Notes under the pieces: generated by a model
Told to the model about the DNA's origin: nothing
Database searches by the model: none
What the model saw: the letters and a program-made list of their open reading frames with translations, nothing else
Position numbers and translations under genes: made by a program
From: Acidobacteriota bacterium
GTDB lineage: Bacteria > Acidobacteriota > Terriglobia > Versatilivoradales > Versatilivoraceae
Length of the DNA stretch: 64,000 nucleotides
Assembly (NCBI GenBank): GCA_022821775.1
Contig: JAJECY010000107.1
Location: 861 to 64,860 of the forward strand
Reading direction: 5' to 3'
Shown here: one piece after another, positions 1 through 64,000 of the stretch
Numbering within the stretch: position 1 is the first letter of the stretch
How the letters are laid out: each line of letters begins with the position of its first letter

Positions 1-277
1 TGACGTGCTGAAGGACAATCCCAATTTCTTCATGATGCTCTGCGGGCACGTCCTGGGGGAGGCTCTCAGGGAAGACACCTACAACGGCAACCGGGTTTAC
101 AGCCTCCTGGCCGACTATCAGGGGCGGGAAAGGGGAGGCGACGGTTGGCTCAGGATCATGAAGTTCTCACCGACCCGAAACCGGATCGAGGTGAGCACCT
201 ATTCGCCGACCCTGGGCCAGTACGAGAGAGACGCCGACAGCCAGTTCACCCTCGAGTACGACATGTCCTCCGATTAG
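1..277 (+). CDS. partial CDS (3' end only); C-terminal fragment with metallophosphoesterase-like GH motif, product uncertain
   Basis: ORF runs off the 5' edge of the window and ends at 277. Contains an ...LCGHVLGE... stretch reminiscent of the last motif of calcineurin-like phosphoesterases. No start codon in the window. Confidence 0.35.
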   Translation, partial: DVLKDNPNFFMMLCGHVLGEALREDTYNGNRVYSLLADYQGRERGGDGWLRIMKFSPTRNRIEVSTYSPTLGQYERDADSQFTLEYDMSSD

Positions 278-450
278 CCGCACGCCCCCCTGCCGAGGGG
301 GATCATTTATTCACATCGATGCACAGGATGCACAGGATTAACAGGACGAGACGCTGTGGCACGGGAAGCTGACTGGCTGCGTTTTCCCTCACCCGAGCCC
401 AAGGGGCGTTCCCTTTGAGTGGGTCAAGAACATTGTCTTTCTTAGTGGCC

Positions 451-528
451 CTTCGTCGTTCTTCGTGTGTCTTCGTGGATAACTCTTTTCACCCCGTCGC
501 ATGCAGCGCGAATCCGGGTTGTTTCAGG
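451..528 (-). repeat. partial copy of a ~180-bp intergenic repeat family (core CTTCGTGTGTCTTCGTGGATAACTCTTTTNACCCCGTCGCATGCAGCGCGANNCCGGGTTGTTTCAGG)
   Basis: Near-identical core is seen again at 4457-4545 and, inverted, at 13743-13830. Lies between two convergent gene ends. Confidence 0.6.
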
Positions 529-637
529 TAAGCCGCTTCCCGAAAAATCCTGTGCATCGATGTTAATAATTCGTCCAATGTAGGTCCCGGACTACGGGAT
601 GCTCGCGCTCCCGCAAGTGCCGATCACCCCTCCCCGC

Positions 638-2179
638 TCAGTTCCCCGTCTCCTGTAACGGGAAGCCTCCCTTGGGCGGATCGAAGTAGCCGTTGCCGTC
701 AACGTCGACAAAGACCGGGTTGGTGAAGGAAAAGGACCGGTAATTTTCGAAGGGTTTTTCCCAGGGGGTCTTGGAGGAAGCGATCACCAGGTACCAGCTA
801 TCCTGTTGGCAATCGACCACCAGCTCGGTATCGAACTTCCAGGCCTTGTCCTCTTCTTCCGGGGGCGACACCGCAAACGTCTTGATCACTTCGCCATTTC
901 GGATGACTTCCACGGTCTCGACCGGAACCCAGGGAGCCGACTGCAGTTGAATTCTGAGAGAAACGGAGCGATCCAGGTCTGTGATCACCGATCCCACCGG
1001 GGCGCCGTTTCCGGTGAAATGGAGGAATGGCCCCAGGCTGCCGGTGACGGCCCGCCGCTTGACGGCCTGGACGACCCTGCGGGCGTCGATTTCCCAGGGG
1101 TTGTCGGTTTCGGAAGCCACGTAGTTGCGGGGGTAGCCGAGGGAGTCCTGGGGATAGCGATGAGCGTCGGTGTTGGCTACGCCGGCCATCAGCACCCCGC
1201 GATTCAGCAGTCGGTACCAGTCCTGGAGTTTCTGATCGACCAGCCTGGTGCGGCCGATAATGGTTTCGCTCTGGTCGGTGATGGCGTTGAGGATCTCGAA
1301 GCTGTCGAAACCGGTTTCGAAATAGGGGTAGTCGAAAGCTCCGGTTTCCGCGTTGAGCCGCTCATCGAAATAGCCGCTGATGGGGCTGGAGGTCTGCCGC
1401 CGCGGATGGTTGATCTGCACGATCTGTTCGCCCGGTTCCTGCCGGACGATGCGCAGGAACTCCGCCGGGGTCCGGATGCCGTGGCGAAACTCGCGCCGTC
1501 CCCAGCGATCGATCTCCAGGGGGAAGCTGTTGAAGTGGCCGAAGGCGGTGTCGATCTCCGAACCGACAGTAGACGCAATGAAGCGCTCCAGTTTGAGCGC
1601 GCGAATGTGGGGGGAATAGTCCTTCAGGATGTTGTGGTCGGTGGCCGTGAGCAGATCGATCCCTTCGGCAGCCGACGTCATGGCCCCGTCCCGCATGGCG
1701 TACTGGAGATGGAGATGGAAGTCGGCCGAGATGAAACCGCTGGTATCCACCACGCGCTCCAGTGTCGAGTTCAGATAGGCTGTCTTGCCTTCTTCGATCT
1801 TGACCTTCTGCCGGTCCAGCGAGTATTCGGTCCCGCGCGAGACGTAGACCTGGTATTCGCCGACAGGGAGTGTCTTCAGATCCCGGCCGGAGGCCGTCAC
1901 CAGGAAGTGCTGGAATCGCCCGACCGTAGGCAGTTCTTCCCGGCCATCGTCATAGGTGAAGTAGAGCCGGGCGGGCATATGCAGATGGGACCCGGCTTCC
2001 TTGACTTCCAGGGAGAGCCTGCCGAACTTCCCGCCTTGCTGGAGGACATGAATCTCGTCGGGGTCGGGTTCGGAGGCCGGCAGAATGTCCTTCCAGTGGC
2101 TGCCGAGGGTCCCGATCAGCAGGGCCAGCAGAAGTCCCACCCGCATCCTGGATGAATTCGCTAGGCGTGTCGTCGGCAT
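638..2179 (-). CDS. secreted PHP-domain (CehA/McbA-like) metal-dependent hydrolase
   Basis: ATG at 2179 is preceded by GGAGAGGAG 5 nt upstream; an internal ATG at 2146 is an alternative start. N-terminal signal peptide (MRVGLLLALLIGTLGS). PHP motifs FHLHLQY, TATDHN and NTDAHR are present. Confidence 0.6.
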   Translation of the reverse strand: MPTTRLANSSRMRVGLLLALLIGTLGSHWKDILPASEPDPDEIHVLQQGGKFGRLSLEVKEAGSHLHMPARLYFTYDDGREELPTVGRFQHFLVTASGRDLKTLPVGEYQVYVSRGTEYSLDRQKVKIEEGKTAYLNSTLERVVDTSGFISADFHLHLQYAMRDGAMTSAAEGIDLLTATDHNILKDYSPHIRALKLERFIASTVGSEIDTAFGHFNSFPLEIDRWGRREFRHGIRTPAEFLRIVRQEPGEQIVQINHPRRQTSSPISGYFDERLNAETGAFDYPYFETGFDSFEILNAITDQSETIIGRTRLVDQKLQDWYRLLNRGVLMAGVANTDAHRYPQDSLGYPRNYVASETDNPWEIDARRVVQAVKRRAVTGSLGPFLHFTGNGAPVGSVITDLDRSVSLRIQLQSAPWVPVETVEVIRNGEVIKTFAVSPPEEEDKAWKFDTELVVDCQQDSWYLVIASSKTPWEKPFENYRSFSFTNPVFVDVDGNGYFDPPKGGFPLQETGN

Positions 2180-2496
2180 TGCATCTCCTCTCCCGGTAGT
2201 TCCCGGTTTGCCTCGGTCGCATTTTGGAACGGTCTGGAGCAGCTTGCCCCGCATTATCCACCTGTTTGCTCCCCGCGTGACAACTGAAAATAGCCCTAGA
2301 CAGGAAAATTTATAGTATCCAAGAACTACGCAACAAATGAATTCATCATTATTTCATTCCGATTTCATTTCCCAGCAACTCCTTCCTGCTAGCTTCGTCG
2401 GCCAAGCGAGGCGGTGCTTCGCCATGGGACTCACCCCGAGAAGACTGCCTGTCTATTCCAAATCGAACTCAAGACCAGAACAAAGGAAGGAAATCC

Positions 2497-4317
2497 ATGA
2501 AGAGTACCCTGTTTTCTCTCGCCGCCGTTGTCGCCGTGGCCGCGCTAGGCCTGGCTCCGGCGTCACTCGCCCGTGGCGGGAGCGTTTCCGGTGATGCCCA
2601 CGCGGCCACGCTCATTCAAAAAGACTCCGACATCGGCATGTGGATCTGGGCCGACAAGTATGTCTACCGTCCGGGTGAGCAGATGACTGTCCGGGGATCC
2701 TACCGCGTCAACCAGGACGTCCAGCCCTACGCCCTGTTTACCTATATCATCAACAACCAGACGGGTGTCAGGACGTTCTTCACCAAGAAGGAACATACGA
2801 CAAAGGATCCGCAGAATATCTTCAGCCAGACCCCGGAGGGTATTGACAGGGGATTAGGGCTCACTCGTTTGGATGTAGGAGTTTCCGAGGTGAACAAGGC
2901 GGTGATCGTGGGACCCGGCGGCTCGGCCTCGGGGATGACTTACACCATTCCCAACGAGCTCGGCATGCACACCATCGTAGTTCAACTGAGAGACTATCTG
3001 GGCGGGCGCGTTCTCAAGAACGCCTATTTCAAGATCGGGGTGGTGGATGGAACCGTCCAAGTGAGCGGCAATATCACCTCCGATACCACCTGGATGAACA
3101 CCAAGACCTACAATCTCAACGGGGTCGTCTTTGTCAAGAACGGAGCCACCCTGACCATCGAGCCCGGAACCATCATCACCGGCGAGCCCGGTTCCCAGCC
3201 GGCCTCGTCCCTCTTTGTCACGACCACCGGAAAACTGATGGCCGCCGGCACCCGCTCCCGTCCCATCACCTTCACCAGCAAGCTGCCCTTCGGCGAGCGC
3301 AATGCCGGTGATTGGGGAGGACTGGTTCTGCTGGGAGCGGCCCCGGTGAACTGGCCTACCGGCTTCGGGAACATCGAGGGACTGCCTCCCTCCGACGACA
3401 CCGAGTACGGCGGGGACGATCCTACCCATGACTGCGGAACTCTGGCCTATGTCCGGGTCGAGTTTGCGGGCGCCGAGTTTGCCCCCAACGACGAGATCAA
3501 CGCCATCACCTTCGGTGGCTGCGGCTCGGATACGGTGGCTCACCACCTGCAGGCCAAGTACGGGCTGGACGATCTCTTCGAGTGGTTTGGCGGCACCATG
3601 GACGCCAGCTACCTGGTGGGCACCTACGGCCAGGACGACTTCCTGGATATCCAGATCGGCTGGACCGGGCGCCTGCAGCACGCGGTCTGCGTGGCCGGTG
3701 TGGACCAACAGGGAAACCGCGGCATCGAGTCGGACAGCAATGAGGACGATTACGCCGCCACTCCGGTGACCGAGCCTCAGGTTTACAACGTCACCATGGT
3801 GGGAGCCGGAGACACCTACACCGAGGGCTTTGACGAGGGGACAGGCGTGGCCGGAGCCTATTTTCGCCGGGGTTCCGGTGGAAGCTACAACAATGTCCTC
3901 CTCTACAATTGGGTCAATACCGGATTCGTCGTTCTGGACCAGGAATCGGTCGACAATGGAGCGCTTTCGGTAAACGGCCTGTTGATGTGGAACAACGGGC
4001 TGATGTCGGGCCGGATGAACACCATGGCCGACCAGGTTCTCGACCCTCTTGGCAGCAAGGACAACCTGGGTCCCGAGTTTCTGCCGGGTCAGGCCAACGT
4101 CATGATTGCCGACCCCGACCTGGTGCGCCCCCTGCAGTTGAGCGACCCCGACTTCAGGCCCCGCCGGGGAGGGCCCATCTTCCGCGCCAACTGGATCCTT
4201 CCGCCGGACGACGGCTTCTTCGATCAGTCCGCCAACTATCTCGGCGCCTTCGGTGACGAGAGATGGGACGAGGAGTGGGCTCAGTATCACGTTGAAGGAG
4301 AAATGGGACCTCCGTAA
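2497..4317 (+). CDS. secreted hypothetical protein (signal peptide; beta-rich, possible beta-helix)
   Basis: AGGAAGGAAA Shine-Dalgarno precedes the ATG. Signal peptide MKSTLFSLAAVVAVAALGLAPASLA. Coding-like composition throughout. No recognised catalytic motif. Confidence 0.7.
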   Translation: MKSTLFSLAAVVAVAALGLAPASLARGGSVSGDAHAATLIQKDSDIGMWIWADKYVYRPGEQMTVRGSYRVNQDVQPYALFTYIINNQTGVRTFFTKKEHTTKDPQNIFSQTPEGIDRGLGLTRLDVGVSEVNKAVIVGPGGSASGMTYTIPNELGMHTIVVQLRDYLGGRVLKNAYFKIGVVDGTVQVSGNITSDTTWMNTKTYNLNGVVFVKNGATLTIEPGTIITGEPGSQPASSLFVTTTGKLMAAGTRSRPITFTSKLPFGERNAGDWGGLVLLGAAPVNWPTGFGNIEGLPPSDDTEYGGDDPTHDCGTLAYVRVEFAGAEFAPNDEINAITFGGCGSDTVAHHLQAKYGLDDLFEWFGGTMDASYLVGTYGQDDFLDIQIGWTGRLQHAVCVAGVDQQGNRGIESDSNEDDYAATPVTEPQVYNVTMVGAGDTYTEGFDEGTGVAGAYFRRGSGGSYNNVLLYNWVNTGFVVLDQESVDNGALSVNGLLMWNNGLMSGRMNTMADQVLDPLGSKDNLGPEFLPGQANVMIADPDLVRPLQLSDPDFRPRRGGPIFRANWILPPDDGFFDQSANYLGAFGDERWDEEWAQYHVEGEMGPP

Positions 4318-4321
4318 TTTT

Positions 4322-4349
4322 GTAGTGGCCAGTGGTCAGTGGTCAGTGG
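4322..4349. repeat. 7-bp tandem repeat GTGG(C/T)CA x4
   Basis: GTGGCCAGTGGTCAGTGGTCAGTGGTCA sits directly after the stop of the upstream gene. Confidence 0.6.
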
Positions 4350-4371
4350 TCAGCCCGGCCCCCGCCCCCAG

Positions 4372-4545
4372 GACGGGCGGATCATTCGAGAGAGAAACAG
4401 GGGACCCGGATGGCGTATCGGGAGCACGGAAAGGTTCCGGTTCCCCTCGGCCTCTCGCTTCGTGTGTCTTGGTCGTCCTTCGTGTGCCTTCGTGGATAAC
4501 TCTTTTTACCCCGTCGCATGCAGCGCGAGACCGGGTTGTTTCAGG
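4372..4545 (+). repeat. full copy of the ~180-bp intergenic repeat family (GGGCGGATCAT...CACGAAG array...GCATGCAGCGCGA..CCGGGTTGTTTCAGG)
   Basis: About 90% identical over ~175 bp to the inverted copy at 13743-13915. Partial copy at 451-528 and a diverged copy at 7700-7840. Confidence 0.65.
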
Positions 4546-4653
4546 CAGGTTGTCTGATCGACAGGTCAAGCGTCTTGTCGGCCTTGGCGCAGTGCTTCCA
4601 ATTGGCGCAGTCAGGTCATCAGGCGCTTGCCTGTTCCCGAAACCCTCGGCTGA

Positions 4654-4683
4654 CCACTCTCCACTCTTCACTCTCCACTCTTT
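4654..4683. repeat. tandem array of GAGTGGAGAGTGAAGA-type units (reverse orientation)
   Basis: CCACTCTCCACTCTTCACTCTCCACTCTT. The same unit family recurs at 7642-7697 (forward) and 7896-7928 (reverse). Confidence 0.6.
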
Positions 4684-4896
4684 CCTTTCAGCGATAATTC
4701 CCGGCGCCGGGAATCTCGGGAGGACAGCCGTGCTTCCCGCTAATCCTGTTCCCGCTGTATCCGAATTTTCCATCGGTCGATCTTAATCAATTCTTTATTC
4801 CCCCTTAACACGGTGTTCACAGGCTCGGTGTACCTTCAGCCTGCTGGCCATGAACTCCCAGGTCCTTGACCTGTGGAAAGAAAAGGAGTGACTGGA

Positions 4897-7641
4897 GTGT
4901 TCCGCTTTATAACCGTTCTGTCGTTGTTATTGCTGCTTGCCCAGAATCTGGCTGGTCAGCAAACAGGTACCGTGGCAGGGACCGTACTGGATGCCGACAA
5001 CGGCTCCTTGGTGCGGCAGGCCCGAGTCGAAGTGGGGGGTCGGCCCGAACTCTCGACCGTGACGGATCTGGACGGGTACTATTCCCTGCAACTGCCCGCC
5101 GGCACCTACCAACTGCTCTTCACCGCAGACAACTACCATGAATCCACGGTGAGCGACATCGTGGTTGCGGCCGGCGCCGTCCAGGAAGTCAGCACCGTCA
5201 TGGCCAACGTCGCCACCCAGACGGTGGTCGACGTCACCGCGGAAATCGACGCCGTCACCGCCACTGCAGAGGCCATGCTCACCGAGCGCAAGCTGGCGCC
5301 CACCGTGAGCGACAGCATGAGCCGGGACGAAATCAGCAAGTCGATGGCTTCCGATGCAGCCGGAGCGGTGGAGAAGGTGACCGGTGTCTCGGTGGTCGAC
5401 GACGGCTATGTCTACGTGAGAGGCCTGGGGGAACGCTACAGCGCCACCATGCTGAACCGGGCCATGGTTCCCACCACCGACCCCGAACGGCGGGTGGTGC
5501 CTCTGGACCTCTTTCCCGCCGCTCTGATCGACAACATCAAGGTTATCAAGACCTACTCGCCGGACATGCCCGGCGAGTTCTCGGGAGGCCTGGTTCAGAT
5601 GCAGACCATCGAGTTCCCGGTGGCGAGAACCTTCAATGCCGGCATGAGTTACGGCTTCAACAGCCAAACCACTTTCAAGGAGTTCCAAAGCTACCGGGGC
5701 GGTGAGTCCGATTTCTGGGCATACGAAGACGGGACCCGCGATGTGCCCGGCCGGATTCCGCAGACCAGGCTGTTCCCGGGCAGCTTCAGCCGGCAGGAAA
5801 TGCAGGAGTTCGGCCGGGCCTTCCCCGTCAACTGGGAGGGCACCTCCATCGACAGCGCCCGTCCCTCTCAGACCTACTCCCTTGCCGGAGGCGATACGGT
5901 GGGTCCGCTGGGCCTGGTGGGAGCCTTCACCTTCACCAACAAGGCTCAGATCTATCAGGAGGCCCGGCGTTACCTGGTAAACACCGGCGGTGGCAATATC
6001 GGCATCCGCACCGATTATCCCGATTTCGCTCGGGGCGTGGAGGCATCCCGGGTGGGGGCGGTCTTCAATGCAGCCCTGCGGCTGAACAGCAACAACAAGA
6101 TCGTTTTCCGCAATACCTACACCCACGACGCCGACAAGGAAGCCCGTCGCTTCGAAGGTCTGAATGGGGGAATCGATTTGCAAATCGTGGCCGAACGGCT
6201 GCGGTGGGTGGAACGGGGGCTGTTCTCAACGGGGATCGAAGGGGAACACAACCTGTCGGCACTGGGCAACAGCCTGATCCGCTGGCAGTACACTTATTCC
6301 CAGTCGGGCCGGGATGAGCCCGACTACAGGGAGACCATCTACCAGCGACGGGACGATGACAGCCTGGGGTTCCTGTCGCTGCCCCAATCGGCCCTGCGTT
6401 TCTACAATACGCTCGAAGACAAAATCCACGAGCCCCTGGTGGAGTGGGGGAAGCCCTTCTTCGGCAGCGGCGTTACCGGCATGTTCAGTGTCGGGGTTCG
6501 GGCCACCTTCCGGGAACGGGATTTTGCAGCCCGCCGCTTCCGCTTCAAGCCCACCAACTTCCGCCACATCGATACCAGCCTTGCCCCCAATGAACTCCTG
6601 GGACCCGACAATATCGCTCCCGACCGGTTCGTCCTGCGCGAAAACACGCGAGGCACCGACACCTATCGGGGAGACATGGACATCTTCGGCACCTTTGCCA
6701 TGCTGGATATCTCACTGGGCTCCAAGTGGCGGTTGGTGGGCGGTCTTCGCCTGGAAGACGCCCTGATTCAGGTCACCACCATCGATCCCTTGGTTCCCGG
6801 CGGGGTTCCGGCCGTTGCCGAGCTGGATAACCGCGACCCTCTGCCCGGCATCAACGTGAGCTATGCCCTGACGCCCCGGCAGAACCTGCGGTTCGGGTAT
6901 GCGCGCACCCTCAACCGACCCGACTTTCGCGAGCTCTCTCCCTTCGACTTCCTCAACGTGCTGGGTGGCTACGATACGGCCGGCAACCCCGACCTGCGGC
7001 GAGCCAAGATCGACAACTACGATGCTCGCTGGGAGTGGTTCCCGGGTGGAAACCAGGTGGTTGCCGCCAGCTATTTCCTCAAGGACTTCACCGATCCCAT
7101 CGAAACCACCATTCAGCCGACCATCAACCAGCGCCGCAGCTTCGTAAACGCCACCAGTGCCCGGAACCAGGGCTTCGAAGTCGAGTGGCGGCAGCACCTG
7201 GGCTACTTTCATGGCGGGCTGGAGCCCTTCAGCCTGCAAAGCAACTTCACCTTCGTGGACTCCAACGTCGACATTCCGCCCGAACTGGCGCTGTTGGCCA
7301 CCTCGAAGCAGCGGCCGCTGCTGGGGCAGTCCCGCTTCATCTACAACTTCGGCACCGAGTGGAACAAGCCTCAGTGGCGCAGCACGGTCCGATTCTTCAT
7401 GAATTCGGTGTCCCGCAAGATCAGCGACGTGGGCACCTTCGGCCTCCCCGATATTTTCCAGGAGGGGAATCTCTTCATGGACCTGGCCTACCTCTACACC
7501 ATCGGCGAGCGCTGGGGCGTCAAGTTTACGATCGAAAACCTGTCCGACAACGAATATCGCTGGACGCAGGCCGATCATCTGCAACGCCGTTTTCGCCTGG
7601 GACGGACCTTCAAGGTCGGAACCAGCTTCTCGCTTTTCTAA
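4897..7641 (+). CDS. TonB-dependent outer-membrane receptor with N-terminal carboxypeptidase-regulatory-like domain
   Basis: AAGGAG lies 9 nt upstream of GTG 4897; the ORF track opens at 4873. Signal peptide FRFITVLSLLLLLAQNLAG. Plug-domain motifs (DGYVYVRGLGERYSATMLN) and a C-terminal ...FSLF ending in an aromatic residue. Confidence 0.85.
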   Translation: MFRFITVLSLLLLLAQNLAGQQTGTVAGTVLDADNGSLVRQARVEVGGRPELSTVTDLDGYYSLQLPAGTYQLLFTADNYHESTVSDIVVAAGAVQEVSTVMANVATQTVVDVTAEIDAVTATAEAMLTERKLAPTVSDSMSRDEISKSMASDAAGAVEKVTGVSVVDDGYVYVRGLGERYSATMLNRAMVPTTDPERRVVPLDLFPAALIDNIKVIKTYSPDMPGEFSGGLVQMQTIEFPVARTFNAGMSYGFNSQTTFKEFQSYRGGESDFWAYEDGTRDVPGRIPQTRLFPGSFSRQEMQEFGRAFPVNWEGTSIDSARPSQTYSLAGGDTVGPLGLVGAFTFTNKAQIYQEARRYLVNTGGGNIGIRTDYPDFARGVEASRVGAVFNAALRLNSNNKIVFRNTYTHDADKEARRFEGLNGGIDLQIVAERLRWVERGLFSTGIEGEHNLSALGNSLIRWQYTYSQSGRDEPDYRETIYQRRDDDSLGFLSLPQSALRFYNTLEDKIHEPLVEWGKPFFGSGVTGMFSVGVRATFRERDFAARRFRFKPTNFRHIDTSLAPNELLGPDNIAPDRFVLRENTRGTDTYRGDMDIFGTFAMLDISLGSKWRLVGGLRLEDALIQVTTIDPLVPGGVPAVAELDNRDPLPGINVSYALTPRQNLRFGYARTLNRPDFRELSPFDFLNVLGGYDTAGNPDLRRAKIDNYDARWEWFPGGNQVVAASYFLKDFTDPIETTIQPTINQRRSFVNATSARNQGFEVEWRQHLGYFHGGLEPFSLQSNFTFVDSNVDIPPELALLATSKQRPLLGQSRFIYNFGTEWNKPQWRSTVRFFMNSVSRKISDVGTFGLPDIFQEGNLFMDLAYLYTIGERWGVKFTIENLSDNEYRWTQADHLQRRFRLGRTFKVGTSFSLF

Positions 7642-7697
7642 GTGAAGAGTGGAGAGTAGAGAGTGAAGAGTGGAGAGTGAAGAGTGGAGAGTGAAGA
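7642..7697. repeat. tandem 14-16-bp GTGAAGAGTGGAGAGT array (~3.5 units)
   Basis: Begins at the stop codon of the TonB receptor. Inverted relative to the arrays at 4654-4683 and 7896-7928. Confidence 0.6.
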
Positions 7698-7895
7698 ACT
7701 ACTTGATCGACACGCGAAGCATCTCGTCGGTCTCGGCGCAGTCCTTCGAGTCGGTCTGGACCCCGCCCCCGCGACGGGGCGGATCATCCAAAGGTGAAGA
7801 AACAAGGGTTGTTTCACGCGAGCGCCTTGTGACGAGGCCGCACTCTAATAACATCTGTGCCGAGATCAACAGGATGCTGAACGTGTCGATCACAC

Positions 7896-7928
7896 GACTC
7901 TTCACTCTCCACTAGCCACTCTTCACTG
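7896..7928. repeat. inverted partner array (ACTCTTCACTCTCCACT-type)
   Basis: Reverse complement of the 7642-7697 units. Abuts the start of the response-regulator gene. Confidence 0.55.
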
Positions 7929-8651
7929 TTGTTTCAGACCATGAAACAGTGCATTCTCGCCATCGAGGACAACAAGGATATCTGTGAAGCGGTCCGCTAC
8001 AACCTGGAAAAGGAGAAGAACTTCTCGGTGGTCGAGGCCCATACCGGGGAAGAAGGCGTCAGTCTGGCGTTCAAGCTCAAGCCGAGCCTGATCATCCTCG
8101 ACCTCATGCTGCCGGGGGTGAGCGGGTTCGAGGTCTGCCGAATCCTGCGGAGGGATCCCGAAACCCGGCATATTCCCATCCTGATCCTGTCTGCCAGGAG
8201 CACCGAGTCGGACAAGGTTCTGGGCCTGGAACTGGGCGCCAACGACTACATGACCAAGCCTTTCGGGGTTCGCGAACTGGTGGCCCGGGTCCGTTCCACC
8301 TTGAGGAAAAACGACGGACAGCAGGTGGAGTCTTACGACGACGGTCGCCTGCAGATGCACTTCGAGAACTACGAGATTCGCTTCGAGGGTGAGAACCGCC
8401 GCCTCACCCTGAAGGAATTCGGCCTGCTGAAGGCCTTGATCCTCAACGCCGGAAGGGCCCTGACCCGCGAGAAGATCCTCAACGCGGTCTGGGAATACAG
8501 CTACTACGGGGACGCCCGAACAGTGGATGTCCACATTCGCCGGATTCGTAGAAAGCTGGGGCCTAACTTCAAGGACTATATCGAAACCGTCACCGGCGTG
8601 GGCTACCGCTTCCGCCGTCCCGCTCAGCAGGCAGCCGGTTCCCTCTCTTGA
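7929..8651 (+). CDS. OmpR/PhoB-family response regulator (receiver + winged-helix); no cognate kinase adjacent
   Basis: Receiver motifs (ILDLMLPGVSGFEV, phospho-acceptor D in IILDLML). C-terminal winged helix (RTVDVHIRRIRRKLG, TVTGVGYRF). Alternative ATG at 7941. Confidence 0.85.
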   Translation: MFQTMKQCILAIEDNKDICEAVRYNLEKEKNFSVVEAHTGEEGVSLAFKLKPSLIILDLMLPGVSGFEVCRILRRDPETRHIPILILSARSTESDKVLGLELGANDYMTKPFGVRELVARVRSTLRKNDGQQVESYDDGRLQMHFENYEIRFEGENRRLTLKEFGLLKALILNAGRALTREKILNAVWEYSYYGDARTVDVHIRRIRRKLGPNFKDYIETVTGVGYRFRRPAQQAAGSLS

Positions 8652-8686
8652 ACCAGCACTTCCCTTCCTTCAAAAACTCAAGTATC

Positions 8687-8707
8687 ACTCCCCCCTTGAG
8701 GGGGAGT
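8687..8707 (+). terminator. GC-rich hairpin (ACTCCCCC-loop-GGGGGAGT), a conserved REP-like element
   Basis: 8-bp G/C stem and 5-nt loop ~35 nt after the regulator stop. The identical 26-mer ATCACTCCCCCCTTGAGGGGGAGTCG recurs inverted at 20663-20688. Confidence 0.4.
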
Positions 8708-8760
8708 CGCATAAGCCGAGCCGAATGGCGAAGGCTGATGCGGTGGGGGGCATCAGGTCG

Positions 8761-9270
8761 TCAGGCCGTCGATGCGTCCGCAGGGTGTTTGGGGAAGTCC
8801 ATGAAGACGCACGTTCCCCGGCGCCGGCCTATCTCCTTCCAGGAAGAAATCTCGAAATCGGCGCAGAACAGGCCGCAGGTCGGAAGGTTGTCCAGGAATG
8901 CGCTGCAGATGGAGTTGATCAGGTCCGTCAATCCCGGGTTGTGCCCGACCAGAAAGACCGTCTGCTCGGCATCGTCCAGTCCCTGGAGGATGCCGAGCAG
9001 GTCGGCGAACCCGGCGCCGTAGAGCCGATCCAGGCAGGTGATTCGGCCGGCTGGAAATCCAACGGCGCCGGCAATGATCTCGGCCGTCCGGATGGCCCGC
9101 TTGGCCGGGCTGGAGAGCAGGCGGTCCGGAACCAGGGAGCGTCGGGCCAGCCGCCGGCCCATTTCGGGGGCGTCGGTCTTGCCGCGCTTGTTCAGAGGAC
9201 GGTCGAAATCCCTCAACCCGGGGTCCTTCCAACTGGACTTGGCATGGCGGATGACAACCAGTCTCTTCAT
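8761..9270 (-). CDS. SixA-type phosphohistidine phosphatase (histidine phosphatase superfamily)
   Basis: N-terminal RHAKS catalytic motif. About 170 aa, typical of SixA. Start lies 3 nt after the stop of the upstream gene (operon). Confidence 0.75.
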   Translation of the reverse strand: MKRLVVIRHAKSSWKDPGLRDFDRPLNKRGKTDAPEMGRRLARRSLVPDRLLSSPAKRAIRTAEIIAGAVGFPAGRITCLDRLYGAGFADLLGILQGLDDAEQTVFLVGHNPGLTDLINSICSAFLDNLPTCGLFCADFEISSWKEIGRRRGTCVFMDFPKHPADASTA

Positions 9271-9272
9271 CG

Positions 9273-10583
9273 TCAGGAATCGGAGGCGATGCAGTAGAGA
9301 GACTTTCGGCCCCGCAGGTAGAGCTCCTTGTCGGCGACGGCAGGCGAGGCGTCGAATCCGTCCTCCAGGGTATTCCTGGCCAGCACCTCGAATTCGGACC
9401 CTTTCCGGATCACTATGGTGGTTCCGTTCTGAGAAGGCAGGTAGACGCGGTCTCCGGCCCCTACCGGAGAGGCGTAGACGCCCTCGATTCCCTCCAGACG
9501 GAGGGGGCCGTAATGAGTCTCACCGGTCTTGGCGTTGAGGCAGGAGAGGATGCCGTTGTTGCCCTTGACGAAGTAGAGATGGTCCCCATAGAGCAGCGGG
9601 GAGGGGACATAGGGAGTGTCGCGGTCCAGTTCCCAGGCGATCGCCTCCGAGCCGGTGATGTCTCCTTGAGCAGCGCCGATGCGAATGGCCTGCAGCACGT
9701 TTCCTCTGAATCCGCTGGTGACGTAGACGATGTCCTCCGAGGCCACCGGCGAGGGAATGGCGTTCAAGGTCACGCCGCTACCGTCCCAGAGCAGGTCTCC
9801 GGTCTCCAGGTCGTAGCTGCGCACCCGGTTGGTGGCGCTGGTGACCACCTGTTTCCGGCCGCCGTGCTCGACCACGATGGGGCTCGACCAGGAAGTCTCC
9901 TCGTCCCGGGGGACTCTCCACAATTCGTCTCCCGTGCGCTTGTCCAGGGCGACGATAAAGGAGTCTCCCTGGTGGTCCCAGATAATGACGAGCTTGTCTC
10001 CGTAGAGCAGCGGCGAACTGCCTTCCCCGAATTTCAACCGCACCGTCATGTCGCCCAGGTCCTTCTCCCATACCGGATTTCCCTTCATGTCCAGACAGTA
10101 GAGACCGAAGGAGCCAAAATAGGCGTAGACGTGCTCGCCGTCGGTGACTGGCGAGGCGGAAGCCCAGGTGTTGGCGCCGTGGGTTCCCTCGTGTGGGCCC
10201 TGTTCCCGGGTGGTCCGCTGCCAAAGGACCTTCCCCGTCTTGCGGTCCAGCGCCATCAGCTCGAACTTCAGGACCTGAGCCGGTTTGACCTGTCCCTCCC
10301 CCTCCACCGGATTCGGCCTGTCGGTGGGAACGGCCGTAGCCACGAATACCGTTTGTTCCCAAATGATCGGGGAGGCGTGGCCCTTGCCCGGAATGGCCAC
10401 CTTCCAGCGAATGTTGCGGTCCTCCGACCACTCCACCGGCGGGTCGCCGTCGGGAGAGACTCCGGTGGCGTCGGGGCCCCTCCACTGGGACCAATTGGTG
10501 CGGCTGTCCGCCGGGGTCGGGGTCATTCCCAGCCACAACCCGACCGCAACGGCTACAACGACAATTCCGGCGATCCATTTCAT
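9273..10583 (-). CDS. secreted PQQ-repeat beta-propeller protein (BamB-like fold)
   Basis: Signal peptide MKWIAGIVVVAVAVGLWLG. Repeated ...G.LLW... and ...VYV.. blades typical of PQQ-like propellers. Confidence 0.6.
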   Translation of the reverse strand: MKWIAGIVVVAVAVGLWLGMTPTPADSRTNWSQWRGPDATGVSPDGDPPVEWSEDRNIRWKVAIPGKGHASPIIWEQTVFVATAVPTDRPNPVEGEGQVKPAQVLKFELMALDRKTGKVLWQRTTREQGPHEGTHGANTWASASPVTDGEHVYAYFGSFGLYCLDMKGNPVWEKDLGDMTVRLKFGEGSSPLLYGDKLVIIWDHQGDSFIVALDKRTGDELWRVPRDEETSWSSPIVVEHGGRKQVVTSATNRVRSYDLETGDLLWDGSGVTLNAIPSPVASEDIVYVTSGFRGNVLQAIRIGAAQGDITGSEAIAWELDRDTPYVPSPLLYGDHLYFVKGNNGILSCLNAKTGETHYGPLRLEGIEGVYASPVGAGDRVYLPSQNGTTIVIRKGSEFEVLARNTLEDGFDASPAVADKELYLRGRKSLYCIASDS

Positions 10584-10850
10584 CGGGCTTCCTCCTCTGA
10601 TAGTTCGTCGTTCCGCTGTTTTGCAACTCGCTGGTGCGGCGTTCAGTATACACTCGCAAACCCTACCCGGAGGTGGCCTAAATCAGGAGAATCGGCATCA
10701 TTCCACGGGAAAAAGCGCTTCCTTGGCGGTATCCCGTCCCGGCTCTCCAGGAAACCGGGTCCCACTGCGACCGGACTCGATCCGGTCCTTTACATTCCTG
10801 TCGCTCCGGCGTTACATTAGGGCCACTTGGAACGATGAGGGAGTTCAATC

Positions 10851-11942
10851 ATGCGCTTTTTTCTTCTGCTGCTGAGTTGGGCAGTGCTCTCCTCCGGCAT
10901 GCTGGCCGAAGACGCCGCGACCTTTACACCCCGCTCGCTAGCCGTTCGGTCCGACGGAACGCTGATCATCAGCGACGACGTCAGTTACCGGATCCTGGGC
11001 TTGGAACCGACCGGAGTCCTGTCGGTCCAGTTGGAACGGGGAACCGTCGATCCGGAGTCGGGCCGAAAGGTGGATCTGGGACGGCCGGTCGGCATCGCCC
11101 TGGATGGAGCGGACAATCTCTACCTGACCGACCGGAACACCCACCGGATCTTTCGCATCGACCGCCAGAGCGGTGCGGTGACCACCGTGGCCGGCAACCG
11201 GGAGTTCGGCTATCGCTATGACGATGTGGCCGCCACCGATGCCAGCCTGTCCACCCCCGTGGGCGCGGCGCTGGATCGAGAGGGCAACCTGTATTTCGTC
11301 GAACAGAGCAGCCGGCGAGTCCGCCGGGTGGATGCCAAGACCGGCCGGATAGCCACCGTGGCCGGCAGCGGCAGAACGGGATTCAGCGGTGACGGCGGCC
11401 CGGCCACCGAGGCGGCTTTCGAAGTGCCCTTCGACGTGGCGGTGGATCGCCGCGGCAACCTGTTCATCGCCGATACCGGCAACCACCGCATCCGCAGAGT
11501 GGATGCCGGGACCGGGCTGATTTCGACTTACGCGGGTGACGGGAAAGGCCGGTTCGGCGGCGACGGGGGGGCGGCGGCAAAGGCCAGCCTGTATGATCCC
11601 TTTTCGGTGGCCCTGGACCGGTCGGGGAACCTCTATATTGCCGATCGCGGCAACCATCGAATCCGTCGGGTGGGCGCCAGAAATCGCGTCATTACCACCG
11701 TTGCGGGCAATGGCCAAAGGGGCTTCAGCGGCGATGGCGGCCCGGCCGGAAAAGCCAGCCTGGCCGATCCCTTCGACGTGACGGTGGATCGCCGCGGCAA
11801 CCTCTATATCGCCGATACCGGAAACAAGAGAGTGCGGCGAGTCAACGCCATGACCAAGAGAATAGAGACCCTGCCGGTCAAGGCGCCCTCGAAGGAGAAA
11901 GAGCCGGCCTCGGAGGAGAAAAAAGAGAGCCAGTCCTCCTGA
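10851..11942 (+). CDS. secreted NHL-repeat beta-propeller protein
   Basis: Signal peptide. Five or more NHL repeats (GNLY(I/F)ADTGNHRIRRVD, GDGGPA...) and a C-terminal acidic/lysine-rich tail. Confidence 0.75.
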   Translation: MRFFLLLLSWAVLSSGMLAEDAATFTPRSLAVRSDGTLIISDDVSYRILGLEPTGVLSVQLERGTVDPESGRKVDLGRPVGIALDGADNLYLTDRNTHRIFRIDRQSGAVTTVAGNREFGYRYDDVAATDASLSTPVGAALDREGNLYFVEQSSRRVRRVDAKTGRIATVAGSGRTGFSGDGGPATEAAFEVPFDVAVDRRGNLFIADTGNHRIRRVDAGTGLISTYAGDGKGRFGGDGGAAAKASLYDPFSVALDRSGNLYIADRGNHRIRRVGARNRVITTVAGNGQRGFSGDGGPAGKASLADPFDVTVDRRGNLYIADTGNKRVRRVNAMTKRIETLPVKAPSKEKEPASEEKKESQSS

Positions 11943-11978
11943 AGTTCCGCTCGCGATTGGGGGAGCGCAAGATTAGCC

Positions 11979-12374
11979 ATGCTGCCCGCCGAGACCACCC
12001 ACTCCACCCTCATCGGGTACCTGCTTTGGATCTTCGGCTTCACGGGTTCCCATCGCTTTTACTTCGGCAAACCCGTTTCCGGAACCGTCTATTTCTTCAC
12101 CTTGGGCCTGCTTGGAATTGGCTGGCTCATTGATCTGTTTTTGATCCCCGGCATGCGCCGCCAAGCCGATTTCCGGTTCCAACGCGGCCCGATCGACTAC
12201 ACCGTTGCCTGGATCCTACTGACCTTCCTGGGACTCCTCGGTGTTCATCGCATGTATCTGGGCAAATGGATGACCGGCATCCTCTATCTGCTCACCTGTG
12301 GACTTCTGGGGCTTGGATACCTTTACGACTACTGGACCCTGAACGAACAGGTGACGCTTGTCAATGCGGGTTAA
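11979..12374 (+). CDS. TM2-domain membrane protein (two TM2 repeats)
   Basis: Two hydrophobic hairpins carrying the GxHRFYxGK and GVHRMYLGK TM2 signatures. Confidence 0.7.
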   Translation: MLPAETTHSTLIGYLLWIFGFTGSHRFYFGKPVSGTVYFFTLGLLGIGWLIDLFLIPGMRRQADFRFQRGPIDYTVAWILLTFLGLLGVHRMYLGKWMTGILYLLTCGLLGLGYLYDYWTLNEQVTLVNAG

Positions 12375-13522
12375 GGCCGCTTGACGACCCGGCCGGCACG
12401 GATCACGCCGCGAGGAACCAGCTTCCAGCGTCCGGTCCGGGTTTCCCCGGCGACATCGGCAAACTCGAACCTGCCCTCCGCCAACTCGAACAGGGCCAGG
12501 TCGGCCTCGGCTCCGGTTTTCAGGGTTCCCAGGCGGCCCTGCATCCCCACCACCTCCGCCGGAGCTGCCGTAACCATCCTCAAGGCTTCATCCAGGGAGA
12601 TTCCCAGCAGCAGGAACTTGGAAACGGTGGTGGCCAGATCGTAGACCGGCCCCTCGAGGTTGTAGCTGTGGAGGTCGCTGCTGATCGTGCCGGGCAACAC
12701 GCCCTGGCGCATGGCCTGCTCGGCAACCGGGAAGCGGAAGCTGCCCTTTCCGTGGCCGACGTCCAGGCGCACGCCCCTGCGGACGGCTTGGCGAACCTCG
12801 GACAGGACCCGGCCGCGCTCGTCCAGGATGCCGGCGGCATGGCCGTGAAAGCAGTGAGTCATCAGGTCTCCGCTGCGCATCTCGGCCAGAATTCGGGGCA
12901 GGGGCAGGGAAGACCCGGGGGTATGGATCATCATAGGCAGCCGGGCCGCTTCGGCCGCTTCGCGGGCCAGCTTCAGGGCGGGAAGTTCATTGCGGCCGTC
13001 GGCGGCCAGGTTGGCGCTGAGGCGTATCTTGATTCCCAGGATCACGTCCCGATTGGCTTCGACAGTCTGCAGCGCGGCGCTGACGCTGCAGTGACGGAGA
13101 TCCTCCAGTTCGCCCAGGGCGGGATCGGTCTCGACGCCGGTGACCATGCCCACCGAGGAGATATTGAGCAAGGCAAAGAGCCGGGTGGCGCTGACTTCGA
13201 TGACGTAGCGTCGGAAGCCCTCCCAGGTGGCCGCCCCTGCCGAGCCGGCATCCACTGCCGTCGTCACGCCCCGTTCCAGGCAATTGGGATCGGGGTCGAT
13301 CCCGTAGTGGGAGACTCCGGAATAGACGTGCACGTGGCAGTCGATGAGGCCGGGAGTCACCAGGAGTCCCCGAGCATCGACGGTGTCGCTGGCTTCCAGC
13401 GGGTCCAGATTTTTCCCCAGCGCAACAATCGTGCCGCCCCGCAGGCCGACGTCCCGTGGATCGTCCAAGCCTTGGGAAGGATCGACCACCCTGCCATTGC
13501 GGACCAGAAGGTCATATTTCAT
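12371..13522 (-). CDS. amidohydrolase-superfamily protein (dihydroorotase/deacylase-like)
   Basis: Start MKYDLLVRNGRVVD. Metal-binding HVH (LIDCHVHVY) and further downstream His and Asp ligands. The ORF-track start at 13591 is an upstream extension. Confidence 0.75.
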   Translation of the reverse strand: MKYDLLVRNGRVVDPSQGLDDPRDVGLRGGTIVALGKNLDPLEASDTVDARGLLVTPGLIDCHVHVYSGVSHYGIDPDPNCLERGVTTAVDAGSAGAATWEGFRRYVIEVSATRLFALLNISSVGMVTGVETDPALGELEDLRHCSVSAALQTVEANRDVILGIKIRLSANLAADGRNELPALKLAREAAEAARLPMMIHTPGSSLPLPRILAEMRSGDLMTHCFHGHAAGILDERGRVLSEVRQAVRRGVRLDVGHGKGSFRFPVAEQAMRQGVLPGTISSDLHSYNLEGPVYDLATTVSKFLLLGISLDEALRMVTAAPAEVVGMQGRLGTLKTGAEADLALFELAEGRFEFADVAGETRTGRWKLVPRGVIRAGRVVKRP

Positions 13523-13742
13523 GGTTCTTGGTGTTTGCCGTCCTGCAGAGCCGTGTAGCGGCTGCAACCTGCATGGAACCAGGACCGGCAAATGGACTTG
13601 TCAAACGGATTCAAGACATCCATTCTACTCTACCATGCGTGGACATGTGAGCCGTTCCCGTATTCCAGACCAGCGGGGCGGCTGGTGCGGGGTAAGGCCG
13701 TTGGAGATCAGGGCCGCGGCAAGGCTTCGGGGGGCGAACTGT

Positions 13743-13915
13743 CTGAAACAACCCGGTTTCGCGCTGCATGTGACCGAGTAAAAAGAGCTATCCACGAAGA
13801 CACACGAAGGACGACCAAGACACACGAAGCGAGACGCCGAGGGGAGCCGGCACCCTTCCGTGCTCCCGATACGCCATCCGGGTCCCCTGTTTCCCCCTCG
13901 AATGATCCGCCCGTC
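13743..13915 (-). repeat. inverted full copy of the ~180-bp intergenic repeat family
   Basis: Reverse complement aligns at ~90% identity to 4372-4545, including the CACGAAG array, GCATGCAGCGCGA and GGGCGGATCAT blocks. Confidence 0.65.
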
Positions 13916-14007
13916 GGGGGGGCGGGGGCGCGGCTTGCCTGAAACCAGTGGAGGGGGTTATCCAACAAAGACAACCACGAAGGACCGATATGAGGTATCC
14001 ACAAAAG

Positions 14008-14226
14008 GAAAACGACGGACCACGAATGGACAGGAATGAACACCAATAGACTGATTGATGAGGTGTTGATTGGAGGATGTGACAACCGAAATCGAGGATT
14101 TATTAACGAAGGACACGCAGTCATACCAGGGTAAGAAAGTTGCGGAATCATATGGGTATTGCTTGTTATTGAATGAGTTTATCTGCATTTGTGTCTATTC
14201 GTGTTCATTCGTGGTTCGTCGTTTTT
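14008..14226. repeat. MITE-like unit: ~40-bp terminal inverted repeats (AAAACGACGRACCACGAATGGACA(C/G)GAATGAACAC) flanking a ~140-bp AT-rich core
   Basis: Left arm 14008-14050 and right arm 14193-14226 are reverse complements. The core 14051-14192 is markedly AT-rich versus the surroundings. No ORF. Solo arms occur at 18452-18490 and 23931-23985. Confidence 0.4.
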
Positions 14227-14349
14227 GGAGATTGGCCGATTTCAAACGAATGATACGCACTGCAGGGCTGGGGGTCGGCTTGTCTGACGCGGCCCTGTTT
14301 CACGCCGTATGATCCGCAAAACGGGGACCGGACTTGCCGGGAGGCGCTT

Positions 14350-16473
14350 ATGACTCCTATCGATGCTCTTCGGAAGCTGCTGCCGGGACGTATCGTCACG
14401 GTAGCGGGAGTCGGCTACCAAGAGGGCGTTCCCGCCCGGGACGCCGACGCCGGCTGGCCCATGGGGGTGGTGCGCCGCGGGGACGGGCAGCTCATCGTAG
14501 TGGACTATTGGGCCCATCGGCTCTGGAGGGTCGATCGCCAGGGCATTCTGCACCGGTTCGCCGGGGACGGGGTAGCCGGCAACCAGGGTGACGGGGGTCC
14601 GGCCCTGGAGGCGCGGATGTGCCACCCTCACGATCTGTGCCTGGACCGGGAAGGGAACCTCTACTTCACCGACCTGGGGAATGTGACCATCCGCCGGATC
14701 GACGCCGGGACCGGAGTCATCACCCGGGTCGCCGGTTCCGGTCGGCGGGGGCGGGGCGGTGACGGCGGCCCGGCGCTGGAGGCCGAGTTCGATTGTCCCT
14801 GCGGCCTGGCGGTCGACGAGCAGGGCCGGGTGTACATCTCCGACGAATGGTCCTGCACGATTCGCCGCGTCGATCCTCAAAGCGGAACCATCCGGGTCTG
14901 GGCGGGCCGCAGCGCGCGCCACTACCCCTCCGAGCGGGGCGGCAGCCGGCCCTTTTTCGGTCCGGGGCTCAGCCTGATGGGATATCACGGGGATGGAGGG
15001 CCGGCCGACGAGGCAGCCTTCCACCATCCCGAGCACCTGGCGTTCGATTCGAAGGGCGACCTCCATGTTTGCGACAACTCCAACGACCGCATCCGGAAAA
15101 TCAGCCGGAAGACCGGGCTGATCACCACTGTCCTGGGCAACGGGCAGCGGGCTTCCAACGGGGACGGAGGACCGGCCGTGGAAGCCGCCACGCTGATGCC
15201 GGACGCCATCTGCCTGGATGTCCACGACAATCTCTACGTAGGGGAAAAGTATGGGTTTCGGGTGCGGAAAGTGGACGCGGCCACGGGAATTGTCAACACC
15301 CTGGTGGGCACCGGTGTCCCCGGATTCGGACAGGAAGGGATGCACGGTTCGGTGACCGAGTGCAACTCCTGCGAAGCGGCCATTTTCGCCGATCCCGACG
15401 GCACCGTGCACTGGGGAGATTGTTCGGGGCGGTTGAGGCGCTACGACGGGCGGACCGGAATCGTGACGACCGCACTGGGCGGCACCGGCGTGCATGACGG
15501 GGAGGCGGCGACCCGAGCCTTCCTGTGCGGTCCGGGTGGCCTGTCGCTGGGGCCGGACGGGCGCCTCTACGTCGCCGACGTCTGGAGCCAGCGCATTCGC
15601 GCCATCGATCCCGAAACCGGGATTATCCGCACGGTGGCCGGCAACGGCGCCCGGGCTTATGGGGGCGACGGCGGCCCGGCCACGGCGGCCTACCTGGGTA
15701 ATCCCTACGACGTGTCGGTGGACTCGACCGGTCGTATCGTCATCGCGGACCATCGCCACGGGCACGTGCGCCGGGTGGATCCGGATGGAACCATTCGCGG
15801 GGTTGCGGGAGCCGCCTTTCAGTGGGACAAGGGCGACGGCGGCCCGGCCAACTGCGCTTGCCTGGTGGCGCCCACGGCAGTCGCCCACGATTTCGAGGAC
15901 AATATCTATGTCGGGGACGGGGAAGTGGGACGAATCCGCAGGATCGACCGATCCAGCGGAATCATCGACAGCGTGGCCGGATGTGGTCTTCCGGGCTACA
16001 GCGGCGACGGCGGCCCGGCCCGCCGTGCCCGGATCGGCGCTCCCTCGGCCATCCGCTTCGACGCTGCGGGAAACCTCTACTTCACCGACTCGACCTGCCA
16101 CGTCATCCGCAGGGTAGACCGCGAGGGCCGGATAGCCACCGTGGCCGGCAGCGGCGAGGCAGGATACTCACCGGACGGCACACCAGCCTTGCAGGCCCGC
16201 CTCCATGCACCCGGCGGCCTGGCGATCGGCCGCGACGGCGTCCTCTATTTCTCGGACCGCCAAAACCACCGGGTGCGGCGCATCACCCCAAACGGCCTGC
16301 TGGAGACGGTGGCGGGTTGCGGGGAGGGCGGTGACTCCGGGGACGGCGGGCCGGCGACGGCCTCTCGCCTCAACGAGCCGCTGGGACTCTGTCTCCGCGG
16401 AGACGACCTCCTGTTCATCAGCGACCACTACAACAATCGCATCCGAGCCGTGAGGCTTACGGCCGGAGATTGA
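14350..16473 (+). CDS. large NHL-repeat beta-propeller protein (about 12 NHL repeats)
   Basis: GGGAGG Shine-Dalgarno 6 nt upstream. Repeated GDGGPA...A.L..P.G(L/V)A.D..GN(L/I)Y(F/V)(T/S)D....IRR(V/I)D units throughout. Confidence 0.8.
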   Translation: MTPIDALRKLLPGRIVTVAGVGYQEGVPARDADAGWPMGVVRRGDGQLIVVDYWAHRLWRVDRQGILHRFAGDGVAGNQGDGGPALEARMCHPHDLCLDREGNLYFTDLGNVTIRRIDAGTGVITRVAGSGRRGRGGDGGPALEAEFDCPCGLAVDEQGRVYISDEWSCTIRRVDPQSGTIRVWAGRSARHYPSERGGSRPFFGPGLSLMGYHGDGGPADEAAFHHPEHLAFDSKGDLHVCDNSNDRIRKISRKTGLITTVLGNGQRASNGDGGPAVEAATLMPDAICLDVHDNLYVGEKYGFRVRKVDAATGIVNTLVGTGVPGFGQEGMHGSVTECNSCEAAIFADPDGTVHWGDCSGRLRRYDGRTGIVTTALGGTGVHDGEAATRAFLCGPGGLSLGPDGRLYVADVWSQRIRAIDPETGIIRTVAGNGARAYGGDGGPATAAYLGNPYDVSVDSTGRIVIADHRHGHVRRVDPDGTIRGVAGAAFQWDKGDGGPANCACLVAPTAVAHDFEDNIYVGDGEVGRIRRIDRSSGIIDSVAGCGLPGYSGDGGPARRARIGAPSAIRFDAAGNLYFTDSTCHVIRRVDREGRIATVAGSGEAGYSPDGTPALQARLHAPGGLAIGRDGVLYFSDRQNHRVRRITPNGLLETVAGCGEGGDSGDGGPATASRLNEPLGLCLRGDDLLFISDHYNNRIRAVRLTAGD

Positions 16474-18333
16474 TCAGCGATCCCAGGGCATGGCCAGGGT
16501 GGGTTGGTTGGCATAGCGTTGCATGGAAAAGACCAACCGGCTGCCGCAGCCGGGTTCCAGTCGCAACCTGACCGACGGCCCCTCGATGGGGATAGTCTTC
16601 CCGTTCAGGGTCACGCTCTGAAACCTGTGCTCGGCGTAGGCCCCGGCCTGGACGACCAGGTCGCGGGGATGCAAGGGACTGGTGTTCACCAGGGTGAGAG
16701 TAATGCTGTCTCCCGCCAGCTTTTCGACCAGGGCCGCCACGTCCCGGGGCAGGCCGGCTCGCCGGCGCTCCGGGTCGAAGTAGCGGACGCGAGCGTGCAG
16801 GGTCCAGATCCTGCCGGCCAGGTGGCCGCCGAGCATCAGGTTGACCAGGGTGCCGGTTCTGGCCGGATTGAGGTCCAGGAGCCAGTCGGCCAGGCGGGTC
16901 TCGGGCGAGGTCGGGTCCGCTTCGATGCCCTGCATGGTGGCGCGGAGGCTCTCGAAGTCCTTTTGCAGGGCTCTCTCCGGGTATCCCGGGTCGGCTCCCT
17001 CCAGGAAGCCGATCCAACCGGCTTCAGGCAGGCGCTCCAGGTCCTTGCGGTCCATCGACCACAGGTAGATCTCGATCAGGCGGTCGGTGAACAGGTTGGC
17101 TGTCCAGTGGTACCACTCCTCCCGGCCGCTGTACTTGTAGCCGCGAGGGTCCCCGTACATCTGGGGAACCATGAGCCGGCCGTCGACCACCTTCTTCTGA
17201 GCGTAGATGTTGTCCATCTGGCGGCGGAGGGTGTCGATGTAGCCGGCATCGCCGGTCAAGAGGTAGGCGTTGCCGAAACCCGGCCAACTGCCGGCGGAGA
17301 AGGTGTTCCGGTGGGCGATCCGCTCGATTTCCCCGTCGAAGATGGTGAAGTTCCATCCGTAGGTTCCCTTGTACCACTTGCCGCCGTACTCCCCGCCGAT
17401 GGCGCCGTCCAGACCGATATTGGTGGGGATGTTGCCCCCGTTGGCTTCGGTTCTCTCCTTCCAGGCATCCACGTACTCCAGCGCCCACTCCCGGTATTTC
17501 GGCTCCCCGGTGAGCATGTAGGCGTTGAGCGCCAGGTTGGTGGCCGCCAGGTTGAGCGGATGGTCTCCCACGCTGTCGAGGTATTCGTCGCAGTGAGCCA
17601 GCATCTTGGGGTAGACCTCTTCCAGGTCCAGCATCTTGCTGCGGCCGAAGGGGCTGTGAAGGAGGTGAAAACGGCCCGGGACCGGATCTCCCACCCAGTC
17701 ATAGGTGGTGGCCTTGCGCAGCATGGGGCCCTTGCTGCCGTTCCAGATGCTGCGGATGATCCTGTGCTCGGGGTCGTAGTTGGGCGCCTCGGGGTCCTCG
17801 TTCATGTAGAGTCCGGCGAAGCGTTTCATGCGCTCCCGCAGGCGGGGCGAATCCGGTTCGGACAGCCCCTGGAACATGAACCCACGCATCCCTTCCCCGG
17901 TATGGAACCAGTCCGACATGGTGATGAATTCGCGGTGGTAGGCGCCCTCCCGGGCCAGGTCGGTCAGGGTGGTTCGGAGCTGGCCATACTGGTGGAGGTG
18001 CCCCTCCAGCGCCTTCTTGAAGAGCTCCAGAACGGAATCGGATGCCCCCAGCGCATGCAGCAGCGTCCAGTTGTTGAAGGTCTCGATGGCGTCGTCGGGT
18101 CCGTCCAGAGTCCCCCAGCGGGGCGTGTGCAGCAGGTGGCCTCGCTCATCCACATACTTGGCGGCGAAGATCTCGCAGGCTTCCGAGTTGAGGCGCAGCA
18201 GTTCGCGTTCCATCAGCGCCCAGGCCGGTGGAGGCATGGGACGGTCCAGCACCAGGGAACGGTTTTCGGCTGCCATGGGCCTGCAGGCGATCAGCCCCGC
18301 CAGCAGCAGGGGGAAGAAGATTCGTGGAATCAT
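16474..18333 (-). CDS. secreted hypothetical protein (about 620 aa, Trp/Tyr-rich; possible polysaccharide-active fold)
   Basis: Signal peptide MIPRIFFPLLLAGLIACRP. Long ORF with coding-like composition. No motif recognised with confidence. Confidence 0.65.
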   Translation of the reverse strand: MIPRIFFPLLLAGLIACRPMAAENRSLVLDRPMPPPAWALMERELLRLNSEACEIFAAKYVDERGHLLHTPRWGTLDGPDDAIETFNNWTLLHALGASDSVLELFKKALEGHLHQYGQLRTTLTDLAREGAYHREFITMSDWFHTGEGMRGFMFQGLSEPDSPRLRERMKRFAGLYMNEDPEAPNYDPEHRIIRSIWNGSKGPMLRKATTYDWVGDPVPGRFHLLHSPFGRSKMLDLEEVYPKMLAHCDEYLDSVGDHPLNLAATNLALNAYMLTGEPKYREWALEYVDAWKERTEANGGNIPTNIGLDGAIGGEYGGKWYKGTYGWNFTIFDGEIERIAHRNTFSAGSWPGFGNAYLLTGDAGYIDTLRRQMDNIYAQKKVVDGRLMVPQMYGDPRGYKYSGREEWYHWTANLFTDRLIEIYLWSMDRKDLERLPEAGWIGFLEGADPGYPERALQKDFESLRATMQGIEADPTSPETRLADWLLDLNPARTGTLVNLMLGGHLAGRIWTLHARVRYFDPERRRAGLPRDVAALVEKLAGDSITLTLVNTSPLHPRDLVVQAGAYAEHRFQSVTLNGKTIPIEGPSVRLRLEPGCGSRLVFSMQRYANQPTLAMPWDR

Positions 18334-18431
18334 TTTGAGATTGTTGGGGGTGGCGTTCCGCGAAACGCCCGAGCTTGTATTGTCCTATAGAATACGGCCT
18401 TCTGCCAGGACAACTTCTCCGTGAATCTTGA

Positions 18432-20573
18432 ATGGATATATCGAAGAAGGGGAACGACGAACCACGAATGGACACGAATGAACACGAATTGCTCGGTCAC
18501 GTGAGCTGCAGCCTGCGCGGCCGGGTGGTTGCCGGCAGTTACCGGACCTGCCGGCTGACCTATACGGCCGGCTTTTACGGCATCGACGATACCGGCTCGA
18601 TCAAGGTGGCGATGCGCTATGCCACCGATTGCGGAGTGCCCCAGTTCGACCGGCCCGGCTCCCCCAACTTCACCACCGCCCGGGCATCCAATGGCGCCCG
18701 CCTCCAGTTGCGCTACGATCCCAAGGACAACCTTCGCCCCTGGGGCAAGACGCTTCACCTGAAAGTCGTGCAGGGGTACCTGCGCCAGGGGGATCGGATA
18801 GAGCTGACCCTGGGAGACCGTAGCGGCGGCTCACCCGGCTGGCGAGTTCAGACCTTCGCAGAGAAGAGCTTTGAACTGCGGGTGCTTGTAGACCGCTTCG
18901 CCACCTATTCCTTCCAACGCTTGCCGGATTCCCCCAGGTTCCGGGTGGTGGCCGGCAAGCCGGTGCGCCTGGTGGCCGTGGCTCCCACCCTGGCCGCCGC
19001 CGGTGAGCCGATTCCGGTCCGGAGCAAGCTGGAAGATCGCTGGGGCAATCCGGTGGGGCGCCCGCGAAAAAGAGTCTTCCCCGCCCTTGATGAGCCCGGA
19101 AACTACACCCTTTCCGTGAAAGACACTCGAACCGGTCTGGAGGGGCGAACCAATCCCATCCGGGTCGGCGGAGGGGAACGGTTCGGGAGATACTGGGCCG
19201 ATCTCCATGGCCAGAGCGAAGAAACCATCGGAACCAACTCCATTGGTGACTACTTTCGCTTTGCCCGCGACTACGCCTTCCTGGACATCTGCTCCCACCA
19301 GGGCAACGACTTTCAGATCACGGACGGCTTCTGGAGGAAAATCCAGGCCACCACCCGCAAGTTCCATGAACCGGGACGCCTGGTGACCTTTCCCGGTTGG
19401 GAATGGAGCGGCAATACCGCCCTGGGCGGGGACCGCAACGTGATTTTCCGGGAAGAAGGCGGGCCCATCGGCCGCAGCTCCCGCGCCCTGCTTTCCCCGG
19501 TGCAGGCCCGGGAGCCCTGCTGCCCGACCGTGGAGGAACTGTTCGCCCGCTTGCGGGATTGCGGCCGGGAGGTGATGGTCATCCCGCACGTCGGCGGACG
19601 ATTTGCCGACCTGAGCCGCCACGACCCCGGGCTGGAATGGGCGGTGGAGGTTCATTCGGCCTGGGGGACTTTCGAATGGATGTTGGCGGACGCTTTTGCC
19701 CAAGGGCATCGCCTGGCGATCGTGGCCAATTCCGACGGGCACAAGGGCCGCCCCGGAGCCAGCTATCCGGGGGCCGGCAACTTCGGCAGCTACGGGGGGC
19801 TCACCTGCGTCCTGGCCGAGAGCCTGACCCGCGAAAGCGTGTGGGAGGCCTACCGGGCCCGGCGGGTTTACGCAACCACCGGCGCTCGCATTTATCTGGA
19901 TGTCGAAACCGAAGATGGGGTTCCGATGGGGGGACTGCTCCCCGTTCGGTCCGGCTCTGCGCTCGAGTTTCGCATCCGGGTCTGCGGAACCGCTCCCATC
20001 GAGCGGGTGGAGGTCCGCAACGGGATGCAGGTGGTGAAGTGTTTTCGAACTGGCACCGCCGCCGATCTTTCCAACCGGATCAAGCTGCTCTGGGAGGGAG
20101 CCGAGGTGCGGGGGAGAGGCCGGCAGGTCGACTGGAAGGGGTCATTGACCCTGTCCGGCAATCGGATTCAAGGGGTGACCGCCCTCAATTTCCACAATCC
20201 TGATCTTCCCTGCCGGCAAACCGGCCCCGGGCGGCTCGATTGGGAATCCATCACCACCGGGGGGGTGGCCGGCCTGATCCTGGACCTGGCCCGGGCCGAA
20301 GCCGGGCGGGTTCGGGTGGAGACCCGTCAGACCCGTTTCGAGGTGGGGCTGGAAGGCCTGGGGGGAGAGGGCAGAAGCTGGGCGCTGGGCGGCCTGGACA
20401 AGCGAATTTCGCTCTACAGGCTGCCGGCCGCTAACGGCCCGGCTCATTGTGAGTTCACCTTCAGGCTTCCCGCCGGAGACTGCCGCCAGGGGGACAATCC
20501 GATCCTGGTGAAAGTGGTACAGGAGGATGGGCACATGGCCTGGTCCAGCCCGATCTATGTCGTAACAGAATAG
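18432..20573 (+). CDS. DUF3604-like hypothetical protein (possible PHP-like metallohydrolase); start uncertain (18432 or 18468)
   Basis: 713-aa ORF containing YWADLHGQSEE and ANSDGHKGRPG segments reminiscent of DUF3604. Both candidate ATGs lie inside a CACGAAT phased repeat, with no Shine-Dalgarno at either. Confidence 0.55.
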   Translation: MDISKKGNDEPRMDTNEHELLGHVSCSLRGRVVAGSYRTCRLTYTAGFYGIDDTGSIKVAMRYATDCGVPQFDRPGSPNFTTARASNGARLQLRYDPKDNLRPWGKTLHLKVVQGYLRQGDRIELTLGDRSGGSPGWRVQTFAEKSFELRVLVDRFATYSFQRLPDSPRFRVVAGKPVRLVAVAPTLAAAGEPIPVRSKLEDRWGNPVGRPRKRVFPALDEPGNYTLSVKDTRTGLEGRTNPIRVGGGERFGRYWADLHGQSEETIGTNSIGDYFRFARDYAFLDICSHQGNDFQITDGFWRKIQATTRKFHEPGRLVTFPGWEWSGNTALGGDRNVIFREEGGPIGRSSRALLSPVQAREPCCPTVEELFARLRDCGREVMVIPHVGGRFADLSRHDPGLEWAVEVHSAWGTFEWMLADAFAQGHRLAIVANSDGHKGRPGASYPGAGNFGSYGGLTCVLAESLTRESVWEAYRARRVYATTGARIYLDVETEDGVPMGGLLPVRSGSALEFRIRVCGTAPIERVEVRNGMQVVKCFRTGTAADLSNRIKLLWEGAEVRGRGRQVDWKGSLTLSGNRIQGVTALNFHNPDLPCRQTGPGRLDWESITTGGVAGLILDLARAEAGRVRVETRQTRFEVGLEGLGGEGRSWALGGLDKRISLYRLPAANGPAHCEFTFRLPAGDCRQGDNPILVKVVQEDGHMAWSSPIYVVTE
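18452..18490 (+). repeat. 10-bp-phased CACGAAT direct-repeat array (solo copy of the MITE arm)
   Basis: GAACGACGAA CCACGAATGG ACACGAATGA ACACGAATTG. Sits in the divergent promoter region and overlaps the 5' end of the DUF3604-like ORF. Confidence 0.55.
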
Positions 20574-20664
20574 CCGGAGGAGTGCCATAGACCGGCAGGC
20601 AATGGCTTGCGGGATGGGCAGTCGGCCCCCCACCGGCTCGACGGCAGACTGCGCCGTCTCTCCG

Positions 20665-20685
20665 ACTCCCCCTCAAGGGGGGAGT
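20665..20685 (-). terminator. GC-rich hairpin, inverted copy of the 8687-8707 element, preceded by a second hairpin (GACGGC..GCCGTC)
   Basis: 26/26 identity to the reverse complement of 8685-8710. Located 90-110 nt downstream of the DUF3604-like stop. Confidence 0.4.
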
Positions 20686-20804
20686 GATTACAGTTGCTCC
20701 CCACAAGGCTTCAGTGTCCCTTGCAGGAAGGGTAGGCGGCTGGTAGAGTTTGGGCTGCTCCGGCGGGGCAGGTACTGAGAACACCCGGGAGGTCGGTACT
20801 TTCC

Positions 20805-22136
20805 ATGGCCTTGGTCGACACTCGATGGCAGCGAACGGTGACCCTTTGCGCGCTCTATTTCGCCCAGGGGATTCCCTGGGGGTTCATGCTGATTTCGCTG
20901 CCCTCCTACCTCTCCTACAATTACCAGATTTCCGACAGCGATATCGGCAACCTCAAGGCCATCATCCTGGTGCCCTGGTCCTTCAAGCTGATCTGGGCCC
21001 CCTTGATGGACAGCTTCACCATTCGCTCCATGGGGAGAAGACGGCCCTGGATCATCGGTTCCGAGTTGATGATGGCCCTGACGCTGCTGGGATTCATCGG
21101 CATCGCCGACCCCTCCCAGGAGTTGAAGTTCATCCTCTACATGTACTTCCTGCACAACTGCTTCGCCTCCCTGCAGGACGTCTGCACCGACGCCCTGGCG
21201 GTCGACATTCTGCCACCGCACGAGCAGGGGCGGACCAACGGCTTGATGTGGGCCTCCAAGCTCATCGGCAAAGGCGTGGGCGCCTGGAGTCTTTCCCATG
21301 TAATCAACGTGTGGGGGCTGGAGGCCTGCGCGGCCGTTCAGGTGCTGTTGCTGCTGGCCATCATGCTGGTCCCCATAGTCTTCCTGGAGCGGCGGGGCGA
21401 GAAGCGGTTCCCCTGGAGCGCCGGCAGGGCCGGCTCCTCCGCCGTTCAGAGCGTACGCAACCCGTTAGCGACCCTGGGCAGTGTTCTCAGGGCGTTTTCG
21501 CTGACGACAACCTGGGTCTTCATCCTGTTCACGCTGCTGAAGCTGATCGGGTTGGGGGTCAACGAGGTCCTGTCCAACACGCTCTACACCCAGCACCTGA
21601 ATCCGCGCTGGACGGATGTGGAGTTCTCCAGAGCCTCCGGTCTGTATGCCACCGCTCCCATAATCGTGGGCGCCGTGATGGGAGGGTATCTGGCCGACCG
21701 CTACGGCAGGCGTTTGATTCTTGCTGTCGGCTATATTGGCTACGGGGCGGCAGCCATGATTTTCGCGGCATTCCCCGGCCTTTGGAACGAGAACTGGTTC
21801 GCCATGTCCTATGTGCTTTCCTACGAGACCCTGGCGGCCATCGGTTCGGTCGGGTTCCTCTCCATGGCCATGAGGATTTCCTGGACCGTGGCCGCGGGAA
21901 CGGTGTTCACCACCTATATGACGCTATCCAACGTTTCCCACGTCATCGGGAACTGGGCGGCCGGCCCGCTACGAGAATGGTTGATCTGGCTGCATGGCGG
22001 CGTGCCGGACAATCTGGTTTCCTACCAGTCGGCGTTCTGGTGGTTGGGCGTCATGACCATCATCCCGGTCCTTCTGTTGTTGTTGGTGCAGACCGGCGAG
22101 GTCGACCGCGCCCGCGCCGCCGAATCCGCGGGTTAG
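20805..22136 (+). CDS. MFS transporter (AmpG/PAT-family-like permease)
   Basis: About 12 predicted TM segments. N-terminal LYFAQGIPWGF...PW(S)FK(L)IWAP(L)MD motif is typical of AmpG-like MFS permeases. Confidence 0.8.
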   Translation: MALVDTRWQRTVTLCALYFAQGIPWGFMLISLPSYLSYNYQISDSDIGNLKAIILVPWSFKLIWAPLMDSFTIRSMGRRRPWIIGSELMMALTLLGFIGIADPSQELKFILYMYFLHNCFASLQDVCTDALAVDILPPHEQGRTNGLMWASKLIGKGVGAWSLSHVINVWGLEACAAVQVLLLLAIMLVPIVFLERRGEKRFPWSAGRAGSSAVQSVRNPLATLGSVLRAFSLTTTWVFILFTLLKLIGLGVNEVLSNTLYTQHLNPRWTDVEFSRASGLYATAPIIVGAVMGGYLADRYGRRLILAVGYIGYGAAAMIFAAFPGLWNENWFAMSYVLSYETLAAIGSVGFLSMAMRISWTVAAGTVFTTYMTLSNVSHVIGNWAAGPLREWLIWLHGGVPDNLVSYQSAFWWLGVMTIIPVLLLLLVQTGEVDRARAAESAG

Positions 22137-22145
22137 GGAAGACGC

Positions 22146-23261
22146 ATGCCCGATCGATACCGCATCGAAGACAGCCGCCGGCTCGCCACGCCGGCGCTGG
22201 TGGTCTTTCTGGAGCTGGTCCGGGAAAACCTGGACCGGATGGTGGCCATGGCCGGAGATCCGGCCCGCCTGCGTCCCCACGTGAAGACCCACAAGACCCG
22301 CGAGGTCGTCCAACTGCAGATGCAGCAGGGGATCGACAAGTTCAAGGCGGCCACTTTTGCCGAGTGCGAGATGCTGGCGCAGGCCGGCGCGCGGGATGTG
22401 TTGCTGGCCTACCACCTGGTGGGGCGCAACATCGAGCGGGCCGTGCGCTTCGTGCAAGCCTTTCCCGAGGTCCGGTTCATGGCGATCGCCGACCACCCCG
22501 AACCGGTGGAAGCCCTGTCCAGGGCGATGGCCGGGGCCGGACAACGGGTGGAAGTCCTGCTGGACCTGGATACCGGCCAGCAGCGCACCGGTCTTCCGGT
22601 CGGCAGCCGTGCCCGCCGGCTCTACGGCCAGATCGCCGAAAGCCCGGGGCTGCAGACGGGGGGATTTCATGTTTACGACGGCCATTTGCGCCATCCTTCA
22701 CTGGCGGAACGGACGGCCGCCGTGAAGGAGCATTTCCGGGAGGTGGACGGCTTTCGCCGGGAGTTGACGGATGCCGGCTGGGAGGTGCCGCGCCTGGTCT
22801 GCGGAGGGTCGGTCACCTTTCCCGTCTATGCCGGGATGGACGATCCGGCCATCGAGCTCAGCCCGGGCGCCTGTATCATCCACGACGCCGGATACGGAAC
22901 CGGTTTCCCCGATCTTCCCTTTGTCCCGGCAGCCGTCGTTCTGACCCGCGTCATCAGCCTGCCGGGGGAGAACCGGGTCACGCTGGACCTGGGCTACAAA
23001 GCCGTGGCTTCCGACCAACCCATGGAAACGCGGGCGGTTTTTCCCCAATTGCCCGACGCCGAGCTGGTCCTGCAGAACGAAGAGCACCTGGTGATTGAGA
23101 CCTCCCGCGCCGGGGATTTGCGCCCTGGAGACGAATTGACGGCCATTCCCTGGCACATCTGCCCCACCACCGCCTTGAACAAGGATGTGGTGGTGGTCAG
23201 CCGGGGACGCATCCTGGAGCGCTGGGAAGTGGCTGCCCGGGACCGCTGCCTGACGGTTTAG
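22146..23261 (+). CDS. alanine-racemase-domain PLP enzyme (D-serine dehydratase/D-threonine aldolase-like, DSD1 family)
   Basis: PLP-lysine motif HVKTHKT near the N-terminus. Starts 10 nt after the MFS stop (operon). Confidence 0.7.
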   Translation: MPDRYRIEDSRRLATPALVVFLELVRENLDRMVAMAGDPARLRPHVKTHKTREVVQLQMQQGIDKFKAATFAECEMLAQAGARDVLLAYHLVGRNIERAVRFVQAFPEVRFMAIADHPEPVEALSRAMAGAGQRVEVLLDLDTGQQRTGLPVGSRARRLYGQIAESPGLQTGGFHVYDGHLRHPSLAERTAAVKEHFREVDGFRRELTDAGWEVPRLVCGGSVTFPVYAGMDDPAIELSPGACIIHDAGYGTGFPDLPFVPAAVVLTRVISLPGENRVTLDLGYKAVASDQPMETRAVFPQLPDAELVLQNEEHLVIETSRAGDLRPGDELTAIPWHICPTTALNKDVVVVSRGRILERWEVAARDRCLTV

Positions 23262-23293
23262 GCGCTATTCCTCGAAACGTCGGCGATCGATCC

Positions 23294-23362
23294 ATGAAGG
23301 ACAAAAGATATCCACCAAGGGGCACGAAGGACCACGAAGGGGCACGAAGAAGAACGAGGAGA
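23294..23362 (+). repeat. 10-bp-phased direct-repeat array ATCCACCAAG GGGCACGAAG GACCACGAAG GGGCACGAAG AAGAACGAGG
   Basis: Five decamers carrying CACGAAG at a fixed phase. Lies in a convergent intergenic region. Confidence 0.5.
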
Positions 23363-23439
23363 AGATAAGTTCCTTTGCGCCCGGGCGGCGGCTTTGGGCA
23401 AGCTTGGAGTCCGTCGATCCTGTTGATTCAGGCCGGGCT

Positions 23440-23835
23440 TCAGCCGCTGGCGGAACGCCGGCCGGCAGCCTGGAGCCTCCAATCCCGCCAGTTGACCCAG
23501 GCCGAGACCCCCAGGGCGGCCACTCCGAAGAATACCACCGAGGCGTCCAGCAGGTCCGGATCCCAATCCCCTCCCGTCAGCCGGTCCATGTAGTACTTGA
23601 TAAACGAGTTCGGAAGCCCGGTTTCGCCCATGGCTTCCTTAATCTGCCAGTGCCAGTCGGTGCTGGGGCAGTAGCCGAAGCCGTAGAACCATCCCAGGCC
23701 GAACCAGGAGAAGAGGGTGAGGATCATCAACCCCAGGTGAAAGCGGCGGGTTCGCCTCCAGATCCATCCCGTCAGGTTGAAAACGATCTGAACGGTGTGG
23801 AAGACCATGAAAAAGAGGTCCAGGAAAGCATACAT
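23440..23835 (-). CDS. DUF2784-family small membrane protein
   Basis: Start MYAFLDLFFMVFHTVQIVFNLTGWIWRR. Four hydrophobic segments. The ORF-track start at 23883 is an upstream extension. Confidence 0.55.
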   Translation of the reverse strand: MYAFLDLFFMVFHTVQIVFNLTGWIWRRTRRFHLGLMILTLFSWFGLGWFYGFGYCPSTDWHWQIKEAMGETGLPNSFIKYYMDRLTGGDWDPDLLDASVVFFGVAALGVSAWVNWRDWRLQAAGRRSASG

Positions 23836-23930
23836 GGGACGACCTCGAACGAAGCTGGTTAGTGGGGCCGCCGTCCGAGACAACGGGACGGATCATGCAG
23901 GATGAAACAGGGGCGCGTCATCGATCCGCC

Positions 23931-23985
23931 TATTGGTGTTCATTCGTGTCCATTCGTGGTTCGCCGTTTTCCTTTGTGGATGGCT
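23931..23985 (-). repeat. solo copy (inverted) of the MITE-arm phased CACGAAT array
   Basis: Reverse complement reads AAAACGGCGAACCACGAATGGACACGAATGAACACCAATAG. Lies in a divergent intergenic region. Confidence 0.5.
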
Positions 23986-24144
23986 CTTATCGGGCCCTCT
24001 TGGATAATCCCTCCAATGTTTCAGGCTACGGATCGCTGTCGATGCTACGCGGCAGGACGGCTCCCGCCCCAATCGCCGAACGCCGGTTGGCAAGTCATTG
24101 TAAACTCGCGGCGCGGTTCCATTGAGACAAAAGTTGCGGGTAGA

Positions 24145-25023
24145 ATGGGCGTTGCTCCATTCCCGACCCGGCAGGGACCCGTGATCTCCCTCTACCGCCT
24201 CCTCTATCGCTTCACCTCGCTTCCGCGAGTGATCGATCCTCGATATCCCACCAACCGCGCCGTCCTGCTTCTGCTGCCGCCGGCCGCCGGCGTTGCGGGC
24301 GCGGTGGCCTTCCTGCAAGGAAGCGGGTTGCCGGGTGTCGGGGAAGCGGCCTTTTTCGGGGTGGCGGTGACGGTGGGAGGGTGGTCTCTGGCTCGCGAGC
24401 TGGTTCCCGATCTGGAACGGGTCGCCTTCGTCAGCCTGCTTTTGACCTTTGGCGCCTTCCTCACGGTGGAATCATCCAGCCTGCTGATCCTGTATTCGGC
24501 CGTTTTTCAGGTGCGTATCGTTACCCGCAGCGTCGGTCTGCCGCCCAAAGCCATCGATTCGGTTTTTGTGACGGCGCTAACGGCTTGGGGAACTTTCGCC
24601 GCGTCTCTTCCCGGGATGGCGTTGACCGGTGCCCTGGCCTTTGGCCTGGATGCTTCCATGGCGGAGCGGGCTCGCCGTCAGTGGATATATTCCGGCATCT
24701 GCCTGGCGGCTGCCGGACTCTGCCTGAATCGGGAGGGACTGCCCGGGCTTACGGAGAGCCCGCCTGCAACCGCGGCGGGGCTGCTCCTGCTCATTGGACT
24801 CGGTTATGGCTTGACGATGTGGCAGACCCGTTCAGTGGCATCCTTGGCCGACGTCACTGGGAAGCCCCTTTCTTCGGCCCGGGCTCGGGCCGGCATGGCC
24901 GTAGGTTTCCTGGTTGGCTTGCAGTCTCTCACACGGGGACTGGCCGGACTGGAGGCGGCGGCCCTGGTCTGGGCCGCATTGGCGGGAGTTTCACTGGGCG
25001 CGCTGGTATGGCCGAGACGTTAG
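24145..25023 (+). CDS. hypothetical integral membrane protein (about 8 TM)
   Basis: Long hydrophobic ORF. The upstream part of the ORF-track version (from 23902) runs through the repeat, so the first internal ATG with a coding continuation is taken as the start. Start uncertain. Confidence 0.5.
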   Translation: MGVAPFPTRQGPVISLYRLLYRFTSLPRVIDPRYPTNRAVLLLLPPAAGVAGAVAFLQGSGLPGVGEAAFFGVAVTVGGWSLARELVPDLERVAFVSLLLTFGAFLTVESSSLLILYSAVFQVRIVTRSVGLPPKAIDSVFVTALTAWGTFAASLPGMALTGALAFGLDASMAERARRQWIYSGICLAAAGLCLNREGLPGLTESPPATAAGLLLLIGLGYGLTMWQTRSVASLADVTGKPLSSARARAGMAVGFLVGLQSLTRGLAGLEAAALVWAALAGVSLGALVWPRR

Positions 25024-25091
25024 AACCGGAAGACACCGCTGGGAGATCGGGGTACTGTTGACCTCCGATCCCGGGCAAACGGATAAGGAAT

Positions 25092-26651
25092 ATGATCGGA
25101 CTTGAGATCAGGTTGCTGGATCAACTGGTGGTGGCCGCCAGCTTCGCGTTGCTCGTCCTGATCGGCGTGCGCTCCGCCCGATCCAGCCAGACCGACGAGG
25201 GCTATTTCCTGGCGGGCCGGTCCATGCCGGGATGGGTCATCGGGTTCTCCCTGATGGCCACCATCGTCAGCTCCGTCACCTTTCTGGCGCTGCCGGCCTT
25301 CGCCTACGGCGAGGGGAACTGGCGGAACTTCGTGTCCCATTTCGGCTACGTTCCCGCCATCGCGATCGCGGTCCACCTGTTCATTCCCATGTACCGGTCG
25401 ACCCGGGTCAACTCGGCCTACGAGTACCTGGAACGGCGGTTCGGGCTCTGGGCCAGGATGTATGCCGCCGGCACCTTTGTCCTGTTTCATTTCATTCGCA
25501 CGGGGATGGTGCTCTACACGGTCTCTCTGGCAATCCAGTCCATCCTGGGGACGGGGGAGAGCTCGGTGCCGGCCATCATCGTGGCCGGGGGAGTGTTGGT
25601 ATCGATCTACACCGTGGTGGGCGGACTGAGGGCCGTGATCTGGACCGACGTCTTCCAGGGCATCGCCCTGATCGGCGGGGGTCTGCTTTGCCTGCCCATC
25701 ATCCTTTCCCAGATTCCCGGAGGATTCTCCGAGTTGATTCGGGTGGCCGCAGCCGACAACAAGTTCGACTTGGGCGATCCCACCCTGAGCCTTCAGGGGA
25801 AGACCCTCTGGGCCTACCTGTTTGCCGAGTTCATGATCCTGATGCACCTGATGGGCACCGATCAGACCAACGTGCAGCGCTATGCCGCCGCGGCCAGCGA
25901 CAGGGCGGCCGCCCGGGGAGCCTGGATCGGTTGCTGGCTGTCGGTGCCGACCTGGAGCTACTACCTGTTTCTGGGTACCTGCCTCTACGTCTATGTCAAG
26001 GTGGTGCCGGGGACGGGGCTGGAGGGCCTGCCTCCCGATGCCGTTTTTCCCCGCTTCATCCTGACCGAGGTTCCGGCCGGCGTGGGCGGCTTCGTGCTTT
26101 CGGGTTTGCTGGCCTCGGCCATGTCCACCCTGGATTCCAGCATCAACGCTACCGCCGCTACCGTCACCAACGACTTCTACAGGAGGCTCTGGGTCAAGGA
26201 CAGGGATCCGATACACTACGGCAGGGTGGGGAAGCTGGTGAGCCTGCTGTTCAGCCTGGCGATGATCAGCACCGCCTGCGGCATCCACTTCTACCGGGTG
26301 TCCGAGACCCTGGACGACCTGCAGCGAATGCTGCTGTCGGTCATGGGCGGGGGGTTGCTCAGCCTGTTCCTGGTCGGTTTCGTGACTCTCCGGGTCAACA
26401 GCCGGGCGGCCATGACGGCCACCGCCGTTACCGTGCTGTCGGTAGCCGGCTGGCTGTTCATGGATACGCCGCTGGGAAGCGGGATGTTTCCGGGGTTGGC
26501 CGCGGCCATGCCCGACAACTTCTGGGTCAGCACCTTCGCCAACCTGCTGCTGTTCGGGATCGCCTACGTCGCCAGCCTGCTGATGGGCGGCCGCAAGCAG
26601 GGAAACCTGGCCGGGCTGACGATCTGGAGAGAGCGGACCGGCTTGGACTGA
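25092..26651 (+). CDS. sodium:solute symporter family (SSF) transporter
   Basis: AAGGAA Shine-Dalgarno. 13-14 TM segments. Conserved FLAGRSMPGWV and GGL(R/K)AVIWTDVFQ SSF signatures. Confidence 0.85.
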   Translation: MIGLEIRLLDQLVVAASFALLVLIGVRSARSSQTDEGYFLAGRSMPGWVIGFSLMATIVSSVTFLALPAFAYGEGNWRNFVSHFGYVPAIAIAVHLFIPMYRSTRVNSAYEYLERRFGLWARMYAAGTFVLFHFIRTGMVLYTVSLAIQSILGTGESSVPAIIVAGGVLVSIYTVVGGLRAVIWTDVFQGIALIGGGLLCLPIILSQIPGGFSELIRVAAADNKFDLGDPTLSLQGKTLWAYLFAEFMILMHLMGTDQTNVQRYAAAASDRAAARGAWIGCWLSVPTWSYYLFLGTCLYVYVKVVPGTGLEGLPPDAVFPRFILTEVPAGVGGFVLSGLLASAMSTLDSSINATAATVTNDFYRRLWVKDRDPIHYGRVGKLVSLLFSLAMISTACGIHFYRVSETLDDLQRMLLSVMGGGLLSLFLVGFVTLRVNSRAAMTATAVTVLSVAGWLFMDTPLGSGMFPGLAAAMPDNFWVSTFANLLLFGIAYVASLLMGGRKQGNLAGLTIWRERTGLD

Positions 26652-26958
26652 AGCGGGTCCCGCCGGCGCGTTGGTCTACAACAATGTTGATGGTAGTCAG
26701 CCGGGAAGGACCTCCAGACCTTCTACATTCGCTTGGTTGTCTTTGTTCGATTTGCTTCCAATCCGAGATTCCCAACGGACCGACAAGATGACCTGTGAGT
26801 TGTGTTTGATAATAAAGGCGTTACCTTGTCGGCGGGTCAGGCCCCTCGAATGACGAGGGCGGACAGTCAGGTTCACCACGTGGTGATCCATCTTGCTAGG
26901 ATCGGATGATCAAAGTAAGATCTCAAGGCGATTGACGACAACTGCAAGATGAATCGAC

Positions 26959-27585
26959 ATGGATAAGGTTTTCATTTACTGGGACAATTCGAATATTTTT
27001 CTTGAAGCTCAACGCTTTGCCGAGGAACGCAATGAAGGTCCCAACGCCCGCTTCCGCGTCCGTATACACTTTGACAACATCCTTCATCTGGCTCAGGCAG
27101 ACCGACCGGTAGAAAGAGCCATTGCCGCAGGTTCAGTACCACCGGAGATGCGTCAGTTGTGGAACAGGATGGAGCGCAATGGCGTTACGGTGCAGTTGTT
27201 CGACCGCGGCAACCAGGAGCGAAGTGAGCAGGACATGCCCGATCGATTGCTCCAATTGCGCATGCTGGAGGATGCGCTCGACTACAACGGTGATCCCGGA
27301 ATCGTGGTGCTTTTGACTGGCGATGGTGCAGGCTACCTTGAGGGTGCGGGCTTTCACAGCACGTTGGAGCGCATGCACAAACGAGGCTGGCGTGTGGAAA
27401 TTCTCTCCTGGGGTCGTTCCTGCAACCAGCGGATGCGCAAGTGGGCGGAAGAGAACGGTCTATTTGTTGCATTGGACGATTTCTACGATTCAATAACCTT
27501 CATGGAGCCGTCTCGGCCCGGGCATGAGCTTGCTCCCTACCGTCCTCCCGCTCATCTGGACCTGTCACGTAGACCAACGGCATAA
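26959..27585 (+). CDS. NYN-domain (LabA/DUF88-like, PIN-fold) protein
   Basis: IYWDNSNIF... N-terminal Asp-containing motif and ...VVLLTGDGAG... core typical of NYN/LabA ribonuclease-like domains. Gene and flanks are ~52% GC in a ~66% GC background. Confidence 0.7.
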   Translation: MDKVFIYWDNSNIFLEAQRFAEERNEGPNARFRVRIHFDNILHLAQADRPVERAIAAGSVPPEMRQLWNRMERNGVTVQLFDRGNQERSEQDMPDRLLQLRMLEDALDYNGDPGIVVLLTGDGAGYLEGAGFHSTLERMHKRGWRVEILSWGRSCNQRMRKWAEENGLFVALDDFYDSITFMEPSRPGHELAPYRPPAHLDLSRRPTA

Positions 27586-27739
27586 CACCAAGCCGTGTAG
27601 GGTATTAGAGGAAATACACTACTTTTTGGCAGCAGGGATACCGTCTCGCAAGGACTGCAGCTATTGAGCAGAGCGCTGGGTGTTGAAAATCTTCTGCCCC
27701 ACCATTTCTTGTCAAACTGGGACATTGACGGCTTTGAAG

Positions 27740-27768
27740 TTGACTTTTCAAGCCCTTAAAGGTAATTT
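27740..27768 (+). promoter_or_regulatory. candidate sigma70-type promoter (TTGACT-17 bp-TAATTT) upstream of the cytochrome/DUF1549/DUF1553 gene
   Basis: Hexamers with a 17-bp spacer lie ~45 nt upstream of ATG 27814 in an AT-rich gap. Confidence 0.3.
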
Positions 27769-27813
27769 TACCCTTCCAACAAAGCTCATATTGCCTTGGG
27801 TTCTTACCGCCAA

Positions 27814-30360
27814 ATGACCCTTTCGTTTCGCCCTTTGCTGGTTTCCTGTTTTGTGCTGGCCCTGGCGCTTCCCGCCGCCGGCGAGTCGGCTGCCGTCCCG
27901 TCCGAGTCGGAGGACCGCTTTCAGCGCGAAATCCGGCCCATCCTGAGCCGCAACTGCCTGGCCTGTCACGGCGCGGAAACCCGCCAAAGTGGACTGGCTC
28001 TGGAGAACCTAGCCGATATTCTCGAGGGAGGCGCCCTTTCCGGTCCCGCCGTGCTGGCTGGAAAGAGCAGCGCCAGTCCCCTCATCCAGTACCTCACGGG
28101 GGAAAAGCAGCCCCGGATGCCTCTGACCGGCAGTCCGCTGCCGGAAGCCGACATCGCCGCCATTTCCCGATGGATTGACGAGCTGCCGGCGGATGCCGGC
28201 GTCGGGGCCGAGGAGCCGTCGCTTTCCTGGCCCTGGACAGCCTTGGCCGAGCCTCGGCTGCCCGAGGTGCAAGACCGATCCTGGGTCAGGAACGGGGTGG
28301 ACGCCTTCATCCTGTCCAAGCTGGAAGAAAAGGAAATGGTTCCGGCGCCGCCTGCCTCCGAGCGGGCTCGCCTGCGGCGCATCTATTTCGGCCTGATCGG
28401 CCTGCCGCCCACGCCGGAGGAAGCCCAACGCTTTCTGGGGGACTCCTCCTCCGCGGCCTATGCCCGGGAGATCGAGAGCCTGCTGTCCCGTTCCGAATAC
28501 GGGGTCCGCTGGGGCCGGCACTGGCTCGACCTGGTTCGCTACGCCGACACCGGGGGAGAGTCGACCGACGATGCCCGCTCCCATCTGTGGCGATACCGGG
28601 ACTACGTGATCCGGGCTTTCAACCAGGATCGCCCCTACGATCGGTTCATCAAGGAACAGATCGCCGGCGATGCCTACCGGCACTTCGGGGACGAGGCCAA
28701 GCTGGGCACCGGGTTTCTCTACCAATGGATTCCGGTGCAGCGGGACAGGGGTCCCGAGCGGCGCCGGGATGTCCTCAATGACGTGGTGGGGACCACCGGT
28801 TCGGTCTTCCTGGGCATGACCCTGGGTTGCGCCCGCTGCCACGACCACAAGTACGACCCGATCCCCACCCGCGACTACTACCGGCTGGAGGCCTTCTTCG
28901 CCCCGCTGCTGCTCAAGGCCGCGCCCGTCCCCTTTACCGAGTTCGAATTGGCGGGCCGGCAGCCCGAGGTCTGGAAAGAGAAGGCTGCCGCCTGGGACAC
29001 CGTCCTGGAATCACGAAAGGCACTGGGAGAACGAAAGAAGGCCGAGTTCAAGGCCCGCATGAAGGCCCACCGCTCGCCGGTGATGGCCCAGGATCTCAAG
29101 GACTGGGCCCTGGAGGTCACCGACACCGATCTGAGATGGGCCATGAACGATGGAGTGCTCTTCAGCAAGGAGGAGCAGGATCTTTACCAGTTGCTGCGCA
29201 AGCAAACCACCCGCTTCGCCAACCCCAACAACCCGGGCTATTTCAAGCCCATGGCCTTCACGGCTTCCGATTCCCCCCTGCGGGACTCGGTGGGCACGTA
29301 CGTGCTGAAGGGCGGCAACTACCTCTTGAGAGGGGAAGAAGTGCAGCCGGGCTTTCTCAGCGCGGTGACGGGGCACTCCGACCCGGTGAACCTGGAGGGG
29401 CTGTCCAGCCGTCGCAAGGTGCTGGCCGAGTGGATCGCAAGTCCCGACAACCCGCTCACCGCAAGGGTGATGGTGAATCGCATCTGGCAGTACCACTTCG
29501 GCACGGGGCTGGTGCCCCAACCCAGCGACCTGGGGAAGAACGGAGGCGGGACCCGCCATCCCGAGCTCATCGACTGGCTGGCCTGGAAATTCATTCGGAG
29601 CGGGTGGAGCGTCAAGGCGATCCACCGCCTGATTCTGCAGTCGAACACCTACCAGCAGGCCCTGCGCCATCCCCGGTGGGAGGCCTACGAGGAGATCGAC
29701 AGCGCCAACCGCTACCTGTGGAAGCGCAGCCCCATTCGCCTGGAGGCCGAGGTCATTCGCGACAGCCTGCTGGCGGTCAGCGGCGAGCTGAATCCCTTGC
29801 AGGGAGGCCCGCCCTTCTTTCCCCGGATCGACCAGGAGGTCATGGATCGGGCCGGCACCTGGTGGGAGGCTTCACCGGTCGAGGACCGGAACCGGCGGAC
29901 CGCCTACATGCTGCAGTGCCGCTCCCTGCAGTCGCCCATGATCAGCGCCTTCGATGGACCCAATATACAGGAGACCTGTCCCGTGCGGGGAGTGACCACG
30001 GTGACTCCCCAGGTGTTTGCCCTCTTCAACAGCGACTTCTCCCATCAACAGAGCCGGGCCATGGCCCGGCGCATCGTCAGAGAGGTGGGGGCCGATCCGG
30101 AGCGGCAGATCGAGCGGGCCTTCCAACTGGCCCTGCAGCGGCCGCCCTCCCCCTCGGAAAAGCAGAAATGCCTGTCTTTCCTGGGAGGAAGCCGGGACCT
30201 GCCCGGCGAGAGCCGCGAGTTGACCCTGAAGGCCATCTCCTTTTCGGGTGGCGCCGGGGTGGCGCCGCAGGCGGCGACTCGGCAAGGATCCCGGAAGTAC
30301 TCGCTGGCCGGCCTCTGCCTGGTGCTGCTCAACATGAACGAGTTCGTGTTCCTGGAATAG
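27814..30360 (+). CDS. PSCyt-DUF1549-DUF1553 protein (planctomycete-type cytochrome c domain fused to DUF1549/DUF1553)
   Basis: Signal peptide. Heme-binding CLACH near the N-terminus. Characteristic DUF1549 and DUF1553 regions. The ORF-track start at 27796 is a TTG; ATG at 27814 is preferred. Confidence 0.85.
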   Translation: MTLSFRPLLVSCFVLALALPAAGESAAVPSESEDRFQREIRPILSRNCLACHGAETRQSGLALENLADILEGGALSGPAVLAGKSSASPLIQYLTGEKQPRMPLTGSPLPEADIAAISRWIDELPADAGVGAEEPSLSWPWTALAEPRLPEVQDRSWVRNGVDAFILSKLEEKEMVPAPPASERARLRRIYFGLIGLPPTPEEAQRFLGDSSSAAYAREIESLLSRSEYGVRWGRHWLDLVRYADTGGESTDDARSHLWRYRDYVIRAFNQDRPYDRFIKEQIAGDAYRHFGDEAKLGTGFLYQWIPVQRDRGPERRRDVLNDVVGTTGSVFLGMTLGCARCHDHKYDPIPTRDYYRLEAFFAPLLLKAAPVPFTEFELAGRQPEVWKEKAAAWDTVLESRKALGERKKAEFKARMKAHRSPVMAQDLKDWALEVTDTDLRWAMNDGVLFSKEEQDLYQLLRKQTTRFANPNNPGYFKPMAFTASDSPLRDSVGTYVLKGGNYLLRGEEVQPGFLSAVTGHSDPVNLEGLSSRRKVLAEWIASPDNPLTARVMVNRIWQYHFGTGLVPQPSDLGKNGGGTRHPELIDWLAWKFIRSGWSVKAIHRLILQSNTYQQALRHPRWEAYEEIDSANRYLWKRSPIRLEAEVIRDSLLAVSGELNPLQGGPPFFPRIDQEVMDRAGTWWEASPVEDRNRRTAYMLQCRSLQSPMISAFDGPNIQETCPVRGVTTVTPQVFALFNSDFSHQQSRAMARRIVREVGADPERQIERAFQLALQRPPSPSEKQKCLSFLGGSRDLPGESRELTLKAISFSGGAGVAPQAATRQGSRKYSLAGLCLVLLNMNEFVFLE

Positions 30361-30395
30361 GGCCAAGGACAGCCGTATCCAACAAGGAGTCCCCC

Positions 30396-31853
30396 ATGCC
30401 AAAACCTGAATTCAGCTTCTGCGGGCAGGTCGAGCCCGGCCCCGACCCTCGCCTGGGCGGATTGGGGCGCAGGGACTTCCTGTTCCGGTTCGGCCGCGGG
30501 CTCGGAAGCCTGGCCCTGTCCTCGCTGCTCTTCCAGGACACGCTTCGCGGCTCCCGCCCCCGGCTGGAGGATCCCCTTCTGCCCAAGGCTCCCCATTTTG
30601 AGAGCAAGGCCAAGTCCTGCATTTTCCTCTTCATGGAAGGCGCTCCCAGCCAGATGGACACCTTCGATCCCAAGCCCGCACTGGACAAGCACCACGGGAC
30701 CCCGGTCACCCGGATCTATGGCAGCATGGAAAAACGGATCTACGTGGGCAGCCCATTCAAGTTCGCCAGGCACGGGCAGTGCGGCATGGAGGTTTCGGAG
30801 ATCTTTCCCCACCTGTCGACCTGCGTGGACGACATCGCGGTGGTCCGGTCGCTGCACACCGATTCCCACAACCATCCGGCCGGGTGCTTTCTGATGAACA
30901 CCGGGGTCTCCATTCCGGGAAGTCCATCGGTGGGCTCCTGGCTGATCTACGGCCTGGGCAGCGAGAACCAGAACCTGCCTTCCTTCGTGGTGTTGCCGGA
31001 CCGGCGGCGCGGCATATCGGGAGGGGCGGTCAACTACTCCAACGCCTATCTGCCGGCGGCCTGTCACGGCACCATGCTCAACCCCGACGGCGTCCCCATC
31101 GTGGATCTGCAGCCGCCCGCGGGGACGGGGCGGGAGGAACAGGAGGCCAGCGTCAAGCTTCTGAATGAGCTGAACGAGCCCTACCTGGAGTCGGACCCCT
31201 CCAACAGCGGACTGCTGACCCGCATGAAGAATTACGAGCTGGCCTTCCGCATGCAGTTCGCCGTCCCGGGGGCCCTGGATATCGACAGCGAGTCGGAGAA
31301 GACCAAGGAGCTCTACGGGCTCAACGACAGGATCACCGAGCCCATGGCGCGCAAGTGCCTGATGGCCCGGCGCCTGGTGGAGCGCGGGGTGCGCTACGTG
31401 CAGGTCTACTGCAGCGGCTGGGACTCCCACGAGAATATTGCCGCCGAGCATCGCAGACGCGGCTATGAGACCGACCGGCCGGTGGCCGCCCTCCTCAAGG
31501 ACCTGAAGCAGCGGGGCCTGCTGGACCAGACCCTGCTGGTGTGGGGTGGCGAGTTCGGGCGCACGGCCGACAACTCCATGTCCTTCTTCCGTTCCAACCC
31601 CGGCCGTGACCACAACAAGGAAGCCATGGTGATGTGGTTCGCCGGCGGGGGGATCAAGGGAGGCACGGTGGTCGGCAATACCGACGAACTGGGCATCAAG
31701 GCCGCCGAGAACGTCTACCACCTGCACGACCTGCACGCCACCATCCTTCGCCTGATGGGTCTGGACGACATGCGCCTGACCTACTACCACGCGGGCCGCC
31801 TCAAGCGGCTCACCGACCTGGGCGGCCGGCCCATCAAGGAAGTCCTCGCCTGA
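30396..31853 (+). CDS. DUF1501-family protein (sulfatase-like fold, Tat signal)
   Basis: AAGGAG 7 nt upstream. Twin-arginine signal RRDFLFRFGRGLGSLA. Invariably partnered with the DUF1549/DUF1553 gene. Confidence 0.85.
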   Translation: MPKPEFSFCGQVEPGPDPRLGGLGRRDFLFRFGRGLGSLALSSLLFQDTLRGSRPRLEDPLLPKAPHFESKAKSCIFLFMEGAPSQMDTFDPKPALDKHHGTPVTRIYGSMEKRIYVGSPFKFARHGQCGMEVSEIFPHLSTCVDDIAVVRSLHTDSHNHPAGCFLMNTGVSIPGSPSVGSWLIYGLGSENQNLPSFVVLPDRRRGISGGAVNYSNAYLPAACHGTMLNPDGVPIVDLQPPAGTGREEQEASVKLLNELNEPYLESDPSNSGLLTRMKNYELAFRMQFAVPGALDIDSESEKTKELYGLNDRITEPMARKCLMARRLVERGVRYVQVYCSGWDSHENIAAEHRRRGYETDRPVAALLKDLKQRGLLDQTLLVWGGEFGRTADNSMSFFRSNPGRDHNKEAMVMWFAGGGIKGGTVVGNTDELGIKAAENVYHLHDLHATILRLMGLDDMRLTYYHAGRLKRLTDLGGRPIKEVLA

Positions 31854-31950
31854 CCCGGCGGCCGGACGGCAATCGTCTTTCCCGCCTGTGCCCGAATCAC
31901 CACGAGAGGCACAAAAGCTGGAATCGGCAAGTTTCAAATCTCATTCAGAG

Positions 31951-32535
31951 ATGATGACCATTGCCCGTTGGCTGTTCAATCCCTTCATTCGCATCGCCGG
32001 ACTCCGTTCCCTGGTTATCGGGCTTGCCGGGATTGTCGCTGCGGGAGTGGTGGCCGCCGGCGCCGGCATGCACTTCGATGGGTTGCTCGACGTGCATGCC
32101 GGCAACGAGGTTGCGCTGTGGGTGCCGGTGGTGGAAGGGCTGGTGAACTGGGCCGTTTTCACTCTGCTGTTGCTGCTGGTCGCTCTGCTCTTCAGCAAGA
32201 GCGCGGTTCGGCTGGTCGACATTGCAGGCACACAGGCCCTGGCCCGGATGCCCCTGCTCCCGGTGGCCGCGATCTGCAACCTTCCCTTGATCCAGGACGC
32301 TTTCGACGGGCTGGCCGCGGCCCTCCTGGGAGGTGAGCTCGACGGCGACGCCTTTTCCGGACTTGTCGCCGCGATCCTGGTGACGTTGACCGGGTTGGTC
32401 TGGATGGTCACCCTGATGTGGAAGGCGTTCTCGTTCTCCTGCGACATGAGGGGCGGCCGGGCCATCGCCCTTTTCATCCTGGCCGTGCTGCTCGGGGAAG
32501 CGGCCACCCTCTATCTGACAAGGAATGTCCTGTAG
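31951..32535 (+). CDS. hypothetical membrane protein (4-5 TM)
   Basis: ATG (MMTIARW...) 98 nt after the DUF1501 stop. Hydrophobic segments. No recognised family. Confidence 0.5.
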   Translation: MMTIARWLFNPFIRIAGLRSLVIGLAGIVAAGVVAAGAGMHFDGLLDVHAGNEVALWVPVVEGLVNWAVFTLLLLLVALLFSKSAVRLVDIAGTQALARMPLLPVAAICNLPLIQDAFDGLAAALLGGELDGDAFSGLVAAILVTLTGLVWMVTLMWKAFSFSCDMRGGRAIALFILAVLLGEAATLYLTRNVL

Positions 32536-32652
32536 CTCGGGCTGCAAACGACTCACCCCGCCTGCAAGCCCGAGGGACGCCATCCCCCAAGGCTTTCTCG
32601 GCCTCTCTTGCGACGGTCACAGAGCCCAAGTCGAGCTCCCGGCGACTGCCGG

Positions 32653-33906
32653 CTAGAAATTGTAGACAAAGCTGAACGAAAAGAAGCTGTCGCGACGCGT
32701 CTGGTGGAGGATGTCGGATTCGTCCACGCGGGGAAAGGCGATCGATTCCACGCTGAGCGACCACCGATCCGTAATGCGCCGGTTGAATTCCAGGCTCACG
32801 ACCTGCGAGGAGCGGGTCGCGTCGAACATGATGCCGGCCAGCAACTCCGTCCCCTGGACGTCGTTGGGCGCCCACCGCGTGGCCACGAAGACGTCGTTGT
32901 CGAAGAAATTGGTTGCGTTGCCCGCCCGCCCGTCGTAGTTCCACTCGCCCAGAAGACTGATGTCGTGGTCCGATCCTCCCACCGTGTAGAAGGTGTATTC
33001 AAACCCGGAGACCATCGCTCCGTAGTTCTGCTTCACCCCCCGAAGGTTGCGCGCGCCTGAACGCTGAATGGTTTCGAGCTTGAGCAGCCAGGCGCCGAGC
33101 GTGAGCTGCGCGTCCAGGCCCAACTGGCGGATCTGCTCGTAGTAGGGCCGCAGAACCGGAACGCCCCGTGAGCTCAGCTCCGGTTGGAGAAAGGGTTCGC
33201 GGCTGGTGCCGTCAAAGAGGCTGGCGCCGATGTCCAGGGGGCCGAAACTGTGGCTGTAGCGGGCTGCGACATCGAAGTGCCACTGCTTGGCGCGGCTCTC
33301 GTAGAGAGGGTTGTCCTTGTCGACGTTCAGCAAGTAGCGCAGGCGGCCGCCGGGTCCCGGAAACGTGCGGGCGCGGTGGTAGGGCATGCCGAAAACCTCG
33401 ACCACGCCCCAATCTGCGGACCAGGTGAGATGGGCCATGGGCTGGCCCAGCTTTTCCTCTTCGTCGGGGTGTTCGATCAGATCGGTCTGGTTGACGATGT
33501 CGACCAGGTGGCGCGATTCCGCCACCCCCCAGAACACCCGGTCGACACCGAGGCGCAACTCCCATTCACCGCTGTCCCTCTGGCCGAACAACAGCAGATA
33601 GGCCTCGCGCAGGTCGAAATGGGTCCGGCGAGGGTCGGCGCTGTCGTAGCGGAAAAAGGGGGTCAGGGTAAGGCTGCGGCCGCGGGTGTCTTCCAGGTAG
33701 AATTCCGGCTCCGCCACCACCCCGCTGGCGTGCCAGCTCTGCTCCGGAAAGGCCCCGGACCAGGGATGCCAGCGGCTCTCCAGACGGACGTTTCCGGAAA
33801 AATCGAAGTCAATGGGCGGAGCCGAAAACCCTGGAGCCACCCCGAACAAGGCCACCCAAATCGAAACGAGAACGATGTGGATAGGGAGCCTGCGCCACCT
33901 CGTCAA
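32653..33906 (-). CDS. predicted outer-membrane beta-barrel protein (porin-like; C-terminal ...FVYNF)
   Basis: TTG start overlaps the upstream stop as TTGA. Signal peptide-like N-terminus. Alternating amphipathic beta-strand pattern, aromatic girdle and C-terminal Phe. Last gene of a three-gene operon. Confidence 0.6.
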   Translation of the reverse strand: MTRWRRLPIHIVLVSIWVALFGVAPGFSAPPIDFDFSGNVRLESRWHPWSGAFPEQSWHASGVVAEPEFYLEDTRGRSLTLTPFFRYDSADPRRTHFDLREAYLLLFGQRDSGEWELRLGVDRVFWGVAESRHLVDIVNQTDLIEHPDEEEKLGQPMAHLTWSADWGVVEVFGMPYHRARTFPGPGGRLRYLLNVDKDNPLYESRAKQWHFDVAARYSHSFGPLDIGASLFDGTSREPFLQPELSSRGVPVLRPYYEQIRQLGLDAQLTLGAWLLKLETIQRSGARNLRGVKQNYGAMVSGFEYTFYTVGGSDHDISLLGEWNYDGRAGNATNFFDNDVFVATRWAPNDVQGTELLAGIMFDATRSSQVVSLEFNRRITDRWSLSVESIAFPRVDESDILHQTRRDSFFSFSFVYNF

Positions 33907-34727
33907 CGGATTCGTCTCAGCCCTGTTCGTGTGAAGTCGTTCTCGTTCAGATTGTTCCGGAATTGAAAATCCGTCCACGTCAGAGTCGTGCTCTTGCCGG
34001 TGATGTGATTGACCATGGTCATCTTGCCGGCATACCAGTAGCGCTCCAGATACCGGCGGTAGTCCGCAACCGAAAGCGTCTTCAGGTGGGCGTTCTTGCG
34101 ATCGTAGTAGTCCACCTTCCAGACGCGCAACTCGTCCCGGTCCTGCCAGACCACCTGGCGGCTGTAGCCGGAGCGCGGGTTCGCCGGGATGCGTTCCGAG
34201 ACGGTGCAGGTCAGATCCCCGCACGGCTCCTCCCTCAGGTAACGATAGGTAAACTTCTCCACCTCCGGGGTGCCCATGTCTTCGTAGGCGAACTCACTGC
34301 CCATGAAGGAGCCGGACTGGTTCGACGAGCTGATTCGCTTGACCCGTCGCAGCGCCGGCAGATAGAGCCACTGTTCGTCATCTTTCTCCCTGTGGGAGTG
34401 GATCAGCAAAGCCGTTCCCTTCACGTCGCGCGGCTCGTCGAACACGAACAGGTTCTTGTCTCCCTCTCCCGGCACCTCCAGAACCTGCAAACGCAACTGC
34501 CGCCGGCTCTCCTGTCCGCCCCGGTTGCGCAGCACCATGGTCTGACGCGCGCTGAAATCACCGAAGCCGTCGCCGCGCGCGCGCGCGTCCACGGCGATCT
34601 TAAGGCCTCGGGCCTCCGGGTCCGCCTCCTGGCTCAAAGCCGGAGTCCGAGCGGACAAAAACGCCCAAACGGCCAGACAACTCATGCAATACAGGTACGG
34701 CCGAAGGTGGGAATAGGGATGTTTCAT
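33903..34727 (-). CDS. LolA-like periplasmic protein (outer-membrane lipoprotein-sorting protein family)
   Basis: ATG overlaps the MMPL stop as ATGA. Signal peptide MKHPYSHLRPYLYCMSCLAVWAFLSA. Conserved WLYLPALRRVKRIS...FMGSEFAYEDM block typical of the LolA-like family found next to MMPL exporters. Confidence 0.65.
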   Translation of the reverse strand: MKHPYSHLRPYLYCMSCLAVWAFLSARTPALSQEADPEARGLKIAVDARARGDGFGDFSARQTMVLRNRGGQESRRQLRLQVLEVPGEGDKNLFVFDEPRDVKGTALLIHSHREKDDEQWLYLPALRRVKRISSSNQSGSFMGSEFAYEDMGTPEVEKFTYRYLREEPCGDLTCTVSERIPANPRSGYSRQVVWQDRDELRVWKVDYYDRKNAHLKTLSVADYRRYLERYWYAGKMTMVNHITGKSTTLTWTDFQFRNNLNENDFTRTGLRRIR

Positions 34728-37006
34728 GATTTGTCTCGATCGATGGCCATCAGCAGGGGTGGGAGCAGCAGAAAATCGGCCAGAAGCGCAAAGCCCAGCG
34801 TGATGGCGACCAGCAGGCCCAGCACGGAGCTGACTTGAAATCCGGATGAAGCGAACACCAGAAAGCTGGCCGACAACACCGCGGTCGTGGTCCACAAGGC
34901 ATGACCGACGGTCCGGAAGGTGGAGCGCACGGACTCGGACGGGGAGGCTCCCCCGCGTCGGGCTTCCAGGTACTTGCTCATGAAATGAATGGTATCGTCC
35001 ACCACGATGCCGAAGGCCACGGCGCAGACGACCGAGGCGGAGAGACCTACCTGACCGACCAGGTAGCCCCACAAGCCGAAGCTCATGGCGGCCGGAATGA
35101 AGTTGGGGAACAGGCTGACCAGGCCGAAGCGCAGGCTCTTGAACGTCACGACCAGGATCAACGAAATCAGGGCCATGGCCGCGATGGTGCTGCGCAGCAT
35201 GCTCTCGATGTTTCTCTGAGCCAAGTGGGCGAATACCATGGTGACGCCCGATGCTTCTCCGGTCAACCCGGGTGCGTTGGTCCGTACCCACTCCTGTGCG
35301 CGCTTGTCCAGCTCGCGCAGACCCCGGGCGGACGCGTTGGCCACAACGGTCATTCGGGTGGCGGACTTGGCGACGTCGATGCGGTCGTTCAAGTCATTGC
35401 CGAGCGGCAGCGACAGCTCGTACAGCAGCAGATTCTGGGCCGCCAGCGCCGGGTCCTCCGGAATCCGATAGTAGGCGGGGGCGTCGCCGTGCATGTTCTT
35501 GTTCAGGCGTTTCATGACGTCGGGAAACGACTGAACGAAGTTCACTTCCGGCTGCTCCCGGTACCATTTGGCAAAAGCATCGGCAGTGCGCAGGTAGGCC
35601 GGATCGGTGATACCGCCTTCGTGCCCCGAATCCAGCGAGTACTCGAGCGTATCCAGTCCGGTCAGGTTCTCGATGACGAAGTCGGTATCGTTGCGGAAAC
35701 TGTAACGCTGATCGAAATAGCGTGTCCAGTTGTCGCTCAACTCGACCCGCGGAACACCGGCGATCAGCACCACTGTCACCATGGAGACCACCACCAGCAG
35801 AACCTTGCGCCGTTCCACCACCAATGCGCCCAAGCGGTCGAAGAAGCCGGGACGGTTGGATGGAGTCGGTAGCGGGTGCAGCGGAAGAATCGATAGCACG
35901 GCCGGCAGAAACGTCATCGAGTAGACGAAAATGCACACCAGGCCAAAGGCCACCATATTGCCCAAGACATGGAAGGGAGGCGAATCCGAGGCATTCAGGC
36001 TCAGAAATCCGATGGTGGTCGTCAGCGCGGCCAGAAAGACCGGGTAGGCATTGATCCGAAGCGACTTGCGTATTGCGTCGTCACGGTTCTGTCCCGACCG
36101 GAGGCCCGCCAGAGTGCTGGTGACGATGTGGACCGCGTGGGCGACGGCGATGGCCATGACGATGATCGGCACGCCGGCGCTGGCGGGGCTGAAGACCTGG
36201 CCGGTCCAGCCGGCGAAACCCATGGTGCCGACGATGACGAGCACCACCATGCTCACGATGGCCAGCGTCGCCAAAACCGACTTCAACAGCAAAGCCGAGC
36301 TCACGATGATGATCAGGAACACGATCGGCACCAGGGATTGCAAGTCGTTTGCGGTCGTCTCGGCGAGCACTCGATTCATGACCACGTCGCCGGTCAGGTA
36401 ATAGGAGATATCGGGATGGCGTTCCCGGGCCGCGGTGAGGAGGGCGTTGATGTGATCGGTGATTTCGATCACCGCCAGGTCCGAATTCTCCGGCAGCAGG
36501 AAGTTGATGGTCAGCCCGCCCACGCGTCCGTCGGTAGAGACCAGGCGTCCGGCGACGCCGACCTCCTCCAGCGCGATCGACTCGACGCGCGCCAGGTCGG
36601 CATCGCTCAATGAGCCGGCGTCCTCGACGAGCGGTCCGACCGCCAGGTCGTCCTCGCCGAATGCCTCGCTGTGGGTATAGTTGGTCAGCGAATCCACCCG
36701 GGTGGAATGGGGCGTGCGCCACCCGGCTTCGGTCAATTCCTCGATGGCGCCCAAAACCTCGCGTGTGAACACCGAGCCGTCCCGAGGCGCCACGGCGATC
36801 AGGGCCGTGTTGGTAGAGGCGTAGGTGTTTCCCAACGCATCGAAGGCCGCCAGTTGCGGGTTGTCCTCGCTGAACAGGATGCGGTAGTCGTTGGTGACGG
36901 TGATGTTGGGGGCGCCGGAGGCAAGGACCAGAATGGCGGCCAAAGCCACTCCGACGACCAGCCACCGGCGGCGGAGAATGACGTTGATGTATCGATCCAA
37001 TCGCAT
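34724..37006 (-). CDS. RND-superfamily exporter, MMPL family (two sterol-sensing-like 6-TM bundles)
   Basis: About 760 aa with two large periplasmic loops and 12 TM segments. MMPL-type motifs (GDVV..., GIVVDDTIHF). Start at M24 of the track ORF. Confidence 0.85.
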   Translation of the reverse strand: MRLDRYINVILRRRWLVVGVALAAILVLASGAPNITVTNDYRILFSEDNPQLAAFDALGNTYASTNTALIAVAPRDGSVFTREVLGAIEELTEAGWRTPHSTRVDSLTNYTHSEAFGEDDLAVGPLVEDAGSLSDADLARVESIALEEVGVAGRLVSTDGRVGGLTINFLLPENSDLAVIEITDHINALLTAARERHPDISYYLTGDVVMNRVLAETTANDLQSLVPIVFLIIIVSSALLLKSVLATLAIVSMVVLVIVGTMGFAGWTGQVFSPASAGVPIIVMAIAVAHAVHIVTSTLAGLRSGQNRDDAIRKSLRINAYPVFLAALTTTIGFLSLNASDSPPFHVLGNMVAFGLVCIFVYSMTFLPAVLSILPLHPLPTPSNRPGFFDRLGALVVERRKVLLVVVSMVTVVLIAGVPRVELSDNWTRYFDQRYSFRNDTDFVIENLTGLDTLEYSLDSGHEGGITDPAYLRTADAFAKWYREQPEVNFVQSFPDVMKRLNKNMHGDAPAYYRIPEDPALAAQNLLLYELSLPLGNDLNDRIDVAKSATRMTVVANASARGLRELDKRAQEWVRTNAPGLTGEASGVTMVFAHLAQRNIESMLRSTIAAMALISLILVVTFKSLRFGLVSLFPNFIPAAMSFGLWGYLVGQVGLSASVVCAVAFGIVVDDTIHFMSKYLEARRGGASPSESVRSTFRTVGHALWTTTAVLSASFLVFASSGFQVSSVLGLLVAITLGFALLADFLLLPPLLMAIDRDKS

Positions 37007-37235
37007 GACGGCAACCTGAATCGGATCCTTGCGAGTGATTCTCAACCTGTCCGTCTGCAAGCTGGACAGAGTCACAACCTGCCCATCTTATACCGACGAC
37101 CGATTAAATGGACTACCGAAACGGAGAGAATCGCAAATTTTTGGGCGTGGGCGTGATCGGGTGGGCCGTTCAATCGGTCTCAGGATCCTCACGGGGCGTC
37201 CGAAGCGGTTCCCGGGGACCTGTGAGTCCTTTGGC

Positions 37236-37997
37236 CTAGCGCAGCATGTCCCTGAGCAGGGGGGTCTGCCGTTTGCTCACGGTGTACTCCAGGCCGTTGG
37301 TCAGGGTCAAGAGCCAGCGTTGGCTGCTGAGAGGACTTATCCTGCGGACCTTGTCGAGGTTGACCAGAACGCCCCGGTGGATTCGCTGAAACTGGGTGTC
37401 GTTGAAGCGCTCGTCGATGGCCTGGAGGGTCTGAGTGGCCATGTAGCTCTTGTCGCGGGTCCGGATCCAGACGATTTCCCGGTCGGCCTGGAAGGCATAG
37501 ACCTCATCCGGATCCAGCAGATGGTAGTCCTCACCCTTCCTGGCCACGATCTTCACCAGCCCGCGCTTTTCCCCGGCCGTGGCCGCCCCCAGCGTTTGAG
37601 CTACCCGCTCCACGGCTTCCTGCCGGTTGCCCAGGGTCGCCTGGGCCCGCTCAACGGCCGTCTGCAGCCGATCCGGGCTGAACGGTTTCAGCAGATAGTC
37701 GACCGCGCCGACCTCGAAGGCGTTGAGGGCATGCTCACTGTAGGCGGTCACAAAGATGATGGAAGGCAGCGGTCCCCGGAGTTGCCGCAGCACCTGGAAG
37801 CCGTCCATCAAGGGCATCTGGATGTCCAGCAGAACCAGGTCCGGCCGGAGCTTTTCGATTTGCTGGAGCGCCTGCTGGCCGTTATCGGCTTCGCCGACGA
37901 CCGAGATGTCATCCATCTCGGCAAGATCCTCCAGCAGCACCCGCCGGGAAACGGGTTCGTCGTCCACCACCAGCGTTCGAAGGGGTTCCCTGGACAT
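37236..37997 (-). CDS. LytTR-family response regulator (receiver + LytTR DNA-binding domain)
   Basis: Receiver (LVVDDEP..., LDIQMP) plus C-terminal LytTR domain (VYAFQADREIVWIRTRDKSYMATQTLQAIDERF...FQRIHRGVLVNLDKV). Coordinates may be off by 1 nt. Confidence 0.8.
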   Translation of the reverse strand: MSREPLRTLVVDDEPVSRRVLLEDLAEMDDISVVGEADNGQQALQQIEKLRPDLVLLDIQMPLMDGFQVLRQLRGPLPSIIFVTAYSEHALNAFEVGAVDYLLKPFSPDRLQTAVERAQATLGNRQEAVERVAQTLGAATAGEKRGLVKIVARKGEDYHLLDPDEVYAFQADREIVWIRTRDKSYMATQTLQAIDERFNDTQFQRIHRGVLVNLDKVRRISPLSSQRWLLTLTNGLEYTVSKRQTPLLRDMLR

Positions 37998-38046
37998 GAT
38001 TGCCTGGTCATATAAGCCGATTCGGCGTTCAAGGCCGAAGGGGATT

Positions 38047-38079
38047 CCACCGGCGGGAAGTTCGTCCGCACCGGCGGCC
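38047..38079. promoter_or_regulatory. candidate LytTR-type operator: imperfect direct repeats (CACCGGCGG) with 21-bp period
   Basis: CCACCGGCGGG-11 nt-CACCGGCGGCC, 50-80 bp upstream of the LytTR regulator start in the divergent kinase/regulator gap. GC-rich, so chance occurrence is possible. Confidence 0.25.
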
Positions 38080-38314
38080 CCATCCGACCCGCGGGCGGAA
38101 TGCGTCGGGGGCCGGGGTGGAGCCGCGATGCGGCAGCCGCCATGGCCCCGCGAAGCCGCCCGCCGGCCCCACCGGTTGGCGCGGCAGCCGTTGCGCCACG
38201 GGCGATCCGGGAGCGTCCCGGCCTTGCTCTCAGAATCCCTATTATGCATCAGCGGCGCCAACCCAATGGAAATTGACCGTTCAGATCGTATACTGATGAG
38301 AGTAGGCGCGATCC

Positions 38315-40207
38315 ATGGACAACCCACCCACCGTTCACCTTCCGCTGCTGGTCAATACCCTGGGGCACATCTTTGGGCTGGCGGCCTTCAGCGGTTTTCT
38401 CTATTTGCTGTGGCGCAGCCGCCGACGGTCTCTCCTGGGGGACATCCGGCTGCCGGGCGGGGCCGCCCTGCTGGCCCTGTTATGGAACGCCGGCTCGCTG
38501 GGAGTGCTGGCGGCGGCCGATTCACCCAGCCTGGCGCGACGCGTGATGGTGGCGGGAAGCTTTGCCGCCTTGAGCCTGCTGCCGAGCGTGCTGCTGCACG
38601 TCTCGCTGGGCTCCTGGCGATCCCTGCTCTGCTGGATCGGCTACGGAGTGGGATTGCTGGCCTGCGGCATCCATCTGGCTGAAATCTTCGGCGCCGAGGT
38701 CACTTCCCATCAGTTCGGGCTGCAGCTCATCACCTTCGGGTTCGGAGCCCTGGCCGTGCTGGCGGCCCTCGTCCTCTGGAGGGACCAGCAGCAACGCAAG
38801 GGGGCGGGGATGCGCATGCTGGGCGCCATGGCCCTGTTCCTGTTCGCCGTTTCCTTCGTCCACTTCGGCGAGGCGCACGGAACCGAAGCCTGGGCCTACG
38901 AGCTCTTGGTGCACCATGCCGGCATCCCGCTGGCGCTGGTGGTGCTGCTGCAGGAATACCGCTTTCTGCTGCTGGACGTCTTCATTCGTTTCCTGGGGAA
39001 TGCGCTGCTGGCGGTGGTTTTCGCGGTGGGCCTGATCGGGCTGTTGAGCCGGCTGGAGCTCGATTTGGAGCTCGATCCCGCCTCCCCGCAAGGAGGATTT
39101 TCACTGGCTGTGACCATCACCGGGGTGGGCCTGGCCCTGCTTGGTTTTTCCGGGTCTCGCGGCTACCTTCAGAGATGGGTGGAGCGGCGTGTCTTCCGCA
39201 GGGGCAACCTGAGGGCGGCGCTGGGGCGGCTCCAGGCCCTGTCCGGCAGCGCCGGGAGCGAAGAGGAGTTCCTGCGACAGGCGGCCGAAGAAACGGCTTC
39301 CTTCGCCAAGGCCCGCCGGGTGGAGCTCCTGGAGGAAAGTGCTGTTGCCGAGGCGATTGTCGGGGAGGGCCTGCGCCCCCAGATTCTGGATCGAGGCCAG
39401 AGTTCGGAACTTGGCCACAGGCGCTGGGCCGAGGTGGCGGTGCCGCTACGGTTCGCCGAGGGAGACCGGAAGGCGCTGCTCTTGAGCGCTCGGCTGGCCG
39501 GCAGGCGCTATCTCAGTGAAGACCTGGAGGATCTGAACCGCCTGGCGACCGAGGTGGTGGCGCAAGTGGCTCGCCGGAGGCGCGCCGAGCTGCAGGGCCT
39601 GGCCACCCGGGCGGAGTTGCAGGCCCTGCGGGCGCAGATCAACCCCCACTTTCTCTTCAACTCTCTCAATGCACTCTACGGGCTCATTCCGCGAGCGGCG
39701 GCCGAGGCCCGGCGCACCGTTGTCAACCTGGCCGAGATCTTTCGCTACCTGCTGCAAGGCAATCGCCAGCAGGTACCATTGGAAGAGGAACTCCGAACCG
39801 TCCAGGCCTACCTGGAGGTGGAGCGCTTGCGGCTGGGGTCCCGCCTAGCCACCCGGATCGACGTCAGCCGTGAAGCCCTCCGGGTGGAAATCCCGGCCCT
39901 GTCGATCCAGCCCCTGGTCGAGAATGCCGTCAAGCACGGCATTAGCAGGCAGGTGGAGGGGGGAAGCATCCGCCTGGACGCTGCCGTGGAGGACGGTGTC
40001 CTCGAGGTTGCGGTCTCCGACGACGGCCCGGGATTTCAGTCGTCCGTACTTCGGGAGGATGGACAGGGCCTGGAGAATGTTCGGCGCCGGCTGCGGCTCT
40101 GCTACGGCGAACAGGGCACACTCCAGGTGCAATCCGATCCCGGGCGCACCAGGGTCGGCTATCGTGTGCCGCTGGAGAACAACCCCGCTGCCGTTCCAAC
40201 CAAGTAA
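38315..40207 (+). CDS. LytS/YehU-family sensor histidine kinase (multi-TM sensor + His_kinase + HATPase)
   Basis: Six or more N-terminal TM segments. QINPHFLFNSLN His-kinase motif. C-terminal ATPase G-boxes (DDGPGF...). Transcribed divergently from the LytTR regulator. Confidence 0.8.
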   Translation: MDNPPTVHLPLLVNTLGHIFGLAAFSGFLYLLWRSRRRSLLGDIRLPGGAALLALLWNAGSLGVLAAADSPSLARRVMVAGSFAALSLLPSVLLHVSLGSWRSLLCWIGYGVGLLACGIHLAEIFGAEVTSHQFGLQLITFGFGALAVLAALVLWRDQQQRKGAGMRMLGAMALFLFAVSFVHFGEAHGTEAWAYELLVHHAGIPLALVVLLQEYRFLLLDVFIRFLGNALLAVVFAVGLIGLLSRLELDLELDPASPQGGFSLAVTITGVGLALLGFSGSRGYLQRWVERRVFRRGNLRAALGRLQALSGSAGSEEEFLRQAAEETASFAKARRVELLEESAVAEAIVGEGLRPQILDRGQSSELGHRRWAEVAVPLRFAEGDRKALLLSARLAGRRYLSEDLEDLNRLATEVVAQVARRRRAELQGLATRAELQALRAQINPHFLFNSLNALYGLIPRAAAEARRTVVNLAEIFRYLLQGNRQQVPLEEELRTVQAYLEVERLRLGSRLATRIDVSREALRVEIPALSIQPLVENAVKHGISRQVEGGSIRLDAAVEDGVLEVAVSDDGPGFQSSVLREDGQGLENVRRRLRLCYGEQGTLQVQSDPGRTRVGYRVPLENNPAAVPTK

Positions 40208-40376
40208 GGCCTCGGCGAAAAAGCTGGCGAAATTTCCCTGCTACAATAAGAACCAGTTGACCGGAGTCCACGCGGAAAGGGAAGAACTTCCACTCCGGCC
40301 TTCCCGAACGGATTGCCCAGGGACGTCACCACTCTCGAGTCGGAGAGGATCCGTAGAGAAGAAACAAGAGAGAGAC

Positions 40377-41438
40377 ATGAAACATCTCATTGCATATTGT
40401 GCCCTGTCGGTGCATCTCGGGACGCTTGCCTTGGCGGATACGTCGGTTTCGGAACGCGACGTGAATGCGCTCGGATACGCTCGACCCACTTCGCATGCCG
40501 TGATTCCCACGGCGGCGCACGTGAAAAGCTTCAGAACCCGAGTCGTGATCGGCAACCTGACTTCGCATGAATATTCCATTACGGCCACTCTCTACGGTCC
40601 GAATGGCCTGGTGGGTCGGGAAATCATTTCCATGCCGGCGACTCACTACAAGGGGTGGGACAATTTTTTCAGGTCGGTGTTCGACTATACGGGAAACGGA
40701 TCGGTCGTGCTCGAGTCCGAGATTGACAGCGAGGCCGGCGATGCCGCGGACTCCCGCTACAAGTTCTACTTGACGGCCGAAGTCTATTCCGACTCGGAGA
40801 ACGGCCGTTTCAGCACGCCGGTGGTCAATGGGATCGCCCCGTTGGTCGATGAAGGCGATCGGGCCTACAATTTTGGAATCAGCGTCAACGAGGATCAAAG
40901 AACCAACATCGGCGCTTTCAACCCAAGCGATGCGCCTGTTTCGATTGAAGCCGAGGTCTCGGACGAGTCCGGGCTGGTCGAAACCGTCAGTTTTGAAATG
41001 GCGCCCTACTCCTGGCAGCAGAAACCCATCAGCGCCAGGGTAGACTTCGGATGGATCGAGTGGAAAACAAGCGGCGCCACCTACCTTTGGGCGGTATCGG
41101 TCGACAACCGTTCCAACGATGGAACCCTGGTATATCCGATGAAACCTGAAGCGGGTGCCCCAACGCCCACGGAATCCGGCGAGCTCCAGGCTTGCACCGG
41201 CGAAACCGTCCTTCGATCCGGAGGCCAATGCAGCCTCGACAGCGGGGAAAGCCCGATCGGGACGTTCACGGTGAACCCCAACGGCACGAGCTGCTTGAGT
41301 ATCGGTGGCTTTACCACCTGTTCGGCAACAGCGCACAACTTGAGAAATGCCGCGGTGAATCAATATCGGATCACCTTCGTGGCCGCCAGGAACGACGACG
41401 GGAGCTGGGTGATTTCAGAAATCTCGATATCGGGGTAG
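40377..41438 (+). CDS. secreted hypothetical protein with Cys-rich C-terminal tail
   Basis: Signal peptide MKHLIAYCALSVHLGTLALA. About 350 aa. Six Cys in the last 60 residues. Low-GC leader. Confidence 0.65.
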   Translation: MKHLIAYCALSVHLGTLALADTSVSERDVNALGYARPTSHAVIPTAAHVKSFRTRVVIGNLTSHEYSITATLYGPNGLVGREIISMPATHYKGWDNFFRSVFDYTGNGSVVLESEIDSEAGDAADSRYKFYLTAEVYSDSENGRFSTPVVNGIAPLVDEGDRAYNFGISVNEDQRTNIGAFNPSDAPVSIEAEVSDESGLVETVSFEMAPYSWQQKPISARVDFGWIEWKTSGATYLWAVSVDNRSNDGTLVYPMKPEAGAPTPTESGELQACTGETVLRSGGQCSLDSGESPIGTFTVNPNGTSCLSIGGFTTCSATAHNLRNAAVNQYRITFVAARNDDGSWVISEISISG

Positions 41439-41498
41439 CGACAGGCGACCGAACGTCTCAATCGGCACAGCCGGGAAGTGGCCGGAAGGAACTCGACC

Positions 41499-44400
41499 AT
41501 GCGGACAGCGTTCAGAACCAGCCTCACGATTCTTGGGGTCCTGTGCCTGATCGCAGCCTCTGCCGGCGTGGCCATTTCGGAGACTTCCCCCGGTGAGGGT
41601 GGGGAAAAGGCGCGTTTGACCCGGGAACAGGCCTCCGGCATGACCCGAGCCGCCGCCGCCCGGATTTCCGAGGAGAGCCGCGCAGGCGTCCGGGAACCGG
41701 CCGTTGAGGTCGCGCCTCGATCTTCCGCCACGTCGTCCGTCTCCGAACAGTCCGTGCAGGACTCCTCTCCCTCTCCTCCCACCGGCTATACGTTCGTTTC
41801 CTACCACGGCGAGATGCCGCGGGAGCGAATCGAGGGCGAGGTTGGCACCGGGGGCGTGCGCCCCCGGCTGGATCTGGACTGGCTGGGGACGGAGACCTCG
41901 ATCGAGATGCTGTCCGACCAGGCCGCCGCGGCCGGACGGGACTGGTCCTTCGGCTGGATCCGTCTCGCCGGGGAGGCCACGGCCAACGACCTGGCGCAGG
42001 CGCTCCAGGGCACGGGCGCCCGCATCCTCGGTTCCTCGGGAGTGCTCGTTCGCGCCAGCCTTCCGGGCGACGAGGCCCTTCTGCACGCGATCGCGGCGTT
42101 GCCTGAGGTCGATGGGCTGGGCGCCCTGCCCCCTGAGAGGAAACTCGCCCAAGCACTGGTGAACCCATCTCCCGGCGCCTCCACCCAGGAAATGACGCCG
42201 GTGTTCATCACCCTGATGACCGACGATCCCGACGCCCGCTGGCGGCAGGCGCTGCAGGACCTGGGGGCGGAGGTGGGACGCTTCGACCCGGACATCCGGG
42301 TCTATGCGGCCAACCTGCCCCGGGCTCGGCTGGAAGCGATTGCCGAGGCCGATTTCGTGCTGGCCATCCAACCCATCGGAATCGTCGAATCCGTGCTGGA
42401 CACGGCTGTCCCCGCCATGGGCGCCGATGCCCTGCGCCAATACGACGGGGCTCCCGGCCTATTCTCGGGTATCGGCGGCGCCTCGGTCCCCATCGGAGTC
42501 ATGGATACCGGCCTCAATATCAACCATCCCGACATCGCGTCCAACCGGGAAAGCGTGTGCGGGGCCAACTTCTCGCTGGACCTCGGCTTTTTCGGGTTCG
42601 GCGGGACCAGCGAGTCCGAGGACCTGTGGATCGATGCAGGCCTGCACGGAACCGCCGTAACCGGAACCATCCTCGGAAACGGCGCCATCGAACCCCGTTT
42701 CGCCGGCATGGCCCCTTCGGTTCGCCACGTCCGTTTCGCCAAGGTCCTGAACAGCTCCGGGTTCGGATTCGGGGACGGGGTCAGTCGAGCCATGGATTTC
42801 CTGGCCCGCCCCACCGAGTGCGCCGAAGCGGCCAGTCCGTCGCTCCCGGTCAAACCCCTGATCGTCAATATGAGCCTGGGTGATTCATCCCGGGAATTCG
42901 AGGGAAGGGATGTCGATGAGCGCAAGCTCGACTCCATCGTCTGGAGTCACCGCCAACTGTATGTCGTCGCGCAATCGAACGAAGGGATCAACGGCTTTTC
43001 CGACTTTGCCAGCGCCAAGAACTCGCTGGCGGTCGGCGCCGTGCTGGACAGCGGGGACATCGCCGCCTTCAGCAGCCACGGGCCCACCTCCGACGGACGC
43101 CTGGCGCCCCAGGTGGTCGCCACCGGAGTCGGCATCCATTCGGCCCGGGGCGGGGGCAGCCGCGGGGGCCATGTCCGCTTCAACGGCACCAGTTTCTCGT
43201 CGCCCGCCGTGGCCGGAGTGGCCGCCCTGCTGCTGGATGCGGTCCCTGCCTTCCGCGAGCAGCCCGCGCTCACCCGGGCTCGGCTGATGGCCGGCGCCAT
43301 CCGGCCGGATCCCTGGTTGGAGGGCGCCGGGGCATTCCCCGCGACCAACAGCGACGGGCCCGGCAGGCTGCATGCCCAGTACGGACTGGGCAAGGTGTCG
43401 GCCCGCACCAGCGTGCTCAACCGGAATCGGGCCGACGGTTGGGCCGGCGGGGCCGCGGTCTCCGAGCTGCGGGACGGCGAGTACGCCTATCGGGACATCC
43501 GGGTGCCGGAAGGCGCCAGCCGCCTGGACCTGGTGCTGGCCTGGGACGAGCCGCCCACCGACACCATCGGCAGCGCCGTTTTGAACGATCTCGACCTGTG
43601 GCTCGACCGGGACGGCGATTGCGGCGCCGTCGCCTGCGGAGAGCATGTTTCGTCCTCCCGCGTGGACAACGTGGAGTGGATCATCCTCAGCAACCCGCAA
43701 CCGGGAGTCTACCGGGCGAAGGTGGCGGCCCACCGCGTCTACACCGCTCCGCCGCGGGCGGCGCTGGCCTGGACGGTGATCCGGGGCGCCTCCACTCCGA
43801 ACCTGGAGATCGAGGCCGACGGCAGCTCCCTCGAAGGCGGCCGGGAACAGGAACTGACGCTGACCCTGGGCACGGACGCCTACGTGGCGGCCGGAACCCG
43901 GCTCCACATCGACTGCCGCGACGCCGGGGGACCATCCGGCTGCAACCAGGTGCGGATCCACACCGTGGAGGTGTCCCGCCAGGATGGGCTGACGGTGGAT
44001 CTATCGTCCGAACTCGAGGTTCCCGAACCCGACCTCCCGGCATTCCCGGGTCAGGAGGTGATCGAGGCCGCACCCGTCCCCCTGGGGTCCTCGATCCCGC
44101 TCGGTGAAGTCTCGGTCGGGGAGGCCCGGGGCGTCAAGTTGAGTGTTTCCTACGCCGGCGAGCCGGACACGGCGCGCCTCTACTTTACGGCGAGCGCCTG
44201 GAATGCGCGGGCGGCATCGGTGTCGGTCGGCCTGGGCGCGGGCAGCCGGCCCCCATCCGGCGTTACCGGCAGGCCCCCCAACGACGACTTCCTGTCGGCG
44301 ATCCCGATCGAGGGCGGGGAGGGAGCGCTGGCTCTGGATCTGCTGCCGGCCACCCCGGAGCCGGGAGAGCCTCTGTTCACCTCCCGGCGGGGACGCCCGG

Positions 44401-47285
44401 CCGGCTCGGTCTGGTACACCTGGACGGCGCCGTACGACGGTCCGGTCCATTTCGACATTCCCCCGGCTACGGATCGCGGGGACATGCGCAACGACCGCAT
44501 CGACATCTATCGAGGGGACCGCATCGCGGCGCTGCAGGAGATCGCCTCCGGCCAGTGGGGATCGACATTCTTCGCCGAGCAGGGGCGAACCTATCGCATC
44601 CGGGTGAGCAAAGACGGCAGGGGCGCCGCCCTGGAGCTTCGCTGGGCCGAGGGGTCCCGCCCCGCCAACGACAACCTGTCGGAGGCGATCCCGATCGAGG
44701 GGCCGGCCGGCATGGTCCAGGGCAACAACCGGGGGGCCACTCTGGAGCCCGGAGAATGGTTCGGGTTCGCGGCGGCCACCACCTGGTACCGCTGGACCGC
44801 ACCCGGCGACGGCCTGTGGCTGTTCGAGAGCGATGAACCGCGGCGTGTCTTCGTGTTCGAGAAAGACGCAACCGAGAGCGGAGTCTTCGGGAGGGACCTC
44901 TTCCCCGGGGATGCCGCCGCCGCGGACGGCATTCCCCGGCTCCGGCTGGTATCGAACTTTCCCCTGGAGCGCTCCGTGGTCAACGCCGGAGCCGGAAGGG
45001 AATATCTCATCGCCGTGGCCGAGCCCACCGCCTATTCGTCCGGAGGCTCCTACCCGCTGAGATGGTCGCCGCTGCCCTTCGTTCCCCGCGCTCCGAACGA
45101 CGACATTGCAGGTGCGGAACCGATCGAGAGTGCGCTGTCGTCGGAACAGCCCATCGTGGTGGACCCCTTTGCGACCGTGGAGCCGGGAGAGCCGCCCGAG
45201 AGCGGTGTCCGCACGAACTGGTGGGTGTGGGAAGCGCCGGAGGACGGCCGCTACACCTGGAGCCTGGCGGAGGCTGGGGGACTGTCTCTGTTGCCGTTTT
45301 CCACCCATTCGAGGCTGCGGGTGACCGTGTTTACCGGAAGCTCCACCGAAGACCTGCGCCTGGTCGCCGAGAGTCGAATGGACGCGGAGCCGTCCGACTT
45401 CGTCTTTGAGGCCGTGGCCGGACAACGGTACTGGATCGCGGCCGGCTTTCCGACCGGTGATCTTTCAGCCTATTCAATACCAGGGGCCGCCGCGAATATT
45501 GTCTGGGGGCCCACCCCCGGCAACGACCGTTTCTACAGCGCCGCGCCGCTTTCGGGAGCCTCGGGTTCGACCACCGGGTCGAATCGCTTTGCGACCATGG
45601 AGCCGAGCGAACGGATCGGCCCGCTGGGCCAGTCCTCGCTCTGGTGGCGGTACCAGGCGCCCGCTTCCGGGTGGTACCGGTTTCGGATCGACGAGCCTTT
45701 CGCTCCCTGGGTGCTGGCCGCCTACCGGGAAACCCTCCGGGGGCTGGGCCCGCTCGAGTTCGTCAGAAGCAGCCATCAGCCGGAAGGGCTGGAGTCCTAC
45801 GCCATCGAGCTGGTCTTTTTTGCCGAGGCGGGAACCGGCTACAGGATCCGGCTCGGGAGCCGCGGCGGCGAATCCGGCGGCGAGTTCACCTTGCACTGGG
45901 AGGAAAGTGAAGCCCCGGTCTGGCTCAAGTTCGTGGGAAGCCTGGCCGACGGAGACCTGGACGCCCAGGGGACCCCGGTGGCGCTTCGGGCCCCGGCCGG
46001 CCTGGCCCTCAACGGCCGCGGAACCGTGCTCTACCTGGCTTCCCGGCTTGGCCTGCAAGTGTTTGACCGCGACTCCCGGACCGGAAATCTGACCCTGCTT
46101 CAGGAGATGGGAGACTACGACCTGGAAGACAGTTCGCTGATCTGGGATCGACTCAGAGCCGCGCTCTATGTCCATCGGTGCGGGGCCTGGCGCCGGTTGG
46201 CCGCGACCGACGGAACCCACCGCCAGCTTCGGGACGAGGGCATGCTGTCGGTCACGGACCTGGAGGGCGCCCCCAACTGCAGCGGCGACGTCTTCATGGA
46301 CTCCGGGGGATCGTTCATCCATACGGTCGATCCCATGCAGGGTCAACTGCAGGTTCTGGCCTTCGATTCGCCGAGCGATCTGCGCCACGTCCAGACCACG
46401 CCGGTCCCCGGGCTGCGGCGCGCGCTGATCTCCAACGGCGGCGGCCACCTCTACGCCGCCACGCGCTCGTCGGTCCTGGTCTTCGAGCGCGACGGGGAAA
46501 CGGGAGAGCTCACCCTGGCGGGAGAAACCGAACCGGGCTTGCGTAACCTGCGATCCATTGCGATCAGCAGCGACGACCGCTATCTGTTCGCCTTCGACGA
46601 CAACGGCACCCGGTCGAACCTGTTCCAACTGGAGGACGATCCCGCCAGTCCGCGGCCGGTCGGCAGCCTGCCGCAATTCTGGTTCCCGCCGCGCGGGTAC
46701 TTCGCCTTCGACAACCGGTGCGGAGGGATGGCAAGAAGAGGAAGCCCGGCGGTCGACCTGTTCTGCAAGGATTCGGCCTTCGGCGTGCGATGGCAGCCGG
46801 AGAACGGCGCCCTGGAGCCGACCGACCTGGTGGCCCCCTGGCAGCCGGACCGGTTCGACAACCCCATCCCCGACTTCGGCCACACGCAACACTTCGCGGC
46901 CAGTTCCGACGGCAGGCACGCCTACCTCAGCACCGAAGAGGCGGGCCTGCTCATCTTCGAGCGGGTCGGAGTCGGCGCCGATGGATTCGTGCGGCTGGAG
47001 ATGCTCTCGGTCTCACCCGGCCAGGTCGGTTTCGGCCCGGTTTCGAGCGGAGGCTGCATCGCCGTCGAAAACGTGTTCATCGACGCCACCCACTTCGCCG
47101 TCCTCCATTCCAAGTGGCAGACCCGGGCCGGACCGGAGTCCGAATGGACCGACATCGAGGGAACCGAAACGGTCGGCGAACTCTGCGCCTACACGCCCTC
47201 CGCTCCCGGCGAATACCGGCTGGTTGCGGAGATCACGATCGACGGCGAAACCGGACAGTACGCCAGCAACATCCTGATCCGTTAG
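41499..47285 (+). CDS. giant secreted subtilisin-like (S8) serine protease fused to four PPC-like domains, a lactonase-type 7-bladed beta-propeller and a C-terminal beta-sandwich
   Basis: GGAAGGAA Shine-Dalgarno. Signal peptide. Catalytic triad motifs VMDTGLN (Asp), HGTAVTG (His) and GTSFSSPAVAG (Ser). Four ~125-aa repeats each starting P(P/A)ND(D/N)...A.PIE with a WY.W/F core. LQVFDRDSRTGNLTL-type propeller region. Confidence 0.85.
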   Translation: MRTAFRTSLTILGVLCLIAASAGVAISETSPGEGGEKARLTREQASGMTRAAAARISEESRAGVREPAVEVAPRSSATSSVSEQSVQDSSPSPPTGYTFVSYHGEMPRERIEGEVGTGGVRPRLDLDWLGTETSIEMLSDQAAAAGRDWSFGWIRLAGEATANDLAQALQGTGARILGSSGVLVRASLPGDEALLHAIAALPEVDGLGALPPERKLAQALVNPSPGASTQEMTPVFITLMTDDPDARWRQALQDLGAEVGRFDPDIRVYAANLPRARLEAIAEADFVLAIQPIGIVESVLDTAVPAMGADALRQYDGAPGLFSGIGGASVPIGVMDTGLNINHPDIASNRESVCGANFSLDLGFFGFGGTSESEDLWIDAGLHGTAVTGTILGNGAIEPRFAGMAPSVRHVRFAKVLNSSGFGFGDGVSRAMDFLARPTECAEAASPSLPVKPLIVNMSLGDSSREFEGRDVDERKLDSIVWSHRQLYVVAQSNEGINGFSDFASAKNSLAVGAVLDSGDIAAFSSHGPTSDGRLAPQVVATGVGIHSARGGGSRGGHVRFNGTSFSSPAVAGVAALLLDAVPAFREQPALTRARLMAGAIRPDPWLEGAGAFPATNSDGPGRLHAQYGLGKVSARTSVLNRNRADGWAGGAAVSELRDGEYAYRDIRVPEGASRLDLVLAWDEPPTDTIGSAVLNDLDLWLDRDGDCGAVACGEHVSSSRVDNVEWIILSNPQPGVYRAKVAAHRVYTAPPRAALAWTVIRGASTPNLEIEADGSSLEGGREQELTLTLGTDAYVAAGTRLHIDCRDAGGPSGCNQVRIHTVEVSRQDGLTVDLSSELEVPEPDLPAFPGQEVIEAAPVPLGSSIPLGEVSVGEARGVKLSVSYAGEPDTARLYFTASAWNARAASVSVGLGAGSRPPSGVTGRPPNDDFLSAIPIEGGEGALALDLLPATPEPGEPLFTSRRGRPAGSVWYTWTAPYDGPVHFDIPPATDRGDMRNDRIDIYRGDRIAALQEIASGQWGSTFFAEQGRTYRIRVSKDGRGAALELRWAEGSRPANDNLSEAIPIEGPAGMVQGNNRGATLEPGEWFGFAAATTWYRWTAPGDGLWLFESDEPRRVFVFEKDATESGVFGRDLFPGDAAAADGIPRLRLVSNFPLERSVVNAGAGREYLIAVAEPTAYSSGGSYPLRWSPLPFVPRAPNDDIAGAEPIESALSSEQPIVVDPFATVEPGEPPESGVRTNWWVWEAPEDGRYTWSLAEAGGLSLLPFSTHSRLRVTVFTGSSTEDLRLVAESRMDAEPSDFVFEAVAGQRYWIAAGFPTGDLSAYSIPGAAANIVWGPTPGNDRFYSAAPLSGASGSTTGSNRFATMEPSERIGPLGQSSLWWRYQAPASGWYRFRIDEPFAPWVLAAYRETLRGLGPLEFVRSSHQPEGLESYAIELVFFAEAGTGYRIRLGSRGGESGGEFTLHWEESEAPVWLKFVGSLADGDLDAQGTPVALRAPAGLALNGRGTVLYLASRLGLQVFDRDSRTGNLTLLQEMGDYDLEDSSLIWDRLRAALYVHRCGAWRRLAATDGTHRQLRDEGMLSVTDLEGAPNCSGDVFMDSGGSFIHTVDPMQGQLQVLAFDSPSDLRHVQTTPVPGLRRALISNGGGHLYAATRSSVLVFERDGETGELTLAGETEPGLRNLRSIAISSDDRYLFAFDDNGTRSNLFQLEDDPASPRPVGSLPQFWFPPRGYFAFDNRCGGMARRGSPAVDLFCKDSAFGVRWQPENGALEPTDLVAPWQPDRFDNPIPDFGHTQHFAASSDGRHAYLSTEEAGLLIFERVGVGADGFVRLEMLSVSPGQVGFGPVSSGGCIAVENVFIDATHFAVLHSKWQTRAGPESEWTDIEGTETVGELCAYTPSAPGEYRLVAEITIDGETGQYASNILIR

Positions 47286-47352
47286 GATTGTCTGAAGGAG
47301 ATCGTCACGCGCGGTGTGGACCCGATGATGGGGGAGGGCCGGGAGGTTTCTC

Positions 47353-47883
47353 GTGGTAACCAAGCGGACGCGGCGATCGGTGCTTTTCATGCTGCCGGCC
47401 ATCCTCACCCTTCTCCTGCCGGCGTTGGCTGCCGAGCAGGCCGCCCCCGCGTACCAGCCGGTCCAACAGTACGATCCCAAGCGGGATGCCGCCGCAGACA
47501 TCGACGCCGCCGTGGCCGAGGCCAAACGCTCCGGAAGGCACGTGCTGATCGAGGTTGGAGGCGAGTGGTGCGGCTGGTGCCACCGGCTGGACGACTACCT
47601 GAAGGCGAAAAGGAAGCTGAATGCCCTGCTGGAGCGGAACTTCGTGATGGTCAAGGTGAACTACAGCCCGGAGAACGAGAACGAAGAGGTGCTCTCACGC
47701 TACCCCGAGGTGGCCGGCTATCCCCACTTCTTCGTGCTGGACGGCCAGGGGAAGCTTTTGCACTCGCAGGACACCGCCAAGCTGGAAGAAGGCAAGTCCT
47801 ACCACGCCCGCAGGTTCAAGCGCTTTCTGAACCGCTGGGGACCGCCCAAGCCGGAACCTGCCCGCCGCAAGCGCTGGCGATGA
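47353..47883 (+). CDS. secreted thioredoxin-fold protein (Thioredoxin_7-like, WCGWCH active site)
   Basis: GGGAGG Shine-Dalgarno 7 nt before GTG. Signal peptide. CGWC redox motif. Confidence 0.7.
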   Translation: MVTKRTRRSVLFMLPAILTLLLPALAAEQAAPAYQPVQQYDPKRDAAADIDAAVAEAKRSGRHVLIEVGGEWCGWCHRLDDYLKAKRKLNALLERNFVMVKVNYSPENENEEVLSRYPEVAGYPHFFVLDGQGKLLHSQDTAKLEEGKSYHARRFKRFLNRWGPPKPEPARRKRWR

Positions 47884-47908
47884 TTCTCAACAGGACAAGC
47901 GGAACCAC
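47871..47908 (+). repeat. left copy of a 38-bp direct repeat (GCGCTGGCGATGATTCTCAACAGGACAAGCGGAACCAC)
   Basis: 34/38 identical to 48425-48462. Similarity extends a further ~10 bp upstream with a 3-nt indel. Contains the thioredoxin stop codon. Confidence 0.6.
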
Positions 47909-48060
47909 AAGCAATTGCGATGGCCCATACCTCCCGCCTCCATCATCTCTACCCCACTCTCCGCCTGCACCGCATCAACTACAGCACGCGGCGACCCATT
48001 CGGTCGAAGTGCGGCACTGATCAGAACGTTCGTGTCGAGAACGACCCGCTTAGCTTTCAT
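47887..48060 (-). pseudogene. truncated VapC-type PIN-domain toxin (only about 30 N-terminal residues conserved)
   Basis: ATG overlaps the antitoxin stop (GATGAAAGCTAA). MKAKRVVLDTNVLISAALRPNGSPRAVVDA is a classic PIN N-terminus. The frame then diverges and terminates inside the left direct repeat (...FRLSC*). Confidence 0.55.
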
Positions 48061-48328
48061 CGGCCAGCAATGTTTCGAGGCCGGATTCCGTCAAGCCATT
48101 GGCGGACGCTTGTTGGCCCAAGGCATCCATCGTTGCCGTCAGACGCTCCCAAGCAGCTCCACGAAGGCGTTCATAGTGCTGCATCGACATCATCACGCCA
48201 ACCGCTCTACCTTTCTTGGTCACACGCACGGGCCCGCTCTGGGCGGCGTCGAGCAATGAGCCGAAGCGGTTCTTGGCGTCTCTGGCAGCAATTTCTCTCA
48301 TTAGGGCCATTATAGTTAAAGTAGCCAT
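48050..48328 (-). CDS. Phd/YefM-family type II antitoxin
   Basis: About 92 aa. ISATEAKNRF-like motif (REIAARDAKNRFGSLLDAAQSGPVRVTKKGRAVGVMMSMQHYERL). AT-rich upstream leader. The ORF-track start at 48412 is an extension. Confidence 0.75.
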   Translation of the reverse strand: MATLTIMALMREIAARDAKNRFGSLLDAAQSGPVRVTKKGRAVGVMMSMQHYERLRGAAWERLTATMDALGQQASANGLTESGLETLLADES

Positions 48329-48424
48329 TTCATAACATAGGCACCCCTTGAACAACCCGTCTACCCTGTGCCACCGCGAACAAGATGATTCCTTCAACCT
48401 ACTCGAAGCCACTTCCGCCCGCCG

Positions 48425-48462
48425 GCGCTGGTGACGATTCTCAACAGGACAAGCGCACCCAC
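48425..48462 (+). repeat. right copy of the 38-bp direct repeat
   Basis: Encodes, on the minus strand, the last residues (...VRLSC*) and stop of the BNR gene. Confidence 0.6.
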
Positions 48463-49565
48463 TTCACGTCCATCCGTTCCGTGAGCCCTGCGTAATAGAC
48501 GACCAGCACCTCCCCGTTGGACAGGACGGTGGCGTAGGGCAGGCCGTAGCTCCAGTCGCTCATGACGTCCAGGGTTTCGGCCATGTTCACGCCGGCGGAG
48601 GGGCGGCCTCGCAGGACGGCGGCGTGGTCGTAGAGGACGATCTCGGTTTCGGCCGGGAAAGCGGCGTCAATGGCGGGGGCCAGGCGGGCCCGGATGGATT
48701 GGGTGCCGAACCGGTCCACCCAGGCCAGCACCGTTCTGCCGTCGGGCAGGATGGCGGGGGTGGCCGCCTGGTCGGGAAAGCCCAGGTCCTCGGGGTCGGT
48801 CCAGCTTTGCCCCTCGTCCCGGCTGATGCGCCGCCGGATGTTGAGGTAGGTTCCCTCCCTGCTGTCGAAATACCAGGTGAAGGTGACGATACGCCCGTCG
48901 GGGGCCACTCCCGCCCGCTGGTCCCAGTTGAACATCCTGCCGGTCGGGTCCTGGCTCACCGTGTGGGGGGTGCTCCAGGACCTGCCTTCATCTTCCGAAT
49001 AGAGATAGACCACCCGCTGATACCACTTGGAAGCGTCCAGGTAGGGCTTGTTGGTCTCCACGCTCAATGCCAGCCGGCCGCCGGCCAGCTCCATCAGGGG
49101 GCTGGTCACGCTGGGCGGCCCCAGCTCGGCCGGGGTGGGGATGACCCGCCAGGGGCTCCAGCTCCGGCCCCCGTCGTCCGACTCCGACCAGAGCACCGTC
49201 ATGGGCAGACAGCCTTCGGTTTCGGCATGAAAGATCTTGGAGCCGGGGAAGGATTCCCGGTCCACCCACATGGAAATCAGCACCAGGCGTCCGGACGAGA
49301 GCTGGGTGGGGTAGGCTACCCACAGCGAGCCCTTCTTTCCCCCGATCCGGGGAGTCTCCAGAATCGTCGGTTCCGTCCAGCTCCGCCCCTGGTCTTCCGA
49401 CCAGCAGAGCTCCAGGGTGGCCCGGTCCGAGTCCTTGTTGGGACCCGCCTTGTAGGTGGCCAGCACCCGTCCGTCCTTCAGTCCCAACACCATGGGAAAG
49501 GTCGCGACGGCCCGGTCGCTTCCCACCTCCCCCTGGTGCAGGGTACCACTGGCGACGATCTTCAT
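48441..49565 (-). CDS. BNR/Asp-box repeat protein (sialidase/glycosyl-hydrolase-like beta-propeller)
   Basis: GGAGG Shine-Dalgarno 6 nt before ATG (MKIVASG...). Four Asp-boxes: SEDQGRSW, SDDGGRSW, SEDEGRSW, SRDEGQSW. Start may be off by 1 nt. Confidence 0.8.
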   Translation of the reverse strand: MKIVASGTLHQGEVGSDRAVATFPMVLGLKDGRVLATYKAGPNKDSDRATLELCWSEDQGRSWTEPTILETPRIGGKKGSLWVAYPTQLSSGRLVLISMWVDRESFPGSKIFHAETEGCLPMTVLWSESDDGGRSWSPWRVIPTPAELGPPSVTSPLMELAGGRLALSVETNKPYLDASKWYQRVVYLYSEDEGRSWSTPHTVSQDPTGRMFNWDQRAGVAPDGRIVTFTWYFDSREGTYLNIRRRISRDEGQSWTDPEDLGFPDQAATPAILPDGRTVLAWVDRFGTQSIRARLAPAIDAAFPAETEIVLYDHAAVLRGRPSAGVNMAETLDVMSDWSYGLPYATVLSNGEVLVVYYAGLTERMDVKWVRLSC

Positions 49566-49736
49566 GGCGTTCCTCCGGCGGTTTCCAGTACTCACAGTCA
49601 ATCACAAGGCTGCTAGTGTCTCAGCAAGACCCTGAAGACGCAATAGCAATCCTGAGCGGCACAATAACGTGGTGGGGAGGTGATCAATTCCCCGAAAGAG
49701 CGTCCACTTTGAGAGTGAGCTCTCAGGAAATGAGGG

Positions 49737-51059
49737 CTATCCGATCAAACTCGTCAAACGGTCACTCCAAGCGACGTGCTTCCGGTTGCTACTGCGCCTG
49801 CGGCCGGAGGAATTGGAACGACGGCCACGATTGGGCGACTCTCCTCCGGGCCGCCTGCCACGCGCGTTGTGACCATAGGACTGGCGTGGGCGCGGGGACC
49901 GCTCGGCGGCGTCGGGCTCAAAGCCGGCCACCTTCCGGCGCGGGATGGGTGCGCCGATCATGCGTTCGGTGGCCTGAACCCAGCCGTGATCGATACCGGT
50001 GACGAAGGTGCAAGCGATACCCTCGCGTTCCGCTCGGCCCGTGCGTCCGAGGCGGTGGGTGTAGCCTTCCGGAGTGCTCGGCACATCGAAGTTGATCACA
50101 TGGGAAACACCGCTCACGTCTATGCCTCGAGCCACGATGTCGGTGGCTACGAGGATATTGAAGCGGCGGGTGCGGAACCCCCACATGGCGTGATCGCGCT
50201 GGGACTGGGACATGGATCCCTGAAGACCTACGGCTCGGTGTCCATCCCGGCTCAACTGATCCGCCAATCGCCGGGCCCGGTGCTTCGTTCGAGTGAAGAC
50301 AATGGCCGAGTCGCAATCGTCTCCGGTGAGCAGGTGTTCAAGCAGGACCCTCTTATGCCCCTCCCCGACCATGTACAGTCCGTGATCGACGGTGGCGACC
50401 GGGGCCGTGCCGGCCAGTTCGACCACGTGGGGATTCCTCAACAAATCGTCCGCCAGTCGACGAATCTCTCTCGGCATGGTGGCCGAAAACAGCAGGTTCT
50501 GGCGCCGCTCGGGCATCGCGGCGAGAATCTTGCGAATGTCGGGCAAGAAACCCATGTCGAACATGTGGTCGGCCTCGTCGAGGACCAGCGTTTCCACGTG
50601 GCCGAGGCGGAGCACTTGCTGCCCGAGCAGGTCGAGCACGCGTCCCGGACAGCCCACAATGATTTCCGGGTGCCGGCGTAGCGAGTTGATCTGGTTGCGC
50701 GTCGAAACGCCACCATAGACCGTGATGGTCTTCAGGCGTGTGAACTTGGACAGGGTGCGGATCTCAGCCGCGATCTGAGTGGCGAGTTCCCGCGTGGGAG
50801 CGAGCACCAGGGCTCGAGGCTCCGTGCGGCGCGCCTCGAGAAGCCGGTCGAGCAGGGGCAGCGCAAAGGCCGCCGTCTTGCCGGTGCCGGTCTGAGCCAG
50901 GCCCAGCACGTCGCGGCCGGCGCGACCCGCGGGAATGGTCTCCTGTTGGATCGGCCGGGGATTCTCGAAACCGATGCCGCGAATGCCGCGAACCAGGGAC
51001 TCGTGGAGTTCGAACCGGTCGAAACCGGTCGACGCAGTAGATGTGGAACTGGATATCAA
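49737..51059 (-). CDS. DEAD-box ATP-dependent RNA helicase with RG-rich C-terminal tail
   Basis: Q-motif (GFENPRPIQ), Walker [13 protein letters not shown] (LDEADHMF), [12 protein letters not shown] motifs. Probable TTG start with GGAGAA Shine-Dalgarno. The ORF-track start at 51224 is an extension. Confidence 0.85.
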
Positions 51060-51404
51060 TATTTTTTCTCCGCCGTACGCGCACAGGCGGATCCTGTACG
51101 GCAGGGCCGTAGTTTCCGACCCGGACAACAGTGAAGGGTAAGAGGGATTCGTTGAAGGCGAGACCTTGGAAGGATTACTAACAGAGGTCCTGTTGATCGC
51201 CGCTTTCGGGCTGAGCCCGATCAAGGGACGAATAGTTTAGCTGGTATCGACAACAATTGCCACCCGGACACCCGCTTGGAGCAGCGGCAAGAGCTGAATG
51301 GTGGGACTGGGATCACCCTGCTTTTCCCGAAGTACGCGATGTCTTGAGTCGATTGCGACCGAAACGCCACGGGCGTGAAGGTGAAATTCGGACCCATCCC
51401 GGGG

Positions 51405-51490
51405 AACCGTGCCGACGGCCCGGTTGCTTCCCACCTCCCCCCGGAATGGATTCTCAGGGCGTTCCTCCGGCGGGTTTCAGCATGGTCTCG
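51405..51490 (-). pseudogene. degenerate relic of the 5' end and RBS region of the BNR gene (start codon lost)
   Basis: GACGGCCCGGTTGCTTCCCACCTCCCC ... GGCGTTCCTCCGGCGGGTTTCAG matches 49500-49600 (25/26 and 22/24 over the two blocks) with an internal deletion. Translated relic VGSNRAVGTVP versus VGSDRAVATFP. Confidence 0.45.
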
Positions 51491-51644
51491 TACTGCTCTT
51501 GAATCCTCTCATCGAAGAATGCCCGGCCTGAAAAATTTGGTTGCAATCCCGTAGAGAGTCATTGTAAGTTTTAGTCACTCCCTCCGAGCAACATTCTACA
51601 GTTTCCAAATCAAATCTTGCCGAAAGAGAACGGCGGAGGTTCTT

Positions 51645-51971
51645 ATGCCGACTGTCTCCGGTGTTTGCCGAATTGTGTCCAATTGCGCCCCTTTTCGCCG
51701 GGGGCTCCCGACTCTACTGCTACTGCTTCAGGAAAGTGTCCTGCTGGCTCAAGGGACCGGAACAAGCCCGTGGGTCATGGCTGTCGACGAGCTGGCAAAA
51801 ACATTCACGGGGCCATTGGCGAAGGGACTGTCACTCGTCGCCATTGTGGTTGGCGGTTTGATGTTCGCTTACGGTGAAGGCGGATCCAAGAGAGCCTTGG
51901 CCGGCACCATTTTCGGGCTGGGCATGGCTCTGGGGGCTGCCAATTTCATGAAGTGGCTGTTTGGGGTGTGA
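51645..51971 (+). CDS. virB2: type IV secretion pilin, VirB2/TrbC family
   Basis: GGAGG Shine-Dalgarno 7 nt upstream. About 108 aa. Signal peptide plus two hydrophobic segments (LSLVAIVVGGLMFAYGEGGS...FGLGMALGAANF) typical of TrbC/VirB2. Confidence 0.7.
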   Translation: MPTVSGVCRIVSNCAPFRRGLPTLLLLLQESVLLAQGTGTSPWVMAVDELAKTFTGPLAKGLSLVAIVVGGLMFAYGEGGSKRALAGTIFGLGMALGAANFMKWLFGV

Positions 51972-51978
51972 CCGCGAA

Positions 51979-52272
51979 ATGACAGGAAAACGCCGATGGA
52001 ACGGCTATCCCGTATTGAGCCGGCCGCTGATGATTCTGGGCGTGGAACGGCGCTGGTTTCTCTTGAGCGCGACACTGGCAGTGTCGCTTTGGAATGCCGG
52101 CGACTCCCTGCTGGCAGCGATCCTTGTCCTGGCATTGCTGCTTGCCACCGGCCGGCTGGCTTGGAAACAGGATCCCAACATGCTGAGCCTGTTGCGGGAA
52201 GCCGCCCGATCCAAAGTGCGGTACGACCCCGGCAAATGGACGGAAACACCCTGGTATCTGGATCTCCGGTAG
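51979..52272 (+). CDS. virB3: type IV secretion protein VirB3/TrbD family
   Basis: About 97 aa. LSRPLMILGVERRWF VirB3 signature plus two TM segments. ATG 8 nt after the virB2 stop. Confidence 0.65.
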   Translation: MTGKRRWNGYPVLSRPLMILGVERRWFLLSATLAVSLWNAGDSLLAAILVLALLLATGRLAWKQDPNMLSLLREAARSKVRYDPGKWTETPWYLDLR

Positions 52273-52282
52273 GTCACCTCGG

Positions 52283-54703
52283 ATGAACATGAATTCCGAA
52301 GCCCGGGAGTACGGCGGATCGGGAGCCCTTGCCGAAGAAATTCCCTATTGGGGTTGGCTTCCGGACGGGCAGACCTGTCTCACTCGGGCGGGTGAGCTCC
52401 TGACCGCCGGCCGGCTGGCGCCTATGGGGATCGATGGACGGCGGCCCGAACAGTTGGATCGAGTGCTGGATCGGTGGCAGCGGTTGCTGTCCGACATCGG
52501 TCCTCGCACCCGGCTTTACTTCTATCTCCTTCGCCGGCCCAGCCGGTTGAATGAAGTCCGTCAGTATGGCGGCGACGTCGGCAAGCTTTCCCAGCATCAG
52601 AGGCGCCTGTTCCTGGCAAGTCGGATTCGGGAGATGCAGACCTTTCTGGTGTGGTGCCATGACCCACAGTTGAAGTCTGCCGTCAATCGGGATTCCGGCT
52701 GGATGTCCTACGCTCGCAGTTGGCTGGCTCGACGGGGCGGAACTCCTGAATCGGCGTACCTTTATACAGCCATTCAAACCGCAGCCGATCATTTTCGCCA
52801 GCTCGTGCAGGCCCATCGAGCCCTGGTGGACGATCTCACTCCCATCGAGGTGTTGACTCCCAAGGCTGGATCGCGCCTGTTGAGCGAGTTGATCAATCGT
52901 CCCGGCATTCCCTGGGATGGAGCCACCGGAAGCGGGCTCAATTGGCGCCTGGCCCTTTCCGAGCTGGAGGCGGAACGCCGCCATCTTCGCCTGGATGGCG
53001 AGCCGGTCATTCTCTACTCCCTGCTGTCCCCACCCGGCGAAGCCTCTGCGAATCTGCTCAACGATCTCTACTGCCTGGATGCCACTCTGACGGCGTCGCT
53101 GGAATGGAGGCCTCTTGAACCGGACCAGGCTCGGAAGAGAATTCGATCGGCTCGCCGACACTATTTCGCCAAGCGCTACTCCCTGGCGGCTCACATGCAG
53201 GAGAAGGAGGGAACGGATACGGCAATGGTGGACTCGGCTGCCGAGGTCGAGTCCGAGCGGCTCGGGGAAGCGCTGGTGGAGCTCGAAGCCGACGGGATTG
53301 CGTATGGTGAAATGGCGCTCTGTATCGCTTTGCATGGAGACCTGGAAGAGATCGAACGCCTGGACGGCGATGTGCGGCGTATCTTTTCCTCTCATGACGC
53401 CAAAGTCATCCGGGAGGGGTACGGACAGTTGCCCGCATGGTTCTGCCGTTGGCCGGCCCAGCCCAGGAAGCGTCAGGTTCGCACGCTGTTCGGCTCCGCC
53501 GGTCTGGCCGCCTGCCTGGCTCCCATCTTCGGTCCTCCGGTCGGATACTCGACCAGCAGGCACTTGCAACGTCCCGCATTGGCGGTCCTTGAGACCCGCT
53601 GGCAAACCCCCTTTCACTATGACCTCTTTGACGGCGATGTGGGGCACACGCTGGTACTCGGGGCGACCGGAAGCGGCAAATCGTTCCTGCTGAATTTTCT
53701 GCTGGTCTCGTCCCTCCAGTACCGTCCCAGGATCCTGATACTCGACCTGGGTGGGTCCTACCGTTGGCTGACCACCTTTCTGGGGGGAAGCTACCTGGAG
53801 ATGGCTCCGTCCGGCGCGCTCAATCCTTCCTTTCAGCTAAGGCCCTTCTCCTTGCCTCCTACTGAGCGAACCCATCAATTCCTCACGGGTTGGGTGGTTC
53901 GCCTGCTGCGACTGGGTGGGTGGACGGTGGAAGGGGACGACACCAACGAAATTCGCAGCCGCATTCAAGACCTCTACCTGTTCTCTCCCGAACGGCGCAC
54001 ACTGAGCACGCTGGTGCGAGCCCTTCCGAGCAGGATGTGGCCGGCAATGTCGCGCTGGCATGGCGATGGAGCCTGGGCAAGCTATTTCGACCACTCCGCC
54101 GCCGGGCCGGATCTCGATCTGAAAGACTGGCAGGTCATCGATCTGGCTGGGGCGGCGGAACATGACGACCTCTGTGAAGCCGCCCTGTTTTACTTGCTGG
54201 AGCGGCTGCGCCTGGAGTTGGAAGACCCCGCCGACCTGGCCCGGGTGAAGCTCATGGTAGTAGACGAGGCATGGCGCTATCTGCGGGATCCTGCCGTCGT
54301 GGCTTACCTGGCCGAATCTGCAAAGACCTGGCGCAAACGCAACGCCGCCCTCGTCATGGCCACCCAGTCGGCAGTGGATATCACCGGAACCGCCGGCGCC
54401 GAACCGCTCCTGGAGTCCATGCCGACCAAGATCTTTCTGGCCAACCCGGATTTGCCGTCTCAGGCCGGCCAGGTGTTTCGGCTCAATGAAGGGGAGCTTG
54501 AACTCATCAGGGAACTGGTTCCCAAGCGGGAGCTCTACCTGCGGCGTCCCAATTCGACCGGAGTACTGCGGCTGAACGTCGATGCCAAGAGCTATTGGCT
54601 CTATACCTCCTCGCCGCCCGATGCGGAAAGGCGGAGCGAATTCATCAAGCGATACGGGTTGGAGCAAGGCATTGAACTCTTATCCAAGGGGGTGGCGGGG
54701 TGA
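52283..54703 (+). CDS. virB4: type IV secretion ATPase VirB4/TrbE (CagE) family
   Basis: 806 aa. Walker A LVLGATGSGKSF. Walker B VVDEAW. Typical length and position after virB3. Confidence 0.9.
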   Translation: MNMNSEAREYGGSGALAEEIPYWGWLPDGQTCLTRAGELLTAGRLAPMGIDGRRPEQLDRVLDRWQRLLSDIGPRTRLYFYLLRRPSRLNEVRQYGGDVGKLSQHQRRLFLASRIREMQTFLVWCHDPQLKSAVNRDSGWMSYARSWLARRGGTPESAYLYTAIQTAADHFRQLVQAHRALVDDLTPIEVLTPKAGSRLLSELINRPGIPWDGATGSGLNWRLALSELEAERRHLRLDGEPVILYSLLSPPGEASANLLNDLYCLDATLTASLEWRPLEPDQARKRIRSARRHYFAKRYSLAAHMQEKEGTDTAMVDSAAEVESERLGEALVELEADGIAYGEMALCIALHGDLEEIERLDGDVRRIFSSHDAKVIREGYGQLPAWFCRWPAQPRKRQVRTLFGSAGLAACLAPIFGPPVGYSTSRHLQRPALAVLETRWQTPFHYDLFDGDVGHTLVLGATGSGKSFLLNFLLVSSLQYRPRILILDLGGSYRWLTTFLGGSYLEMAPSGALNPSFQLRPFSLPPTERTHQFLTGWVVRLLRLGGWTVEGDDTNEIRSRIQDLYLFSPERRTLSTLVRALPSRMWPAMSRWHGDGAWASYFDHSAAGPDLDLKDWQVIDLAGAAEHDDLCEAALFYLLERLRLELEDPADLARVKLMVVDEAWRYLRDPAVVAYLAESAKTWRKRNAALVMATQSAVDITGTAGAEPLLESMPTKIFLANPDLPSQAGQVFRLNEGELELIRELVPKRELYLRRPNSTGVLRLNVDAKSYWLYTSSPPDAERRSEFIKRYGLEQGIELLSKGVAG

Positions 54704-55557
54704 ACGCAACTCTACTCAGGGAAGGTCCGTTTTTCACCATCGTGTTCCTGGTTGTCTGCTGGACGTTGCTGTCAGGCAGCGCGACCGGAAGTGGCGTGCT
54801 TCGGATCAAGGAGAGGCAGGATCAAATTGTCGAGATCCGGGCCAAGGTACGACATACGACCGTGCTGGTTCTTCCGAAGACCGAGAATATCCTGGACTTC
54901 GTGGTTGGCGACTCCGACTACTGGCACCTTAGCGGGGCAGCCAACCTGGCATACCTCAAACCCATCGCCACGGGTGTGCGAACCAACGTGACGCTGGTAT
55001 GCGCCAGCGGTCGGATCTACACCTTTTTGGCGAATGAGGGTGCCGAGTCTCCGCACCTGGTGGTTCGAGTCGAACGAACCGGAGGTGGGGACGGACGCGC
55101 GGCCGAATCGGCGCACAGGCCGGCGTTCGTTTCCCGCAGCATGGTGGAGGGATACCAACACGCGGCTCGGCAAGCAAGCGAGGCCGCGCTGGCCGCCAAG
55201 AGCGATGCGGAAGCCCGGGTCAACGAGGCAAAGCAAGAGGCCTCCAAGACCATCGATCAATTCCGCTCCAACTATCCGGCTCGCTTGAAGTGGCCGTACC
55301 GTCTCGAGAAAAGGGCATTTGAACGACCGTTCCTGGTCGAAGCCCTCTGGCATGACGGTCAGTTTACCTATCTGCGATGTCGGGCGCAGGAAGCCCCGGC
55401 GCTATACGAGTTGAAGGATGGATCGCCCAGCCTGGTGTCCTTTGACCTCAGCCAGGATGGACTCTATGTGGTACGGCATGTCTTGGGCGATGGCTGGCTT
55501 GCCATAGGGAAGAATAGAGCCAAGTGGCGGTTTGTGGATGAAGGACCAAGACCCTAG
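54700..55557 (+). CDS. virB9: type IV secretion protein VirB9/TrbG (CagX) family
   Basis: GTGA overlap with the virB4 stop. Signal peptide. N-terminal ILDFVVGDSDYWHL...TNVTLVCASGRIYTF and C-terminal DGQFTYLRC...LYVVRHVL blocks match VirB9. Confidence 0.65.
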   Translation: MNATLLREGPFFTIVFLVVCWTLLSGSATGSGVLRIKERQDQIVEIRAKVRHTTVLVLPKTENILDFVVGDSDYWHLSGAANLAYLKPIATGVRTNVTLVCASGRIYTFLANEGAESPHLVVRVERTGGGDGRAAESAHRPAFVSRSMVEGYQHAARQASEAALAAKSDAEARVNEAKQEASKTIDQFRSNYPARLKWPYRLEKRAFERPFLVEALWHDGQFTYLRCRAQEAPALYELKDGSPSLVSFDLSQDGLYVVRHVLGDGWLAIGKNRAKWRFVDEGPRP

Positions 55558-56890
55558 ACCCATGATTCATTGGAAGCAAATGCACTCTAAACCGGCCGGA
55601 GCACTCCCCGGCAACCTGATGACCCGCATCGGCGTTGGGGCCATTGCCGTGCTTTGTGGGGCACTGATGCTCACCCATTCGTTCACCAAGACGAACAGGG
55701 ACGCCGCTGCAAGTTCCGATGCGAGCCCGCAACCTGCAAATCAGGGTGTTCAACGACACCTCAGTGCCCTCATTGACAGAGAAACCGAAAGGCAGGAGCA
55801 GAGGCTTGCCGCCCGAGCCGTGGACAGATTGCCGCGGCCAAGGCCAGCGTCAGCAATCTCCGATGAACTGAATCAGTCCGAATCGGTCCCGGTTCTCCGG
55901 GAAGCTGGGGTGACGCTTGTCGACTCGGATCCGGGACCGAGCGAGGACGAGCTCAAGCTGCGTGAGACACTGCGTCTGGAGGATATCGAGAGGCGAGCCA
56001 GGTCTCTTCGTTCCCGACCGTTGGCCCAAACCTACAGATCCGATCGGGGTTTGGCGGGGAACTCGTCCAAGCCGGAGCCTGGTTCGGCTGCATACCAGCC
56101 GGAAGCTTCAAGGGCTCCCTCTACCGCGGAATCGGAACTGCGGGATGTCGTGGCCGACCTCAATACCGCGCTGAACTCCTTCAGTTCCGATGGGAATGGG
56201 CAGCCCGGCGCCCTGAAGAGGCCTGCCCTTTCAGGTCCTTCCCTGGGAGTTTCCGAACAATCCTCCGCGGACCCGGCACGCCCTTCCAAACTGGTCCAGC
56301 CCTCGGACAAGCCGGGCTGGGAACGAATTTATCAGGGGTCCTTTCTGGAGGGCGTCCTGTTGACGCAACTCTCGGGAGACTTCCCCGGACCGGTGCTGGC
56401 CATGGTATCGGTGCCGTTCTACTCTCGAGATCGCCAGCGGGTCCTGGTACCGCGCGGAGCGCGGGCGGTCGGCACGGCGCGGGAGGTCGCTCACAGCGAC
56501 CAGCAACGGCTGGCCGTGACCTTCGACCGATTGTTTCTCCCCGACGGGCGATGGATTTCGCTTGAATTCCGGGGACTCAGCCAAGTGGGCGAGTCGGCTC
56601 TCAAGGACCGGGTCGACCGTCACTATGTTTCGATGTTTGCAGCCGCCGGAGCCGTAGGGGTGCTGTCGGGGCTTACCCTGCAGGGAATCAATCCCTACGG
56701 CGGGGGGATCCAGGGAATTCGAGCCGGGGCCGGCCAGGGGTTTGGCTTGGCCGCAACCCAGGTTCTGCAGCGCTTTCTCAATCGTCTACCCACCATTACC
56801 ATCCGGGCCGGGCATCGGTTGCGAATCTGGTTTACTTCCGATGCGCTTGTGCCTGCGCCAAGACCCAAGAAAGGAAGAGACCAGCCATGA
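55532..56890 (+). CDS. virB10: type IV secretion protein VirB10/TrbI family
   Basis: N-terminal cytoplasmic and TM segment, Pro/Ser-rich linker, conserved C-terminal beta-barrel domain (RIYQGSFLEGVLLTQL...VPFYSRD...DGRWISL...GLSGLT). Start could also be the ATG at 55562. Confidence 0.8.
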   Translation: MWMKDQDPRPMIHWKQMHSKPAGALPGNLMTRIGVGAIAVLCGALMLTHSFTKTNRDAAASSDASPQPANQGVQRHLSALIDRETERQEQRLAARAVDRLPRPRPASAISDELNQSESVPVLREAGVTLVDSDPGPSEDELKLRETLRLEDIERRARSLRSRPLAQTYRSDRGLAGNSSKPEPGSAAYQPEASRAPSTAESELRDVVADLNTALNSFSSDGNGQPGALKRPALSGPSLGVSEQSSADPARPSKLVQPSDKPGWERIYQGSFLEGVLLTQLSGDFPGPVLAMVSVPFYSRDRQRVLVPRGARAVGTAREVAHSDQQRLAVTFDRLFLPDGRWISLEFRGLSQVGESALKDRVDRHYVSMFAAAGAVGVLSGLTLQGINPYGGGIQGIRAGAGQGFGLAATQVLQRFLNRLPTITIRAGHRLRIWFTSDALVPAPRPKKGRDQP

Positions 56891-57795
56891 AAAGGAGAGT
56901 CGTATCCGTCGTGCTGCTCGTCAGCCTCTGCGCCGCACCCCTCTACGGCATCGACCCCATTGCAGCCGCCCAAAGAGCCCAGATGATCGTGAACCAGATT
57001 CTTCAAAGGCTGAACGAGAGAATGCAGATGGCCAATCAAGTCACCCAAATCAAGCAATTTACCGAACAGCTCACCAAGACGAGGGAACAGATTATCCACA
57101 TGAAGCAGGCTGCCTTGGGACAAATCGGAGCTCTTGAGGAGTCTTTCGCGGAGTTGGTCGCGGGGCCCACCGACTTGGTGGTCGAGGCTATGCAGTGGCA
57201 GACGGAATTTACAGGGTCGGCCAGAGAGTTGGTTGGCGCTGCCAAACGGCTGGCCTCCGGCCGACCACTTCGGGAAAGCTGGAGGAAAATACTGAATCAA
57301 TATCGAACCAACCGGGAAGACATTGTTGAGCTGTTGAGCCACCTGGATCCCCAGGTGGCGGCCCAGGTATCGGACCACTACCGTCAGGACCAGGATAGAG
57401 CTGACAATCGGCGTGTGACCACCTATCTGGTTGACGACTCGGCGACGGCCCTGATCGAAACTGCGGCGAGCGCGCAAGAGTCTCTCCAGAAACTGCGCTC
57501 CAACAGCAATGTCTCGGACACCGCCTTGGCTCAAGCCCAGGTGACGGGTTTGGCCACCCAGGGAGAACTCCTTTCCGCCATGGCTCAATTGATGGCCTTC
57601 GAGGCGGCACGGGGAGCCGCTCGAGACTACCAGGATGAACTCAAGCGGCGACAGCAATGGAAGCAGTGGGAGCGGCGTCAAGAGGCGGGGAGGCTGCTGT
57701 TCGAAAAGCAACAGGCGGTCATTGCCGCAAGCGCCGATGGACTGCGGGAAGGCCTGGTCTACCGGATTCCGTCCCACTTTGGCAATTCACATTAA
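56887..57795 (+). CDS. virB5: VirB5/TrbJ-like secreted coiled-coil protein
   Basis: ATGA overlap with virB10. Signal peptide plus long alpha-helical heptad region. Size and position fit TrbJ/VirB5. Confidence 0.5.
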   Translation: MKRRVVSVVLLVSLCAAPLYGIDPIAAAQRAQMIVNQILQRLNERMQMANQVTQIKQFTEQLTKTREQIIHMKQAALGQIGALEESFAELVAGPTDLVVEAMQWQTEFTGSARELVGAAKRLASGRPLRESWRKILNQYRTNREDIVELLSHLDPQVAAQVSDHYRQDQDRADNRRVTTYLVDDSATALIETAASAQESLQKLRSNSNVSDTALAQAQVTGLATQGELLSAMAQLMAFEAARGAARDYQDELKRRQQWKQWERRQEAGRLLFEKQQAVIAASADGLREGLVYRIPSHFGNSH

Positions 57796-57807
57796 GCCTC
57801 CGGTCCC

Positions 57808-58800
57808 ATGCAACTCCGTCCGCCACAATCGATTGATCCGAACGTTCCGGCGATCATCCCCGAGGAACAGCAACAGAATTTCAAGGCGTTTCTCGACAGG
57901 GTGCTGGATGGCGTTGTGGATGCGGCTTCGCCCGGCATTATCCAGGCGGGCGACGAACTGTGGTTGGCAATAGCCACCATTGCAGTGACCTGGGCGGGAT
58001 TGCAGGTCGCCTTCAGCGGGTCCATCAATCCCTGGGAGATCGTGAAGCTCATCATCGTTCTGAGCATTCCCAAGACCATGCTGCACTACTACAGCCAGGC
58101 TCTGCCACACACCACCTCCACCTTTCCTCAGATCGTGGTGGAACAGGGGATCTGGCTGCAAAACATGTTTGTCTCCGACATCGTCTCCGGCATGCACACT
58201 GAACTCAACACCCTGTTTACCCAGCAGGGCAACTCCATACTGGCGGCCTGGCAGCGGATCGATATCGAAAACCTGTCACCCTCTACGGCATATGCCGTGA
58301 TCACTCAGGCAGTCCCGTCGGTCGCGTTCGTCTTTTTCGGCCTGCTCCTGCTGGCCCTGTTCTTCATCACCTATGCCCAAGTTCTCTGGGGGCACCTGGC
58401 CGTATCCATCTCTATCCTGCTCGGCCCCATCTTCATCCCCTGGTTGGTTTTCGAGCCAATGGCCTTCCTGTTCTGGGGTTGGTTTCGGTCGGTGCTCGCC
58501 TATTCTCTCTACGCGGCAATCGCGGGAGCCATCCTCCGCATATGGGGCGGCGTGGGACTGGGGTACGTCACCACATTGAGTCATTCACCGCCCCTGGACA
58601 ACTTTGCCGCGGTCGTCTACTGGTCGCTGATTCTTCTCCCTCTCTGCGCGGCTGGAATCCTGGCGGCCTGCAAAGTGGGAGAGATGACTTCGTTTCTGAT
58701 CTCAGGAGCCGCCTTCACTGGACCCGGAGGTGTCTCCGCGACCGTTCATTCGGCCGGTAGAGCTGCCAGGAATTTATCGAGAGCTGTTTCCAGGCGATGA
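57808..58800 (+). CDS. virB6: type IV secretion protein VirB6/TrbL family (polytopic inner-membrane)
   Basis: About 330 aa with 5-6 TM segments, a large periplasmic loop and Trp/Tyr-rich segments typical of VirB6/TrbL. Confidence 0.7.
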   Translation: MQLRPPQSIDPNVPAIIPEEQQQNFKAFLDRVLDGVVDAASPGIIQAGDELWLAIATIAVTWAGLQVAFSGSINPWEIVKLIIVLSIPKTMLHYYSQALPHTTSTFPQIVVEQGIWLQNMFVSDIVSGMHTELNTLFTQQGNSILAAWQRIDIENLSPSTAYAVITQAVPSVAFVFFGLLLLALFFITYAQVLWGHLAVSISILLGPIFIPWLVFEPMAFLFWGWFRSVLAYSLYAAIAGAILRIWGGVGLGYVTTLSHSPPLDNFAAVVYWSLILLPLCAAGILAACKVGEMTSFLISGAAFTGPGGVSATVHSAGRAARNLSRAVSRR

Positions 58801-59456
58801 TGTCAACAAAAGACACAGACCGTGAATACGCCGAAATCTGGGGTGAAACCCTCAGCTCCAATCGTCATCTCCGCCTTCTCTCCATGGGGCTTGGCGGACT
58901 GACTCTCTTGTTGGCGGTCGTAGTGGTGCGCCTCGGCTTTCGGGAGATGCCCCGCCCGATCGTCGTGCGGGTGGACGAGGTGGGTCGGGCCGAAGCCCTT
59001 CAGTACAAGGCCGTCGAAGCCAAATCCGACCCTCTCGATCCCACCACAAAGTACTTTTTGAATCGATTCATCCACGACCATTACTCTCGTCGGGCCGCCA
59101 CGGTACAGGAACGCTGGACCCGCAGTCTGCGCTTTCTCACCACCGACCTGGCCAATGCCGCATTCCAGGACGAAAACAGGAAAATTGCGCTGGTGGCCGC
59201 TCGAGTGGCTCCGGAAGAGACCAAAGTCGAGAACATCGTCTTGCGTATCCATGCCAATCGGTCGCCGCCTCATGGAGCGACCGCCGACTTTGAAATGGTG
59301 CGCATCCGGCAGGAGAAGGAAACAGGGCGGGATAAGTGGTCCCTTTCCCTGCAGTTTTCCTATATCAACCGAATCCCTCCTGATTTGATGGTCCACAACC
59401 CGATGGGCATTGTCATCACCTATCTGCAGGCGGATCGGGCTCTTGTAGCGGAATAA
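58797..59456 (+). CDS. virB8: type IV secretion protein VirB8/TrbF family
   Basis: ATGA overlap with virB6. Single N-terminal TM plus periplasmic NTF2-like domain (~220 aa). Confidence 0.65.
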   Translation: MMSTKDTDREYAEIWGETLSSNRHLRLLSMGLGGLTLLLAVVVVRLGFREMPRPIVVRVDEVGRAEALQYKAVEAKSDPLDPTTKYFLNRFIHDHYSRRAATVQERWTRSLRFLTTDLANAAFQDENRKIALVAARVAPEETKVENIVLRIHANRSPPHGATADFEMVRIRQEKETGRDKWSLSLQFSYINRIPPDLMVHNPMGIVITYLQADRALVAE

Positions 59457-59484
59457 CAACGGAACAACCAGGGGACGTACCGCC

Positions 59485-60459
59485 ATGAACGCCAGTGGAA
59501 TCGAAATGCTCAAGCCCTTGTTGCCGGGGCTGGAGAGGGTGCTCGAGGATCAACAGGTGAGCGAAATCATGATTAACGGGCCCCACAACGTCTGGATCGA
59601 GAAGAACGGGAAACTGGATTCCTTGTCCGCACCGGATCTCGACTCCAAGGCTTTGGGACGGGCCGCCATCCATATTGCTCGACCCCTGGGCCTGGATCCT
59701 GCGCTCTCGCCCCTGGTGGACGCCCGCCTGGACGACGGCTCCCGGGTGGCCATCTGCATGCCGCCAGCCAGTCCGATTGTAGCGATCACGCTAAGACGTT
59801 TCGGGGGGCGGTCTTTCTCGACGGACGACCTGGTGCGCCAAGGGGTATTGGCGAAAGAGATCCTGAATGCAGCCGCAGACACGCTGCGGGCACGGCGGAA
59901 CATCCTTGTTTCAGGAGGAACGGGGAGCGGAAAAACGACCCTGCTCAATGCTCTGATCGGATTGTTGCCCGAGACGGAACGCATTATTACCATCGAAGAT
60001 GTGCTCGAGTTGCACATTGAACGCAGCAACTGTCTTCGATTCGAGGCTCGTGGACTCAAGGACACGGTGACAATTCGAAACCTGGTGCGACATGCATTGC
60101 GCCACCGTCCGGATCATATCGTCATGGGCGAGGTTCGCGGTGGCGAAGCCGCGGACCTGCTGCAAGCCCTCAATACCGGCCACGGCGGCTCGTTGACAAC
60201 CATCCATGCCAATTGCGCTCAAACGGCCTTGGCAAGGCTGGCGAGTTGTGCCGCCCAGGCAAGCGGGCGGCTTCCATGGAGTGTGACCTGCCGCAGCATC
60301 GTTGACGGGGTCCGCATGGTGGTGCAAATGACGCGGCGGCGGGGCTTGCGGTTTGCGGAAGAGGCACTCTTTGTAGAGGGTTACGATGCCACCACCGACT
60401 GCTGGGACGTGAAGACAATTTGGAGAGTACAGTCTCTGGCAGTCAGCACTGCGGGATAG
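59485..60459 (+). CDS. virB11: type IV secretion ATPase VirB11/TrbB family
   Basis: Walker [17 protein letters not shown]. Asp box, His box and Walker B ([11 protein letters not shown]) of the VirB11/CpaF family. Confidence 0.9.
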
Positions 60460-60842
60460 AGCCATCTCCCTGGGCGCCAAGCTCTGTGGATGAGCTGCAC
60501 AGTTTGTTGAGATTTCCATGGTGGAACATCGTCCGGCAACAGGTGCACCCTGACCCAGCAATAAATCGGGTTTCCAATGTAAGTTGGCCGAGACCCGATC
60601 GCAGCAATTCTCCCTCGCAACCAAGCTCCCTCAAAAACACAAACGAGCGGTTGAGTTTCCGCTGAACCGTCGAGATCACCTGCTGGGCTGTTTCGGTCCG
60701 AGCAACGCACCAGTCAGGTCCTGATTTCATTCTCTGGTGTTTGGACTTTCGATGAAGCCGACCTCCCTCTCACGGCATTTCTTCGCACAGGAATTTGGAT
60801 GGAAACGGAAGGGTTCCTTCCGGAGACGTTTGGGGGGAGGTT

Positions 60843-63800
60843 ATGGAACGCAAGTTCAGGCTGATGTTCATCGGAACAGGGATCTGCCTTTGGCTGCCCC
60901 TGATTTTCAGCGAGGTCGAGGCCCGAATAATCACTTCAAAGTCGAGCCTGACCATCGACGAGGGTGGAAAAGGCTCCTACACGGTGCAACTGGATGCGAA
61001 ACCATCCGCTGAAATCACTCTGGATATCACGACATCCAACAGCGACCTCCGTGTCAAGCCCGAGGCGCTGACCTTCACTCCCGACGATTGGAACCAAGCC
61101 CGGAAAATCACGATCGAGGCGATCGTGGATGCCGATGCCGAAGATGACCGCGCCACCGTGAGTCATTCCGTTCGCACACCATCGGACAGGCGGGGGGCGA
61201 CAGCCAACCCGATTGCCGTCACTGCCCCAACCACCTCAAGCCTGAAAGTGACGGTACGGGACAAATCTGTCCCCAGCCACGAGATCAATATCAGTCCCTC
61301 CTCCGGGCTCTCCATTCGAAAGGGAGCGAGTGGCAGCTACAGTGTGTCGTTGACCGAGGAACCAACCGCATCGGTGACCGTCTCGGCCTCAAGCAGCCGG
61401 AGCGATGTCCGCGTGTCTCCTTCCTCACGGACGTTTTATGTCGGGACCTGGAACAGTTCTCAGCGCTTTACCGTTTCGGTCGACGCCGGCGCCACCAGTT
61501 CCGGTGCAACCATCAGCCACTCGGCTACCAGCGAAGACTTCAACTATCAGGGACTGACCATCGATTCGCTCCCGGTAACGGTCTTGCAGCCGCCAGCCGG
61601 GATCACCCAACCCCCATCGAATACGACGTTGCTCGTCGGTCAGACCAAGACCTTCTACAGCCCGCGACTGAGGAGCCAACCCACCGGTAACGTAACCGTT
61701 AACGCATCCAGCCAGGACGCCGGAACCGCTACGGTAACCGGATCGAAGAGCTTCAGTACCGGAAACTGGAACACGGCACAGGATTTCAAGGTGACAGGAA
61801 AGCGGGTGGGGACCACTTCAATCACCTATGACGTGGACAGTAGCGATACTCGCTATGACGGCTACGACCTGAACAGTACCTCGGTGACCGTTGAGGCGAC
61901 GAGCATTACTTGCGGGGCCGATGACACCAACATCCAACTTGGCGGCTCTTCAATCCTGAGTTGGGACAGCACCAACGCCAGTAGTGTCAACATCGACCAG
62001 GGGATTGGGACGATTCCGCTTGACAGCGCGGGACAAGGCAAGTCTGTTACTCCGCCTCAGCCCGGCGCCACGGAAACCTCCAAAGCTACGACTTACCGGT
62101 TTACCGCCTCGGGCGCAGGCAATCCCGGCACCTGCAGCGTCACCATTACCGTTTGGCGGCCGCCAAGCGTGGGTCGTTTCAGCGCCGCCCCCGCGACCCT
62201 CAGAAAGCAGCAGTCCACCAGGCTGGTCTGGGCTACCAGCCATGCTTCCGCTGCCTCCATCAACCAGGGAATCGGAACGGTTCCGCTTGACAGTTCCCAA
62301 GGAGGTCGCAGTGTGACTCCTCCTCAACCGTCGACAGCCGACACCTCCAGGAAAACGAGCTACAGGCTTACGGCCTCGAATCCGGGCTATACCGGCGCCA
62401 ATGCCGCCACCGCCACTGTCTCGGTCACCGTTTGGAACCGACCGAGCGTGGACAGTTTCACCGCATCGCCATCGACCATCAATGAAGGCGAAGATTCCAG
62501 CTTGAAATGGACCACTACCCACGCCACCAATGTCTCCATTGACCAGGGGGTCGGCTCGGTGTCCGTTGACGACCAATCCGGAAACACCAAGGTGAGCCCC
62601 GATCAAGGCACTACCTACACCCTCACGGCCTCGAACCCGGGCTATAGCGGCGCTCGCGCTGCGACTGACTCCGTTCGTGTGGCCGTTAACGCCTCAAGCT
62701 CGCTCCAACCCCAGACTCCGGGTCTGACGGTCTCACCCACTACACTCAACATCACTGAGGGAACTGCCGCGGAGAGCTACAACGTAAGGCTGAAAACGAG
62801 GCCGAGCGGTGACGTCACCGTCGCGGTAGACATCGAATCCGGAGGCGACTCGAGGGTTCGGAAAAACACCTCCTCCCTCACCTTCACTACGACTGACTGG
62901 AACAGGGATAAAGCAGTTCAGGTCTCCGCAGAAGAAAAATCGGGGACGGCAACCGGGCAGGCCAGGATCACCAATACTCCGTCCTCGTCCTATGGCGGTT
63001 CTGCCGTCGACGTCACCGTCAACGTTTCCGACGACGACACCGACGGCTGCGGAGCAACCGTCACGCCCACCCGTCTCACCATCGACGAAGGAGAGAGCAA
63101 TGACGGCTACTACGATGTGGTATTGGCCGCGAGTCCCGCGGCAAGCGTCACCATCACGCTCGACCTGGCAGGCGACCCCAGCCTGTCGACAGACAAGCCC
63201 TCTCTTACATTCACGACCGCGAACTGGAATATTTCCCAACGGGTAACGATCGAGGCCGGTGAGGATGACGACGCTTCCGACGGCAGGGTAGCCATTGCCC
63301 ACACGGCATCCAGTACCGATGAGGGTTGTTCCGGCATGTCAATCTCCAATGTGTCCGTGGACATCCGTGACAACGACGAGCCGCCGCCGCTGCCGGCAAT
63401 CACCCTTTCGAGTGACGGGAGCAGCGTTTCGGAACCGGACGGGACAGCCACGGTCACCGCTTCCGTTGCCAGCGGCGAAGAGCCGGTCGATGACCTGACC
63501 GTCAACCTGACTCATTCAGGTCGGGCTGCCAACGGAACCGACTATACGGTAGCCAGGCTGACCATCAGCAGCGGGGCAACCTCGGGTGAAGCGGAGTTGA
63601 CCGTCGTCGATGACTCTGTCGTCGAGGGCACGGAGGGAATAAGACTCATCGCCGGCGCCGACGGCTACCGGGACAGCGCCCCGCTTTCCATGGATCTGAC
63701 CGATGACGATTCGGCAGGCGTGTCAATCGCGCCAACGCAGTTGACCATCGCCGAAGGAAGCAGCGGGACCTACGATGTCGTGCTGACCTCGAAGCCGTCC

Positions 63801-64000
63801 CACGATGTGACCGTGACCGTCACCCACAGCGGGGACAGCGACATCGGCGTTGGTGACCAGGAGTTGACCTTCACTGGCTCCAACTGGGAAACAGCGCAAA
63901 CGGTGACGGTATCGGCAGCCCAAGATGCCGATGCCATCGATGACACCGCGACGTTCAGCCACACGGTTGCCAGCACAGATGGGGACTACAACGGAATCAC
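60843..64000 (+). CDS. giant secreted or surface protein with tandem ~100-aa Ig-like/cadherin-like beta-sandwich repeats (3' end beyond window)
   Basis: Frame 3 is open from ATG 60843 to the window end. Signal peptide MERKFRLMFIGTGICLWLPLIFSEVEA. Recurring LTIDEG..G.Y.V.L...P...VT(V/I)......D..V.P..LTFT..(N/D)WN..Q.VT(I/V).A..D.D..D modules. The ORF is absent from the supplied track only because it has no in-window stop. Confidence 0.75.
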   Translation, partial: MERKFRLMFIGTGICLWLPLIFSEVEARIITSKSSLTIDEGGKGSYTVQLDAKPSAEITLDITTSNSDLRVKPEALTFTPDDWNQARKITIEAIVDADAEDDRATVSHSVRTPSDRRGATANPIAVTAPTTSSLKVTVRDKSVPSHEINISPSSGLSIRKGASGSYSVSLTEEPTASVTVSASSSRSDVRVSPSSRTFYVGTWNSSQRFTVSVDAGATSSGATISHSATSEDFNYQGLTIDSLPVTVLQPPAGITQPPSNTTLLVGQTKTFYSPRLRSQPTGNVTVNASSQDAGTATVTGSKSFSTGNWNTAQDFKVTGKRVGTTSITYDVDSSDTRYDGYDLNSTSVTVEATSITCGADDTNIQLGGSSILSWDSTNASSVNIDQGIGTIPLDSAGQGKSVTPPQPGATETSKATTYRFTASGAGNPGTCSVTITVWRPPSVGRFSAAPATLRKQQSTRLVWATSHASAASINQGIGTVPLDSSQGGRSVTPPQPSTADTSRKTSYRLTASNPGYTGANAATATVSVTVWNRPSVDSFTASPSTINEGEDSSLKWTTTHATNVSIDQGVGSVSVDDQSGNTKVSPDQGTTYTLTASNPGYSGARAATDSVRVAVNASSSLQPQTPGLTVSPTTLNITEGTAAESYNVRLKTRPSGDVTVAVDIESGGDSRVRKNTSSLTFTTTDWNRDKAVQVSAEEKSGTATGQARITNTPSSSYGGSAVDVTVNVSDDDTDGCGATVTPTRLTIDEGESNDGYYDVVLAASPAASVTITLDLAGDPSLSTDKPSLTFTTANWNISQRVTIEAGEDDDASDGRVAIAHTASSTDEGCSGMSISNVSVDIRDNDEPPPLPAITLSSDGSSVSEPDGTATVTASVASGEEPVDDLTVNLTHSGRAANGTDYTVARLTISSGATSGEAELTVVDDSVVEGTEGIRLIAGADGYRDSAPLSMDLTDDDSAGVSIAPTQLTIAEGSSGTYDVVLTSKPSHDVTVTVTHSGDSDIGVGDQELTFTGSNWETAQTVTVSAAQDADAIDDTATFSHTVASTDGDYNGI

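Follow-up and report, generated by a model that had tools for sequence, protein, structure and literature searches.

REP sequences and REPINs are short intergenic repeats dispersed over genomes, whose gene-less copies often form inverted pairs downstream of genes; a small gene, encoding a RAYT, is itself flanked by the repeats, and repeat and protein co-evolve. RAYTs are HUH/Y1 enzymes related to the TnpA proteins of IS200/IS605 and are usually single-copy, and the REPs, which contain a GTAG motif and function as hairpins, are imperfect palindromes of 20-40 nt. Transposons with terminal inverted repeats (TIRs) can carry multiple subterminal repeats that bind the transposase, such as the TnsB sites of Tn7, the ends of Mu, or those of En/Spm, and to our knowledge the smallest insertion sequences measure about 700 bp. 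Direct repeats in exact 10-bp phasing make up the sites of OmpR/PhoB-type regulators, and homing endonucleases of the PD-(D/E)XK type exist, e.g., I-Ssp6803I. The 23S rRNA of Coxiella burnetii contains an intervening sequence (IVS) of 428 nt with the ORF S23p (PMC4990558).

The phased repeat arrays studied here are likely the gene-less arms of tiny selfish elements, which form a widespread family and carry a single gene, for a GxxExxY nuclease. This element family is apparently undescribed so far, and the arrays are most probably not regulatory sites of the genes next to them.

Phased arrays in the window and its relatives

The window, i.e., the whole 64-kb stretch of DNA that was analyzed, contains eight sites with CACGAA(G/T) repeats exactly where the original prediction had placed them, and the 10-bp phase that it described is confirmed by neighboring cores 10 or 20 bp apart in every array (core positions 461/471; 4458/4478/4488; 13793/13803/13823; 14197/14207; 18463/18473/18483; 23323/23333/23343; and 23942/23952). 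CACGAAK occurs 36 times, compared to 16.0 +/- 3.9 times in dinucleotide-preserving shuffles of which 0 of 100 reached this number, and a scan for three phased CAC..A units gave 12 overlapping matches, all between 441 and 23958, forming 8 modules that lie between 441 and 23973 (30 block shuffles: 0-3 matches, mean about 0.2). Each module has 3-4 decamers with CACGAA(G/T). What had been described as different sequence families with a common phasing are two module types, the G-type (ATC before CACGAAG, 4 units; arrays A, B, C, and G) and the T-type (AAC before CACGAAT, 3 units plus a degenerate fourth unit AACGACGAAC; arrays D, E, F, and H). No Rfam family at gathering threshold, no rRNA, and no tRNA or tmRNA gene were found in the window. 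Homologs of window proteins point to Planctomycetota, with named matches near 60% in Planctomycetaceae and Pirellulaceae and with PSCyt/PSD1/DUF1501 neighbors. The features are as follows:

435..544, minus strand: partial copy of a longer window-specific repeat carrying array A; begins CCTGAAACAACCCGG...AAAAGAGTTATC
441..489, minus strand: array A, G-type; minus-strand read aaaagagTTATC, CACGAAGACA, CACGAAGAAC, GACGAAGGGC, CACTAAG
4337..4548, minus strand: 212-nt repeat with array B, 89% identical to 13739-13950
4458..4506, minus strand: array B, G-type, 4 units, the third degenerate (GACCAAG)
13739..13950, plus strand: 212-nt repeat with array C, counterpart of 4337..4548
13780..13829, plus strand: array C, G-type; aaaaagagcTATC followed by CACGAAG x4, the third unit degenerate
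13960..13985, plus strand: degenerate G-type start ggTTATCCAACAAAGACAACCACGAAGG, within a stretch of about 400 nt that is missing in the 92% relative
14009..14048, plus strand: array D, T-type, left arm of a convergent pair with E; aaaacgacgGAC, CACGAATGGA, CAGGAATGAA, CACCAAT
14186..14226, minus strand: array E, T-type, right arm of the D/E pair
18451..18490, plus strand: array F, solo T-type; ggaacgacGAAC, CACGAATGGA, CACGAATGAA, CACGAAT
23301..23349, plus strand: array G, G-type, in a convergent gap; acaaaagaTATC, CACCAAGGGG, CACGAAGGAC, CACGAAGGGG, CACGAAG
23931..23973, minus strand: array H, solo T-type, upstream of a DUF2784 gene

Array A has neither a partner arm nor a gene. The D/E pair encloses 139 nt of AT-rich sequence with no gene and no detectable remnant of a GxxExxY gene, which makes it MITE-like, and array H shares a 58-nt repeat with array D at 90% identity.

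A syntenic stretch of 21 kb covering six of the modules (A and B lie outside) was compared with relatives at 92% (L210) and 81% (L211). The 92% relative has kept C, as a diverged copy at the orthologous site, and G; D, E, F, and H are missing from it. The 86 nt preceding the arm of array C are an insertion found in the window but not in this relative. None of the six, including G and H, is found in the 81% relative. The comparison of orthologous intergenic regions suggested by the original prediction thus found most modules absent though the flanking genes are conserved. Conversely, the 92% relative has arrays of its own at sites where the window has none, and the family shows presence/absence differences between close relatives as well as multiple copies per genome. 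The four T-type modules of the window are recent in the lineage, and the four G-type modules are older and embedded in a longer local repeat. For H and F, exact insertion boundaries relative to the 92% relative are not fixed because the intergenic DNA is too diverged.

The predicted overlap of one array with the start of the DUF3604 gene was borne out: Array F (18452-18490) covers the 5' end of this ORF and contains an in-frame ATG at 18468. Both relatives carry a different, ancestral sequence at this site; in the window, array F has taken the place of this 5' end, and the start codon of the gene appears to come from the array. We also considered DUF2784 as the cargo of a G/H pair and rejected it, given that G is of the G-type and H of the T-type, and that H is missing in the 92% relative yet DUF2784 is present in all three genomes.

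The original prediction named operators first and a mobile repeat family as the alternative, with several convergent gaps favoring the latter. As operators, the arrays would be bound on one face by a winged-helix response regulator, e.g., the OmpR-family protein encoded at 7929-8651, which would control the adjacent genes. The exact 10-bp spacing of all arrays fits this idea, the product of the 7929 gene has a receiver domain and a Trans_reg_C domain, and, with all arrays intergenic on a GC3-based gene map, three of them lie in divergent gaps that contain promoters. However, convergent gaps hold two others and a tandem gap one, so that all gap types are represented; the sites are neither conserved with flanking genes (4/6 compared modules are missing in the 92% relative and 6/6 in the 81% relative) nor confined to lineages that have the regulator; and the modules form inverted pairs with sharp ends. 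Beyond the window, the module recurs in at least 120 genomes of many phyla in association with a nuclease gene, and its gene-carrying copies are found not at promoters but close behind the stop codon of a gene in the same orientation. We therefore regard operator arrays as very unlikely. The mobile repeat family, by contrast, is supported and can be specified as the probable arms of GxxExxY elements. Two signs had been named for such a family, copies without promoter enrichment and target-site duplications around them; the former was observed and the latter was not. A failure of phasing in other copies, which had also been named as a refuting sign, was not seen, as the phasing holds everywhere.

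A cluster of DnaA boxes or other replication-related repeats has next to no probability. Its appeal lies in the G-type start TTATCCAC, which agrees with the DnaA box TTATCCACA at 8/9 positions, and in arrays A-D and G, whose outer ends contain TTATCCACG, GTATCCACA, or ATATCCACC. But the likeness is confined to the outer bases of G-type arms, those before ATC vary across genomes (ttATC, tgATC, taATC, tcATC) and the T-type has AAC instead, the eight sites are spread over 24 kb with no inflection in cumulative GC skew, and a gene scan of the first 26 kb showed neither dnaA nor dnaN.

A family of small elements with a GxxExxY gene

A pattern-first scan of 185,579 species genomes recovered the module (A/T)(A/T)C-CACGAAK-nnA-CACGAAK-nnn-CACGAAK at no fewer than 120 loci/genomes from many phyla and taxa, among them Chloroflexota, Acidobacteriota, Verrucomicrobiota, Planctomycetota, Kiritimatiellota, Hydrogenedentota, Heliobacteria, Halofilum, and Nitrosomonas. 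Nearly all arrays (174/181) have exactly 3 units, and paired arrays are convergent in 38 cases versus divergent in 5. The outer boundary, T-n-A-(A/T)-C before CACGAA, is sharp, and the inverted repeat extends exactly from -3 to +26. GxxExxY proteins (125 aa; TIGR04256 with 122-138 bits; PF13366) are the sole family specifically located between the arms. Clustering of ORFs over at least 120 array-bearing loci revealed no larger transposase, and the sole big clusters were generic ones, i.e., ABC ATPases and histidine kinase/response regulator proteins.

The same association emerged from the protein side, where the sample was the best 80 of 557 confirmed metagenome relatives: A recognizable arm pair surrounds 70/80 GxxExxY genes. 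These 80 genes are those most closely related to a single protein, and some orthologous sites appear among them more than once. Complete elements have a median length of 435 bp, and the arms travel with the gene into many unrelated flanks. The first in-frame ATG lies within the left arm in 49/59 elements, and a co-oriented ORF ends no more than 45 nt upstream of the left arm in 46/57. At 9 loci, two paralogous elements with 86-89% identical DNA occupy different sites on one contig. No target-site duplication was detected, with the longest common substrings of the two flanks not exceeding those of shuffled pairings, and a few sites only show irregular duplications of 20-45 bp of host sequence; the elements are thus not classical cut-and-paste transposons. 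Solo arms, hairpins, and short arm pairs without a gene are far commoner than complete elements and behave like MITE- or REPIN-type relics.

Neither tblastn nor HMM searches of the six-frame translation detected a GxxExxY gene or a remnant of one in the 64-kb window, so that the link for the window copies rests on sequence homology of the arms. For the T-type, the test module was 30 nt long (AAC + 3 x (CACGAAT + RRA)), and a model of 35 positions, R1, was built only from arms that flank GxxExxY genes. This model matches arrays F (42.8 bits, E = 2.4e-12), H (39.9 bits, E = 2.1e-11), E (39.0 bits, E = 3.8e-11), and D (27.2 bits, E = 2e-7) over model positions 3-34 of 35, and it finds nothing else in the window with E < 0.4 (G-type arrays: E about 0.4-1.5). 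G-type arrays were recognized by phased CACGAAG units behind an outer end of (A)AAGAG-TT-ATC, and arms of this kind (ATC before CACGAAG) bracket GxxExxY genes in L112 and L212-L231. The outer end of array B, GGATAACTCTTTTT, is the same as that of array A, and the 16-mer AGAGTTATCCACGAAG common to both is identical to the right end of the GxxExxY elements L222-L231. Judged by these likenesses, the G-type arrays are probably also arms of GxxExxY elements, on thinner evidence than the T-type, namely three independent gene-carrying loci and the common 16-mer.

A different history would make the arm hairpins an independent dispersed repeat whose empty copies are landing pads, cut by a free-standing GxxExxY homing endonuclease gene that copies itself into their center; the window arrays would then be unoccupied targets. 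Gene-less hairpins greatly outnumber filled ones, target-site duplications are missing, and arms co-vary with the protein (see below) as expected of a recognition site, all of which would agree with such homing. Yet the hairpins would need a second mechanism for their spread, the arms end sharply on the outside and move with the gene to many unrelated flanks, and 30 bp of homology per arm is short for recombinational homing. Though landing pads and internal deletion of complete elements look alike in static data, we consider homing into preexisting hairpins quite unlikely and gene-less derivatives of the element the better description of the window arrays.

The GxxExxY nuclease and a model of its action

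GxxExxY proteins are a PD-(D/E)XK nuclease family with conserved catalytic residues E35, D74, D/E84, and K86. An AF2 model reached a pLDDT of 92.4 with a diverse alignment (42 with a shallow one), and in the PDB it most resembles Cas4, lambda exonuclease, and restriction-endonuclease-like folds; at the sequence level, a profile search against the PDB gave no match to any solved structure. The family is very large: It forms 8778 clusters at 50% identity, and the close relatives of one query alone account for more than 7000 at 90%. A superfamily survey from 2012 lists the function of GxxExxY/PF13366 as unknown (PMC3424549), and we found nothing in the searchable literature on GxxExxY function, flanking repeats, or the association of arms and gene.

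Since our arm-finding script demanded CAC..AT, conservation at these five positions of each unit is partly by construction, but the boundaries, the AAC, the spacers, and word positions 4-5 lie outside that filter. Spacer positions vary independently between the two arms (position 18 is Watson-Crick in 14/63), and mismatches of the G-U type (91) and of the A-C type (71) are about equally frequent. Without compensation in the spacers and with G-U no more favored than A-C, it is the word that is conserved and not a stem. Changes of the word are concerted, with 6/6 units reading CACAGAT or CACGGAT in some elements; six elements have AG or GG in at least 5/6 units, a count that was no higher than 1 in 2000 shuffles. 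The altered words coincide with protein clades, and more distant GxxExxY genes are flanked by arms with the words CGCGAAAAG, CCGGATGAA, CGGAATWAA, and CGCAGAAWA. It is from this co-variation of words and protein clades that we infer a nuclease that may bind the decamers. Shared descent of arm and gene accounts for part of the co-variation signal.

The arms could alternatively act at the RNA level by pairing as a stem of about 30 bp in the transcript of the host operon, which would be processed (e.g., by RNase III, like 23S rRNA intervening sequences) or would control translation or termination. Inverted arms that bracket a gene or form short hairpins would suit such a function, as would the co-orientation of complete elements with their neighbors, their beginning at the upstream stop, and the ATG in the left arm. 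The Coxiella IVS is a comparable case, a selfish insert of 428 nt that lies in a host transcript and has a single small ORF (PMC4990558). However, the spacers are not compensatory and G-U-type mismatches are not favored over A-C-type ones, each arm on its own keeps the word and its phase, solo arms are common, and there is no Rfam match; a stem alone leaves both the 10-bp periodicity of the words and the joint change of six units unexplained. An RNA element in place of a DNA element is therefore unlikely in our view. The arms could still act as RNA in expression alongside a role as DNA.

For the selfish DNA element, we envisage the following mode of action. A complete element of about 435 bp comprises a 30-bp left arm, one gene for a GxxExxY protein of about 125 aa, and the same arm inverted at the right. 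The left arm is AAC plus three units of 10 bp, every one of which has a conserved word of 7 nt (e.g., CACGAAT), and the words, one helical turn apart, all lie on one face of the DNA. There, the element's own nuclease may bind, three words per arm, pair both element ends, and cut at or near the sharp outer boundary, which would let the element be copied or moved. Complete elements sit co-directionally within host operons, with their own start codon in the left arm and their beginning at the stop codon of the preceding gene or directly behind it, an arrangement that suggests expression probably via host read-through and translational coupling.

In its boldest form, which we put forward only tentatively and as somewhat more likely wrong than right, this scheme makes a 125-aa PD-(D/E)XK nuclease that binds decamer arrays the sole mobility enzyme of the smallest known autonomous bacterial DNA element. 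At about 435 bp, this element would have two 30-bp arms of three phased words, cause no target-site duplication, insert at stop codons inside operons, and couple its expression to a host gene; with thousands of protein clusters in many phyla and with gene-less arms as MITE/REPIN-like offspring, it would represent a new enzymatic class of mobile element. If the nuclease suffices for mobility, the family would combine a mobile element of unusually small size with a compact protein able to recognize phased DNA words.

A phased DNA site tied to GxxExxY provides a testable hypothesis for the function of a very large protein family and accounts for a class of recurrent intergenic repeats and hairpins seen in Planctomycetota, Verrucomicrobiota, Acidobacteriota, Chloroflexota, and other groups. 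For genome annotation, it calls for caution against labeling such arrays as regulator operators, and the DUF3604 gene illustrates that arrays are able to rewrite gene starts.

Comparison with known systems

With Cas4, lambda exonuclease, and restriction-endonuclease-like enzymes (4ic1 (SSO0001), 3ijm, 3syy, 6m9k, and 3sm4), the GxxExxY protein shares the predicted fold and the conserved E...D...(D/E)xK residues, but the structural matches are weak (Foldseek E about 1e-3, TM 0.42-0.57), and the protein is much smaller, with no Fe-S or extra domains seen. Like OmpR/PhoB operators, the arrays are direct repeats at 10-11-bp spacing on one helix face; unlike them, the arrays described here are not promoter-linked or conserved with flanking genes, and they occur across phyla, in inverted pairs, and with a nuclease gene. 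The 23S rRNA IVS is likewise a selfish insert of roughly 430 nt with one small ORF and inverted-repeat bounds inside a host transcription unit. Our element is not in rRNA, however, its ORF encodes a nuclease instead of a four-helix-bundle protein, and its phased words lack compensatory changes.

MITEs and TIR transposons resemble the family in their inverted ends of several phased repeats (with protein binding putative in our case), sharp termini, gene-less derivatives that outnumber autonomous copies, and presence/absence differences. They differ from it in that the GxxExxY element has no target-site duplication, lacks a recombinase of the DDE, HUH, serine, or tyrosine type, falls below the smallest insertion sequences known to us with only about 435 bp, and inserts co-directionally at stop codons inside operons. 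REP/REPIN-RAYT systems share with it the dispersed gene-less copies, the single small nuclease or transposase gene flanked by inverted copies, and the co-evolution of repeat and protein. Here, however, the enzyme is a 125-aa PD-(D/E)XK protein, the repeat consists of three direct decamers rather than a palindrome and shows no compensatory pairing, and the gene-carrying units are themselves multi-copy and found at many sites.

Phased repeat modules in the window

At all eight sites, the array sequences match their earlier description as phased CACGAAK repeats, and the core-to-core distance within each array is exactly 10 or 20 bp. The window contains 36 copies of CACGAAK compared to 16.0 ± 3.9 in shuffled sequences, a count reached by none of 100 shuffles. 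A window scan for three phased CAC..A units returned 12 overlapping matches that form eight modules (arrays A to H), all at 441-23958, and block shuffles gave around 0.2 such matches. The four T-type copies have a unit of ~43 nt in common and are 86-90% alike; D and E are convergent partners separated by a gene-less interior of 139 nt, and the remaining modules are solo.

Repeat features of the window
Arrays A, B, C and G: G-type module, aaaagagTTATC CACGAAG, 4 units
Arrays D, E, F and H: T-type module, aacgacgAAC CACGAATGRA CACGAATGRA CACNAAT
4337-4548 and 13739-13950: local repeat around B and C, 212 nt, 89% match
435-544: partial copy of the A/B/C local repeat, holding array A
4324-4353, 4654-4681, 7641-7697 and 7897-7927: tandem heptamer arrays in inverted pairs (AGTGGTC x4.3, CCACTCT x4, AGTGAAG/AGTGGAG x8 and ACTCTCC x4.4)
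300-346 and 547-576: 9-mer array (GATGCACAG x3.2) and inverted partner, enclosing the array-A element
8684-8730 and 20642-20688: dispersed hairpin-containing repeat (ATCACTCCCCCCTTGAGGGGGAGTCG...), two intergenic gaps, inverted orientation
49494-49588 and 51402-51480; 47858-47908 and 48412-48462; 61991-62572: direct repeats beside or inside genes of the second window half

The original prediction raised the possibility that the arrays are operators of an OmpR/PhoB-type regulator and pointed to a candidate encoded at 7929. The protein at 7929-8651 is a response regulator of this kind with receiver and Trans_reg_C domains, and the regular spacing of the repeats is real; the operator reading itself is contradicted by the tests run here, as is an interpretation of the units as DnaA boxes. 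Several arrays had also been placed in convergent gaps, which holds for two gaps on our GC3-based gene map, the others being one tandem and three divergent gaps.

The window contains further repeats of different design. One heptamer pair encloses the array-B element and another ~200 nt between the genes of a TonB-dependent receptor and the response regulator; they are reminiscent of cyanobacterial STRR repeats, and many other heptamer words are present in the fetched loci of other phyla. Since the 9-mer pair encloses the array-A element, one repeat type is nested in another. CAGGAT-type arrays adjoin CACGAAG arms in two Blastocatellia loci (L007, L010). The direct repeats in the second window half probably reflect paralogous gene starts or repeated protein domains.

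Arms flanking GxxExxY nuclease genes

The pattern CACGAA-N4-CACGAA-N4-CACGAA, sought in one genome for each of 185,579 species, was found at at least 120 loci in Chloroflexota, Acidobacteriota, Verrucomicrobiota, Planctomycetota, Kiritimatiellota, Hydrogenedentota, Heliobacteria, Halofilum, Nitrosomonas, and others. Among the matches listed, 174 of 181 arrays consist of exactly three units, and 38 arrays have an inverted partner within 1.5 kb downstream as opposed to five divergent pairs, with gaps of 0 to about 400 nt within a pair. Their profile reveals features beyond the fixed search pattern, namely a sharp outer edge (T-n-A-(A/T)-C) and an A preceding units 2 and 3. Clustering of all ORFs from these array-bearing loci yielded a single specific family among the matches listed, the GxxExxY protein, besides large clusters of ABC ATPases and two-component proteins. 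At six of the listed loci, arm pairs with a gap of ~380-400 nt enclose a gene of ~125 aa whose product belongs to this family (TIGR04256 at 122 and 138 bits; PF13366, PDDEXK_3).

The converse, protein-first sample started from 600 metagenome candidate stretches, 557 of which encode relatives, and the best 80 of these 557 were kept. Raw flanks of the form ...TTAAC-CACGAATGRACACGAATGRACACGAAT...gene...ATTCGTGTYCATTCGTGTYCATTCGTG-GTTAA... surround nearly all GxxExxY genes in this set; a script detected the arm pair in 70 of the 80 loci, with a median element length of 435 bp. The first in-frame ATG lies within the left arm in 49/59 elements (offset 5, 15 or 25) and the stop codon usually adjoins the right arm. 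According to crude ORF calling, 46 of 57 elements have a co-oriented ORF that terminates no more than 45 nt before the left arm, most commonly with a TAA at -4 to -2 that overlaps the arm's AAC, and 42 of 49 have another one starting within 80 nt downstream. Nine contigs carry one host gene between two paralogous complete elements of 86-89% DNA identity. In T-type left arms (L121-L200), the 10-nt unit places an ATG in all three reading frames from three CACGA-ATG units. G-type units (CACGAAGGA/GGGG) instead resemble Shine-Dalgarno sequences every 10 nt.

The protein family is very large: the close relatives of a single query fall into 7199 clusters at 90% identity, and at 50% (E ≤ 1e-3) there are 8778 clusters. 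It includes tandem fusions of ~260 aa. Proteins of ~250-390 aa (P0177, P0186, P0215, P0227, P0231, and others) contain two tandem GxxExxY domains, which suggests a dimer as the smallest working unit. Conserved residues are E35 (the E of GxxExxY), D74, D/E84 and K86. An AF2 model from a diverse alignment reached a pLDDT of 92.4; its best PDB fold matches, Cas4 SSO0001, a restriction-endonuclease-like protein, and the lambda and LHK exonucleases, are weak (E about 1e-3, TM 0.42-0.57), and no solved structure was matched by sequence. PDDEXK_3 was listed with unknown function in a 2012 survey (PMC3424549), and we found nothing on the function or flanks of GxxExxY in the searchable literature.

A sequence-only model built from 99 arms flanking GxxExxY genes matches the T-type arrays F, H, E and D in the window (E = 2.4e-12, 2.1e-11, 3.8e-11 and 2e-7) and nothing else there with E < 0.4. 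G-type arms surround genes of another GxxExxY subfamily, which occurs at one locus of the scan (L112) and in R-M operons of two layouts; the right end of the hsdR-GxxExxY-hsdM elements reads CTTCGTGGATAACTCTTT, a sequence found unchanged at the outer end of arrays A and B. These layouts, on metagenome contigs L212-L231, are MTase-GxxExxY-SNF2 helicase and hsdR-GxxExxY-hsdM. No GxxExxY gene or remnant is present in the window. The arrays are probably gene-less arms of GxxExxY mini-elements, mobile-element debris and not operators. The original prediction had named a mobile repeat family as its alternative, and this fits both the match to GxxExxY-flanking arms and the differences in array presence between the window and its relatives.

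Repeat words, arm pairing and turnover

The inverted repeat of an element extends exactly from -3 to +26 with an abrupt end on either side. Spacer positions vary freely between arms (position 18 is Watson-Crick in only 14/63 elements), and G-U-type and A-C-type mismatches are about equally frequent (91 versus 71), so what is kept is the word itself, repeated at one-turn intervals in each arm. Because our arm finder demanded CAC..AT, part of the conservation at those positions is a product of the filter, which did not cover the edges, the AAC, the spacers, or word positions 4-5. The pattern matches the look of a protein-binding array and not that of a selected RNA or DNA stem; a pure RNA-stem reading is contradicted by the tests run here.

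Most elements carry GA at word positions 4-5; four elements have AG throughout their six units and two have GG throughout. AG or GG fills at least five of six units in six elements, compared to at most one in 2000 shuffles, and these word groups coincide with protein clades (90% and 86% identity inside, 65-70% to the rest). One element, L196, is intermediate: in both arms its outermost unit reads GG and its inner units read AG. Distant GxxExxY genes on IMG/VR contigs have three-unit arms with CGCGAAAAG, CCGGATGAA, CAAATGAAA, CGGAATWAA, CGCAGAAWA, CACGGAT, or CACGAAA, and word variants are present in cultured organisms too. Cultured carriers include Treponema saccharophilum (pTS1) and Gemmatirosa kalamazoonensis (plasmid 1). 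Shared descent accounts for part of this covariation. A concerted change of six units in both orientations would be more easily explained by one element-encoded reader, and the nuclease is the only product that the element encodes.

Judged by its homologues, the window is from a planctomycete. Turnover was assessed in two syntenic relatives, L210 (92% protein identity) and L211 (81%), over 21 kb each, corresponding to around 12,000-33,000 of the window and including C to H but leaving out A and B. L210 has kept C (diverged) and G at orthologous sites, lacks D, E, F and H, and carries further arrays at 8460-8496 and 18670-18706 that are missing from the corresponding window sites; L211 has no array in its 21 kb. 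The likeness of the T-type copies fits a recent spread in the lineage. Array F stands in place of the ancestral 5' end of the DUF3604 gene (window 18432-18500; L210 6178-6330; L211 4875-5120), where both relatives share gaaaccaaStccRaYcWtctcgg. Read from the in-frame, arm-borne ATG at 18468, the window ORF begins MDTNEHELLGHVSC compared to (M)KTNSESLGHVSC in L210, and the start codon and first ~8 residues thus seem to come from the arm.

Host sequence is duplicated around some insertions. A ~40-bp host motif (ATGATCCGCC..GGGGCGGGG..CTTGCC) present once in L210 has three copies around D and E (13903-13940, 14248-14290, 14298-14340), and irregular duplications of 20-45 bp lie beside complete elements in L164/L177/L180 and L142/L144/L157; both may be a clue to the insertion mechanism. 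In the A/B/C repeat, the outer part (13739-13785, 4502-4548, 498-544) starts with CCTGAAACAACC; in L210 (18630-18650), this 12-mer forms the end of the DUF1501 gene with the TGA stop and is immediately followed by a G-type arm. A piece of former host flank may thus have travelled with the local repeat.

Candidate mechanism and known systems

In a tentative model that, taken as a whole, has slightly less than an even chance of being right, the nuclease would bind the three words that line one helix face of each arm, pair both element ends, and cut at the sharp arm boundary; its expression would rely on read-through from the host and on coupling to the stop codon upstream. No target-site duplication was found, so the movement is not classical cut-and-paste transposition; a possible variant is homing into empty hairpins. 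Among known systems, REPIN/RAYT is closest in architecture, with MITEs and their parent transposons next, and GxxExxY elements differ from both in enzyme class, repeat design, size, and insertion habit.

Follow-up and report, generated by a model that had tools for sequence, protein, structure and literature searches.

The three minus-strand genes at positions 32653-37006 of the window, by which we mean the whole 64,000-nucleotide stretch of Acidobacteriota DNA analysed here, probably form a three-station export relay across the cell envelope, one that would not be tied to a particular cargo but whose ancestral cargo in this clade would be isoprenoid-derived. All three genes are intact and run in the order RND transporter, LolA-like protein, outer-membrane barrel, joined by ATGA and TTGA overlaps. 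A first-pass annotation had read them as an inner-membrane pump, a periplasmic chaperone and an outer-membrane channel, and the families, folds and localisation signals of the proteins support that reading. It had also proposed a lipid or hydrophobic-molecule export module; the three-part architecture of that proposal stands, whilst export rather than uptake is something we infer, because in other genomes the trio adjoins biosynthetic or export genes. We regard the cassette as confirmed and the earlier interpretation as supported, for a system of a kind that is known but poorly understood and whose substrate and direction of transport are putative. The features of the operon and of its upstream flank are as follows.

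32653..33906, minus strand: predicted outer-membrane beta-barrel, a short divergent DUF1302 relative (417 aa, TTG start)
33903..33906, minus strand: TTGA overlap of the LolA-like stop and the barrel start, read in the sequence; the TTG start is conserved
33903..34727, minus strand: periplasmic LolA-superfamily carrier, PF17131 LolA_like / TP_0789-like (274 aa, ATG start)
34724..34727, minus strand: ATGA overlap of the RND stop and the LolA-like start, read in the sequence and present in 52 related loci
34724..37006, minus strand: RND transporter, MMPL family, HAE3-like (760 aa, ATG start)
37007..37177, minus strand: 5' flank of the cassette, presumably promoter and leader, conserved in close relatives
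37236..38327, minus strand: LytTR-type response regulator, a candidate local regulator directly upstream of the trio (Pfam Response_reg and LytTR)
38315..40207, plus strand: LytS-type histidine kinase, pointing away from the response regulator gene (Pfam His_kinase and HATPase_c)

Coordinates, starts and both junctions were read from the sequence, confirming the three overlapping reading frames first annotated. The carrier/barrel junction takes the form TTGA in 48 related loci, GTGA in nine and ATGA in one (58 loci together), and the three genes are, as far as sequence can tell, best explained as one translationally coupled operon. When the region was compared by blastn with three relatives at 87-92% (L001, L002 and L005), nucleotide homology was confined to 32648-37177, that is, to the trio and approximately 170 bp upstream of it, and we therefore count this as the behaviour of a unit. 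A strong sigma-70 consensus was not found in the 5' flank, the promoter and terminator scans gave nothing exceeding shuffled expectation, and the Rfam search returned no matches.

The RND protein shows about 12 hydrophobic segments with a pair of large periplasmic loops, and its match to Pfam MMPL (PF03176; 119.1 bits against a cut-off of 20.5, 2.7e-34, over two stretches) bears out its first assignment as an MMPL-family RND transporter. Weak sterol-sensing/Patched matches were also seen in Pfam, and a PDB sequence search gave weak matches to MmpL5, MmpL4 and HpnN. Its best NCBIfam match is TIGR00921 HAE3 at 156.8 bits, and since this falls below the curated cut-off of 351.9 the protein would appear to be HAE3-like only, rather than a curated HAE3 member. 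The HpnN models score lower still relative to their cut-offs (TIGR03480, 95.6 vs 751.85 bits; NF052374, 43.7 vs 1100), and this position beneath both the HAE3 and HpnN cut-offs counts against the proposed relay. The pump looks active, because residues H293, N635, D670, D671 and D744 are invariant across 68 RND orthologues and lie in or beside predicted membrane segments.

The carrier begins with a leader of the signal-peptidase-I type in which a lipobox is absent. It matches PF17131 LolA_like over profile positions 3-184 of 184 (203.8 bits against a cut-off of 30, 2.4e-60), and its residues 39-272 match PDB 3BK5 with an E value of 1.5e-78; further matches are to 9TP6, which is LolA3 of P. gingivalis (E 5.9e-33), and to 4Z48. 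The middle protein is thus closely homologous in sequence to LolA-superfamily members of solved structure, in agreement with the LolA-like fold expected of it. The first-pass label 'LolA_3-like' was right as to superfamily but not as to family, which is PF17131 (LolA_like / TP_0789-like). There is also a partial match to DUF1329 (42 bits, residues 91-136 on profile positions 142-190 of 368), and the carrier appears to be related to DUF1329 through the LolA superfamily, at half its size. Searching the literature for PF17131/TP0789, or for 'LolA-like' together with HAE3, brought up nothing useful.

Identifying the third protein required a different route. No Pfam or NCBIfam model matched it, DUF1302 (PF06980) was not reached even at E<=10, and the PDB sequence search was empty, so its identity was drawn from relatives and from structure. 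The AF2 model is a transmembrane beta-barrel (pLDDT 74, pTM 0.72) of only moderate confidence, in which the two most conserved loops are unresolved, points that weigh against the relay; Foldseek returned exclusively outer-membrane barrels (AlgE and porins), the best being the 18-stranded AlgE at a TM of approximately 0.6. The protein has a Sec-type signal peptide and ends in ...FVYNF with a YNF beta-signal, in which Y415 and F417 reach at least 90% conservation across the family, so that signal peptide, closed antiparallel barrel and C-terminal aromatic beta-signal are all predicted to be present. Among close barrel relatives, 30 of 36 match PF06980 (E<=0.01), and hhalign against a bona fide DUF1302 protein from Prevotella gave 94% probability and an E value of 1.4e-7. 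It is a remote DUF1302 homologue, not a member of the Pfam family itself, and all of these data agree with the original call of a beta-barrel as opposed to a soluble or periplasmic protein. Conservation is highest in residues 124-152, which form the loop joining strands 5 and 6. Conserved charged residues appear to be plentiful inside the barrel, an interior not obviously suited to a lipid, and this counts against a lipid relay. The family is large, with no fewer than 2295 clusters at 50% identity, and some relatives carry N-terminal AMIN or OmpA peptidoglycan-associated domains; LolA-barrel gene fusions were considered for the long members and rejected, the N-terminal extensions being AMIN or OmpA and not LolA.

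Conservation of the trio as a unit, proposed as a check at the outset, holds across phyla. The order RND, LolA-like, barrel occurs in about 55 of 80 related loci, and the LolA-like and barrel genes are adjacent in 75 of 81. Order and ATGA/TTGA junctions together recur in about 50 of the 80, from at least eight phyla; these are all uncultured MAGs, a sponge metagenome series being the source of some. The trio is also present in Prevotella, Sulfitobacter and Tara Oceans contigs, and species-representative genomes hold at least 579 loci. All three genes are under purifying selection, with dN/dS against close orthologues of 0.12-0.28 (0.12-0.13 for the RND gene; the RND value for L007 was left out as a coordinate artefact). 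Given the recurrence of order and junctions and these dN/dS values, the trio lies far beyond chance. The three genes share a single evolutionary history, the pairwise distance matrices of their proteins correlating at r 0.78-0.88, a level reached by 0 of 999 Mantel permutations. Around the trio we found no signature of mobility, in the form of tRNA genes, IS or direct or inverted flanking repeats above noise.

The neighbourhoods of related loci give an indication of cargo. An MpaB/Lcp-type haem oxygenase gene adjoins the trio in 52 of 68 fully flanked relatives, and in 46 loci it is the gene immediately preceding the RND gene; its product has no signal peptide and is cytoplasmic. IspH, SQS_PSY or DXS is found within 8 kb of the trio in 25 of the 68. 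Because the trio sits beside this oxygenase and the IspH, DXS and squalene/phytoene-synthase genes, an isoprenoid-derived lipid is the probable ancestral cargo of the clade to which the window's copy belongs. The window's own copy has lost this context: MpaB/Lcp, IspH, SQS_PSY, DXS, P450 and 'c8' neighbours were looked for in the window and none is present, and its cargo could therefore differ. The oxygenase linkage had not featured in the first-pass annotation. Other genomes place the trio in other company, with a type I PKS and a glycosyltransferase flanking it in Sulfitobacter and two ABC-exporter genes preceding it in Prevotella; in L001, ACR_tran and OEP genes form a unit separate from it. 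As for the LytTR/LytS pair in the window, none of the 82 related loci has a LytTR response regulator beside the trio, and the pair was rejected as part of the cassette because it is not conserved there.

In the relay that we favour, a proton-driven MMPL/HAE3-type RND protein would take a hydrophobic or amphiphilic molecule out of the inner membrane and pass it to the soluble LolA-fold carrier, which would shield it in the periplasm and dock on the DUF1302-like barrel of about 18 strands; the barrel would then insert the cargo into the outer membrane or release it beyond, all without a membrane-fusion protein or TolC. A DUF1302-DUF1329 complex has been predicted by AlphaFold-Multimer with an ipTM of 0.84 (PMC13499233), and the DUF1329 protein is also predicted to bind BNR and RND proteins (PMC10866462). 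The cassette may act as a portable, cargo-independent module set beside different cargo-producing or cargo-handling genes in different genomes, its usual partner in the window's clade being a cytoplasmic MpaB/Lcp-type oxygenase together with MEP-pathway and squalene/phytoene-synthase genes.

The same parts could be run in reverse, taking up hydrophobic nutrients, for example terpenoids, sterols or fatty esters from a host or the environment, with the barrel as entry channel, the LolA-like protein ferrying the compound inward and the RND protein either inserting it into the inner membrane or acting indirectly. We think this somewhat improbable, whilst acknowledging that DUF1302/DUF1329 mutants cannot grow on Tween 20 and butyl stearate and that these families occur in phenanthrene, p-cresol, steroid and monoterpene catabolic clusters, observations that fit uptake as well as export. 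Enzymes of the MpaB/Lcp type cleave isoprenoid chains, Lcp in a catabolic role, and in some relatives the neighbouring genes look catabolic, with CoA-transferases and an aldehyde dehydrogenase in L086 and beta-oxidation-like genes in L090. Against these, the IspH, DXS, squalene/phytoene synthase, PKS and ABC-exporter neighbours are biosynthetic or export genes and not catabolic ones. That RND proteins export is a further argument against uptake: the superfamily consists of proton-driven exporters, and we know of no RND protein established as an importer. Deletion of ameABCD, from a related system, also acted as an efflux defect, lowering monoterpene tolerance and raising Nile Red accumulation (PMC6394551).

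This last result, in which AmeABCD gives tolerance to monoterpenes, also speaks for an inducible pump, of the sort proposed for AmeABCD, that expels exogenous toxic hydrophobic compounds, be they solvents, terpenes or host defence molecules, and not a lipid made by the cell. Regulation is in keeping with it: TetR controls the homologues in P. gingivalis and P. intermedia, and iron limitation and NO stress induce them 13-220-fold; L091 has a TetR gene upstream of the trio, and a two-component system stands beside the window's copy. We nevertheless judge it unlikely, since the trio's tight linkage, in the window's clade, with a cytoplasmic oxygenase and isoprenoid-precursor genes argues for a self-made cargo, and a soluble carrier would be an odd design for bulk detoxification. 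Far less credible is an alternative Lol-type sorting of lipoproteins to the outer membrane, as implied by the database name 'outer membrane lipoprotein-sorting protein', by the LolA/LolB fold of the middle protein and by the lipoprotein-localisation GO terms that PGAP assigns to it by inference. The cassette has no LolCDE-type ABC transporter or LolB, LolA3 of P. gingivalis, a member of the carrier's family, has neither the LolA arginine nor the LolB leucine and shows hardly any binding to LolB (PMC13103446), and deletion of lolA3 in F. johnsoniae leaves gliding and the T9SS, both of them lipoprotein-dependent, unaffected (PMC11885536).

Returning to the export relay, its interest lies in the fact that the transport to the Gram-negative outer membrane of lipids other than LPS, phospholipids and lipoproteins is largely uncharted, and this cassette would represent a compact and very common solution built from a pump, a soluble carrier and a barrel, found in pathogens (Porphyromonas, Prevotella) and uncultured symbionts alike. 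Within the literature that could be searched, no description of the compact cassette as a system was found. Its association with MpaB/Lcp (for example L023:3637-4812) and isoprenoid genes offers a concrete cargo hypothesis that is open to testing, and culturable carriers of the cassette are available for genetics, among them P. gingivalis (PG1178-80), Prevotella nigrescens (K8O81_RS10290-10300), Sulfitobacter DSM 110093 (RS18875-18890) and Pseudoalteromonas hCg-42 (p1). A bolder reading, speculative and in our view unlikely, would make the cassette a cargo-independent plug-in device for outer-membrane lipid delivery, passed by horizontal exchange between uncultured bacteria that live together and belong to at least eight phyla, at least some of them from the sponge metagenome series. 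In most of these bacteria it is coupled to the cytoplasmic MpaB/Lcp-type haem oxygenase and to additional MEP-pathway and squalene/phytoene-synthase genes, and the whole would make an oxidatively cleaved isoprenoid and set it on the cell surface. If true, this would bring to light a terpenoid pathway of symbionts, for surface lipids or signalling, that has not been described before, and would assign a first function to the PF17131 and short-DUF1302 families.

Set against known systems, the trio resembles RND-MFP-OMF pumps of the AcrAB-TolC type in being, as we propose, RND-powered and envelope-spanning, but a soluble carrier and a porin-like barrel would replace the continuous duct. The absence of a membrane-fusion protein and TolC, noted at first pass, was upheld for the conserved cassette: MFP (HlyD/BSH) and TolC/OEP genes are neither adjacent to it in the window nor among its conserved neighbours. 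With the Lol pathway and the flexirubin/aryl-polyene LolA2-LolB2 route it shares a LolA-fold carrier and, as we propose, an acylated or lipidic cargo bound for the outer membrane; an MMPL protein is encoded near pigment-cluster export genes. The acceptor there is a LolB-type lipoprotein and in the trio a transmembrane barrel, the energiser is the LolCDE ABC transporter in Lol and an RND protein in the trio, and the carrier family also differs (PF17131 in the trio), so by gene content the cassette falls outside the Lol pathway. HpnN (HAE3) belongs to the same broad RND branch as the window's transporter, and its cargo is an isoprenoid lipid that it transfers from inner to outer membrane. In hpn clusters it lies near squalene-synthase, ispH and dxs genes, a setting that resembles the trio's isoprenoid neighbours in relatives, although HpnN, unlike the trio, is described as operating with neither a dedicated periplasmic carrier nor an outer-membrane barrel. 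Further parallels are found in Bacteroidota, where P. gingivalis PG1178-81 / LolA3 (PGN0947, PDB 9TP6) matches the cassette, with PG1178 as the putative barrel, and the Prevotella TetR-ABC-ABC-MMPL-LolA-like-DUF1302 operons keep its order of MMPL, PF17131 and DUF1302-like barrel. In these Bacteroidota versions the trio is joined by two ABC-exporter genes plus one TetR gene, iron and NO stress elicit a response, and the barrels are only about 27% identical to that of the window.

The four-gene relatives are AmeABCD of Castellaniella defragrans and the cofit DUF1302/DUF1329/BNR(COG4447)/RND(COG1033) clusters of Shewanella, Kangiella and Pseudomonas. The first-pass remark that such trios are poorly characterised holds for the compact trio but not fully for these related four-gene cassettes, which have been partly studied (AmeABCD, and RB-TnSeq on DUF1302/DUF1329/BNR/RND). 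They have four genes where the window's cassette has three, without the Ycf48-like BNR propeller; no Ycf48/COG4447 propeller gene occurs among the conserved neighbours of 80 loci, and the window's sole BNR_2 gene, at 48.4 kb, was discounted as a counterpart of AmeC, being of another Pfam family, 11 kb away and not conserved. The window's carrier is a 274 aa PF17131 protein as compared with a DUF1329 protein of about 450 aa, and its barrel, which does not itself match the DUF1302 Pfam model, has 417 aa as compared with about 600 aa. Common to both are an HAE3-type RND protein, a LolA-superfamily periplasmic protein and a DUF1302-type barrel, co-encoded and without MFP or TolC. The cassette thus appears to be a compact relative of these four-gene systems, which handle hydrophobic compounds, as we propose for the trio.

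The window has a G+C content of about 62% and many spurious ORFs, against which three minus-strand ORFs are nonetheless prominent:

34724-37006, minus strand, RND gene, 760 aa counted from the ATG
33903-34727, minus strand, LolA-like carrier gene, 274 aa
32653-33906, minus strand, barrel gene, 417 aa, TTG start

The RND orthologues are likewise 760 aa long. The first-pass annotation had described ATGA and TTGA overlaps in this trio, and both are present in the junction sequences: the RND/LolA-like junction reads ...AAATCATGAAACAT..., an ATGA stop/start overlap, and the LolA-like/barrel junction reads ...ATCCGTTGACGAGG..., a TTGA stop/start overlap at 33903-33906. Only with its TTG start does the barrel gene encode the basic n-region (TRWRR) that completes a Sec signal peptide typical in other respects. 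This rare start, lying within the carrier's stop codon, is kept across phyla at 48 related loci and may set a fixed, lower barrel:carrier translation ratio.

The products proposed in that annotation, an MMPL-family RND transporter, a protein of LolA-like fold and a beta-barrel, are all supported. The RND protein passes the Pfam MMPL threshold in two halves, with weak sterol-sensing and Patched matches besides; in NCBIfam its best match is the HAE3 subfamily, under the curated cut-off, and its scores against the HpnN, BstA and MmpL3 models are far under the cut-offs of those models. Among solved structures its sequence comes closest to MmpL5, MmpL4 and HpnN, every match being weak. Across 68 aligned orthologues, those of Prevotella, Sulfitobacter and Pseudoalteromonas included, H293, N635, D670, D671 and D744 never vary. 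They lie within or beside hydrophobic segments and, by analogy with other RND proteins, would make up an intact proton relay. The middle protein is a full-length member of PF17131 (named LolA_like by the Pfam copy used and TP_0789-like by precomputed annotations) and a sequence homologue of solved structures, namely 3BK5 from Vibrio parahaemolyticus (E 1.5e-78, residues 39-272), 9TP6 (LolA3 of P. gingivalis) and 4Z48. Since its leader ends ...TPALS/QEA and a lipobox is absent, it is predicted to be soluble and periplasmic.

The third protein had zero sequence matches in Pfam, NCBIfam and the PDB. Its family is large, with more than 4,500 proteins retrieved by a word-index search and 2295 clusters at 50% identity in an exhaustive search, 948 of these at E<1e-30. 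An AlphaFold2 model built from 36 sequences (pLDDT 74, pTM 0.72) is barrel-shaped, with about 18-20 antiparallel strands, and its top Foldseek matches are outer-membrane barrels throughout, the highest TM-scores (0.58-0.62) being to the 18-stranded alginate exporter AlgE. The same Foldseek matches were reported in 2026 for a bona fide DUF1302 protein (PMC13499233). DUF1302 is matched by 30 of the 36 aligned relatives at E<=0.01, and the family profile matches a Prevotella protein, DUF1302 according to both Pfam and PGAP, with 94% probability and E 1.4e-7, the two sharing the motif LREAYL...LR.G...V.WGV. Some barrel relatives carry N-terminal AMIN or OmpA domains, in keeping with an N-terminus on the periplasmic side of the outer membrane. 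Conservation peaks at residues 124-152 (VFWGVAESRHLVDIVNQTDLIEHP...), the loop between strands 5 and 6, which is not resolved in the model and, counted from a periplasmic N-terminus, would be extracellular loop 3. In classical porins this is the constriction loop, and residues 124-152 may by analogy act as a plug or gate.

At least 579 loci turned up when species-representative genomes were scanned. Among the best 80, which were retained, the gene order and junctions recur across phyla, so that the trio can be regarded as a conserved unit. All 80 come from MAGs. They include Acidobacteriota, among them Terriglobia/'Ca. Versatilivorator' MAGs (84-92% identity) that are likely relatives of the window's organism, together with Latescibacterota, Gemmatimonadota, Binatia, Alphaproteobacteria, Verrucomicrobiota, Nitrospinota and Desulfobacterota-like lineages; the SB06xx bins belong to a sponge metagenome data set, the sponge origin applying to that bin series. 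When the window proteins were used as tblastn queries against this set, the LolA-like gene lay directly upstream of the barrel gene at 75 of the 81 loci having both, and the RND gene directly upstream of the LolA-like gene at about 55, being mostly within 8 kb otherwise. The ATGA junction is retained at 52 loci, and the LolA-like/barrel junction is TTGA at 48, GTGA at 9 and ATGA at 1. Each of the three proteins shows 55-73% identity between phyla, and the paralogues L007 and L011, both from one 'Ca. Versatilivorator' genome, are no more alike than this; distances therefore do not follow taxonomy. Pairwise distances for the three proteins are correlated (r 0.78-0.88 between matrices; 0 of 999 Mantel permutations as high), and dN/dS against close orthologues is 0.12-0.28 for the trio genes.

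Beyond this set, the arrangement occurs on a Pseudoalteromonas plasmid, a Tara Oceans contig and a TetR-linked contig. The order in Prevotella nigrescens is two ABC genes, MMPL, LolA-like and DUF1302, and on a Sulfitobacter plasmid type I PKS, MMPL, LolA-like, GalE and barrel. One relative has carrier and barrel alone, adjoining a squalene/phytoene synthase gene, and an AMIN-barrel relative is a solitary gene. Relatives also show the cassette to be multi-copy and unstable: in one chromosome a cassette-bearing segment of 17.2 kb is duplicated (L014/L015, 99.5% identity), the carrier and barrel pair alone (2.8 kb) is duplicated elsewhere (L050/L052, 99.93% identity), and several loci (among L058, L059, L062, L019 and L030) have RND fragments beside the pair and the full RND gene elsewhere.

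When every ORF at the 80 loci was clustered, a fourth common partner emerged, a PF09995 protein of about 390 aa. This family includes MpaB and Lcp (the rubber oxygenase), oxygenases that depend on haem and cut isoprenoid chains. The gene for the 390-aa protein is near the trio at 52 of the 68 loci with full flanks, at 46 loci immediately 5' of the RND gene and co-directional with it, and the protein was found to lack a signal peptide. IspH, squalene/phytoene synthase (frequently two in tandem) or DXS genes lie within 8 kb at 25 of these 68 loci, far more than would be expected for single-copy genes, and P450 and Rieske (KshA-like) genes join them in the closest relatives. In two of these (L001:15463-20019 and L003:12823-17243) a P450 fused to a GPP34-like domain and a Rieske/KshA-like oxygenase are near the trio with an RND membrane-fusion protein, tandem squalene/phytoene synthases and IspH, a set that brings to mind triterpenoid or sterol-modifying clusters. 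Cluster c8 (7-9 loci; L001:5573-6670, L003:3675-4772, L010:2035-3132), a conserved protein of some 365 aa that matches no Pfam family, is encoded 5' of the RND gene, or of the intervening oxygenase gene, in relatives from the window's clade; its position in the window is taken by a LytTR regulator of similar length and unrelated sequence.

None of the MpaB/Lcp-like, IspH, squalene/phytoene synthase, DXS, P450, Rieske or c8 genes was found in the window. Nucleotide homology to the 87-92% relatives is confined to 32648-37177, the trio and about 170 bp upstream, and the synteny break begins immediately past the barrel gene. A 'Ca. Versatilivorator' chromosome (L005) carries the trio, with an adjoining MpaB/Lcp-like gene, in a block of about 11 kb whose flanking segments are contiguous in the window at about 8.65-8.76 kb, and the trio has therefore moved as a discrete module. 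It now adjoins a LytTR response regulator and a LytS-type kinase, surroundings unique to the window among the related loci; a search for repeats, tRNA genes and IS elements accounting for the move found none. The window's copy is ordinary among compact trios and chiefly notable for its separation from the oxygenase/isoprenoid context. Exactly at the site of the L005 block lies an 87-nt intergenic element (8666-8751) with strong predicted structure (MFE -39.6 kcal/mol), occurring once in the window. It matches no Rfam family and is no tRNA; a copy with 96.5% identity adjoins the trio cluster in another Terriglobia MAG (L003:3305-3391).

Elsewhere in the window, type IV secretion/conjugation genes at 52187-60456 (TraG/VirB4-like P-loop ATPase, TrbL/VirB6, VirB11-type ATPase), where G+C falls to 0.58-0.61, are probably an integrated conjugative element. 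The G+C maximum (0.69) is at 41478-47285, encoding a very large secreted-type subtilase (Peptidase_S8, 1935 aa) that bears, close to the C-terminus, a lactonase-like beta-propeller. At 27796-31853 a DUF1501 protein comes after a PSCyt1/PSCyt2/PSD1 (DUF1549/DUF1553) cytochrome-domain protein; this pair, typical of Planctomycetes and Verrucomicrobia, is here in an acidobacterial setting.

The best-supported reading is that of the first-pass annotation, a pump-carrier-barrel relay, in which the RND pump would withdraw a hydrophobic cargo at the inner membrane, the soluble LolA-fold carrier would ferry it through the periplasm and the DUF1302-like barrel would accept it at the outer membrane. The AmeABCD system of Castellaniella defragrans comprises co-expressed DUF1302, DUF1329, BNR and HAE3 RND proteins, and deleting it makes cells less tolerant of monoterpenes and more prone to accumulate dye (PMC6394551); these families are also cofit in Shewanella, Kangiella and Pseudomonas. 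For homologous systems, one published multimer model docks the LolA-like carrier onto the barrel (ipTM 0.84; PMC13499233) and an alternative docks it on the BNR and RND proteins (PMC10866462). We infer outward transport from RND energetics and the biosynthetic and export neighbours (isoprenoid-precursor genes, PKS, ABC exporters), and the simplest guess for the cargo in the window's clade is an isoprenoid-derived lipid. Given the Tween 20 phenotypes and catabolic contexts of DUF1302/DUF1329 relatives, uptake of hydrophobic nutrients is a serious rival to such export. Inducible detoxification is a further rival; homologues in Bacteroidota are under TetR control and strongly induced by iron limitation and NO. 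Lol-type lipoprotein sorting is unlikely, and membership tests rejected the trio as part of the Lol pathway, as they did HpnN, an MmpL/MmpS system and an RND-MFP-OMF pump.

A BNR_2 repeat protein is encoded 11 kb from the trio (48444-49601); as an AmeABCD-like component it was rejected, being neither of Ycf48/COG4447 type nor conserved near the trio. The compact trio already appears in transcriptome tables, and piecemeal under the name 'LolA3', and a description of it as a system was not found in the literature searched. It is a variant of a known, poorly understood kind. The finding is sound and the family large and little explored, whilst the mechanism holds nothing surprising for an envelope-transport specialist. 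Compared with the four-gene DUF1302/DUF1329/BNR/RND systems, the trio would work alike yet falls outside that set: it has no BNR component, its carrier is half the size and comes from a different Pfam family, and its barrel is one third shorter and beyond the reach of the DUF1302 model.

Follow-up and report, generated by a model that had tools for sequence, protein, structure and literature searches.

One locus, five genes

Does a LytTR two-component system that lies beside a giant secreted protease and a thioredoxin form with them one functional system, as the preliminary description of this DNA proposed, or are these genes only neighbours? All five genes are present as earlier described, in a window of 64,000 nucleotides (the whole stretch of DNA analysed), and read as follows:

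37236–37997, minus strand: response regulator (RR), receiver and LytTR DNA-binding domain, 253 aa, start MSREPLRTLVVDDE
38315–40207, plus strand: histidine kinase (HK), about 9 TM helices, cytoplasmic linker, His_kinase (PF06580) and HATPase_c
40377–41438, plus strand: P353, 353 aa; signal peptide, N-terminal region of about 235 aa, 88-aa four-Cys C-terminal domain (cdom)
41499–47285, plus strand: giant secreted subtilase (S8), 1928 aa from the ATG at 41499, 1935 aa from a GTG at 41478
47353–47883, plus strand: exported thioredoxin-fold protein (Trx), DsbH/DsbD-gamma-like, with a CGWC motif

The host is probably a sponge-associated, Candidatus Versatilivorator-like acidobacterium, its link to sponges being drawn from the names of metagenome-assembled genomes (MAGs) and not from sample metadata. 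On balance we consider it somewhat probable that the locus is a genus-level syntenic block of two independent units, the two-component system and the P353-S8 cassette, with Trx kept by synteny. The neighbourhood of the regulator is ordinary; the protease cassette is the part of moderate interest.

HK, P353, S8 and Trx share one orientation and are separated by 169, 60 and 67 bp in turn. No terminator was predicted in any of these three gaps, so that the two-component system could still control the downstream genes by read-through from the kinase promoter. An Rfam scan of positions 36000–49000 returned nothing relevant, and the literature on these taxa and on sponge-symbiont subtilases yielded nothing usable.

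An ordinary two-component system with a conserved direct repeat

Pfam bears out the divergent pair of LytTR regulator and kinase. RR has the N-terminal receiver (Response_reg, 3e-28, 98.6 bits) and the C-terminal LytTR domain (1.2e-20, 73.9 bits) of its family, both over the Pfam cutoffs, and HK contains the LytS/BtsS-type (HPK8) catalytic core, PF06580 (3.2e-25, 88.6 bits) with HATPase_c (31.5 bits), behind a polytopic membrane sensor. In this organisation the pair resembles LytSR and BtsSR (YehUT), and the best NCBIfam matches of RR are indeed BtsR (153 bits) and LytR (125 bits); however, these scores fall under the equivalog cutoffs of 246 and 375 bits, and RR was not retained as an orthologue of either. 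The description of HK as a LytS-type kinase stands for the core but not for the sensor: neither 5TMR-LYT nor GAF, the sensor domains looked for in Pfam and NCBIfam, was detected, NCBIfam gave no LytS/BtsS equivalog match, and the roughly 9 TM helices within the first 280 aa are of unassigned type.

The gap between the two genes carries three sequence features:

38048–38077, plus strand: two 9-bp direct repeats, CACCGGCGG-N12-CACCGGCGG, 51–80 bp ahead of the start codon of RR; a candidate site of LytTR autoregulation
38247–38255, plus strand: third copy of the motif, CATCAGCGG, upstream of the kinase gene
38267–38294, plus strand: sigma70-like TGGAAA-16-TATACT, after the third copy, upstream of the kinase gene

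The 21-bp-period repeat noticed earlier in this gap (copies at 38048 and 38069) proved to be conserved: the pair is kept in 9/9 orthologous RR/HK gaps, as [C/G]ACCGGCGG-N12-CA[C/T]C[A/G]GCGG, whereas the alignment varies in mid-gap. The sites described for AgrA, ComE and PlnC share this geometry, a pair of 9-bp direct repeats separated by a 12-bp spacer, and the idea that the repeat would suit a LytTR protein is thus upheld for a conserved geometry, that of a candidate site; by its sequence (AYCRGCGG) the repeat is unlike the published LytTR consensus sites. The block formed by the third copy and the sigma70-like site (38247–38294) is near-invariant in the alignment of orthologous gaps (A4). 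In the whole window CACCGGCGG occurs 6 times for 2.2 expected, a count reached in 5/100 shuffles.

RR would most likely autoregulate through the conserved pair upstream of its own gene. The LytTR regulon proposed earlier called for further copies at the promoters of the secreted proteins: we searched for them, and none of the gaps that precede P353, S8 and Trx contains CAYCRGCGG. Apart from the pair in the RR/HK gap, a single exact paired match was found; it falls within the coding sequence of P353, on the opposite strand. The divergent two-component system, a polytopic-membrane PF06580 kinase and its LytTR regulator, is probably an ordinary unit that is independent of its neighbours.

Architecture of the giant subtilase

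Gene prediction gives 1928 aa for S8. After the signal peptide come a conserved N-region (aa ~100–330), the catalytic domain (335–638), a PPC/KP-43-like beta domain (~650–775), a beta region (~776–930), four repeats, a propeller and an Ig-like end. The last three are located as follows:

44268–45908 (aa 931–1477), plus strand: four all-beta repeats of 130–146 aa each (AF2 model), family unassigned
45921–46967 (aa 1482–1830), plus strand: seven-bladed beta-propeller of Lactonase/YVTN type (PF10282, AF2, Foldseek)
47004–47282 (aa 1843–1935), plus strand: C-terminal beta domain with two Cys, end of S8

The catalytic domain matches Peptidase_S8 (PF00082, 7.5e-33, 114.5 bits), and D343, H390, N501 and S572—the Asp, His and Ser of subtilases in their order, with the oxyanion Asn—are invariant in 13 homologues. 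Among solved structures this domain comes nearest to Tk-SP (3afg, 2.7e-23) and KP-43 (1wmd, 3.2e-14), which S8 matches over the catalytic domain with the triad intact, the alignment to KP-43 running on into the beta domain that follows. S8 differs from both by about 1150 extra C-terminal residues (the four repeats, the propeller and the Ig-like domain) and by a conserved N-region of about 300 aa without a Pfam match. Beyond the signal peptide the protein has 12 cysteines.

The four repeats had been taken for PPC domains (PF04151), a claim that does not hold at the level of sequence: Pfam PPC matches 0/28 repeat units at E<=1. The profile built on these 28 units (A6) found no other Pfam family and no PDB match, and hhalign of the four repeats gave a probability below 1% against the PPC-like domain of S8 itself and was also negative against its middle and C-terminal domains. 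The repeats share the motif ND-x-[FL]..A...AT.EPGE...W[YW].W.AP.DG; a self-BLASTP of S8 detected no internal repeats. The sole PPC-like signal of the protein adjoins the catalytic domain (aa 676–750) and is sub-threshold (E 0.0024, 19.2 bits for a cutoff of 25.9).

The lactonase-type propeller, on the other hand, is corroborated. PF10282 is found on whole S8 (3e-6) and on aa 1478–1840 (4.8e-10) with 39.6 bits for a cutoff of 21.7, the AF2 model has 28 predicted strands arranged as seven four-stranded blades, and Foldseek retrieves 1ri6, 3fgb, 6nau, 1l0q and WD40 proteins (TMt 0.5–0.78; 0.53–0.68 for Lactonase/YVTN propellers such as 1ri6 and 1l0q), as well as 4qrj. These matches span the 6-phosphogluconolactonase-like, YVTN and WD40 folds, WD40 and YVTN matching equally well. 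The lactonase label refers to profile and predicted fold, not to a lactonase chemistry, and in S8 the propeller sits inside a secreted protease as one of its modules. 1ri6 is E. coli YbhE and 1l0q an archaeal S-layer YVTN-PKD protein; the context of the S8 propeller is closer to the surface-layer YVTN propeller than to the metabolic enzyme. The C-terminal extension as a whole—beta-sandwich repeats, propeller and Ig-like end—would bind a target and steer the protease to a macromolecular substrate, for example the host matrix or a cell surface.

This architecture, presented earlier as an unusual fusion, turned out to be common. S8 has at least 792 homologues, and the best 120, at 39–94% identity, are nearly all near full length, most with more than 85% query coverage; in many gammaproteobacterial homologues the match to S8 of the window stops near aa 1831. 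Among 156 S8-homologue loci in genomes, we kept 79, all from MAGs, belonging to Acidobacteriota, Binatia/Thermodesulfobacteriota and Pseudomonadales, with 2–3 S8 copies in some genomes. Cross-phylum identity is 55–63%, and for some gammaproteobacterial copies the nearest sequence is an acidobacterial one. To our knowledge this long giant-subtilase family has no characterised member: it is large, all its members so far come from MAGs of uncultured organisms, many of which derive from sponge metagenomes, and its presence in at least three phyla, often in several copies, has the hallmarks of a horizontally exchanged trait.

P353 and its upstream element

Two further features belong to P353:

40239–40247, plus strand: conserved extended -10-like element, TGCTACAAT, which precedes the ATG of P353 by about 130 nt and may serve P353-S8 as a promoter of its own
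41172–41435 (aa 266–353), plus strand: cdom of P353, 88 aa, four Cys

P353, for which we found 59 homologues, matches nothing in Pfam or NCBIfam. Its AF2 model is all-beta (pLDDT 79.7), the N-terminal region (aa 36–262) being predicted as two beta-sandwiches, and a fold search gave generic Ig-like matches only, with low TM scores. Fusions of this N-domain to reprolysin-like metalloproteases (P0178, P0179) suggest a module that is associated with proteases. The six C-terminal cysteines counted before are in fact four (273, 285, 306 and 315), plus one inside the signal peptide.

The -10-like element (TGcTACAAT) reads GCTACAAT in 9/12 sequences of alignment A5 and GCTAGAAT once, in L006; it is diverged in L007 and unaligned in L012. 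The element persists in L003, L010, L009 and L005, genomes in which the two-component system has been deleted, is missing or is cut off by an IS. A structured 5' leader RNA of P353 was also considered: the sequence is conserved, yet with 0 compensatory pairs, and we claim no RNA element there.

Linkage of the five genes among relatives

P353 and S8 are intact in 11/11 close relatives, P353 being always directly upstream of S8. Their adjacency extends to L086, and the gap between them is 24–90 bp in most loci. A P353 homologue of 45% identity precedes a 1904-aa S8 by 23 bp, amid transposase and integrase genes and with neither two-component system nor thioredoxin. In L005, identical 391-aa ORFs are present on both sides of P353-S8. 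One P353 homologue has no S8 neighbour. The second unit, two genes with signal peptides and an own promoter-like element, is probably the real conserved module, IS- or integrase-flanked elsewhere and part of a large family. This family has probably spread horizontally among lineages of uncultured symbionts from at least three phyla.

The other partners are less constant. When the 79 loci are compared, the two-component system and Trx are found beside S8 in the Ca. Versatilivorator/Terriglobia clade only, and no such linkage occurs in 68 more distant loci or in L086. Within the clade the two-component system is intact in 8/11 close relatives, with truncated remnants of RR and HK in L003 and L010 and neither gene in L009, and Trx is intact in 6/10, with L005, L007 and L009 lacking it and L012 keeping no more than a 66-aa remnant; P353-S8 is intact in all these cases.

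Trx itself is, as announced, a predicted periplasmic oxidoreductase of thioredoxin fold: Thioredoxin_7 (8e-15, 55.2 bits) and Thioredox_DsbH (3e-8) match in Pfam, the CGWC motif is at residues 73–76 (C73/C76), and one N-terminal hydrophobic segment (residues 9–27) would serve as export signal. Signal peptide, fold and CGWC liken it to the DsbH/DsbD-gamma-like proteins (Thioredoxin_7, DUF255). It differs from them in that no partner membrane reductase lies near it, and the relatives do not consistently have it next to the cassette. As a DsbH equivalog it was rejected, scoring 34.8 bits in NCBIfam, far under the cutoff of 190. It is probably a general periplasmic redox protein kept by synteny.

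These patterns weigh on the scheme of the preliminary description, in which a cue from the membrane or from outside the cell, once sensed by the LytTR system, would switch on an operon of HK, P353, S8 and Trx, Trx forming or isomerising the disulfides of P353 and the protease. We regard it as rather unlikely. The co-oriented genes with their short gaps, in which no terminator is predicted, fit it, as do the conserved LytTR-type geometry in the RR/HK gap, the third copy of the motif just upstream of the kinase promoter-like site, and the cysteines available beyond the signal peptides (4 in P353, 12 in S8). The linkage is also retained in 8/11 relatives despite left-flank variation: an MMPL cluster occupies the left flank in the window only, and the RR-HK-P353-S8 adjacency survives this rearrangement, which mildly supports the linkage. 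Against the scheme stand the confinement of this linkage to one clade, the loss there of the two-component system or of Trx beside an intact P353-S8, the lack of the motif upstream of the supposed targets, and a conserved -10-like element of P353 that is independent of the two-component system; a LytTR-protease-thioredoxin functional system is thus unsupported. Two outcomes that the preliminary description had itself named as refuting, a common fusion and the lack of the motif at the promoters of the putative targets, were both observed. As the two-component system and Trx are both routine, such a system would in any case add little.

The four-cysteine domain

What would tie P353 to the protease, if the cassette is a module as we favour, is cdom. 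It has no match in Pfam or PDB, and what is new here is that it recurs on varied proteins just upstream of giant subtilases and is fused to the protease in other phyla. It is present in 28/81 loci, every time on the S8 strand, where it either forms the C-terminus of the protein encoded upstream or is joined to S8 in one chain (L022, L033, L048 and L063). A single-sequence search of protein representatives found it also in P0236, which has 2211 aa and shares 45% identity with S8; the cdom profile used in a word-indexed search returned short proteins only. The partners that carry it upstream of S8 giants, in two phyla, have CARDB, LRR or PPC domains, and cdom is all that they have in common, the N-domain of P353 being replaced by unrelated domains.

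One could imagine from this, by analogy, that cdom is a recognition or sorting tag bound by the subtilase, for example by its propeller or its repeats, which would process, release or anchor the tagged surface proteins. C-terminal-domain and sortase-type systems, such as the T9SS CTD with PorU, follow a comparable logic. The extreme C-terminal position of cdom in about 30 of 44 clusters (read from match coordinates), its occurrence on diverse adhesin-like proteins immediately upstream of S8 and sometimes on the protease itself would agree with such a role. However, about 50 of the 79 loci, hence most S8-giant loci, show no cdom near S8; stand-alone four-Cys proteins are found in unrelated contexts, far from any S8; cdom is internal in L073 and L044; and no cleavage motif was identified. 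We therefore deem this mechanism quite improbable. The broader proposal that cdom is a previously unrecognised tag or handle by which diverse surface proteins, adhesin-like and eukaryotic-like (LRR, CARDB), are coupled with horizontally spread giant subtilases in sponge symbionts is likewise an unlikely one. If true, it would mean a new protease-plus-tagged-partner system that remodels either the surface of the symbiont or the matrix of its host. A small four-Cys partner domain beside or fused to the protease offers an experimental handle on the interaction of symbionts with host matrix or surfaces.

It is very unlikely, in our opinion, that P353 serves this protease specifically as its inhibitor, chaperone or immunity partner, acting like a pro-domain in trans and holding the protease inactive in the periplasm. 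Its tight upstream adjacency to S8 in the 11 relatives and L086, and the fusion of its N-domain to metalloproteases, would suit such a partner, but this N-domain is swapped for unrelated ones in the other partners, a cdom fused at the C-terminus of the protease fits an inhibitor poorly, and P353 resembles neither the known subtilisin inhibitors nor I9 propeptides. Finally, that all five genes, P353 and S8 included, are functionally unconnected and adjacent by recent common ancestry alone seems extremely unlikely: all loci with the full arrangement do belong to one clade (S8 at least 76% identical), but P353-S8 adjacency persists at 45% P353 identity in a different, mobile-element context, and the adjacency or fusion of cdom with S8 recurs in Pseudomonadales.

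Gene content and overall reading

The window is a metagenome scaffold, most closely related to MAGs that bear the name Ca. Versatilivorator (Acidobacteriota, Terriglobia). The five genes of the preliminary description are present, much as claimed:

37236-38327 (-), ORF of the LytTR response regulator (RR), receiver and LytTR domains; start ATG 37997 (MSREPLRTLVVDDE), 253 aa
38315-40207 (+), histidine kinase (HK), His_kinase PF06580 and HATPase_c
40377-41438 (+), P353, 353-aa protein with a signal-peptide-like N-terminus
41478-47285 (+), ORF of the giant S8 protease; ATG 41499, 1928 aa, as in the public gene call
47353-47883 (+), thioredoxin (Trx), Thioredoxin_7/DsbH-like, CGWC motif

The S8 start is preceded by GGAAGG, which is Shine-Dalgarno-like. 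About nine hydrophobic helices lie within the first 280 residues of HK, N-terminal to its His_kinase and HATPase_c domains.

The best-supported reading is that of two independent units side by side. The first would be a routine LytTR two-component system, probably autoregulating; the second would be a mobile and widely shared cassette (P353-S8) with signal peptides, in which the protease may be targeted by its long binding extension and its partner defined by a C-terminal four-Cys domain. We infer both the protease substrate and the role of this domain. The observation first made on the region is partly confirmed and its interpretation partly supported: as stated, the association of regulator, protease and thioredoxin is ordinary; the S8 family with its partner domain is an uncharacterised variant of subtilases, worth moderate interest.

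Conserved neighbours of the S8 protease

Of 156 S8 loci found by scanning 185,579 species genomes, 79 were kept and compared by tblastn and ORF clustering. RR, HK, full-length P353 and Trx accompany S8 only in a close clade (L003-L012 and L054, S8 identity of at least 76%). Here P353 immediately precedes S8 in 11/11 loci, while RR and HK subsist only as truncated remnants in L003 and L010, the two-component system is lacking in L009, and Trx is missing in L005, L007 and L009 and is a remnant in L012. As the P353-S8 adjacency is kept while the other genes vary, the conserved unit of the region is P353-S8; in relatives, the cassette can do without Trx. Besides, in L086 a P353 homologue (45% identity) precedes a 1904-aa S8 by 23 bp; transposase and integrase genes enclose the pair, and there is neither two-component system nor thioredoxin. 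Another P353 homologue is found without an adjacent S8.

The preliminary description did not recognise the S8 architecture; it is common, with at least 792 homologues in the protein search, the best 120 of which share 39-94% identity and nearly all cover more than 75% of the query. The 79 kept loci, MAGs without exception, belong to Acidobacteriota (Versatilivorator, Bryobacterales, Aminicenantes), Binatia/Thermodesulfobacteriota and Pseudomonadales (Ca. Azotimanducaceae, Pseudohongiella). Copy number reaches two or three in some genomes, and tandem paralogues occur at some loci. Identity between phyla amounts to 55-63%, and for several gammaproteobacterial copies the acidobacterial ones are at least as close as any other gammaproteobacterial one: this pattern is consistent with a horizontal spread of the family. 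We take the bins named SB06xx, RHO, COS and IRC to come from sponge metagenome studies. SB06xx bins are listed among sponge Entoporibacteria (PMC7883664).

Domains of the S8 protease

Four repeats do exist in S8 (aa 931-1477), as proposed, yet their assignment to PPC domains fails: 0/28 repeat units from seven homologues match Pfam PPC. These units of 130-146 aa, all-beta by prediction, share the motif ND..A / AT.EPGE / W.W.AP.DG; their profile found no match among solved structures, and hhalign detected no relation with the PPC-like domain of S8 itself. The sole PPC-like signal, below threshold, occurs at aa 676-750, immediately C-terminal to the catalytic domain, which is consistent with the KP-43 and Tk-SP-type subtilases being the closest solved relatives. 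The lactonase-type seven-bladed propeller is borne out by a PF10282 match (39.6 bits on the isolated segment), 28 strands at aa 1482-1830 in the structure model, and Foldseek matches to seven-bladed propellers, including 6-phosphogluconolactonase-like proteins, an archaeal S-layer YVTN propeller and WD40 proteins. This evidence supports the fold, not lactonase chemistry.

P353 and the four-Cys domain

P353, for which only 59 homologues were detectable, has no match in Pfam or NCBIfam. Its C-terminus holds four cysteines (273, 285, 306 and 315) instead of the six first reported. The AF2 model (pLDDT 79.7) displays beta-sandwich domains and, after them, a compact C-terminal domain of seven strands, with generic fold matches only. 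The N-terminal 235-aa region occurs elsewhere alone, in tandem or joined to reprolysin-like metalloproteases.

The 88-aa four-Cys domain, without match in Pfam or PDB, was detected by a local HMM in 28/81 loci, on the S8 strand in every case. All close relatives carry it at the end of the upstream protein, as do other Acidobacteriota (L013, L016, L030, L050, L077), and in Pseudomonadales it ends upstream proteins of 565-1330 aa (L048, L052, L053, L059); these partners carry CARDB, LRR or PPC domains, or none known. In L022, L033, L048 and L063 it is a C-terminal fusion on the protease itself, and in P0236, a 2211-aa protein with 45% identity to S8, it occupies residues 2132-2206. The domain is rare: searching 1.84 billion representatives with a single sequence yielded 44 clusters, in most of which it sits at the very C-terminus. 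It is also found outside S8 loci. In the Pseudomonadales MAG locus L059 (6021-9677), a 1218-aa eukaryotic-like leucine-rich-repeat and CARDB protein ending in this domain lies immediately upstream of the S8 giant.

Candidate regulation

The direct repeat noticed in the RR/HK gap, CACCGGCGG, is present at 38048 and 38069, 51-80 bp upstream of the RR start, and nine orthologous gaps of variable centre keep the block as [C/G]ACCGGCGG-N12-CA[C/T]C[A/G]GCGG. A third motif copy, CATCAGCGG, lies at 38247 upstream of HK, followed by a conserved TGGAAA-16-TATACT. Paired direct repeats of such geometry are known from AgrA and ComE-type sites, and the arrangement would fit autoregulation by the LytTR protein.

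None of the gaps preceding P353, S8 and Trx contains the degenerate motif. The only other exact paired match in the window (AYCRNCGG-N13-AYCRNCGG, about 0.03 expected by chance as a rough estimate) occurs at 40818-40846 (-), antisense within the P353 coding sequence; it falls on the conserved PVVNGIAP peptide and probably arises from coding constraint. Read-through could bring the cassette under the control of the two-component system, a possibility that is unsupported. The P353 upstream region has conserved features of its own: a TGCTACAAT element (40239-40247), kept in most relatives including those without the two-component system, and a nearly invariant last stretch of about 50 nt of the leader (40325-40376, 12 relatives) containing a CTCTC...GAGAG hairpin, for which no covariation among relatives and no Rfam match were found.

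Flanking regions

IS, transposase or integrase genes flank P353-S8 in two other genomes (L005, 7432-8607 and 16402-17577; L086, 7317-8975 and 16066-17880); the L005 ORFs bracketing the pair are two identical copies of 391 aa. P353 and S8 may thus travel together as a composite cassette.

In the window, an imperfect 51-nt direct repeat (82% identity, 47858-47908 and 48412-48462) overlaps the 3' end of the Trx gene and brackets a 554-bp segment encoding a lone PhdYeFM-type antitoxin (-), an arrangement that resembles an insertion with duplication of its target. Downstream of the region, TraG/VirB4-like ATPase and CagX/VirB9-like genes (52283-55557, continuing to ~58800) make up a module for type IV secretion or conjugation, perhaps an integrative conjugative element.

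Directly downstream of the RR gene, a co-oriented cluster (32653-37075, -) encodes an MMPL transporter, a DUF1329/TP_0789-like protein and a 400-aa protein; it is particular to this genome, relatives having other genes beside RR. At 27796-30360 of the window lies a gene for a planctomycete-type PSCyt1/PSCyt2/PSD1 cytochrome protein, which a DUF1501 protein follows in the source scaffold; several relatives keep this pair on their left flank.
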